Shown here: positions 1 through 64,000 of the stretch, piece by piece
Numbering within the stretch: the stretch's first letter is position 1
Layout: the number at the start of each line of letters is the position of its first letter
Assembly: GCA_012295275.1 (NCBI GenBank)
Contig: CM022679.1
Coordinates: 4,650,001-4,714,000, forward strand
DNA: 64,000 nt
Direction: 5' to 3'
Source: Chrysomallon squamiferum
Taxonomy: Eukaryota; Animalia; Mollusca
Notes under the pieces: model-generated
What the model was told of the DNA's origin: nothing
What the model saw: only the letters and a program-made list of their open reading frames with translations
Database searches by the model: none
Position numbers and translations under genes: made by a program

Positions 1-346
1 TACTTAGATTTCAAAGAATATATTGTGTGATATAATTATACTTGAGTAAAACATTTATGTTGTGTCTGTGTATATGTACGTTTATTTGTTGTGGCATTCT
101 AGTTTTACTTTTAATGTATTTTATTTGTATATATGTTGATCTCGACAAGACACATTACCTTAAAACGGTGTCTAACTATCGCTGTTTGAAAACATTATAG
201 ATAGGTATTTATGTATATATATATATATATCGCTGATTCGATTTTGAAAACATTATATATATATATATATATTTGTATACGTGTGACATAAGTATAATAT
301 TACATTTTCGAGAAATTATTACACGGGTTTTTTTTTTTTATTTCAG

Positions 347-1670
347 ACAAGCCTACGAGTGTTGTTCGTGGTGTAGAAATAGCAGCGTTTGTTGTTCACC
401 TAGCGACTGTGATAAACGTCTTGTTAAACTTGAAGTTCCCAGAAAGAAGTCCGAAGTCTATTGTAGTGCTTGGTGTCTTTACAGGTGATGCGTGTGCATG
501 TGCGTGAGCGTGTGCTCGTTCATGTGCATTGGCGAGTGTGTGCTTGAGTGTATATTTAACACTAATAAGTCTGCATCTTAGGATAAATTTTAAAATGAAT
601 AATTTATTGGCTTGTCATATGAGATTTGGCTTTCCATATGGGTAATACCAGCGGCGAATCCATTTGGTAATTTAAAGTTTCAATCCAATCTTTTGAGTTA
701 ACAGAAATAAATGTGGCAGCTGTGATTACCCGATACTATTTCACCTTTCACCTTGTGTTCATACACTTTGATATATTCACGGTTTTGATACTATTTCACC
801 TTTCACCTTGTATTCATACACTTTGATATATTCAAGGTTTTGATACTATTTCACCTTTCACCTTGTATTCCTACACTTTGATATATTCACGGTTTTGATA
901 CCATTTCACCGTTCGCCCTGTATTCATACACTTTGATATATTCAAGGTTTTGATACCATTTCACCTTTCACCTTGTATTCCTACACTTTGATATATTCAC
1001 GGTTTTGATACCATTTCACCTTTCACCCTGTATTCATACACTTTGATATATTCAGGGTTTCGCATACGAACCTCGGAGACACTGTCATTAACCCCCACCA
1101 TGAATCTAGAACCTCCCTAGCGAAATATTGAACACTGTTTACCTATAAGTGTTAAGCACACAGTAAGAGTGTGCGACCTTGCACGAGCTTACCCACTACG
1201 TTCGACCCAATTCTAAGTAAAGACTGTAGTGTCTTGTAAAATATGAGAAAATCAGTGAACGGGTGCGTAAATTGAGAAGTATTCTGAGTACGAAATAAAT
1301 ATGAAACATATACCTTGCTTAAATCACAACGTTTCATTTGAACATGAAAACAGACCCCAGTCTAACACAGAACAAACACGCGTTTGAATATACTGGACAG
1401 GTTTAACAATAATTTATAGTTTGAGATAAAAAAAAAAAAGCCATTCCAAATTTTCTACAGAGCAAAGGTAAATAAGTATGCACTAATATCTAGGCGATGA
1501 GTAATAAGAAAGCTAACTCGGTTCTTCACACACACAAATAAAAAAAAAACGAACTCCAGTTACACTAAAGAGTTACTTCCCTTCCATTGAATATAGTAGC
1601 TATGACGTGATTTATTTCATTTTATTCTATTCTGTTCTATTTTTTTTATTCTATTCTATTATTATTATTA

Positions 1671-1702
<32 letters not shown>

Positions 1703-2322
1703 GTTGTTTGTTTTGTTTTGTTTTTGTTGTTTTTTGGGGGGTTTGGTTAATTTTCTGTTTGATTGTTTCGAGGTTTTATTTATTTATATAATATTCGATT
1801 TTTGTTTCATTTATTTAATTTCACTTTCATAATTTTGAAATAAAAAAAAAAAAAAAATTTTTTTTTTATTTTTTTTTTTTTTTTTTTTTTGAGGATCCAT
1901 ATTTTTTTTAATTAATTTTCTTCTTCGTCTTCCTGTTATTATAATTTTTTTTTTTTTTTTTTTTTTTTTGTCTAGGTATAATCGGGTTAGTGGGAGAAGC
2001 TGTCTATGGAACATGGGGGATGGAAACAATATTACTCAGAGGAGAGTCAGATGATGACGTCAGCCAGCTGTCATGGTCGTTTTCTTTCGCGGTCATTGGT
2101 TCGAGCCTCGTTATCATCTTTTCCGTCATGGTCCTCATAGGTTTCCGCCATACCGCTAACGTAGAAGATGTCATAGTGAAGTCAAACGATAACGCACACG
2201 AACTTGAAGGACGAGAAAAGCACCCGGAATTTTACAGTCATGGAGGTGGTGAGAAAAAGCAGGAATTGCCTCTCTATCAGCCACAGTTTAAGCCAGACTA
2301 TGAACAGAAAGGAAAATATTAA
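347..2322 (+). CDS. Last two coding exons of a claudin/PMP22/EMP-like tetraspan membrane protein (5' part outside window)
   Basis: Exons 347-484 (KPTSVVRGVEIAAFVVHLATVINVLLNLKFPERSPKSIVVLGVFT) and 1976-2322 (GIIGLVGEAVYG...QLSWSFSFAVIGSSLVIIFSVMVLIGF...KGKY*) join in phase 1 with AG/GT sites. Three hydrophobic segments and an LSWSF motif before the last helix fit the PMP22/claudin superfamily. Confidence 0.7.
732..1060. repeat. Intronic minisatellite, 55-bp unit x6
   Basis: Unit GATACTATTTCACCTTTCACCTTGTRTTCATACACTTTGATATATTCACGGTTTT starts at 732, 787, 842, 897, 952, 1007. Confidence 0.95.
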
Positions 2323-2367
2323 GCTAGTACAATACTGTAGATCCGCGGATTGAATATCATGCCAACA

Positions 2368-2425
<58 letters not shown>

Positions 2426-2939
2426 TCATTTTACTTATATGTTATAATTAAACAGTGCTATTTTTCGTGATTCCTGAAAAATTTGTTTATGTATTGTTGT
2501 TTTATAATTAGCCAAAATCTGTCACTAGAAAACAATAATAATAAATATGGATAATGGTATAGTTTCAAGATTTTATATCACTCAAAACAAAAATAAAAGA
2601 ATGTGATCATTTTTATTTCAGTATAATTATATTAATATGGACGATGGTATAAATTAGATATGTTTATATCAATATAATAATAATGTTATGTTATGCTATA
2701 TAAGTTGCTTATGTATTTCATATAATTACATACGGTTCCCATCCATCTGATCTAATTTCACACCTAAATTTACCCCCAATGTGATCTAAATGAGACGATT
2801 AGATTTTCTAATTTTTAATGTTCATTCCACCGTGTGGATGATCCCAAGTTGTATTTTGTGCGTGCATGGGCACGTACAGATAAAGGTGATCAATTTCTGC
2901 AAGCTAAACATAGAAAGATAAACATCAAGAACAGGGAAT

Positions 2940-3325
2940 ATCTATGACGTCCTTTCTACTTATCACCACAACTGTTCCTACATATTTACACTCATGCGAT
3001 AGATCAAAGCACCATGTACCCTCTTGTCTACATTCTTCTTCTAAATAAGACTCAAGCTTGGTATGCGTCAGCCTTTCAACTCTTGACGATTGAAGACGAA
3101 AGAAATAATTTCAACCCAGATTTGCTGGATCGACTTTGAAAAAGCTGTCGCCAGTTCTGTGACGGCTGTGTTCTCCGTACAAAGAAGATGAGTAACAAGA
3201 GCCAAGGCCATAGCATTCGTTCTGTTGGTCCAGGCTGTGCTGAGAGTTCGCAGACAACTGCATAGCTTATTAAGTAACAAGTTCTTATATTCCCCAACGA
3301 GTTTGAAACGATGAAACAAGTATAA
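2940..3325 (+). mobile_element. Degenerate Mutator-like (MULE) DNA transposase fragment
   Basis: Translates as SPQLFLHIYTHAIDQSTMYPLVYILLLNKTQAWYASAFQLL...FNPDLL, then after a frameshift IDFEKAVASSVTAVFS...*...AKAIAFVLL. This matches the MULE core pattern (QLYT-H, PLVY-LL-NKT, DFE-A, ALAF-P). Contains a frameshift and stops. Confidence 0.75.
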
Positions 3326-4027
3326 TTATTCTGATATGCGACTGATATTTTATTTTCAGAATTTTTATACCATAATAAATATATCATATAATCGGATATA
3401 AGGGATGGTATCCATTAAATATTCATATTTAAGTATAATTATGTACAGCAATATTTAAAGGTGATGGTATTTGGAGTATAGCATTTTCAGCTCCTATTTT
3501 AAACTCTAATAAATATTTTAAAATATCGTTCTTTTTGCGCTGTTCTTTTATTAAAATAAAATTTAAAGTTATTTTAATACACACGTTTTAGATTTATTCA
3601 CACACACACGCACATACACAAACACACATACAAACGCACAGCCAATTTTATTATTTATTCATTACACATTATCCATATAGAACAAAAATAAAATAACTAT
3701 TCTTTAAAATAAATAAACAAATAAATAAATAAACAAACAAATAAATAATATGATAATAATAATAATTAAAAAACATAATATATAAATAAATATTGGTTCG
3801 CGAACCAATGGAGGAATTATCGAAAAAGAAATTTTTATAACATTGAAAAGTGTGTGATTTAATTTTTGTTTCAGAAAATGATAATTATAATATAAAAGAA
3901 ACAAATAAATATAATACTAATTTTTAAAATATTTTAATTTATTTTATTTCATAAATTCTTAAATAAAATTACGGAAGAGTTAAATTGAGTATAGTTTTTG
4001 TTTGTTACAAGCGGCAGTGAGTTAGCT

Positions 4028-7000
4028 ATGGATGTCACCAAAAGCAGTATGTAATGTTTATTCTAAAACTAATTTGGAATTAATTTGTTTTATTTCTTTA
4101 CGAACCGATATTCACTTGCAGAATAAGTGCATTTACCTAATTAAGTAATAGTTCATATTAAGTTGGTTTTATTTTATCATTCAGAAAAACAAAAATGGCA
4201 GAATTTTTCGCGCACAATTTGAACGATGATATTTCCATGAATTATTGAAATGTTACGAATGTATCACTGAACGTTAACATCATTCATTGGGGTTTTTTAT
4301 GAGTTAATAAATTATCATCTGAATCGCTGTGTCTGTCTTTTCTCACAATTTATACTAAAATAATTAATTAAATGTGGTTGTTTTCCAATTTTGTTTTTCT
4401 GCTTTCATTTTTACTATGAGATATTAAAATTGTGTTAGATGTATATAACACATCGCTAATTATGCAGTTTAGGTCTGTATCATCTTAGAATCACATAAAT
4501 ATTGAAATTCAATAATTTTCACTTTGGGAAAAAAATACAAATGGAAATATGTAGCTGCTTGCTAAACAGTGTTAGGAGTGTACGCTTTCGTCTTTGTCAT
4601 TCTGAGTGAGCTTAGAAGTTATTAATTAGATATATGACAATATCTTATATTTGATTTATATCCATTAGATACAGAACAAGAAATGTTACAAAGGCTAAGC
4701 TAACTTAATTCACACAAACTGACAGTGACAGACAGTACAGTTAGCAGCTACTTACCATTTGTATTTGTTTCCAAAGCCCAAAGTCACGAAAGTGAAAATT
4801 ATTTGCATTTAAATATTTATGTGATGTCAATAACTAAATAAGATTGATTTTGAAAATATTTTTTACATCTCATTTCAGCCTGAAAAAAATAGTACCTTCA
4901 TTTGATTTTGGAAATTGATCAGTTTTGAAATTCATAATATATATATTCTATTATTATTAATTGTAAAATTTATATTCATTTAATAAAATAACTGCATCAA
5001 AGTATTTGATGTTTTGAAAAAGATTTGTTTTTAACCCTTTTGTTGTTATTATACTTCATATATATATATATGTTGTTTTCATTATTATTTTAACACATTT
5101 TCAAATACGATATATCACAGAATTTGTAAGGCACAAACCTGTCATAATGGGAACTATTAGGATACTTGTTTTAACATTGTAGGATACATTTTTTTTTTTT
5201 TAAACTTGTAAATTTTTCTCATAAATTATGCTCCTCATGTGAAATATGTTTGTTAATTGTACAAAATGTTTTCAAATTTTAGATTTTACTTCTGTCATCA
5301 GTGAAGTTGCAGATGCAATAGAAGAGGCCGACTTTTTAGCCATTGATGGAGAATTTACAGGTTTGTATAAAATTTCACTAAATAGTTTATGAGATTATGT
5401 TTTTATGTTATCAGTAATAGGAGTACATGTATAAATATAAGTGTGTGTCACTGTGTATGCGTTAAAAATATGTACATTAATAAATGATATTAAGAAACTG
5501 GTATAGATCGTACAAGAAGATGGAAAAAATTTTTTTTTTTCTTTATTTTGTGTGTGTGAATTTCTTGGGGAGGTTTTTTGTTTTTTTTTGTTGTTTTATA
5601 TGCATTTTGTGTTTTTCCCCATGTGTATCAGGCATATTCTTGTTGTTTGTAAGATAAATATTTTATTTTTTAGTTATTTATTTTTTATTTTTTTGTAGGT
5701 TTAGAAGTTCCACAAGCAGGTCGTGTTACTTTCTATGACACACCAGAAGAACGTTACCAGAAACTGAAGAAGGTTGATTGTTTTAATTATTATAATTAAT
5801 TGGTTTAATTTATTATTATTTTATTTTTATTTTTAACTGTGATCATTTTCATTTCTTTTTTAAACTGGTTCATTATAATTTTTGCTTTTATTTTCAAATT
5901 TAGTTATCCTTGAATAATTTTCATTCTTTATAAAATAGTTATATAAGATATATTATATCTTAGGAATAAACAGAGAAATTCTGTATAACTATATGAACCT
6001 TCAACAAGAATATGTGGTTGTTTTTACAGCAAGATGGTATCTGTACTTACATATAATAACAACATTTTAATGAATTTAATAAATAATTTTAAAATATTGA
6101 ATATTTAGTCTTTTTTGTTTTCAGGGATCTATGGACTTTCTCCTTATCCAGTTTGGCCTGGCAGCTTTTACATACAATGACATAACAAAGTCGTAAGTAC
6201 ATTACTGATAGAAACATACTTAATGTGTCACCTAAATATTTTTTATGACTTCTTTGAAACAAGAAATAAACCTGTGCTGATAATAAATAATGACAGAATA
6301 ATAAGCACACTGGCTGACATTTTTTTTAATTTTTTTTTAATTATTACATCATTTAACATCTGAATTGTCAAAACAAACCCATCAAAATCTTTACTGAACT
6401 TAGTATATCTTTAGTGTTTCTGAGATTTTGAATATTTCTCTACACAAAATGACAACATTTGGACAAGAAAAGAAAAAAGATAGTATTAACTTCTGTGCAT
6501 CTTCTTAGTTAATAAAACTAATAAGTTATTACAGACTTTAAAACGCATAGTAAATGTTAATACATAAGCATGTTAAAAGTACAAAGACTGAAGTTATTAA
6601 TATGATTATATTTTTGAGATAACTCAAAAGACTCAAAGAGCCTCTTTAACAATAATACATACTGTTTACATACTGCTGCTTTTGATGCAGTTAGTCTATG
6701 GAATTACAGCAGTTCCTTTTTTAATAATCGTTATAGAAAAATTATATGTAATATCTGATGTGAATTTCAAAATGGTTGAGGAATGGTTAAATATTCATTA
6801 ATTCTTTAAAGTATACAATATTATCATAATTATTAAATTTTATTTAAAATTTCAATTTGTTCATGAAGCATTTTTAAAATGTTTTCTAAAACTTTTTTAT
6901 TTTAGTTATAGAGCCAAGTTATTCAACTTTTATATCTTCCCAAGACCATACACAAGACAGGCTCCTGATAGGAGATTTTTATGTCAGGTGAGATAATTTA

Positions 7001-8789
7001 CAAAATTCTTCATTGAATATTGTTAAATATCATGCAAAATTATAAAGAAATATCAGATTTTTATTTTTGACAGAGTAACAAATGATGTGAGACTGAAAAC
7101 TGTCATGTGAAAATATTAAAAACAGCACAGTCAGCCCTGAGAACTAATCTAGTAAATTAAACAAGATTTTGTTGTAATTGTTTTTATCACCAGTGTTGTA
7201 TGTTATACTTGATTCAAATGTGCATTAACTAAAACAGTTTAGCTTATTTTATGATATTCAGTTTTGCTGAACCGATACTTTTAATAATTAATTTAGCTTC
7301 CTAGTAAAATATATCTATTTGTATTATTTCATTCATATCAACTTTTCCTTTTTAATTTTTTTTTTATCTTTTGACATAATTAAAACTGAATTCATTTATT
7401 TGATATTTAAAAGTGGAAAATCAAATTCTGCAATAACATATATTTTTTGTTTATTTCATTTAATTTTTTTATTTGTATTTTTTATTTTTATATATATTCT
7501 TTTTTCACTTATTATTTTTACTTATTTTATTTTTTTCAGAGTTCCAGTATTGATTTCCTAGCATCTCAAGGCTTTGATTTCAACAAACTTTTCAGAGAAG
7601 GTTAAATACACTTAAAGTGTTTTAACATATTTTTATTTAAATAGTTAATAACCATTTGCACTTAAATGCATCAACAAAATTCAGTAAATTCATAAAATGC
7701 ATGCATACACATTTTTAAATATGCAGTTAAGAAAGGAAAACTTAAAATAAGGCAGTTTAAAGTAAGTGAAAACATTCTGAAACCAGAGCAAAGAACTCTT
7801 AACTTGACAGACAAAATTTAATTTTTAACAGTGATGGGCATATGTAATTTTATAAATTAAGTATGGGCTATGATGCTTAACTGTTTGTGCTAGAGTTTCC
7901 AAATTTGGAATGTATATATTTAAAAACATCCACTACAAAATGACAGAACAAAAATCTTGGAAAAATTAACTGTTCTTTTCATAAATATAACCTTTTTACA
8001 ACTTTCTGTTGGTTCAAAATACAAATGAAAAACATTTTTTATTTTTATTTTTTATTTTTATTTTTTTAAATTATTTCTTTCCAGATATATAGACAAAGAG
8101 AACTTTTTTTCAGTTATTTTGTAGAAATAAATGTCTATTATGAATCTGATCAGTTTGAATAATATGTATATATTAGTTTGGGTTAGAGAATGATATCCCA
8201 TAATATTTTTTAAAAAAGTAAAAAATAAAAGTAACCAGTTGTCATGAAAAAATAAACTAGTACTATTTTTTTGTAGTAACAAAAGGGGATTATTTCCATC
8301 AAATTTCAATTCTGTAAATTAAAAAAAAAAAATAACATCTTTTTATTTTTGTCAGACATTGTAAAAATAGAAAAACAAATTCTATATAAAAGCATAATAA
8401 AGTTTTTAGCTTCTGCTGCATCCCAGGTATTCCCTATTTAACTCTGGCTCAAGAAACGGCGCTGAAGGAAACTATAGAAAGCAAACACAAAGACTATAAC
8501 CAGTTCTCATCCCCAGCCTACATGAGTCCATTCGGAGCAGACCCTGGTCCAAGCAAAGGACCTGTCTGTGTGCCGGACGAACACAAGGACTTCATCACAG
8601 ATATGAGGTCATTTTCTTCTCACGTTCTCCAACTTAATTTTCTAATTATTATTCTCATTGCTGTTATTATTTGTTCTAGTAGTAAGTATGTATGTATGTA
8701 TTATTATTATTATAGTTGATATAACCTTTATCATTAATGTCATTTAGTAGTAGTAGTAGTAGTGATAATAATAGAAGTATTTATTATTC

Positions 8790-8845
<56 letters not shown>

Positions 8846-11800
8846 AAAAATTATGAATTTGATGAGATTTGATTACTTGATATATATATATATTTTGCAG
8901 ATTTTGCTACTGATTAAATACAGGTTGTTAACATTATTTTGTTAAACAGTGTGTGTCAAAGTGACAGTGTGAATTATTTCCCACTTTATGACTGCTTATC
9001 TCTCTATCTACTGTTTATTTAACCTTTGTTATTCGATTTTTTTAAACAGTAACAAGATTACCAAGTTTCTAGAACAGGATTCTGAAGAAACACTGAAGCT
9101 GCCATCTTGTAACGGCTATTTGAGAAAACTCATCTACCAGACCATCAGACTCAAGTAAGACATTCATTTAGACTGTTCCTTGAATAAAACCTCTCTTTTT
9201 CATAAATCATGTTAGCTGTCATGTATATGTTTTTGACCAGAGATAGAAGCTGCTATTTTTGTTATATATTTTTCATTGCAAATAAACAGTGAAGTCTCAT
9301 TTGTGGTTAGTCAGTGAAATATATTAGTAATAAAACCTGCTGTTACCATTATACATATTTACATGTTTACCTAGCAAACAAAAATACTGTGGTAACCTTG
9401 ATTTACAAGTTTAATTTGTTACGTGACCGAGCTCATAACTCAATTTGCTCTTATATATCAAATCAGTTTTCCCAATAGAAATGAATAGAAACACCAATAA
9501 TCCATTCCAGCCCCCACAAAACCACCCCATGTTTTTGTAACATGTATATAAATAAGATTTTTTTATTTATTTTTTTTTATTTTTTTTTTTTTTTTTTTTT
9601 TTTTTTTCCCACTTTCTCTCACAATTGTAGACATTCGTCATCTGTCCACTTGGAGACCAAATCTGGGGATAACAAAGAAAGGTTTATTGTTGTTACAAAG
9701 GTCAAAGGTGAAGATGATATGAAAGTAAAAGAACAAGCCAAACAAGCTGCTGAGATGGTAAATTAACAATTGTAAAACATCTTTTATCATCTTGAACAGT
9801 TTAATATTACTGTCACATTCATAAACTGTTTATTCATAATCAAACACTGAAAATGTCAGTCTGTCTGTTATTCTAACTCCTTCCTTCCTTCTGTAAGTTT
9901 TCTTTTTATCCATCCATATCATTTTAGTTTCTATCCATGAAAGAAAAACTATGTAATTTATTTTGTATGTGTATTTATAAATGTTTTAAATATTCCTTTC
10001 TCCATATTTATTTATTTGTTTGTTTGTTTATTTAAGGAAGAACTTGATGATGCTGTTGGTTTCTGCAAAGTTACTAGACTTTTATCTCAGTCGGTATGTG
10101 AAATAGATATATCTAAATAATGTAAATATATATATATATGCTTATAGGGACACACATACAGATACATTTCATTACTTCACTCCTCATATTTTTGACAGTA
10201 AATGTTGTATATTTTTCTGTATCACAAAGAACATTAAATGTATCAATATTTTGTTGGAAATAGAATTATCCATAATGTCAATGACGTTTCCAATGTATTG
10301 CCATCTTTTCTTTCATAGTAACTTCTTTGTCTTATTAAGTTGTACCACTTTTAATTGTTTAACAATGCATTTACTTTTTGTTATGTAATGGTGTATTACT
10401 CTTTGTTACATTATGTTTTGTTTTTATAGCTTGCTGTTTTTTCGGATGTTTCAAAAAAAAAAAAATTATTATATACTGTAGAAATTTCTGTTTCAGGGAA
10501 AACTCATTGTGGGTCACAATATGTTACTTGATGTGATGCATTTAATCAACCAGTTCTGTTTTCATCTACCAAAGGTATTTATTTATATTTTCATAAAATT
10601 ACTCTTTCTGTTTAATAGTTTTGTAATGAGCAACCAACACTGTTTGTTTACTTTTCCTGACCATGTTAAAATATTTACTAATATCACATTATACATTGTT
10701 CTGAAAAAGATGTAAAATAAAATACTTTGGGGTTACATATAACTTGAAATGAGTAGAGGATAACTTACAACACAGCCAGCCATAAAAGCAGGTTTGAATC
10801 TGTATAATCTGCTAAGATGTTGACAGTGAACAGTAGATACATGAAATTATTTGTGACGTTAATCATGAAATTATTTGTGATGTTAATCATGTCATATGGA
10901 TTCCATTTAAATCAGTAATAAATTTTATTGTATTTTTATTTCTCTTCTTTTCTTTTCTTCACTTCTTGATCTTGGATATTTGTTCTGTTCCCATACTTGA
11001 CCATTACTAATATTTAATGTAAAGAATTTACTGAATACAGTTTGCCAGCTTGCAAACAATATATACCTGATATAGTCAGTATTTATTTATATATAACAGT
11101 ATGTAGCCAGATATAAAAAATGTATTGATTTTATAAGCATATAAAACCAAAAATATTTAACTTGTTTTCTTTCTTTGCAAGTATTATCACAACTTTTCTT
11201 GACATTTCAGGAATATGATGAATTTAAATCCCTTACTAGGTGTATTTTTCCCAGGTTAGTCTGTATTTTAATCATTTCTGTTTCTTTGTCAACCTTCATG
11301 ATACAGTATATTCAGATAACATAAAACTTGTAATGACACAAATAAGTATTTTTTACATTAGTTCATTTTGTAAGAGTTATCTGTATCAGTGTTTAAACAT
11401 AAAGAAAGACAGATAATTAAGACATTAATGAAACACTCCATATCAAATTAGGTTATCAAAAATCAAACAAGATCTTGTCTTTCTTTGCAAGTATTATCAC
11501 AATTGGTATTATAACACTAACTGGGTAACTGAAACAAAAAAGGAGAAAATAACTAAATATATCGGATATTTGCTACTAATACGGTAATAATTTTTTTTTT
11601 TAAATAGAATTATGTTTTTATTTTCAGATTGCTAGATACCAAACTAATGGCAACAACAAACCCTTTTAAGGTATTTTAACAATCTAAAATAACATGCACT
11701 TGGGGAATATTTCAAATTCCAACCTCTATCTCATTGTTGTATCAAAAGCCAAAACAGTTTCTTTAATAAGAAACTGCATACAAAATGTCATGATATAATA

Positions 11801-14800
11801 AATAATGAGTCATGATACCACAGAAAGGTTCTATGAGATTTCCAGTACAAATTCATGTTTTTGTCACTGATACCTATTTTTATTTCCATTTCTTGATATT
11901 TTAAACTCCTGTATTATAATAATTTGTCTGACTATTGCTTAATATTTAGAAATTTAGATATTTTCAGTCTGTTTTATTTATTTTATTTTATTCTATTATT
12001 TTGTTATTATTAATTTTATTTTTTATTATTATTTTTTTTTTTTGGATAAACATTGTTATTACTATAATTCTGTTTTATTCTCTTCTCCAGGATCATATTC
12101 ACAATTCAACACTGGGTGATCTGAAGAAAATTCTGGAATATCATCCCTTTACAAAGCCCAAGGTTGGTATGTATATGAATCTACATCTTATATTGTTTTT
12201 GAACTTACATTGTTTCTCTCTCTGTCTCTGATGTTTCAAGTGTACAAGAGCTATATAGGAATTGTTCTATCATCCATTTGTCTCAGTATTTAAAACTTGT
12301 GTTCTGGCTTATTTTTCAAAATATTTGTTTTATTGCCTTCTTTGTTAGAATTGGAATCTTTCTGTTTATCAGAAAAGCCAGGAGTTTAGCATTAGCCTTT
12401 TTTCCTTTTACACTAACATTCAATAATGAGTGTTATTCATTATCCTTTAATCCAAAAATGAATTTTGATATTTAAAAACTAAAACTCATCCATTGCAATA
12501 TCCAAGCACTGCTTTCTTCTTTTTATTTTTTTTCCTTTTTTTTTTTTTTTTTTTTTTAATCTCAATTTTTTAGATCTGCCAGAAGAGTTTTCTCGGTACA
12601 GTGGAGAAGCCCAGCTGCATGAAGCAGGATATGATGCGTTCATCACTGGCATCTGTTTCATTTCCATGTCTAATTACCTAGGTTTGTTTCATTTCCATGT
12701 CTAATTATTGAGGTTTGTTTCATTTCCATGTCTAATTATCTAGGTTTGTTTCATTTCCATGTCTAATTATCTAGGTTTGTTTCATTTCCATGTTTAATTA
12801 TCTAGGTTGGTTTCATTTCCATGTCTAATTACCTAGGTTTTTTTCATTTCCATGTCTATCTAGGTTTATTTCTTATTTTATCTAGGATTGTTTTATTTTT
12901 CAGTTTGGATTTTTAATTTTCAAATTAATTATCTAGGTTTGTTGTTGATCTCTTTTTTTTAAATTATTTTGGGGTTTTCTTTTTTTTTTTTAGTAATTTT
13001 TTTTTTTTTTTTTTATTTGTTATTTATTTATTTCAATGGGGTGGGGATTGTTTATTGTTTACATAATTTTCAAATTTTTGGTAAGGAGTTTCATCTTGTA
13101 TTTTATTATTATTATTTTTTTAATGATGATTATTATTATAGCTGTTATTGTTGTTGTTGTTGTTGTTGTTGATGATGTTTTTATGAAGTTTTGTGTTATA
13201 ACTGCAGGAACTTTTCAGAGTCCAACACAAGAATATGTCTCTCCTTCATCACGTCTCATAGAGCCTTTTGTAAACAAGTAAGTGTGAGACTTCATCAACC
13301 AGTTAGTAATAATAAGTACACTCTGTTTTGTATATTTTATTTTATTTTATTTTATTCTATTTTCATTTCACAAGGCTTGTTTCTTATTTTTTTTACTGTG
13401 AAGTGATATGAAAAAAAACCTAAGTATTTTATAAACTTCAGAATGAATCTCTTACCTTCTACAATCAAGTTTTTACTAACTGTAGAGAATGAAAATTGAA
13501 TAGCAAGGTGAATAAATCGAAGGCTACCAGTCTTATATAAGTTTCAACGTACTCAGTGTTTCTTATAAAATATATTTTGATATTTATATACAAAGTGTGA
13601 CATTTAAACATAAGAATTTTTAAAGTTAATTACTGATTTGTGTTTCCCTGTGTTTGTCATTATCAGTGTTAAAAACTGGCAAGATTAACATTATTTATAA
13701 TTTTATTTGCAGACTCTATTTGATGCGTGTTTCAGATGTTCCGTACATAAATCTTAATGGATCAGACAGTAAGTTGTGTTTTCTGGGTTTTTTTGTTGAT
13801 GTTGTATTTTATTAATGTTGTTATCTCAGTTTGTTTAGTTTTAAGGGTTTGTTTAGGTGATGTCTAATATTTCTTTTTGTTTTGTTTTTTGGGGGTGGTA
13901 TTTTTGTTTTATTTTATATATTTTTATTTTTTTAATTTATTATATATTAGGTGTCTTCATTTTTCTTTCAATTTTTCTTTTCTTTCATTTTTTTTTTATG
14001 TTATTCTTTATTATTTCTTTATGAATATTGCTAATCTAATATTAAGAAAGACATTACTGTATATTTTATGAGACACCTCTAGTTATTATTTTATCTTTTC
14101 TTTTGTTTAATTTTGTAATTTTGTTGAAAATAAACAAAATTTATTTGAGGATCTGAATTTATTTTTGTTTTTTATATTTGTGTGTAAATCTCAGTATGTG
14201 TTGTTGTGTAAACAAAGAGACAAAAAACCTTTAAATTAAATTTTATTCTTTTTTTTATGAAAACCAGAACAAATCTTAATTTAAAAAAAAAAGATACTAG
14301 AAATTCTGTTTATGTGTAAACATCTGTCTAGAATTTAGTATTTTTATTATTATTATTGTCAGAGATGAGACAAATTATACAATGAAAAAACTTCTCTAAA
14401 AATTAAATTAATTTGTATTTCTAATTAATTGATGTTGACTGCTTTACATTAGAGAAAGAATAAAAGAAAAGATGGAAAACAGAAAAAAAAGGGATAATTT
14501 AATGTTTTGCTGAGAACGTATGACTTTTTTTCATGAAATACAATTTATATCATTTAAATCAAGGTTTAAGTTCATTAAAACACTTGTTTTGTTTTCAGTA
14601 CAAGCAAGTAGAGATCATGTCTTTCATCTTACATTTCCCAAAGACTGGAAAACATCAGACATCCATCAGCTGTTTTCTCCATATGGTAAATAATATTTAG
14701 TTGAGATTTACTTTGAGTGTGTGCAATTCAAACAACACTATACGAATGTGAATAGAAAACTGTTTGTACTTGTTTGAATTTTTAAACTGTTACTTCTACT

Positions 14801-16814
14801 GTAAGAAAAATTTTCACCCGTGAGAATTGCTGATACAAAATTTATCTCATTATCATTAGCAAGACAGCAGTCAGTACTAGTCATTGTATTCAAAACAAAC
14901 ATGATAACTTTGTTTACATTATCTCCCATCGTGTCTGCACTTTCACACCAGTTTTTTTACATAATGCTCCATTGGTAATATATCATTTAGACTTTGACTA
15001 ATAGTATTTAAACATGATAAACATATTAAAGTTCATTTAGAACTACTAATTTTTTTTTGTTGTTTTTGTTTTTTGGTGGTGGGAGGAGATGGGGGGGATC
15101 TCAGATGTTTGTTTTGACTTAACTATCGGTGAAGTTCATGAGTAGACAAATTAATCATTCAAGACTGACATTTTACCAAGTTTGATGATGATGCATTGTG
15201 TACTCAGTGGATGTAATTACTCTCAGGCAAAAAAAAAGACTATTAAGAGAGTACTACACTTTAAAGTAGCACTCGGATAAATAAACACTTTGATACTGTG
15301 AATGTAGTTTGTTTGTTTAACCCCAAAGAAAAACAAAAACAAAAAAAATCAGCTATTGAGTGTCATTCAGAGGTAAACAAAACAATTATTTTTAAAAAGT
15401 CAGTGTAAATAGCTGAATTACAGGGTGTGTGTGTGTGTATTGGTTGTATTTGTATGTATGTGTATGTGTATATTGTAAAAGATATAAATACAGAGAAAAA
15501 TAAATACAATTATCATGCAATCTTTTTTAAAAAAACTTTATAACAAGCAGTGGCAGTTAAATAATTTAAACCAGGGTCTTGTCTCTAACTGGTTTTACAT
15601 CCAAACAGTCCACCAGAATGTGGTGTGGGTGTAACATTAAGCTGACAGCTAGGCCTACAAGTCAAACAATAAAGAATTTGATTTGATCAATAAAAATAAA
15701 ATGTTTTCTTATTTTCAAAGAGAGAAAAAAGAGCAGTATACAAAGCTGAGTATTAATGTTTCATTTTGAATTTGCAAAATAATTTTTTATTTTTTTTTTT
15801 TTTTTTTTTTTTTGTTTCACTTCAAATGTTTAAAAATTCATTTCGCAGAACCCTAATTTATTAAATTTTGTATAACTTTATAATTAGACAACAAACAGAC
15901 TGTGGTAGACCAAGGATTCATTTTCCAAATTTCCATATGATTAGTTTTTTTTCTCTTCTCTTAAACTTTTATTTTTACTATTATCTGAATTAAGATTTTA
16001 TTGATGTTTTATAATGATTCTGTTTTCTGCTGTTTCTCATATACATGTGTCACCTGGGTTGTTTTTCATGAAGTATTTTTTTTTTTTTTTTTATCATTTC
16101 TTATTTATTTATTTATTTATTTATTTATTTGGAAGGGTAGATTTCTTCTGAGTTATCTTACTGTTTGTTTGTGTTTTGAGATTTTTCTCTTTTTTCATTT
16201 AAACTGTGTGTTTGTGTGAGAGAAAGAAAGAGATCAATTGTCAACCAAATAGTATAAAACACCCCCACAAACAATAAATTAAATATATATATATATACAC
16301 ATACATATCACGTTTTTGTCATGCTTTATTATAGCAATAAAATTACTTGGAAGAATTTCTAAAACAGATTGAATCAGCTCCAAAGGCATTCTTTTCACCC
16401 TGACTGATTTATTACCTCACAGTGACTGACAGGAAATCGCAATTCCCGAGTATCCACAGTTCAAAGTTGTTTTATTCACAGCAGCAGTGTAAATCAGTGC
16501 AGTTATCTGCCTTTGTGGTTTCTGGAGAAATGTAATTCTTAGAACTGAGGTTTTGCTGACTCACTGCTATTCATAACATCGACGACAGGATCTCACCAGG
16601 AATTAAAAAGTTCAAAGTGTATTATTGCCTAAGACTGTGTTCAGATATGTTCAGATTTTAGAGATATAATTGTTATTGTGTGGATATTAGTAATTCATGT
16701 ATTACTGCTTAACTGGCTTAAACGTTTTTCATATGTAAATACTACCTAGTGTTTTGTTTTTTATGCAGTTTTATGATTTTTTTTAAAACTGTTATTTTGT
16801 TAGAAGGGGTCAGG

Positions 16815-16845
<31 letters not shown>

Positions 16846-16848
16846 TAA

Positions 16849-16879
<31 letters not shown>

Positions 16880-19154
16880 AATTATTATTATTATTATTAC
16901 TATAATTATTATTATTATTATTACTATAATTATTATTATTGTTGTTGTTGTTACTATTATTATTAATATTATCATCATCATTATTATTATTATATTTCGA
17001 CAGGAAATATTCAGATCTCATGGCTTGATGACACCTCTGCGTTTGTGTCCCTCTATAAAAAGGACAATGCTCAAGCAGGTATAAACATGTTAGCTAAATA
17101 TCTATTCAGATAATAATATAATTATAGATAACAACTCTTCTTTTACATACAGAAATTTGCATGAAGATAAAATAAAACAAAACTTATTGCCACTTATATT
17201 CACTAATTATGTAGATATATAGATAGATAGATAACTACTAGAATTTTAATTTCAGTTATAAAAAAGAAAAGAAACTAACACAAACATTTAAATGAACAAA
17301 AATAGAAATCTGAGTGTGAAGAAAAAATAAAGGAATAAAATCGAAATACGTAAAATTATTGTAATAATTTCACATTGATAGCAATTAACAAACAGATTTA
17401 CACATAAAGCATGTTTCTAAAATATTCTCAACAGTAATAAAGTTTGCAGAGAGTTACGAAACAGTTTTTTAAGATGTTCTGAACTAAGCGTTTGATACAT
17501 TTCAAATGCAGCTTTGAAAGGTTTGTCCGCTGGTAATTCTGTGTACAAAGTGATCACATATGATGCCTACAAGAAAGAGCAGACACCAAAAACGGAACCT
17601 CATCCAAGCAGAAAGAGACCTTCTGAAGACACCGATACAGAAGTGGCAAACAAGAAAAGGAAATCACTGAATGTAGAGTGTGTATATTTGAAATATAATC
17701 ACTGAATGTAGAGTATATTTGAAATATAATCACTGAGATGTTTTTCCAGTATTTTTAACATTAATTATTAAAGTAAAACTAGCTTGTAATATCAGCTGTA
17801 CGTTTTACCTAAACATAACTTGTCTCAGCTTTGAAAAAAGCAAATGCAAATCACGTATGACTTTTTGACTTTTCTTTGAGATGAAAATAGAAATAATAAT
17901 TGCTGCTTTTGCTTCTTCTTTTTTTGCATTTTCTGCCAACTCTTTCCAGTAAATATCTTCACTTCAGTTTACTAATTTGTTCTTCAGGTTAAAATGTTCT
18001 GTCACTACCTGTGTATTTCTGTAGGTTTTTTTGTGTCTTTTTTTTACCTTCACTTGTTCCTCTTCACCTCCCTCCCTATTTCAGCTTTGTTGCTCTTGGC
18101 TTTTTGGTTAGCTTAGTGTTTAGTTTTTCATGTTAACAGAGCTGCCCCATTTGTTTCAAGATTAACATCTACCACACCTGAAAATGTTAAGCAGCAAAAG
18201 AACGGCAGTAACAGCTCTGAACAAGTCGGTGACAAGAAAGCTCAGGGTGACTTCAATATTAAAGAAGGTAAAAATAAAACAAATAAAATGTGCAGTATTT
18301 ATTATGTGTAATATAGTTTAGTAGAAAGAAACAGCAGTTCACTGATAATAAAACGAATCTAAAAATGAAATTTTTCATTAAATATTAAATTTAAAAAAAA
18401 AAATTGATATTATCTACCATATTTATGTCTGTGTGTGTGTGTGTGTGTCTGTGTGATGTGTTTGTGTTTATAAAATCTGGCTTAGTGGAAACAAATACTA
18501 GCTCATTAAATCAAAAATGAAATCTTTTATTTAAGAGTAAATATTTTTTCAAAAGAAAAATTAATATTATGTGCAGAGCTTTATTTAGTTACCAGTTCAT
18601 TATATTTTTAATCATGCATCTGAGTACAACAGTTCACTGCTGTATAACGTCTGTATTGTCAATGACTAATAATAACAGGTCTGACCATTCAAACCCATCT
18701 GACTGGTTCATACATGAAATCTGTTTCTTAACATGTCTGTTCAGTAAATTCAGTAAAATTCCTGAACTTCTAAATTAAGAAATACAGTTTATCTGTTTAA
18801 CTTCAAACAATACACTCTTCTTAAACTTGTTCTTAGATTGTTGTTATTGTTTTATGTTTAAAATGTGGTCATGTTAAAAAATATACATAACTTTTAGTTC
18901 AATAACAACTGTCTTCTCTCAAATACATTAAAGGTGCAAACCAAAAATATAAATGAAATTTATTTTTAATATTTCTCTCTCATTCCCTCCCTCCCAGATA
19001 TTATTTCTGTAGATATTTATGGAGAGACTGGTAGATATAATATGGATGTGCAAATTCATTTAATTTTTTTTTTTTTTTTTTTTTTTCTTCTGCAGATGAT
19101 TCTAAAATGGACACCTGTGAAAAAACATTTGAAGAAGCTGCCAGCTGGGAGTGA
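4028..19154 (+). CDS. PARN: Poly(A)-specific ribonuclease PARN, 22 coding exons, 613 aa
   Basis: Exons 4028-4046, 5283-5360, 5699-5772, 6125-6192, 6906-6987, 7540-7600, 8427-8607, 9050-9154, 9631-9757, 10037-10093, 10497-10574, 11211-11254, 11628-11670, 12091-12166, 12574-12681, 13208-13277, 13713-13768, 14599-14685, 17004-17078, 17512-17677, 18140-18267, 19096-19154. All introns GT-AG; total 1842 nt, open. DEDDh motifs [37 protein letters not shown]; R3H-like region; RRM ([15 protein letters not shown]...[10 protein letters not shown]); C-terminal [14 protein letters not shown] at 19161 and 19241. Confidence 0.97.
12654..12866 (+). repeat. 31-bp tandem repeat x~7 copying the 3' end and splice donor of PARN exon 15
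   Basis: Unit TGTTTCATTTCCATGTCTAATTACCTAG|GTT at 12654, 12685, 12716, 12747, 12778, 12809, 12840 (degenerate). The first copy is coding (CFISMSNYL). Confidence 0.95.
17662..17736 (+). repeat. 31-35 bp tandem duplication across the PARN exon 20 donor
   Basis: AATCACTGAATGTAGA|GT(GTGT)ATATTTGAAATAT at 17662 and 17697, with a partial copy at 17728. Confidence 0.85.
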
Positions 19155-20645
19155 ATAAACAATAAACAAAAACTGTTAAAATATTTCATACTGGATGACA
19201 AGAGACATGTGTCTTAAACTAATACAACAAACTTTGGCATAATAAAACTCTATCACTATTTCATCATGTTTTATCTATAATTATTTTGTTATTTTTATAT
19301 ATATATTACTATTATTTTTTATTTTATTTTATTTTTTTTTTTTTTTTATTATTATTTTGTATTGTTTTGCTCTAACGTCAGTAATTTTTTGAGGAATGTG
19401 GATTTTCCCAAAGCAAAATCATCGTAAACAAGCAAATCATTTCCAAACATATCTTCCTTTCTGTTTCAGTATTGTGTCAAGTTTTTTTTTTTTAGTATTC
19501 TGAATCATAAAAGATAATCTTACTTATATCAGAAGTACACCGGTATTTAGTAAAAGTCAGATTTGCAACTGGTAAGTAAAACATTTCAATAAAAAAAAAA
19601 AAAAATTTATTAATTAATTATAGTAGTTTTTTTTATTTTAAAATAAAGAATCTCATACAAAATAAATATATTAAATTGTCAAATAGTAAAATTTAAAACA
19701 CTGTACTGTAATTAATTATCAGAATCAGAGGCTATATTTCAGAATAAAGAACAGTGTACATTAGTTACTTGTATGGCTTCAGGATTTTACGTATATGTAT
19801 TCTAGAATTATTCATTATTTCTTTTTTAATTTTCTTTTTTTTCTCTCCATTATTTTTTTTTTTTTTTTTTTTTTTTATACTGTGTTGTATAATTAAACTA
19901 TTTTTGTAAATCTTGTTATAAGTAATAACAGAATAAATCGCAATTTGAAACAATACAAATATCAAAAATCTAAAAAAAGTAAATAAACCTTATTGTTCAT
20001 GCTTTCTAAATTCACCCAATTCTAAAATTTTATTATTATTTTTATTTTATTTTTAAATATCTTTTATCTTTTATATACACATATTTATATATTTATCTTC
20101 AGTAATTTTGTATTATTATTATTATTTTATTTTTTTTATTGTTGTTTTGTTTTGTTTTGGGGTTTTTTTCCTAGCTATTTTTCTGTGCTCAGATTTCACC
20201 ATGTTAGTAATTTTTACACTGCAGGACTGTAAATTTGACACGTATAATGTCATGATCCTGTTACACTTCCAACAGCAGCTACTGTATCAAGTACCCTCAT
20301 GTTTTCTTAGCAGTATGTCAGTACATCGGTAAACATTTCAGTCAAATATTGATTAATATTCATTTCAGAAAGTCTTAATCAAAAACGGATCAGATTGCTT
20401 GTGATGTAATGTAAAGTATCTTTAAGTTTTTAAATCTTCATTTCAGCAAGTCTTAAACTAATACAGAACTGTTCAAATGACTTGTGCTGTGATATAAAAT
20501 ACTTCAGTGAAATCTTTGGATTCTGTTGCAGAATTAATTTAGGGTCGTTTTGGGGTTGTTTTTTTTCACAGATTTTTTTATTAGTAATACGGGGGTATGT
20601 AATTAAGAAACTGTTTATGATATTTCAAAGCATCCAAACGTAATT

Positions 20646-20680
<35 letters not shown>

Positions 20681-20754
20681 AAAATATTTTCTTGACATCA
20701 CTCAACTGTTTTTGTGATGAATCTTATTTTTGTTATTTACTATTTGTTTTCATT

Positions 20755-20805
<51 letters not shown>

Positions 20806-21541
20806 TTGTTTCTTAATAACCCTTTATTCAGTCAACTGATGTTCATCTCACTTAGCTCATTCAACAAATTACATCGTAAACAATTTGTGTCATACAGTAA
20901 AACAAACAATCGTAAAGCTATCGCTGGAAGAGGCTATTAATATCCTGTTTGAAATATTTGTAAACAGTTGGATGATAACGATAATATCAGTAATAAATCT
21001 TTACTGCAAGCTCTCATTTTTGTTTTTGACTTGTAAAAAGAATCTATGTAGCATCATGTGATACAGAATCAAATTTTACAGATGTATGGATGACAAAATG
21101 AAATGAAATTACGAATAAACCTAGTAAGTGTATATGTACCTCAGTTTGATTTCTCAGCATGCATTCATGTGTGTGTGTGTGTGTTCGTGTTGTGTGTAAA
21201 TGGTTCATTAATAAGACGAGATCGTTCAATCATTTAATTATCCATGGTGGTTGGATTATAGTGAATTCTAATCATTTTTATCTTTGCGTGTGTGTGTTTG
21301 TTTTTGTTTATTTATTTTGTGTTTTCATTTTTCGTTCAATTTTTTCTTTTTTAAAAAACAAAAAAATTATAAATTTATATTTATATTTATTTTTTATAAA
21401 TATATTGAAAACATTCTAAAATGTGAACATCCAAATTCTAAATTAAAACAGTTATTAGCAGTAATTGTTAACGTAAATACTTTACTTTATTCAAATACTT
21501 GTTTGAGAATTTTAATATTTTTAACATATTAGCTGTCACAA

Positions 21542-21582
<41 letters not shown>

Positions 21583-22480
21583 TGTTCAAAAGATCATTCA
21601 CAAAATAACAGAAATCAAGAGAATCAGCAGGTTCTTTCCATCCCAGACAAAAAAAATCTAAAACAGAAAAATCCAATTGCTGAGAACTTTGTCCCCCCGT
21701 CACTATAAGCTTTATACCCCGTTCATTTGTATAAGATAATCATAATACAAGGTTTTCTTTTTCTTTCAACAGCTTGTTGTTGAAACTAATAATTAATTTA
21801 CTTACTGTTGTTATTAAACGTGGCATACACTAGTCTTTGTGTAAATAAGAGAGGGTGGCTTAAAAGCTTTGTGAATAACAGAACGACAGAGAGAGATGAA
21901 CGAAAACGTTTAGTGATTTTGACTCTTAATTATCAAATTCATTCGAAACATATATATATATATATATATATTATTGTATACTGAGTGTTTTTTTGGGGTT
22001 TTTTTTTTTTTTCTCCCAAATAATGGCGCAATAAATCCAAAATTAAATTTCAGTAAATTCAATCTGCATTGAGCTGGTTTCACCTTGCTGTGGATCGACA
22101 AAAACGAACTTCATCATCATCATGATCTGAGATTTTAATTTTAATTTTTTTATTTTTTATTATTATTATTATTTTTTTAATAAATTCACTCTTCTCTAAC
22201 TATATGTTATAACTGTCCATGAGTGCTTTACTTAATAAAACACTCGTTCCTTCCTTTTTGTTCATAATGAAACTTATTTTTAGTTATTTTAGAAAAAGCC
22301 GATTCCGGAATCTGATGCTGGACAAAGTAAACTCTGCATACTCATTACTCGTTTCCAGAAATTTTTATTTTCAGTTTCTATACAAATAGCGATGTTTGTT
22401 ACTCATCCTTTTTCATACAAAATAAATAGAACAGTGTTAACTTGCTTAATTATGCGGATTATTATTATAATATTAATTAA

Positions 22481-22755
22481 AATAATAACAACAATAACTA
22501 ATAATAACTAGTTTTCTTTATTTTGAAATTTTTTTATAAGAAAATATAGGGAGAAAGAATTTTAAATAAACTGATTTAGCGACATTATAGATAGACAGAT
22601 GTTACTATATTAAACGATATTATTAAAATATTCTCAACTGTTTAATGGGTTAAAGGAAAACTATATTATTCAGTAAAATTTTGTACAGAAAAGCGCTTGT
22701 ATTTATAGGAAAAAAAAACACGTAAAAATGTACGTTTATATTATTTCTTTATTTC

Positions 22756-22822
<67 letters not shown>

Positions 22823-22846
22823 TACTACTACTATTACTAGTACTAC

Positions 22847-22891
<45 letters not shown>

Positions 22892-23520
22892 TACTACTAC
22901 TACTACTATTATTGTTATTATTTGCGGTTTTATTTTACTAATTTTATTTGTTTTAATATTTAATTTTTCATTTTTCATTTTATTATTTATGTATTTCTAT
23001 TATTTATAAAAATTACTAATTTAGAAGTTGAAAAATTCAGAATCACAATAATTTTCTTTTACTTTCACAGTTTAGTTGGAATGATTCATTTTATACAGAA
23101 TTTACCGCGCAGTTACGAAAAACAACTTTTATTTTCTATTTTCAGATGAAAATGAAAGCAAAATGTAGGAATTAACACTTTTACTTTTTAAACTAGTTTG
23201 TTTAAATTTATTATATTATATTATGTTATGTTATATAATAAAATAAAAAATAATAACAACAACAATAACTAATAATAACTAGTTTTATTTATTTCGAATA
23301 TAGGGAAAAAGAATTTTAAATAAACTGATTTAACGACATTATCGATAGATAGATGTTACTATATTGATCGATATTATTAAAATATTCTCAACTATTTAAT
23401 TGGTTAAAGGAAAAATATATTATTCTGCTGATTTGCCACAGTAAAATTTTGTATAAAAAAAGCGCTTTATAACGTACGTTTATATTATTTCTTTATTTCT
23501 TCTTCTTATTATTATTATTA

Positions 23521-23597
<77 letters not shown>

Positions 23598-24010
23598 CAT
23601 TATTATTATTAATATTTTTATTATTTTATTATTATTATCATCATCATTATCATGATCATCATTATTATTATTATTAATATTATTATTATTATTATTGTTA
23701 TTATCGCTATTATTGTTATTTGCAAGGGTTTTTTTTTTAAATTTATTTGTTTTAATATTTAATTTCTTTTATATCTTTTTTTATTTATGCATTTCTATTA
23801 TTTATAAAATTTACTAATTTAGAAGTTGAAAAATTCAGAATGACAATAATTTTCTTTTACTTTCACAGTTTCGTTGGAATGACTCATTTTATACAGAATT
23901 TACCGCGCAGTTACGAAAAACAAATTTTATTTTCTATTTTCAGATGAAAACGAAAGCAAAATGTAGGAATTTATACTTTTACTTTTTAAACTAGTTTGTT
24001 TAATTATATT
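22481..24010. repeat. Tandem direct duplication of ~750 bp with internal (ATT)n tracts
   Basis: 22481-23215 and 23251-24010 share long near-identical blocks, e.g. TTAGAAGTTGAAAAATTCAGAAT and CATTTTATACAGAATTTACCGCGCAGTTACGAAAAACAA. Confidence 0.9.
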
Positions 24011-25718
24011 ATATTATGTTATATTATATTATATCATATTATGTTATATTATATTATATTATATTATGTTATATTATATTATATCATATTATATTATATT
24101 ATATTGTATTATATATCATATATGTTATATTATATTATATTATATCATATTATATTATATTATATTTATTATATTATATATCATATATGTTATATTTTAT
24201 ATCATATTTATTATATTTTATTTATTTATTTATCTATCTATCTATCTATCTATCTTTTTTTTCATTGAAAACGTTTCTTCTATTTATTTTAATTTTTTAA
24301 AATATGTTGAATATTTTCCGAAATATGAACATCCAAATTCTAAATTATTATTAGCTGTTGTTGTTAATGTACATACTTCATTATGTTCAAATATATGTTT
24401 TGAGAATTTTAATATTTGTAATACATTAGTTGTCATACATTATTATTATTATATATATTATTATTATTGTTATTATTATTATTATTATTACTGCTGTTGT
24501 TGTTATTGTTATTTTTGTCGTTATTACCATTTTATTTTGTTGTTGTTGTTGTCACCATTATTATTGTTGTTTACTACTATCATCATCATCTTAATAATCA
24601 TTATTACCAGTAATAAATTAAAATTGTATTTAATGCTGTAAAAATGAAAACTATTTAATATTATTAAAAGTTAAAATTGAATTAAATTAAATTTTAAAAA
24701 ATCGGTTAAAAAAAAAATAATAAAAATTTCGTTAAATGAAACAAATATCAAAACTAATTAAACTATCGTTAACATCGGATTTCATTAAAGGAAATAAATA
24801 TCAATTTTATTAAAATAATATAAAAGTGTATATTAAAACAACAGTAATATAGTATTTTAATAAAATTAATATATATATATATATATATGTGTGTGTGGGT
24901 GTGTATTTGTGTGTGTGTTTTTTGAATGGTGTATCAGTATCATATTATTTTTCTTTTTTAAATCTACCCAGCTTATAATAACTGAAACAAAATTAATGGC
25001 GAAATAGTTTTTAGTGTTACAACAACCTGGGTGTATGGTTTTGTGCCACACTCAAACACAGTGACATGTAAACTGAGAAACAAAGCTGTCATTCATACTC
25101 TCTGCTCAAGCAGGTAACTGGGTATCTCATTTCCAAATGTTAACACGTCCCTCGCATTTTTTTGTTTCGTAATTATTTCTTTATTATTTCTTTATTTATT
25201 TCTTTATTTGTTTGTTTATTTATTTATTTCATCTTGGTATTTTAATCATATATATTAAATCAAGATAAAAAAAATAAATAAATGAAAATATTTTAAATGA
25301 ATTACACCCCCCACCCCACCCCACACATACACACACACACACGCTCGCGAATACAGACAATATGAGAGGGAATAATTAAGTAGCAAGGACGTAAAACTAT
25401 CAAAACAGTATTCAAAACTCCTGATAAATCGTAAATATCTTTTTTTTTTTAAATTTATATATAATTTAATTTTAATTTTATTTATTTATTTTTTTTTAAA
25501 ATTTATTATATATATTTTTTATATTGAAATATCAGCAACAAATGAATAGTAATACGATAAAATAATAATAATAATATAATAATAATAATAATATATATTT
25601 TTTTTATATATATATATATATTTATTTATTTATTATTATTATTATTATTATATCTATAATAATAATACTGATAATATATATTTTTTTAAAATTTATATAT
25701 ATATATATATATATTCAT

Positions 25719-25749
<31 letters not shown>

Positions 25750-27273
25750 TTATATCTTATTACTATTCATTTCTTGCAGTTGTTTCAATTAAAAATGTTA
25801 TTACTTATTTAAATACTTGGTGTTTCATTTTGTTAATGATCTGTCTGAACACGTTCGTTTTGCAGGTGCAACATTACAAATTAATCAAAACTATCAAATT
25901 CTATCATCAGGTATAGCTAAAATAATGTATTATTATTATTATTATATTTTATTTTATTATTATTTTTTTATATATATTTTTTTTTTTATCGTTCCATAAA
26001 TAAATATTTAATTGAATGAAGCAAAAAAATTAATTTTGGGAACTGTTTTACGAACAACAATCAACGTTTGAAAATAATAAATGCCTAATGCGCCAAAAAG
26101 TGTCATTTTTCAAATCGCTTTGTACTGGTTTAGAATGAAGATATCCAGATTTAACCACACGAAGTAAATTACAGCTCGGCGTTCCCTATCAAATTATTTC
26201 CTTTATTTCGATCTGCAGTTTCCCAGAAAACACGCCCATAGCTGATCTCCGGAGGTCTAGGACACGACCTCGTTTGGAGATTGGAAGGCGTCGCTATGTT
26301 GTGGGACTGGAAATGCATGTAAATGTCAATAAAATCTATCCTGTGATTCGAACTTAACAAAACAGCGTATCTTTGTAATTTTATTTATTTATTAGTATTA
26401 TCATTATTTTATTTTTAACGATATTTTTTATTTTGTATAATTTAATTAATTTATTTATTTATTTATTTTTTATTATTATTATTTATTTATTAGTAGTATT
26501 ATTATTTTATTTTTACCTTTATTTTTTATTTTGTATAATTTAATTAATTAATTTATTTATTTATTTTTATTATTATTATTATTATTATTAATTCTTCTTA
26601 TTATTATTATTATTATTATTATACTCTTGCTTTATTTAAATTCGTAAAATCAAGTGAAACTGGTTTATCAAGCATTTTTATAACGTACGCTTGATATTTG
26701 CTCGACTGAAAGCAAACCCTGACCCACATACATACGTACAAGCTAGTGATCTGCACGCGAAACACGGAAGTATTTCATGTTAAGTCGGTTTCTAGACGCT
26801 AAAAAACATTAAAACAAAAATTATACTCGTAAAATTTTGTTAATTACATATTTACGCCATACGAAAGAGATATTACAATAACAAAATGTGATGATTTAAA
26901 ATGACATTTTATCGTTTTTATCAGTTGTCCGAAAAGAAGGTCTAGTTTCATTTTGTTACGATAACCGCTTGATTTTAAATATCAGTTTTAAAACGCTCTT
27001 TGCAAAGCCTTGTGTCAGTATTATTTTAATTTAGCCTAAATAAAAAACAAAATTTAATATACTCATTGTATATCTTTCTTCAGCTTACCTTTCAAAATTT
27101 TTTAAATAATTGGAACAAACAAAATTCTTCTGGTCGATAAACTGAACCTGCATTATCTTTCGTTGAAACCGGTGTCTTCATAATCTTCGTCTTTTAAAAA
27201 AAAAGTATATACTAATAATAAAAAATAAACCAACAATAACAAGGAAGACTTATCCTTTTCTTTGAAGAAAACT

Positions 27274-27352
27274 CCACATTCATTTAGGATTTCTAGGGGC
27301 ATTATTTTTTTTAAACTTTAATGAATGCTACTAGAAATCCCAAACACTGTGG
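27274..27352 (-). ncRNA. mir-365: pre-miR-365 (Mir-193-P2) hairpin; mature 3p UAAUGCCCCUAGAAAUCCUAAA at 27283-27304
   Basis: Mature arm has the same seed as, and differs at about 3 positions from, vertebrate miR-365-3p (UAAUGCCCCUAAAAAUCCUUAU). The 5p arm UGGGAUUUCUAGUAGCAUUCAU (27321-27342) pairs with it, the basal stem is CCACA/UGUGG, and a CNNC motif (CUUC) begins 16 nt after the 3p end. Confidence 0.93.
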
Positions 27353-27681
27353 CATAGCGTCTTGCAAAGCCGTCTGCTCAGTCTCGCGTTTGTCACTGTT
27401 CCGCGAAAACGTAACAGCTTTCCGAGAAACTGTCAATGCGATCTCCGATGCAAGATTAAACTCGTTATCAATCCAGCGTTTGCTGTTTCGCGTGCTATTC
27501 AAGTGTGGCAACGAATACCTTAAACGTAATCATTACTCCTGTTATCTCGAACTAGAGTGTGCGTGAAATAAGCCGCTTCTTTATAGTGTCCTACCCTGGA
27601 TAACTGCCAGATCGTCAGTTCTATTTATAGAAATCTTGGAATTCCAGTTTTTCTTGAGAAACGATATTTTCTTAATTTTCT

Positions 27682-27757
<76 letters not shown>

Positions 27758-27930
27758 CTGTTTGACATACTTATTTATTTAGCTCAGTGGGTATGCAGAC
27801 GAAATAGTAGAATGAGTAGCGTTATCGTTATTTTTATTGTTCTGTTACTGTTAGTATTTTTGTTATTGTAGTTATGCTTATTCTGTTGTTCTGTTCTTAT
27901 TATTATTATTTTGGCTGTTATTATAGATAC

Positions 27931-27985
<55 letters not shown>

Positions 27986-28159
27986 CGTCATCTTTAGCAG
28001 TAGTAGGAGAAGTAATAAAAGTAGCAGTAACAGAAGTAGCAGTAGTAGCAATAGTAAGAGCAGTAGTGGTAGCAGTGGTAGCAATAGTAGCAGCAGCATC
28101 AGTAGTAGTAGTATAGTATAGTAGTAGTGTACTAGTATAGTAGTAGTATCAATAATAGT

Positions 28160-28415
28160 AGTAGTAGTGTATATTTAAAAAAATACTCTGTGGCGCTACA
28201 AATTAAAATATATTTTTAAATATATATATATGAGTGTGTGTGCATATATATATATTTAGAAATACATACATATATATACATACACCTAGTATTCGAAAAA
28301 TGCAGAGAGAGAGAGGCAGAAAGAGAGAATATTAAATAAGTAGATGAATATCAAATCATATTCTATCAAATTCAAAGCTGAATAATAAAAATAAAATTAA
28401 AATTAAAATTAAAAT

Positions 28416-28450
<35 letters not shown>
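28160..28450. repeat. Dispersed ~290-bp direct repeat, copy 1 (copy 2 at ~37865-38170)
   Basis: Shared GTGTATATTTAAAAAAATACTCTGTGGCGCTACAAATTAA...CACCTAGTATTCGAAAAATGCAGAGAG...TATCAAATCATATTCTATCAAATTCAAAGCT, both copies flanked by (GTA)n and (GAA)n. Confidence 0.9.
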
Positions 28451-28451
<1 letters not shown>

Positions 28452-29025
28452 GCAACACTAATAGATATCGGGTTATTTCCCAGCCTTTGCAGCCTCATAA
28501 CGGATTACATCAAACACGCGCTCTTTGTATCAGACACTGTCACAGTTCAAAGTTATGCGGATGTTTTAGACAAACGTCTGTTCATTTTTTACACTGAAGT
28601 TATAATGTCACGTGACCGACTCCGCGGCAACACTGACCCAACATGCGACGACACTGGCGACGTTACAGTGTGGTCCCAAATTCTTGGAAAAAATGTCACT
28701 TGATACGCTGCTGTACTTCACTGATGCGCTTGGTTGAAGGTGGGAGGTAAACTGATATTCTTGTTTTGTCCAAGATGTTCGCTTACCTCATGCAGATATT
28801 GTTATCACTATAGGATACACACGTACACAAAAGAAGAGGAAAAAAGAAATCAAAATGAAATAAATGACAATGTTCTTTTTCCGTTTTTTTCCGGTTTTTT
28901 TTTTTTTTTTTTTTCTGACTCAACGGTATCAAAATATAATAAAAATTCAAAAATTCTTATTTGTATTTCTTTGGTGTCTTTATTTTTTTTTTTTTTTTGT
29001 TACACCGTATAGGTCTCTGTTATCA

Positions 29026-29117
<92 letters not shown>

Positions 29118-29119
<2 letters not shown>

Positions 29120-29327
29120 TTATTTACTGCCTGCTTGCTTTTAATACAGTCATTATTCGTATACATTGTTATTTTTAATGAGAAAATGTATTTTTTATTT
29201 TTCATATTTTTTTTTTCTTTTTTTTTTTTTTTATTATTTAGTTAATGTTTTTAAATTTTAAATTCTATAATTTTAATAGTTGAATATTATTTTTGGTATT
29301 ATTACTCTTTCTACAGAGTGACGTTAT

Positions 29328-29330
<3 letters not shown>
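29118..29330. repeat. Left arm of a long-range inverted repeat (right arm 34364-34596)
   Basis: TTATTTACTGCC...GCTTGCTTTTAATACAGTCATTATTCGTATACATTGTT...TACTCTTTCTACAGAGTGACGTTATAAC is the reverse complement of 34364-34596. Adjacent (CT)n and (GA)n tracts extend the complementarity. Confidence 0.88.
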
Positions 29331-29387
<57 letters not shown>

Positions 29388-29464
29388 ACTGTGTCTGTCT
29401 CATTCTCTCTTCTCTCTTTCTCTCTTTTTTTCTCTCTCTTTTTTTCTCTTCTTTTTTCTTCTTT

Positions 29465-29544
<80 letters not shown>

Positions 29545-29619
29545 TCCTCTTCCGCCCACTGTTCAGAAGTGAAAACACAAACAAAACAAATATTAAAAGA
29601 TAAAATTTATTTTCCAGTG

Positions 29620-29660
<41 letters not shown>

Positions 29661-30287
29661 CAATTTTATTACAATTATAATACAGCCATGAAAAGAAAAT
29701 ATATGTTTTGATGCAAAGAAACAATTCTATAATTCTCTCTTTCACTCTTTCTTTCTCTCTTTTACTCTTTCTTTCTCTCTCCTCTTTCTCTTTCTCTTTC
29801 TCTCTTTCTCTTCTCTTTTTCTCTCTCCTCTCTCTCTCTTTCACTCTTTCTTTCTCTCCTCTCTCTTTCACTCTTACTTTCTCTTCTTTCTCTTTCACTT
29901 TCTTTCTCTTCTCTCTTTCTTTCTCTCTCTTTCACTCTTACTTTATCTTCTTTCTTTCTCTCTCTCACTCTTACTTTCTTGTCTTTCTTTCTCTCTCTCT
30001 TTCACTCTTACTTTCTCTCTCTTTCTCTCTCTCTCTCTCTCTGGTTCTCTTTTATCAGTTATCTCTCACTCCACCTTCAGACATCTTGTGATTGATATTT
30101 CGAGATTATTAATATTTTTTTGAGATACACTTTTATAGCTATCACATTTATAATTAAATAATTCAGGTATTAATATTTTAATTTTATATTTATAAAGCAT
30201 ATCTATTTGAAAAATTAGCACTAATAATATAATTCATTTTATCATAAATATAATAAACTAATTCTTATAAAACAGTATCTTACAAAA

Positions 30288-30331
<44 letters not shown>

Positions 30332-30675
30332 TTAATTTTCTAATGTGTAGAAAGTTAATTTAAATATTTAGATAAAATAAAAAAATATCTATATTAACTG
30401 ATTTTCCAAACTGGGATATGTGTAAAAATTCTGCTTTTATATAGAATAAATATGATTATGGATATACATTTAAATATTTTTTTTTTTTTTATTATTATTA
30501 TTATTAAACTGATATTGAAAAAATTTAAAAATACAAATTTTATATAATTTATATTTGTTACAAGATTTGTATAAATGAGCTTGAGAAGAAACAAGAGAAA
30601 CAACAACTACACAATAACAACAACAACAACAACAACAATAATAATAATAACAACAACAACAACAATAACAATATT

Positions 30676-30720
<45 letters not shown>

Positions 30721-30729
30721 TATAATTCT

Positions 30730-31084
30730 CTGCTACGAAGTTTTCGGCGAATCTGACATTTCCTCCAAAAGTTCTAGAACACCATCTTCCTCCTATCGTT
30801 TTTGACGCTGTGGAGTAGTCTCCCTTCCATAGACGCTTCGCAGTTGTATATATAAAGGAAGTAATTGTCCGCCTCAGTTGGGATTTTGCAGGCCAGTATG
30901 ATGTGTTGACATATGTGGCAAACAAAACCCCCAGTGAGGTGGTTTTTAAATCGAATTTTTACTTCTGGTTTCATCATGAACTGAAAAATAAAAATAAATT
31001 TAGAACATAATGTACATGTAGTTATACATAAATTATTTGTGTGTATATGTGTTTGTGTATGCGCTTATGATGATGATGATGATG

Positions 31085-31128
<44 letters not shown>

Positions 31129-31149
31129 ATAATAATAATAATAATAATA

Positions 31150-31181
<32 letters not shown>

Positions 31182-31325
31182 AAAAGCACACAACATTCTA
31201 ATATAGCAATTATTAAAATAATAATACATACAAGTACGTATGTACATGCATACATACACAAAAAAACAACCCAAAAAAACAACCACCTGCACACTCAGGA
31301 ACAAACACACATAAACACAAGCACG

Positions 31326-31363
<38 letters not shown>

Positions 31364-31643
31364 CACACACACACATACATAGATCGATCCATACATGCAT
31401 ATATAATATATACTCACGAATTGATGTCAGTTTTTCGAAGTTTTACCATTTTACGCTGCCCGTGGACTACAGTTCCTTTCAAAGTGTGATTTCATCGTTT
31501 CCACAGGCGCCTCGTCAAGTGTTTGTGTTCGCGCGCTCAGTGAAAGACTTTGAAGGGTTTGTGTTATTTTAAACCTTTGTCTCAATCCAAGCTGAAAACT
31601 TGTTAATTTGTTGGATTACTTCCGTTCTTCAGAGTTGCATTGT
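30730..31643 (-). ncRNA. Candidate spliced exons of the pri-miR-193/365 host transcript
   Basis: Non-repetitive block 31643-31418 is bounded by TCTCCAG| and |GTGAGTA and has stops in all three frames. The next acceptor, TTTTATTTTTCAG|, opens an exon at 30980, ~38 nt before the miR-193 hairpin. The 3' limit is unknown. Confidence 0.55.
30869..30942 (-). ncRNA. mir-193: pre-miR-193 (Mir-193-P1) hairpin; mature 3p UACUGGCCUGCAAAAUCCCAAC at 30877-30898
   Basis: miR-193 seed ACUGGCC and the family-typical 3' UCCCA. The 5p arm GGGGGUUUUGUUUGCCACAUAUG (30910-30932) pairs with it, the basal stem is CCUCA/UGAGG, and a CNNC motif (CUUC) begins 16 nt after the 3p end, the same offset as in the miR-365 hairpin. 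Confidence 0.95.
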
Positions 31644-32906
31644 CTGGAGAAATTCTACACAGCGTACTAAAGGTACATTCACACTGTGTAACATTTAAAA
31701 TCAGCCTTCAGGAGGAATACTTCTATATCAAATTGATGCATGCATGCATACATACATACATATATACATACATAGATACATACAAACATACATACATGCA
31801 TACATACATGCATACAAACATACATACATACATACATACATACATGCATACAAACATACATACATACATACATGCATGCATACAAACATACATACATACA
31901 TGCATAATAAGAATATAATAAAACAAACCATTTTCTGTATTTTTCTAATTACATAACTAGTAGGACCCACAGCTTATCTTTGTGTGATATTTTATAAATA
32001 AATGAAGGTTATGTCACACCATGTTACTTTTATTACCTATCTTTAAATGCTAATGTTGTTTTATCGGCTTTATGAATAAAATTCTGACTATACAAATACT
32101 CGCAATTTATAAACTAAAATGGCTAACAAAATTCGACTGGTGTGAACGCAGCTTAAACGCTTAACTTCCTCGATTCATTGTTCTTATGTATATAAATAAT
32201 AATATAAAAATAAAACACTTGTGTGACAATCTTTTACTATCTTGACACTTTTTATTTTTTTTTTTTATTTTTTTTTTTTTTTTTGTTACTAATGTTAATT
32301 TTTTCATTCAAAGACGTTTCACACTGTAATAAAAAATTTATTTAATTTTAAATGATTATTGAAATTTTAATGAGAACTAAGTAATCTTTATATATATACA
32401 TATGGCAAAATATATCATTTTTGTAAAAACCTTTTAAAAATTAAATAGAAATTAAAATAACAAAGAGATAAAGAAGAAGAGGTAACAGAAATTAATGAAT
32501 GAGAGAACGAAGAATAACGCATTTCCGAAAACATTTACAAGATAAAAAGAACAGATGCGAAACAACACTATATTCTGAAGATGATTAGGAAATCGCAAAT
32601 GAATGATGAAAAACGTTTCAAAACGGACTGCTATTGATACTGTAGTTTATTATTTTTAACGTGTCTGTCTGCCTCTCTGTCTGTCTGTCTGTGTACTGGA
32701 GGGGTTGGGTGCCTGTGCACTTTCGCTCATACAAATATAGGTTCACACGAGCGCAAAGTTTTAGTGAAATAAACAACGTCATATACAAATATATATATAT
32801 ATAGATATCAAATTATAAATAGAAACACATTTATGCATAACACCAAAAAAAATATACAATGAAACTAAGGCTCCAGTATATATATATGTATGTTATAACT
32901 TAAAAT

Positions 32907-32975
<69 letters not shown>

Positions 32976-33281
32976 ATCTATCTATATATATATATATATG
33001 CACACGTGTGTGTGTGATTCAAAGTCAATGTGTGTGCATATAATCTATATTTGAAAACAAATATTTCTATACGATCGTGCATAGGCCTCTACGTTTGAAT
33101 ATATATATATATAAGCATGTATGCATATACATATCTATACACATGTGCTTGTTTGAAATTTGTATTTTTTGTGTGCGTTGAAATAAGTATATATATGTAT
33201 ATATATTAAAAAAAAACATACAGATTAGTTTTCAGATTAAAAAATAAGCTTTACCTTACAATCACTTCAGTCTCACGAGAT

Positions 33282-33392
33282 TGCATACATTTCACTTCAG
33301 TACTGTCCATGTTTTATAATTTAACAGTAGTCTCTGAATATTAAGAATTAATTGTTCGAGAGCAGATTGTAAAATTAAACAAATTTGTTATA
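33282..33392. repeat. ~110-bp element with an inverted copy at ~44579-44687
   Basis: TGCATACATTTCACTTCAGTACTGT...TATAATTTAACAGTAGTCT...AGATTGTAAAATTAAACAAATTT is reverse-complementary to 44579-44687. Confidence 0.85.
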
Positions 33393-33652
33393 CTAAAAAA
33401 AAAAAAAATACACAAAATAATAATCAGAGTAATAATAATAATTCACTAATTTAATGTTCTAAATTTTGTGTAAAAAATAGTAAGTAAGTAAGTAAATAAA
33501 TAAAAAAAATATATATTTTTAAAAATTGTTAAATTCAGTTTATACTTTTCAGAAACTGACGCAAGATTTTTGACGTGATTATAACACTATGAAATTTTTT
33601 ATTATTATTTTCATTTTTTTTTAGTTTTTTAGTTTTTTATTTATTTGTCTAT

Positions 33653-33691
<39 letters not shown>

Positions 33692-33693
33692 TT

Positions 33694-33740
<47 letters not shown>

Positions 33741-33979
33741 TTTGTTTATTTATTTATTTTATTTTTTTAATCTAAACTTTTTGGTTACAACCAATCCATT
33801 CGTTACTTTCATTTTCATCAACAACAATACAAAATAAAAAATACATGGAAGTAAGAAAAAAATTTGAAAATAAAAACCACTCTGTCCACACAATCTGTTT
33901 TTACAGCAGAACGATTTAAAAATAAAAATACAAACTATGTGCATTTTTAGTAAAAAAAAATTATTTTCATGTTAAAAAT

Positions 33980-34022
<43 letters not shown>

Positions 34023-34256
34023 TGTGCGTGATAATACTTTATTGCAATTATAACTTAAAATTATGTTTAGGAGACACTTATCTACAAACATAAAAAAGGA
34101 AAATAATTTATCTGGAGGCAATTTGACACCTAAACTGAAACATTATTATAAAATTACACCTGATGTGAAAAAAGGAAAATTATTGCAAAAAGCATATGTA
34201 GTAGAAAAACTATGTCGTTATGTTATGAAGCACTAAAACCAACATTTAGTAAAACT

Positions 34257-34366
<110 letters not shown>

Positions 34367-35026
34367 ATAACGTCCCTCTGTAGAAAGAGTAAAAATAACC
34401 TGTAATAATACCAAAAATAATAATCAACTATTAAAAACTATAGAATTTAAAATTTAAAAACATTAACTAAATAAGCAAAAAAAAAGAAAAAAAAAAAAGA
34501 AGCAAAATATGAAAAATAAAAAATAAATTTTCTCATTAAAAGTAACAATGTATACGAATAATGACTGTATTAAAAGCAAGCTGGCAGTAAATAATTGACT
34601 AAACATAGCTGTGTAAATTAAATTGAATTATATCAAACTGAACGAAACTAAATACAAAATTTGTAATTTATTATTTCTACTGTTATATTCAGTCATACGA
34701 TTATTTAATACGTTTTAGATATTATTTATTTATTTATTTATTTACTTGCTTTATTTTTCATTTTATTTGATTTATGCATTATAAAGTAAGATAATAATTA
34801 TATTAAAACTTTTTTATAAGTTAAAAAATATTAATCGATGAATGAGCCAATAAATAAATATTTTTTTAATACTGAATGAGATGGGACAAAATTAATTAAA
34901 TAGAAAGTGAATAGTTTATATTTTATTACTCACCTAAAATTTGTAAATTTATATATTTTCATGTTATAAATCTATCGCTATTTACATACTTTTTCTGTTT
35001 TTATTTATCTACTGTTATTATCACTG

Positions 35027-35083
<57 letters not shown>

Positions 35084-35192
35084 GTTTGTTAGTTTTATTT
35101 ATTTGTATTATTATTATTTTGTTTGTTTGTTTGCTTTGTTTTTATATCTCCCTTGTTTTGTTTTTTCTTCTTATTTTTATTTATTTATTTGT

Positions 35193-35223
<31 letters not shown>

Positions 35224-35247
35224 TTTGTTTTTTATTTATTTTTTTTT

Positions 35248-35282
<35 letters not shown>

Positions 35283-35604
35283 TTTTTTTTTTATTTATTT
35301 TTTTTTTTTTTTTTTTTTTTATTTTTATTTTTATTTTTATTTTTTTTTATATTTATTTTTTTATTTTTGTTTTATTTATTTATTTATTTATTTATTTTAT
35401 TTTGTTTGTCTTCTTAAGTAATTAATTCATTTTTGCTTCCGTATATTTAGAATTTTATTCAACATTATCTTTAAAATGTCAAAAATGTAGTAACTGCCGT
35501 AATTATGTATAATTATTTTAAACACCCTTAATATAATCGTTTCTCTTTAACTTGCTTCACTAAGTCAAATATGTGTGTGTGTATGCGTGTGTGTGAATGT
35601 ATTT

Positions 35605-35655
<51 letters not shown>

Positions 35656-36151
35656 TATACATAATCTTACAATCTAAATGATTACTCATTTCATTCATTA
35701 CCCAACAACGAAAAGGAAAAGGAATGTGCAATCCGGTTTGTTGAAAAACGTGTATTAAAAAATAAAAATAAAAATGTTTTCTCTTAGTGCTATAAATAGA
35801 TGCAAAGTCCTCGGCAAAAACTCAGAAATATTCGCATTTTAGTGGTACCGTTAATAAAAAATAAATAAATTTTAAAGAGTTGTCTTTCGTTTATGAGCCA
35901 AACTTTCTGGTGTATTTACTGAATGTTAAATCAGGTCAAGAGTTCGCTGTATTAAGAAATGCAATGTTCCGGGTTAAAATAAAATAAAAATAAAAATTTA
36001 AAAATTTAAAAATTAAAAGTCATAGCATCTCTTTTGGGATATTTTTATATTTCAGTAGACAATATTGTATAATAATAATGATAATAATAATAACAATAAC
36101 TACTACTAATACTACTAATACTAATACTAAAACTACTACTACTACTACTAC

Positions 36152-36198
<47 letters not shown>

Positions 36199-36261
36199 TG
36201 ACTATTATTATTATCGCCAGTATTACCACTATTACCACTATTCGTAATATTATTTTCCTTC

Positions 36262-36309
<48 letters not shown>

Positions 36310-36678
36310 TTATTATTATTATTATTTTTATTATTATATTAGTAGAGATATTAGAAATAATGATAGTTGTAGTGTAGAAGTAATATCACATAATATCTAT
36401 GGATCAGTCATTTTTATATAGACATATCAGTTGAACGAACGATAAACACTGCTTTTTAAGTATTTTTTACTTACGTACTTAATCATTTTATTTATTTCAA
36501 TAGTAATTGTTATGCATTGTGTATATTTACTTTTTAATTTAAATTACTTATTCATTTTAATTTAATTAATTTTATCATCATTATTATTATTATTACCTTC
36601 ATAATTATCATGATCATCATGATTATCATCATCATTATTATCATTATCATCATCATCATCGTAAGTTAATAAAATACA

Positions 36679-36714
<36 letters not shown>

Positions 36715-36768
36715 GAACTAAAAAGTTATTTCACGAAATGATCAAGTTTAAAACAAATGTTATCTTTT

Positions 36769-37040
36769 ACTTACATGACAGTTTCAGTAGCACACCTATT
36801 TATGGAAAATAAATATTTACTTCACACACGTACATTAATCAATTCTGTCCAGTTTAAAGTATACGATTGGTTACGGTCATTCTACTTACCTAACCTTCCA
36901 AACAAACCCGGGACGCTTGTCTATCGCAGAGAGGGTTTCCCGCCGCCGAAATAGATCGACCAATCACAGCGCTCGAAATGGAACGCGCGAAGGAGTGGTC
37001 CGAGTTTACGTAAACGCGGAACAGGGGAATCCCATGCAGA
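36769..37040 (-). promoter_or_regulatory. CpG-rich promoter-like element, candidate start of the miRNA host transcript
   Basis: CCAAT boxes at 36866-36870 (-) and 36960-36964 (+), E2F-like TTTCCCGCC at 36936-36944, kB-like GGGGAATCCC at 37024-37033, and a minus-strand donor CAT|GTAAGT at 36774-36769 about 90 nt downstream of the minus-strand CCAAT. Confidence 0.45.
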
Positions 37041-37071
37041 TAGCTTGCGAAACATCACTTGCTGCAAATAA

Positions 37072-37156
<85 letters not shown>

Positions 37157-37435
37157 ACATAAAACTAACGAACTACAGCTTTTGTTTGTGTCCACTGCAT
37201 AAGAATGAGTTAATGTGAATTTATGAAGCTGCAGTGTACAAATTATTTATTTAAATGAATGGAATATCCTGTTTGTTTTTGGGTTTTTTTTTTTTTGGCG
37301 TGGGTGGATAGTTGTAAAGTAGAGTCAGCTACCCTGAAAGAAATCTTTATGGCGTCAGAAAAGGTAACCGGATACAGATTAGATATAATCCCGTTTAAGT
37401 TTAAATAAATAAATAAGGGGAAAGAAGAAATTCAA

Positions 37436-37466
<31 letters not shown>

Positions 37467-37790
37467 CATGGGTGGATAGATGGATGGACGGAGGCAGTGA
37501 TAGAAGGATGGTAGTAGCAGTAGAAATAGTAGTAATATTATTTGTATTACTATTAGTCTTAGAGTTAGATTTAAATATATTGTTTTATTAGTAGTAGTAG
37601 TAGTAGTAGTAGTAGCAGTAGAAACAGTATTCATATTATTTTTATTACTAGTAGTCTTAGAGTTAGATTTAAATATATTGTTTTATTATTATTAGTAGTA
37701 GTAGTAGTAGCAGTAGAAATAGTAGTAATATTATTTTTATTACTAGTAGTCTCAAAGTTAGATTTAAATTTATTGTTTTATTATTATTAT

Positions 37791-37826
<36 letters not shown>

Positions 37827-38126
37827 CAGCAGCAGGAGTAGCAGCAGCAGTAGCAGCAGCTAGTAGTAGTAGTGTATATTTAAAAAAATACTCTGTGGCG
37901 CTACAAATTAAGAATATATTTTTAAATATATATATATATATGAGTGTGTGTGCATATATATATATTTAGAAATACATACATATATACATACACCTAGTAT
38001 TCGAAAAATGCAGAGAGAGAGAGAGAGAAAGAGAGAATATTAAATAAGTAAATGAATATCAAATCATATTCTATCAAATTCAAAGCTAGATAATTAAAAA
38101 TAAAACTAAAATAAAATTAATAATAA

Positions 38127-38157
<31 letters not shown>

Positions 38158-38679
38158 AAGAAGAAGAAGAAAAAAGTGAAAATGAAAAAGAACAACAACA
38201 ACAATAACAACAAGACGATAGCAGCAACAAAACAACAGCAACGCCAACACAACAACAACTACCACCCTCACCTGGAATAACCTCCAAGGCCGATGTTTTC
38301 TGAATAAACGATTTGTTCTCAAATCATTTTGCAAAGTATAAATTAATAATTAAGCGTATTTGCATACAAGAATTTCAAGACTACGAGTTCTGACTGGATA
38401 CCATTATCACGTGATCCCTCATTACTAAAAACATTTTAAAAATTGGAATGTTCAAAAATATACAGAGTATTTAAAAAAAAAAAAAAAAAAAAAAAATGGC
38501 TCACTTTGAAATTAAGTTCTATTATAGTTAATAAACAAAACTGATTTTTATTATTATTATTATTATCGTTTATTTATTTAATAATAAAAATTTAATGCTT
38601 TTAAGACATAATATATTTTTAAAATTAAGCAATAAATCTATACGTAGATTTATTATCATGTAAGATATTACTTTAGAAG

Positions 38680-38713
<34 letters not shown>

Positions 38714-40256
38714 CTTGAACAATATAACAGAAACTTTACGGCATTTGGCTTGAACTGATTTGAAATCTGACTCCTTAACCTTTTCAAACCGGCCTTAATT
38801 ATGCATGATGTATGATAAGCGAAACATTAATGTTTTATTTTTGGAAAAAAAGCCCTGTATGTCATAAAGAAAGTAAAAACATAAATCATTACATTCCTAA
38901 CACTCGAACGTCATTTGCTGACTGTGTGAAAGTCAAAACAATAATACATTTTGCGTGTTAACAGAAACAAATAATAAATAAGTAATGGCCTTAGATTGAC
39001 TGTCATGCAAACAAATAACAAATAAGAACGGCCTTATTGGTACAGTGTAATAAATTTTCCTTACCTGTAAATTATCATAATACTAAATTGAGTTAATTGT
39101 TGTTGTTTTTTTTTTTGTTTTTTTATATCGACAGATGGGTAAATAATTTTTGAACAATAATTCAGTGGATAGCAAGGAAAAAGACAAATCTAATTTGAGT
39201 AATATTTGAAAAGAGACGAATACTTGTTTTTGTTCATCTATTTTAACAAACAACACGTGTCAGAAATGTTTATGTAAAGTCTTTTTTTACAACAACAAAT
39301 GTAAACACGTGTAATTATTAACATACAAAACATACGTACGTACAGCGAATGAAGCCAAGCATTATGTCTCCTCTGATTCAGAGAATTAGACTTCAGACAG
39401 TGGCAGAAACTCAGGAACAGTATTCAGTTTCAAGGACTCTGTGTGAGTATATATATATATAAACTCATACATCCAGACACATATACATACATAAATATAC
39501 ACCTATACATGCACTTATGTCTATATATGCATTCACTGCTGTACTTACGTTCGTGTGTATGTGTGTGTGAGTGTATACATTTATATACATATACATATAT
39601 ACACGCAAACACACACACACATATATATAAACAGTAAAGCAAACAATTTGTATCAACAACTTATTAAAAAAATACACTATTAAAATTAATTTTCGATAAC
39701 TCAACTGCATAATAATAATAATAATAAAAATTAATTATTAAAATATATACATCACAACTTACATGAAATCCAAATAACCTTTAATACATAGAGCAAGGTG
39801 TGCTAAAGATTTTAACTAAAAAAAACGGTTTAGATTTTGGCGCTGTAAATTATAAGGTCATGTGATTTTTTCTTATGAATTTTTAAATATGCTGTGTCGT
39901 TCACTGTGTTTCTGTGTACATAACCGACACCGTACGTTTATAGGCAATTATGAGTGGATGGGTTTTCAAAAGCAGGTGTCAAATATCTTTTCAATTATTT
40001 AAAACTGTTTTTAACGTGTTGCCTTTAGAGTACTGGGGAAGTCATTTTCGTGTCGATATGCTTCTCGATTGCTCGTTTTTATTATTATTGTTTTTGAAGT
40101 GAAGTATTAAAAACAATAATAATAGTAATTACAATAATAATAATAACAATTACAACTACTACTGGTGCTACTGGTACTAGAACTAGCAGTTACTAATTAC
40201 TATCAATTTTGCTATAAATATGATTATAATTTTATCATTATTATTATTATTATTAT

Positions 40257-40309
<53 letters not shown>

Positions 40310-40509
40310 CTCCTTCTCTTAGTAATACTGAAATTTGTTTAATAAAAACTATCTTTTACAAATATGAAGACATGTGCATGAAATAAAAACTTTTTTTTAG
40401 AAAACATAGCTTATCACATAATTATGTTCATGCTTAATGATAATGTCTTATCTAAAATACACAAATAGTAATTTCCTCTAGAATTCTAACAAAATATAAT
40501 GGTAACAAA

Positions 40510-40540
<31 letters not shown>

Positions 40541-42326
40541 ATACCATACAAAGGAAAAGTTTAAATATGCTTTTTATGAAGATGTATGTTTGTATATGCA
40601 TGTATGTACGTGTGTATCTACGTAAGTATATGTATATGTGTTTGTGGGTGATTGTGTGTATCTATATATATATATTTATAGATATAGAGATATATGTTTG
40701 TATGTATGTATGTATGTATGTATGTAGGCTCATTATATCAAATATATTCTATGTTTCTAATATTGCATGCTACTTGTGCATATTAGTACATGCATATATA
40801 TATATATATATATGTATATATATGTATGATCTGTGTGTTTTCTCTAAGTGACTGTAAGTTTGTTTCTATCTATATAATGTGTCTGTTCGTGTGTCTGTAT
40901 TTCTCTCTCCACTGCATCTGTGTGTACATGCAGGTCCCTATTTGTATGTCGTGCTTCTGTATCTGAATATGAGTGTGTTTGTCTGTGTGTGTGGTGTGGT
41001 GTGTGTGTTTGTCTCTGTGTTTGTCTGTGTGTGCGTGTGTGTGTTTGTCTGTAATCCGTGGTGGTTGTAGTAGAAAGTCGCGTGCGCTGACGCACTTGAA
41101 AAACAAAGCCTCCCTCTCCTAACACTAAATAATGGGAGGTGGCAGGCAACGTGAATTCCCAGTGTTGTTATCAGCGGTTAATATCATTTTCTTCTATTCA
41201 CACGCGGTGGGAAAAACTTTCCCGGAGAACGTAATTTCAGTTCGCATGTAATTACAAACAAAGGCGAGATTTTTCAGTTTTGAGAGAATGGCCGTTTTCA
41301 GAAGGGTAAATGGGTTGAAATAGGTAAAATATTGTTTAAATAAAATATGGTGTGTGTGTGTGTGTTTGTATGTGTGTGTGTGTATGTATGTGTGTGTATG
41401 TGTGTGTATGTGTGTATGTATGTATGTGTGTATGTGAATGTATGTGTGTGTGTATGTATGTGTGTATGTGTGTATGTATGTATGTGTGTGTATGTATGAA
41501 TGAATATATGTATGTGTGTATGTATGTGTGTGTATACATGCATATATGTGTGCATGTATATATGTATATATTCATGTGTGTATGTATGTATGTATGTATA
41601 TATGTACGTATGTATGTGTGTTTGTATGAATGTTCGTATACATGTATATATGTGTTTATGTACGTATGTATGTACGTAAACACATATATGCATGTGTTAA
41701 GTATGCATGTATAGTTTAAATGAAGAACTATATTATTCAAAAGATATTACACGCATACAAACGCATACACACACAATTTCTTTCTCTATTATCATTATTA
41801 TAATCACGTCTTTCAACTTTAATGGCGGCATACACAGTGTCGTATAATATATTCACAACATATTGACTATGCACGAATTCGACGTGCTCACAGTGGGCAA
41901 CATTTCACATGATATCCACAAAATAAAAAGTGAATTTTTTAAGATCATTCATGCAAAGAATCACCTCAACAGGGCGTTACCGCCTTCTTGCTGCCTAGAT
42001 ACCGTCACGAATATGAATAAAGCAAAAATAAATATGAATGAGCAAATTAAACTTACCTGGGGCTTTGTCATTATAGTTACAGCCTCAGTACTTTCATTTT
42101 TTTTTTTTTTTTTTTATAGACTTTCAAACGATTGTTTTTTTAATATATTTCCTGTGCTGGTACAAACTAACTACAGATATCATTTTATATGTTGTATATT
42201 TCCAAGATATTGTTCGTTAGTTATTCATTTGTTTGTTGTATTTTTTATTTTTTATTTATTTATTTATTTATTTATTTTTTTATTTTTTTATTTTTTTTTT
42301 TTTTTTTTTTTTTTTTTATTTATTTA

Positions 42327-42392
<66 letters not shown>

Positions 42393-43235
42393 TTTAATCT
42401 TGAACATTGTATTGCATAGAAATAATCTAAATATATTTTTTATATCCGTTAAGCTTTGACTTTGTTATTAAATTTTTCTTCTTTTTTTATTTTTTTTTTT
42501 TTTTTTTTTTTTTTTCATTTCTTGGTTTGTTTTAAGTTATAGTGTATTTATTATTGTCTGAACACAATAGTTATATTCTATATACATTTTATAAATTTTG
42601 TATTTTATATATTTCCAAACAATTATTTTGTTTAATTACTTATACATGTATTTAAAAACATTTTTTTATTATTATTATTTTTTTTTTTAACTCTATTTAT
42701 TAGATGTTGATATATTGTTTTTCTCAATTTCTAACATAGAATTATGGAAATTTAATCAATAAATTTATGAAGTTATTAAAGAAATTTACTGTCTTATATA
42801 TATATATATATATCATTATATTTTTGCTTATGATGTAATAAATCTTTTTTATTTATTTTTTTGTGATATAATGTACGATACATTGTACTTAATCTTCTGT
42901 TCGATAAGTTATAGGCGATTTTATTCTGTTTTATACTTGTATTGTTGTTATTGTTGTTGTTGTTGTATTGTATGTATTGTATAGTAACATTGTATAGACA
43001 AACATTTTGAGCCACGCCTGTTCTTTCGCAATCGTTACTTCCTTGTTGAAAACCAGTGTCACATTTAATATACAAAAATGTGTCAATAACCGTCATTTTG
43101 AATATGGGTACACTTATTTCATATAAATTTATATTAAATTAAATTTAAAAAAAAAAAAAAAAAAAAATTTATTAATCCCCCGATTAATAATCTTTCTTTC
43201 TTTCTTTCTTTTTTTTTTTTTATTATTATTATTAT

Positions 43236-43270
<35 letters not shown>

Positions 43271-43344
43271 GAAATGAAACTACGATAAAAAGAATTTCGC
43301 GTTTGTCGTTCTTTCCACAGTCCGAATTTTCTGTTTTCTGTTGA

Positions 43345-43725
43345 CAAGCACTGAACTGATACGCATGTTCCTTTATATGCACGTACATCCCACCCCGTAA
43401 TATATTCTACGCCTTCGCACGCCCTTTTTTCTAATTATAATAAAGATTATCAAACGTGACTTTATTAATAATCTTAAAGCATTAATAATCCATTTTTTTG
43501 TTTAAGATGCAGTTCGATATAGAGAGAAGAAATGTAAAAATAGAAATTATATATTTCTACTCACCTTATTATTTCTATCTTCGGAAAATATCGCTTTCGA
43601 GGAAGAGGTCATTAAGTGACACAACCCACTTAATCTTTGGCCTAGTTCTAGGTCAGACACGTGTAGTCACATGCAAAAGGCAAGTGGGGAATCACCTAAA
43701 ATCACTCAACCAATCAGAAAGGCGC
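43345..43725 (-). promoter_or_regulatory. Second candidate minus-strand promoter
   Basis: Minus-strand TATAAAG at 43377-43371 followed by Inr-like TCAGT motifs at 43359-43350; CCAAT at 43710-43714; GGGGAATCAC at 43686-43695; a consensus donor CAG|GTAAGT lies downstream at 42056-42051. Confidence 0.35.
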
Positions 43726-45059
43726 TAACAAAAAAAAAAAAAAAAAAAACGTAATCGATTTTTCGCAGAAAAACGACAGTCTATTTTTAGAACATTGTTC
43801 CGCTTAAGAAAAAAAACGGGATCGAATTGAAGGGAGATGATCTTGTTTCAACGTTTGTCACATTATGAATGTAAGAGTTGTGATCCGTCACTAGGTAAAA
43901 TCATAACAGCAGCAACAATAAAAACAAACAAGAAACAACAGCAGAAACTAAAAAAAAAAAAAAAAAAAAAAAAATAATGAATATAATGAAGAAGAAGAAC
44001 GGTTCGATTTTTTAAATATTTTCCTAAATAAGAAGAAGGTAATTTGCTTAACTAATTTTCTTCTTTGTGTACAATCGTCGCGATTATACAAGCAGTAGTT
44101 CTGCGGTCAAGCGTATCAATATAGGTCACTGCATTTAAGTTAAGAAAATTAAACGATATGTCTGTCATCTGGGTTAGACTAGAACGAGGCTAAATGGACT
44201 GCTGAGGACTCGTCTGCGACATCCGACACACCACACGAGTTTATTTAAACGAAGGCTGCTGTAACTCGTATTTGAAAATGTCAGAATTAATACATTTTTA
44301 TTTCATAGCATAATTTTATTTTATATTATTTCGTTTTATTTATTTATTTATTATGATTATTAATTTTTTTAGAACAGTAAATTAGTAAACAGTTACTTTT
44401 TCACAGAATATTTTATTTATTATTTATTTTTATTTTTTATATTTTTAATTTTTTTTTTTTATTTATTATATTATTATTTATTTATTTACTTATTTATATT
44501 TTTGTACTTTATTTTTCAGTTTTATTATATTATAATTATTATTTATTTATTTATTTTTAATTTTTTTTTTTTTTTTTTTATAAGAAATTTGTTTAATTTT
44601 ACAATCTAGTCCCGAATAATTAATTCTTAACATTTACAGACTACTGTTAAATTATAGCATGAACAGTACTGAAGTGAAATGTATGCAGCAAAATATCTTT
44701 TATTTATGTTTTATAATTTTAAACGTATAAAATATACGTTTAACTTTTAATTAATTTTGTTCTAATTCTGCTTTTTTTTATATAAGCAGTGATAGTTTTA
44801 GTAACGGCAACAACAACAATATAATCAATTATAGAAGAGGTAGTAATAATAACAAGCAGCAGCAAAATATGCTCTTGTGCTTGTCGACGTTATTAATATT
44901 ATAATTTTTGACACAGATATCATTCCTCGCCTTCCACGAACTGACGATATATTATTCATACAGCCTTGATGTAGAAAAGAAATGTCTAAAGCAAATGTTT
45001 ATTAGAAATACTAGTCATTCGCAGTTCCGCGGTTACTTACTAAGGGAGATAACTACAAT

Positions 45060-45190
45060 ACACTTGCGCCACGCCCCCAACCACAATTCAAGTTTGTTTA
45101 CGTTGCAAATCGGCTGGAATAAACAGAACCGTAATAATACAGTTATAGTTAGGGGAACACCACCGTGTCAGGTCGAGGTCAAAGGTCTTC
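45060..45190 (+). promoter_or_regulatory. Proximal promoter of the FYVE-ARM gene: GC box and nuclear-receptor direct repeats
   Basis: GCCACGCCCCC (Sp/KLF) at ~45068-45078; AGGTCG-AGGTCA-A-AGGTCT at 45170-45188; 220-340 bp upstream of the ATG. Confidence 0.5.
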
Positions 45191-45405
45191 GTGTGCGTAA
45201 TTATGAACAACATTTTGCACGTCAGACGACACAGATGTATAATGAATAATATTTGTTTAACCCATATCTAAGTACTTAATTCAAAAGTTTAACGTTTCAC
45301 TGGCGAGAAGTTTCAACAAACTACTTAAAGCTAACTCCTCACGAGGTGACAAACAGACGTATTTACTGTCGCCGTGACATTTGTGGCAGTCACGAGACAA
45401 CTCAA

Positions 45406-54634
<9,229 letters not shown>

Positions 54635-55811
54635 CGTCACATCACATATCAAACATTCATCCAGTAAGACTGGGACCTGTGGCTGGACTGGTATCAATGT
54701 TCATAAAAACAGCATACACGTTTCAGTAAGTCTGTTCAACTGTTCAGACTGAGGAGATGAAATTTACTATGAGAACACAAAAATAACTGCAACCATGCTT
54801 TAATAGGTGAACAAAATATAATGGGCAGCCAAGTTGTTCAGGCATGGAGTGATTAGGAAATTTTGAAATTTTGGTCACATTGTTACCAGATCGGTACTGA
54901 TTACTGGATTATTAGTGATAATGATGTATATATATATATATATCTATTTTAAGGTTAGATCAATTTACAAAACCTGCTGGTGTATATTTTTATCAGTGTA
55001 CAGGAGTGTTGAAGATGCTTTTTGTATGTTTAATGTGTCCATTGTAAAGACTGCCAAATTGAGTGTATGTGCCTGTGTGTGTGTGTGCACACTTAAACAT
55101 ATATATATATTTGAAATATGTTTTTAACTGCCAAAACTTTGATGATGTTATGTATTTAATAAAAAAAAGTATTTACAATTTACAAACATAATTTTTATTC
55201 TCATCCTGTTATATTATTATCAAATGCTGGTCATCAGTATCAAATAGAACAATTATTTTCTAATTTAGGTCATAAATTTATATCACCATAGAACACATTA
55301 AATTTGTATACTCATCAACTCAGTTATCCATCAAATTTATTATTAACTAGAAAAACTTTACGTTGCATTGATATATTTTAATCATCTGTACTAGTCACTG
55401 TATCTTTTAACATACTATGTGTTGAAATAAAATATCAAGTATTATTATCAATAAAAGCCTTTATTTTGTTTTTGCTCTCTCACTTATTATGCTGTGAATT
55501 AATCCAGTTAGGGGAAAATTCAGAGTGTGACAAAGATGTGGTGCAGCCATTGTTTGATTTAAGTCTGAAGTTATGTCACTTGTTTTGACAGGCGAAATCA
55601 GAACTTTTAGAACCGTTTTGTCAAAGAGTTATGGGTTTGGTTGATGGAACTGTATGATCAAGTATTTGCTATTGTTTTTCCTTTTCAATTTAAGCATAAA
55701 TGTATAATAACCAATAGAAATATCTGCTCTGAATAAAAAAAAGTGGAATGCCTGCAATTGTTTTAGTAGAAAGTAATTTATTTTATTATTTGTATTTTTG
55801 TTATTATTATT

Positions 55812-55842
<31 letters not shown>

Positions 55843-55968
55843 GTCACATGCATTGTCGTGCAAAAATAAAATATATTGTAAAACTAGGTTTTTTTGCTAA
55901 ACTTTATTTATGTAGTCATTTCTCCTTGCTTTATTTTTATTTTTATTTTTGAAAAATCCAAGTTTATC

Positions 55969-56001
<33 letters not shown>

Positions 56002-57661
56002 TTATTATTGTTCCATTTTTGTCAAATTTTATTTGCAAATTAATTACATTGATTTGAATAACTAGAACTAAATTTTTAAGCCATTTTTAGTTAATAAAGA
56101 ATATTTATAATTAATTTTTGGCAGTTATTTTTGTAAACAATAAAATCTTTAAATGATTTTTTATTTTTATTTTTTTTTTATTTGTATTTTTATTTTTAAA
56201 TTTTTAACAAAATAAAAATGAAAGAAATCAGATTTTTGCACCTAGTACACATCTTAGAACATTATATATATATATATAATTCATTATTATTTTTTTTAAA
56301 TTAATAAAATGTATTTATTATTTAAAGAAATAATTCGTTTATTTTTGGCATCATGGATCCTATTGAAGGCAATAAACAGTTGTCACACTCCATGATGGGA
56401 AGGAAATTATTTTTACTATGAAGATCACAAGCCTCCTTTGACTTCCATTAACATATCTGTCCATCAGACATCAGCAGCCAGAACAAGTGAAAGTGGAAGG
56501 AAGAACACTGCAGTTGGAATATTGGACAAAATACTGTTCAGTGTCACGTCATTTCTATGTCCAAGAAGTTTACTTTCAGTGATGGAAAAAATGTCGCATG
56601 GAAGTCTCTGAAAGTTCAATGGATTTCCAATAAGATTTGTGCAAGAAAGACTCAATCATTAAAAAATAATAATAATAAATGTCAACAAAATAAAAATAAT
56701 AAATAAAGTAAAAAAAAAATTTTTTAATTGACCTCTGCAAGAAGATTTGTTTCAGAATGACTTTAAAAACTTTTCCTGCAAATTATGTAGTGTTTGTATC
56801 ATATACTTTTTTTTTTCTATTTACAGTCATATAGGTTTCACTGCACATTTTGTCATACATATCAAGATACAGTTTGTATAACTTTTTTTTTTTTTTTTAT
56901 ACCTTGAATCTCCAAGGCCATTTGTTCAAATTGTAGTTACGTTAACCTAGATTTAACTTAATTCTGCATTTTTTGAAAATTATTATTTAAAAAAAAAAAT
57001 AATAATAAAAATAAAAAAAAAAAAAATAAAAAAAAATAAAAAAAAAAAAAATAAAATAAAAAAAAATATTAAAAAAAAATATTAAAAAAAAAATAAAATA
57101 AAATAAAATAAAAAACTAAAATAATAAATAAAATAAAATAAAATGTACTATTCAGTGCATTTAATAATTTATTTACATATCTATACATTTTTAGCAAGAT
57201 TCCTTTTAAGATTTTATTCGTTACAAATATCAGTGTGATAATTAATAACCAATAATTAATGTCTGGCCTCTGATGATGTTGTTGAATAAGACTAGGAAAT
57301 TGTAATAAAAGTTCCAGTTCTGTAACATTTAAATAATATTTTAAAATAAAATAATGAATGAAAAAAAAAAAAAAAAATAAATAAAAACAGAAACAGAAGA
57401 AAAAAGACCCACTCAATTAAGAAATTTTATATGCATTTAGTAATAAGTAGTAATATATTAACAAAGATATTTATTCATAGATATATGCACATTAATACTT
57501 TACATCTCAGACTTCCTGGTCTTTTATTTTGTTCTATTTAACCTACTCAAAAATAAAAATAAAAATAAAAAAAAAAGAATTTTTTTTAAAAAGCTATCAT
57601 TTAGATGTCTGTCAAAAATTTACATAGTGGGTTGTCTCCCTTAGACTGTAACTAATCCATG

Positions 57662-57698
<37 letters not shown>

Positions 57699-57894
57699 TT
57701 TAATTTTAAAATGTTTGTTAAAAAAAATTTCATTTAATTTTCAGAAAACTGAATATCATAAATAATTATTTAATAAACATTTTGTTCATCTTGGTGTAAA
57801 TAATGTTGATAATTAAACAAAAATGAAACAAAACCAAAAATAATATTAAACACTGTATGGACTTTATATATATATATATTTTTTAAATTGTTTA

Positions 57895-57925
<31 letters not shown>

Positions 57926-59435
57926 GTCACCTTTTTATTTGGATTGTTTCCAGTGCAGTGTGTTCACTCTCATCCCATTTGAGAGTAAATAATTCCCGTA
58001 ACTATCATTTTTTTTCTTAGGCTGACCTATTATTAGCATCAGACCCATTGTTAAGATGGACATATCAATATAATTTCATGGCTGGTTAATTGCCTAGTAT
58101 ATATAATTAAATAAATAAGTGCATAATGTATTAAATCAGTGTTTTATTTTCATTATTATTATTTTTTTACTTTACTTGTGATGTTCTAGTCATCTGATTT
58201 CTATATAAAAGGTGGTCACAGTAAGACATAGTTTTAGTCTCTGTCTCTCCTTTAGTTCTACCATACTTTTTATTAGCTATTTAAAATTTACAACAAATTC
58301 AATAATAATTATATTTAAAAAAAAAAATGTGATCTCCTTATTTCATATCTAATTATGTATGTTTTAACTTCCAGTGCTACTAGGTAATGAAAATATGTTT
58401 ACCACAAACTACATTTTAAAAATAATAATTGCATTAATGAGCAAGTTTATTGATTTTTACTGATCAAGCACATTTAATGTAATAAATATTAACTAAAATC
58501 CTTTTCTGTATGTTCTGTATAAAATTATTAAGTAGTAGATTTGAATAACCATGCGCTACAGTTATTGGGTCTTGGTATTTTCTATTTCATTCAGAGATTT
58601 ACTGCAATGCTACCAGTTATCAGTGATATCAGACACGTGGCAATTTTTCACATCATTTTTCTCAAAACCATAGAAGCTGAGTTTTTATATCTCAAAATGT
58701 GAATGCTCGTTACTAAAATCAGTGAAAATGTGCATTATTCAAATTAAAAAAGTAATAAACTAACGTATATCTGAATCAGCCGATTTTAAACGTTAGTGTC
58801 AGTGCAAGCAAAAATGATTAATAACTCGCAGAATAAATTTCAACATAACAAATTAAAAACTTTACTCACACAAAAATATCTGTTTTATTCTGTCTTAAAA
58901 TCTACTTAATTCTGAAATTTTATACATTATTTACCCATTTTCTGGTGGCAAGCTGACCATCAAACTCTGGAAACAGTGAACTGTTTAAACAAATCCATGT
59001 ACTTAAAATGATAAGTCAGGCTTGCTTATTTTATACACCAAATTCTTTAGTTATGGATATTAAAACATTGCTTAACAATGATGTTCATTTTATGCAAATC
59101 AGTTATATAACAATTCAAAGTTGCTTAGTTCCAAAATTAAATGAAATCTTTTTCTTTCTTTTTTTGTATTTTGTTCATCTTTATTCTCTTCTTCATTTAG
59201 CTAAGTAATAAAATAATTTAATCCAATGAGTCTAACATCCATAATTTCCCTGTGCACCATCACTTCTATTTTATTTGCTAATTTATACTGAATGTGATAA
59301 TAACAACAGATGAAATCAGTGAAAAAGAAAAAATGTTTATTCTACAAAGTTCTATCAAACACACTGTGTTACTGTAGGAACATGTTACTGAGGTCTGACA
59401 CTGAAATTATTCTCAAATCTTTGTTAACACACAAT

Positions 59436-59617
59436 TCAGTTGTATATCTCTTTGGTTGGATCAACATCTGATGTTCGAACCACTGAAAAAATGAAAATAA
59501 TCATCATAATGATAATAATGATGATGATGTTTATAATGATAACATTATTATTATTGTTATTATTATTTTCAATATTTCCAATTAGGAATATTCCACCTAT
59601 ATGATTATTATTATTAC

Positions 59618-59671
<54 letters not shown>

Positions 59672-60392
59672 CTTTATGGTCTAAAATCATTTTTAAGAGT
59701 TAAAAAATTATTATAAACACTAAAAAATGACCCTGAGACAAAAAAGTTTGAGATCAGCTATTAAGAAACAAGCTAAACATCAAAAAGTTAATACATATTT
59801 AGACACTTGCTCAAATACGTTTTCATATTCCATTAACAGTAGATCCAAAATTTAACGAATGACTGTAGTAAAGAACTGTATTACAACATAAACATTATTA
59901 TAGTAATAAAATAACAGTTCTAAAACGTATCCTGCTTTCAGTGTTACAGCACTCACCGTGATACGTGTATCTGTACATGTGTTTTTTTTCAACATCTCGA
60001 CTATATCTGTATGTTCCAACAGTTACTCCAAAAACACCTTAAAATATACAGATACCAACAGTTTGACTGACATTAGTTTTAACAGAATATAACAGTATTA
60101 AGAAAAATAATTTCACAGCTTTGAATCTTTATGACAAAACCAGTGACTTGCAGTTGGTATATGAACAGAGGATGATGTTTTTTTGTGTGTGTGATGACTG
60201 TCTCTGCTGTTAACTGTTGACATTAAAATGGTTATGTCGTGGCACTAAAGAAACAGCTAGGTTATAAAAACGTTGTGCTGTATGTTATAATAAAAGAACA
60301 TATGTCCACTGCATTGTTCAAGATATCAAACAGAAAATTGATAAATCCACTCTGTATGTGAATATACATACATACATACAAACATAATATGA

Positions 60393-60441
<49 letters not shown>

Positions 60442-61521
60442 ATTATATATATGTGCACACATTACCTTTCAGTTTACGTTTGTGTTGTCAGTTACAACAC
60501 ATTATGATTATTATTATTATTATTATTATTACTGAAAGGTTCAGAAAAATGGCTGATTATTACAACAAACACACCCTGTAGAATAGACATGTGACATAAG
60601 GACTATTTCAAGTGTTTGTTAAAAAATACTGTTAAAAGAAAGAATTTGTACAAACCAATTCCAATCATTCCAATACAGCACACAATCTCAGGAATTTCAT
60701 TCCAGGCTCTTTTTATAAGAGAGATTCCTAAAAATAGAAACATTTTATGATATTCTGTCTACATTATAATTTATACATAAATCAAAAATTTTACTTTGGC
60801 ATTTTTTTTTATTAAAATCAGGATTGATCAACTATTTTATTAAATTTTCAAAGTAATATTGATAAATACATCACCAGAACTCTTTGTGTGTGTGTCCGTG
60901 TGTGTGTGTGTGTGTGTGTGTGGTTGTGGGTGATGGAAAGAATCCAAACACTGAAACAGGTTCAAAAAAATAAGATGATATGGAGTAAAGCAGTCCAAAA
61001 TACTGTAGAGATTATGACAGTGATATGTCATTATTTGTGTGTATTTATATATTTTAACATAATGTAGTGTATCAAAATGATTATCATGTAACAAATCATA
61101 ATTAAGATTTATGACCTTTGTTTTAAAGATGTGCATGGCATATTTTTCATAGTGCTTTTTACATTTTGATTTTCATATTATCTTGATTTAAAACCCAATT
61201 TAAAATGTGTTTACATTTGTGCACCTAACGAAATGTAATCAGCAATGACATCAATATCAGATGTTATTGTTAATCTGTTAGTAGCATTAGACTATTAGTA
61301 TTACAGTTTCAATGTCATTGTCATTTGGCATAATTTGCTGTTGAATTTTCGAGTTTCAAGTTCAGTCATTTAATTGACTAATGAGTTATGCGATGAAGTC
61401 CTCTTTCATTTGTTACTCTTTTTATTTTTTAGTGAATTAATAAATCACTCCAGACTGTTCTATAAAAATATTAAGGTTAAAATAAAATGTATATACCTGT
61501 CGTTGCCCCTCTGGATGCCAT
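59436..61521 (-). CDS. NDUFA3: NADH dehydrogenase (complex I) accessory subunit NDUFA3/B9-like, 4 exons, 74 aa
   Basis: Exons 61521-61497, 60727-60656, 60037-59957, 59482-59436 (225 nt, all phase 1, GT-AG) give MASRGATTGISLIKRAWNEIPEIVCCIGMIGIGVFGVTVGTYRYSRDVEKKHMYRYTYHVVRTSDVDPTKEIYN*. The LIKRAWNEIP motif, single TM helix and Y-x-Y-x-V-x-R tail match the protostome NDUFA3 type (Drosophila CG9034, from memory). Confidence 0.82.
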
Positions 61522-61793
61522 TTTGGATAGGCGTTTGATCTGTGCGTATTTTCCTCTATATTTATTAGAGAACCGAAATGGTACATTATAGACGTCTTTT
61601 GCTTACATTTAGTTTCTTTTTAAAGTATATAATAATACTATTTTCATTTTGTTTGTTTGATTACTAGATTTACATCGCGCTGAACAATATAAAATAATAC
61701 GACCTAAACATCTACAGTATAAAAACATTCGTCGTGGTCTTTAGCTCCAATACAATTCTTACGTATGGCTCCGAATACCGGATATCAAGCAAG
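61522..61793. promoter_or_regulatory. Bidirectional promoter between NDUFA3-like and GFER
   Basis: Divergent ATGs at 61521 (-) and 61794 (+) are separated by 272 bp; locally CpG-rich; YY1-like CAAAATGGC over the NDUFA3 start. Confidence 0.75.
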
Positions 61794-63675
61794 ATGTCTG
61801 CGTCCACGAAAGAACATGCGAGTCGTTACATGCCAAATGAAACTGTACAATTACCGATGCAGAAGCCTTGTCGTACTTGTACCGATTTTAAAACATGGAT
61901 GAAAATGCAAGGCAAATCAGTACAGGTAAAGTACAGTTAAAATGTGTTCTTACATATTTTTTTATTATTTAATTTGTTGTAAATATTAGTTTACGTCAAG
62001 GTCAATTCTACAAGAATTACAGCTAAAATAGTTAATTAACAACTGTAATAGAAATTTTAAAAGTTATCTAAAATGTGTTTAACAGGTTTTCTTGGCAAAA
62101 TAATTATATAATGAATATTCAGTTATAAATTTGTGAAGGGAAAACGAAAGTGCTTGTTTTGAATTGTGACAAGGTATAAAACCCCTGGGGCGCTGTTCCA
62201 CTGAACAGTTAATGATTTATCATAAATGAAATAATAAGATAAAAGCATAAAAGATTTTTAAAAACCAAGATCTTGAACATTTTAAAATAAGTGGTACTTG
62301 TTCATGTAACTCTTGTCAGAATAATTATTATATTTCATTCTTTCTTTTTACAATGAAAATTTCTGATGAAATACTTTTATCATGTTCTTAATTTGTTTTT
62401 TTCAGATATCTGATGCAACAGATAAATAAAATTGTTAAATTTATTTATTTATTTATTTATTATATTTCTTTTAGATACTGATAAAAATATCCTATAAGAA
62501 ACATTTCTCAAAAAGTCAAATTTAATTTTTAATTTTAATTTTAACAAGTGTTTATTTCTGATGTAAAAATTAATTTAAAAAAATAAAATAAAATAAAAGA
62601 TAAAAACAAATGAAAGTTATCACTAAAATAATTTTTTTATTTTTATAAATCAACTATTCTTAATTAACACAGGTAAAACCGTCTGATGAAAAACATTTAT
62701 CAAACTGTCCACTCGACAAAGATGAACTGGGACGTAACACATGGTCTTTCCTACACACAATGGCTGCATATTATCCAGGAACACCTTCAGTTCAAGAGAA
62801 ATTAAACATGACTCAGTTTATGCAACTTTTTGCACAATTCTATCCATGTGATTACTGTTCCAAAGATTTAAGCAACGAGTAAGTTTTAAGTATTAAACTT
62901 TTGTATATCTTCTTCTTCTTTTTCCTTTTTTTTTTTTAAATTTTTTTTTTTTTAACTTCTCCTGTAACTGTAGTAAATGCTTTAGTTCTCAGAGGCAATC
63001 AAATATCACAGAATTTTCAAAGTATCACATTCAGTTTATAAGCATATTTTTCACATAGGTATTCTCTGTTTTCACAATGGTTAAAATTTCTGGTGTCAGA
63101 TTGCTCTATATGTAATTTATTTTTAAATTGTAGAGGAATGTCAGAAATCAAATATTACCAGTAATTCTCATCGCAATGTTAGAAATGTATTCAGATTTCA
63201 AATGAAGATGATCAGCTAGAAGGATTGCATCACTCAATAAAAGTGGAATAGATAATATTAAATAAGCCAGCATATTGGAAAGAAAATTGTTATATTTTAT
63301 TACTGAAAACAAAATATAGTTATAAATAATTAAAACTGATAAATTTGGTCATGACTGATGTCCTTTTTGTAATATTTTAAATTATCAAGTAACCTGCATA
63401 CCTGATTATCTCCCTTCAACTGTATTTTGATTTTTAGTTCTTTGCACTTTTTTTTTTGGTATAGAATAATTATAATTTTGTTTATTTTTATTTTCATTTT
63501 ATTTTTTTTTTTTTTTTTATTTATTCTATTCTATTTTAATTTATTTTATTTTTTATTTATTTATTTATTTATTTATTATTATTTTCTATTTTTTTTTTTT
63601 TATTATTAATTTATTATTATTAATATTTTTTATTTTTTTTTTTTTTTTTTTATTGTTATTATTTATTATTTCTTT

Positions 63676-63722
<47 letters not shown>

Positions 63723-64000
63723 TTTTTTTTTTATTTATTTTTTTATTTATTTATTTATTGTTATTATTATTATTATTATTTATTTTTTATTTTTATTTTT
63801 TTAATTTACTTTTTAATATTATATTTAATACCATACTGATATTAAATGGATGGTTTCTTTTTTTTTATAATTTTTATTTCAGTTTGAAGCAGAGTCCTCC
63901 AGATGTTTCCAGTCAACACAATTTTTCTCAATGGCTGTGTCGACTGCATAACAAAGTGAACAGAAAACTGGGGAAACCTGAGTTCGACTGCAGTCAAGTG
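61794..64000 (+). CDS. GFER: FAD-linked sulfhydryl oxidase ALR/Erv1 (3' end beyond window)
   Basis: Exons 61794-61925, 62673-62878, 63883->64000. Shuttle motif [36 protein letters not shown], redox FYPCDYC, and [20 protein letters not shown]. Confidence 0.96.

Follow-up and report, generated by a model that had tools for sequence, protein, structure and literature searches.

Is the tail-to-tail arrangement of PARN and a miR-193/miR-365-type cluster in the mollusc Chrysomallon squamiferum an inherited gene order, and what has kept the two together? The window analysed here, a single stretch of 64,000 nt, carries PARN near its left end and, on the opposite strand, two predicted hairpins (Table 1).

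Table 1. Features of the window, in order of position.
Feature	Position (nt)	Strand	Remarks
PARN, poly(A)-specific ribonuclease	4028..19154	+	22 coding exons, 613 aa
Putative spliced non-coding host transcript	27089..42057	-	weakly suggested by donor motifs
Low-divergence non-coding block	27196..27635		contains P2 and about 280 nt on P2's upstream side
Mir-193-P2 (miR-365 / miR-2788 / miR-786 type) hairpin	27273..27352	-	predicted 3p mature arm 27283-27304, seed AAUGCCC
Mir-193-P1 (miR-193) hairpin	30870..30941	-	predicted 3p mature arm 30877-30898, seed ACUGGCC
FYVE zinc finger gene, next protein gene upstream of cluster	45406..54633	+	FYVE exon 48193-48316, Pfam E 3.4e-14
GFER/ALR (Erv1 family)	61794..64000	+	truncated by window end

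From its predicted product, the first gene is PARN and not PNLDC1 or CAF1, since it specifies a DEDD nuclease (motifs DGEF at aa 28, HNMLLD at 291 and HEAGYD at 380) with an inserted R3H domain and a C-terminal RRM, and its closest named relatives are PARN proteins. All 21 introns (279-2,318 nt, 13.3 kb summed) follow the GT-AG rule, and the 22-exon model stays open up to a single stop codon at nt 19152-19154, the plus-strand end given in the original prediction. The model shares 79% identity over 613 aa with PARN of Gigantopelta aegis and 49% with that of Pan paniscus. Seven of ten scanned exon pieces were matched by Pfam CAF1, R3H and RNA_bind, the two PDB matches of exon 15 were both PARN chains (2a1r, 3d45), and a homologue search with exon 9 matched one fragment.

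The two hairpins are assigned by their 3p seeds to Mir-193-P1 and Mir-193-P2 (names following the MirGeneDB usage in the supplements of PMC12257675), with P2 downstream of P1 on the same strand, and the miRNA genes are predicted as such. The minus-strand folds of the P1 region (nt 30862-30950; -32.3 kcal/mol, z -4.92) and the P2 region (nt 27265-27360; -30.6 kcal/mol, z -5.45) were each equalled by none of 200 shuffled sequences; the plus strands of both regions also fold (z -4.63 and -4.90). A CNNC motif, which occurs at 6.6% of background positions, lies 16 nt past the 3p arm in both minus-strand hairpins, and by eye, 18 of the 22 positions of the P2 3p arm are identical to the Mir-193-P2 arm sequenced in Platynereis. 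Neither hairpin reached an Rfam gathering score (GA; no matches at threshold). Below threshold, the hairpin at 30.9 kb scored 20 bits on the minus strand with the mir-193 model (RF01895, GA 55), and that at 27.3 kb was found on the minus strand by the mir-365, mir-2788 and mir-786 models; in all three matches the 3p arm carries the AAUGCCC seed. The mir-365 model (RF00659, GA 62) gave P2 27.9 bits on the plus strand against 24.6 on the minus strand; the seed falls in the mature position of that model on the minus strand only. Rfam matches to mir-297 and mir-466 were discarded, being located on microsatellites. The proposed order of miR-193 and then miR-365, opposite in strand to PARN and heading towards it, is confirmed.

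The PARN stop codon is separated from P2 by 8,118 nt, and P2 from P1 by 3,517 nt. The idea of a protein-coding gene in the interval from PARN to the cluster, where the original prediction had recognised none, was rejected: among the 35 stop-to-stop ORFs listed for nt 19155-45400, the six that were scanned gave no convincing Pfam match, the best being a weak one to Zn_ribbon_Elf1 (E 0.085, far below the cut-off). In the same region, AGGTAAG donor motifs occur five times on the minus strand (27089, 28787, 36890, 39065 and 42057) and never on the plus strand, which weakly suggests a spliced, non-coding host transcript. Three RNA runs, which may not derive from this mollusc, matched short A/T-rich patches alone and so speak neither for nor against expression. 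The block around P2 differs from run X1 by three substitutions and one gap in 440 nt, none within the hairpin, in a comparison that used one contig of that run; the contrast evaluated by a Fisher test was picked after the fact.

Beyond the cluster, the FYVE exon is followed by exons that appear armadillo-like by eye. The automatic model of this gene had no open path, and a frameshift suspected in its last exon was rejected, the frame being open. The linkage of GFER, also part of the original prediction, holds as same-chromosome synteny, with PARN and GFER on an equally long contig in five of the eight species common to both match lists, but GFER lies outside the conserved pair and was rejected as a member of the block. 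It was not found in the human gene table searched.

In Lepidoptera, the same adjacency is already on record, contrary to the original supposition that it had no description in invertebrates. In Heliconius, 276 bp separate the PARN stop codon from miR-193/miR-2788 on its downstream side (PMC3039609); mir-193/mir-2788 beside parn has been published there since 2011, for a locus that is the cortex/ivory colour hotspot, and papers on Bicyclus and the tea geometrid (with mir-193 past the end of parn by 3.6 kb) describe it as well. As far as the accessible texts go, the lepidopteran ivory:mir-193/mir-2788 locus resembles that of Chrysomallon in having both miRNA paralogues at the parn 3' end and a host heading to parn (PMC3039609, 10.1101/2024.02.09.579741, PMC13748564), and differs in having cortex upstream, LMTK past parn and a spacing of 0.3-3.6 kb versus 8.1 kb. 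The ivory promoter is lepidopteran, and the putative Chrysomallon host is known from sequence alone. Host reads in wild-type butterflies stop just 3' of parn, and loss of the miRNAs leads to read-through to LMTK, described as 'the next terminator in the same orientation'; because this read-through crosses parn, PARN is not itself the terminator. A 78-kb deletion in Heliconius removes both miRNAs and part of the parn 3'UTR. In Bicyclus wings, the surroundings of the miRNAs showed no open chromatin.

The human genes show the convergence stated in the original prediction, MIR193BHG occupying chr16:14,302,287-14,331,067 on the plus strand and PARN 14,435,700-14,630,276 on the minus strand (supplement of PMC7505984). 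As in Chrysomallon, they are on opposite strands with facing tails and PARN is the next protein gene; the human locus differs in its gap of about 105 kb (104.6 kb) with the non-coding LINC02130, its neighbours MKL2/MRTFB and BFAR, and its miRNAs (miR-193b~365a), which are intronic in a spliced host. LINC02130 is bound by HIF and ER and has a ChIA-PET contact with the host promoter, which places a putative human enhancer to the side of the host where PARN is found. The human mir-193a/mir-365-2 copy presumably has no neighbouring PARN. It is this copy, and not the PARN-linked one, that has been flagged for long-range regulation. MKL2, PARN and BFAR are neighbours in goat and mouse alike, and the goat paper assigns miR-365 to another chromosome.

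In the Platynereis table of PMC12257675, which covers miRNA clusters only and not protein-coding neighbours, P1 is upstream of P2 in all eight two-gene clusters with coordinates (Lottia, oyster, Lingula twice, C. elegans, Tribolium, Limulus and cat shark), and the Chrysomallon hairpins share this order and the 3p seeds ACUGGCC and AAUGCCC. Amphioxus has P1 copies only in that table, and the position of its PARN was not found in the supplements of PMC7269912. The link is not obligatory: Drosophila mir-193 lies in another context, still acting on melanin, and nine of the 17 species columns lack an intact two-gene cluster (seven without a member, two unclustered). A possible further case is the brachiopod Lingula, whose two copies of PARN (identity 604/607) lie on scaffolds of 1,121,267 and 262,045 nt and whose two miRNA clusters are on scaffolds numbered 10 and 500. 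If scaffolds are numbered by size, a gamma size model gives these ranks 1.12-1.18 Mb and 255-261 kb, while a log-normal model, which fits more poorly, gives 2.0-2.2 Mb and 0.19-0.21 Mb; on that assumption, the scaffold sizes hint at linkage of PARN and the cluster. A degenerate miR-193 hairpin pattern matched four metagenome contigs, none of which resembled a miRNA locus of an animal (their folds were weak or misplaced, and tblastn detected no PARN, best E 0.24), and had no matches in viral contigs or prokaryote genomes. Among the openly accessible papers searched, there were single-lineage descriptions and none that stated the cross-phylum link. The adjacency, known until now from separate accounts of Lepidoptera and of mammals, extends to Mollusca and perhaps to Brachiopoda.

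This adjacency was very probably inherited from the bilaterian ancestor of insects, molluscs and vertebrates, because it recurs in three phyla in which all other neighbours differ (MKL2/BFAR in mammals, cortex/LMTK in Lepidoptera, the FYVE gene and a membrane-protein-like gene in Chrysomallon). The same convergence in human, Lepidoptera and Chrysomallon likewise makes it likely, as originally proposed, that the linkage predates the protostome-deuterostome split. If genes were shuffled within one linkage group of an assumed 500 genes, the chance that two further lineages would arrive at this neighbour in this orientation would be 1e-6, or 7e-5 over 70 tries. That the genes merely shared an ancestral chromosome and became neighbours separately is highly improbable: the PARN-GFER co-contigs in five of eight species do indicate an old linkage group, in which genes would re-meet more easily than genome-wide, but neighbour, side and orientation would have to coincide in three separate instances, for which groups of 500-1000 genes give a chance of 1e-6 to 2.5e-7.

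As to why the order persists, cis-constraint acting on the interval from the cluster to the PARN 3' end is a somewhat favoured explanation. A minus-strand, non-coding host would start at about 37-45 kb and run toward PARN; cleavage by Microprocessor, first of P1 and next of P2, would end transcription before an antisense run into PARN, as in ivory:mir-193; and the interval at the PARN tail would carry distal enhancers of the host or a domain edge. With such elements there, fewer breaks would be tolerated in this interval than on the other sides. The account as a whole, an ancestral P1/P2-PARN tail-to-tail order kept by cis-constraint with PARN as a passive neighbour, is the best available and stands evenly balanced. 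The arrangement resembles the ancestral microsyntenic pairs and genomic regulatory blocks of PMC3514665, in which unrelated adjacent genes, a developmental regulator and a housekeeping gene, stay together across phyla, although that study required four lineages and three are documented here (gastropod, mammals and Lepidoptera).

The order could also be ancestral but neutral, the adjacency being merely unbroken, with a short interval in many lineages and no selection; this is rather unlikely. The interval is a small target (276 bp in Heliconius, 3.6 kb in the moth, 8.1 kb in Chrysomallon), loss of the link is tolerated in Drosophila, PARN is unchanged by knock-down or overexpression of lincNORS, and parn mosaic knock-outs are nearly without colour phenotype. 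Against neutrality, the remaining neighbours have changed in all three lineages, and the human interval has expanded to about 105 kb and is still unbroken. Deep microsynteny is also rare and mostly attributed to cis-regulation, with 595 non-paralogous pairs in at least four lineages and full orientation retention in only 15-25% of non-head-to-head pairs (PMC3514665).

The block envisaged in the original prediction, a classical one in which the introns of PARN, a trapped bystander, contain enhancers of the miRNA host, is improbable. Such a block would suit a gene with many introns (21 in Chrysomallon; human PARN spans 195 kb) beside mir-193, which in insects has been shown to be a developmental regulator with an unrelated neighbour and whose knock-outs there alter wing colour, and in one tea-geometrid cross 463 of 463 melanic-specific 31-mers fell in parn intron 3, an association only, with peaks elsewhere in other populations. 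Its long-intron prediction fails, since the longest Chrysomallon PARN intron has 2,318 nt and none exceeds 10 kb, compared with a mean of 2.7 such introns in human bystanders (PMC3514665). Hi-C of H. erato pupal wings contradicts it too, showing an ivory-centred domain with cortex as sole protein gene, no contacts beyond the domain, and parn outside; and the reported human enhancer lies between the genes, not within PARN. The short introns in Chrysomallon and the position of butterfly parn beyond the ivory domain make intronic enhancers in PARN doubtful.

The other mechanism originally considered, functional coupling, by which PARN would trim or de-tail these miRNAs, or they would repress PARN, and linkage would co-ordinate both, is very improbable and found no support: PARN does shorten miRNA 3' ends in general, as the original prediction had it (PMC6380276), and ectopic pri-miR-193b raised PARN mRNA in goat myoblasts, but its action is in trans and reaches most miRNAs (in knock-outs, extension was more frequent for 179 of 247, according to the main text of PMC6380276, where miR-193 and miR-365 are never named), neither miRNA has a 6-mer or 7-mer seed site in the PARN CDS or the 3.3 kb past its stop, and parn and mir-193 are expressed in opposite directions between moth morphs.

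The arrangement is thus likely an inherited order and not a special partnership between PARN and the miRNAs, and it reveals no new molecular machinery. With Mollusca included, human 16p13.12 and the insect colour locus that has been studied best would be syntenic orthologues, and PARN would be a landmark by which cluster and host transcript could be located in genomes that lack annotation. The pair also offers a test of whether miRNA hosts retain neighbours as transcription-factor genes do, one that is ready to hand because miRNAs, like PARN, are not named in the main text of PMC3514665. Tentatively, the cortex/ivory hotspot, the human MKL2-PARN puberty-timing GWAS locus and the Chrysomallon region may be one orthologous bilaterian locus, comprising a P1/P2 host whose domain ends at the PARN tail and is held by selection. 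If so, a miRNA-anchored regulatory block predating the protostome-deuterostome split would have been reused for cis-regulatory variation across phyla, and variants of shell or pigment in molluscs might also lie at the P1/P2-PARN locus.

PARN (poly(A)-specific ribonuclease) lies on animal DNA that is A+T-rich and carries many microsatellites, and its 22 exons, joined by coordinates, give a single open frame of 613 residues with GT-AG introns throughout. Among Pfam families the exon pieces match CAF1, R3H and RNA_bind, and among solved structures those of PARN, 2a1r and 3d45; the model is 79% identical to PARN of Gigantopelta aegis, ~55% to those of Patella and Haliotis, and 49% to great-ape PARN. 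Beyond the gene the order is 8.1 kb, Mir-193-P2 (P2), 3.5 kb and Mir-193-P1 (P1), both miRNAs being directed towards PARN, and no recognisable protein gene was found between PARN and the cluster (window ORFs, with a Pfam scan of part of them). The tail-to-tail arrangement of the original prediction, PARN on the plus strand facing a miR-193/miR-365-type pair on the minus strand, was thus confirmed.

Features of the window and their coordinates
Feature	Position	Strand	Remarks
Upstream gene, last two exons	347-2322		hydrophobic stretches, claudin-like by eye; no Pfam match in the one exon scanned
PARN	4028-19154	+	
Minisatellite	12650-12870		start of PARN intron 15; ~6 repeats of exon 15 end; weak tblastn echoes of the exon
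Tandem duplication	22463-24038		~780 nt with 81% similarity; in the PARN-P2 interval
P2 hairpin	27273-27352	-	
MEF2-type motif	27620-27630		
Direct repeat	28101-28452, 37801-38160		~360 nt, copies 90% alike; likely a dispersed element
Inverted pair	29118-29437, 34263-34596		arms of ~330 nt, 87% alike, CT/AG microsatellite in part; on either side of miR-193, not of P2
P1 hairpin	30870-30941	-	
G+C-richer islands (by eye)	36850-37060, 41060-41320, 43600-43900		CCAAT-like or NF-kB-like motifs
FYVE finger, then armadillo-like repeats	45406-54633		

At gathering thresholds Rfam gave no match in the window, hairpins included; at relaxed thresholds P1 matched mir-193, and P2 matched mir-365, mir-2788 and mir-786 on the minus strand, one seed being common to all. 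Both hairpins outfold 200/200 shuffles. Because they fold on both strands, the strand was set by the position of the 3p-arm seed and by the CNNC motif, which aids Drosha processing and lies 16 nt downstream of the 3p arm in both on the minus strand (background 6.6%). Support for the putative identity of P2 with vertebrate miR-365 and insect miR-2788 comes from the common Rfam matches and from MirGeneDB naming, which we take to make the same correspondence. The supplements of a Platynereis study name paralogues Mir-193-P1 and -P2 with the seeds found here; in 8/8 of their two-gene clusters with coordinates, P1 is upstream of P2 (PMC12257675). Recombination between the arms of the inverted pair would invert P1 relative to P2.

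The name of the human host transcript, MIR193BHG, implies the order miR-193b, then miR-365a, which we also take to be the human order. Its flanking coding genes are reported as MKL2/MRTFB and PARN (PMC7505984), and the supplement to that paper places MIR193BHG on the plus strand (14.302-14.331 Mb), LINC02130 between host and PARN (14.363-14.370 Mb), and PARN on the minus strand (14.436-14.630 Mb) with BFAR beyond, which bears out the predicted convergence of host and PARN. Goat and mouse neighbours are given as in human, with goat miR-365 at another location than miR-193b (PMC9779864). In Lepidoptera, miR-193 along with miR-2788 has been reported 276 bp downstream from the stop codon of PARN for Heliconius (PMC3039609) and, for Bicyclus, between cortex and parn (bioRxiv 10.1101/2024.02.09.579741), and a geometrid carries mir-193 3.6 kb downstream of its parn gene (PMC12796802), so the supposition that no invertebrate case had been described does not hold. 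One deletion takes out both miRNAs and part of the parn 3'UTR (PMC8982378). Without the miRNAs, read-through runs on to LMTK, the next gene on the same strand (PMC13748564), from which we infer that lepidopteran parn is convergent with the miRNA host (ivory).

With the same arrangement published for human and Lepidoptera, and a chance near 1e-6 (group sizes assumed) that two further lineages would arrive at an identical neighbour and orientation within one linkage group, an origin of the linkage before the protostome-deuterostome split is likely. Pattern scans of metagenome contigs, viral contigs and prokaryote genomes gave no further animal loci. Exceptions to the PARN link presumably include C. 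elegans and the human chromosome 17 copy of the cluster. Drosophila is described as another (bioRxiv 10.1101/2024.02.09.579741).

Two near-identical copies of PARN occur in Lingula, on scaffolds of 1,121,267 and 262,045 nt, and two P1/P2 clusters, spaced 10,440 and 9,991 nt, are recorded on scaffolds numbered 10 and 500. Scaffold-rank models based on the published Lingula size and N50 (PMC4595640), with assumed scaffold counts of 3,500-4,466 and numbering assumed to be size-sorted, predict for these ranks 1.12-1.18 Mb and 255-261 kb (gamma) or 2.0-2.2 Mb and ~0.2 Mb (log-normal). The comparison suggests one cluster on the same scaffold as each PARN copy. The PARN proteins (P0255, P0369) are 99.5% identical, two copies mirroring the two annotated Mir-193 clusters; they are probably uncollapsed haplotypes, and the cluster "paralogues" may be a single locus.

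The exon of GFER, an Erv1-family gene at the window end, shares 87% identity with G. aegis; for the other 119 matches listed the figure is 73% or less. Together with the PARN identities, this places the animal among the gastropods, close to Gigantopelta. PARN and GFER lie on contigs of equal size in five of eight species (Gigantopelta, Ptychodera, Discoglossus, Bombina, Mixophyes) and of different size in the other three (Patella caerulea, Batillaria, Xenopus laevis); in four of the five, those with both accessions checked, the accessions are 128 to 1,414 apart. GFER thus reflects an old chromosome shared with PARN, not membership of a block. Human GFER is, we assume, ~12 Mb from PARN.

The evidence fits a host transcript that would run towards the PARN tail and be cut and terminated at the hairpins, and an interval between cluster and PARN that would carry regulatory DNA; such DNA is proposed there because an element in human LINC02130 contacts the host promoter (PMC7505984). 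Snail support for this, in the form of donor motifs and a low-divergence block around P2, is thin. Strong donor motifs number five on the minus strand and none on the plus (19155-45400). A 440-nt block around P2 has 4 differences from a contig of sequencing run X1, where the adjacent 431 nt have 20 (p 0.0007) and the 999 other aligned nt together have 31 (p 0.014), both comparisons being post hoc and from one run; as the block lies mostly on the upstream side of P2, it favours a constraint that acts on the miRNA and not on its link with PARN. The MEF2-type motif falls in this block upstream of P2, such motifs being frequent in A+T-rich DNA. The G+C-richer islands are candidate sites of the host promoter or of enhancers. 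In Bicyclus no open chromatin is reported near the miRNAs (bioRxiv 10.1101/2024.02.09.579741).

Neutral survival of a short interval is a serious rival to this host-transcript reading. The predicted regulatory block, with host enhancers inside PARN introns and PARN as a trapped neighbour, is doubtful: in its favour are the melanic k-mers located within a parn intron in a single moth cross (PMC12796802), but bystander genes are expected to have long introns (PMC3514665) and those of snail PARN are short, parn lies outside the ivory domain in butterfly Hi-C (PMC11388343), and a human long-range-control miRNA screen has mir-193a and mir-365-2, not the PARN-linked pair (PMC3123655). Functional coupling, whether by PARN processing these miRNAs or by their repressing PARN, is unlikely, as PARN is reported to trim most miRNAs, in trans (PMC6380276), and snail PARN is without a 6-mer or 7-mer seed site for either the P1 or the P2 miRNA in its coding sequence and the 3.3 kb that follow its stop.

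Each half of the cross-phylum link is already published for its own lineage; no paper joining the lineages or describing a mollusc case was found in the open literature (figures, closed supplements and subscription journals lying outside this scope). The orthology brings no demonstrated new mechanism; it is a real cross-phylum orthology of two well-studied loci, and one that is probably unstated so far.
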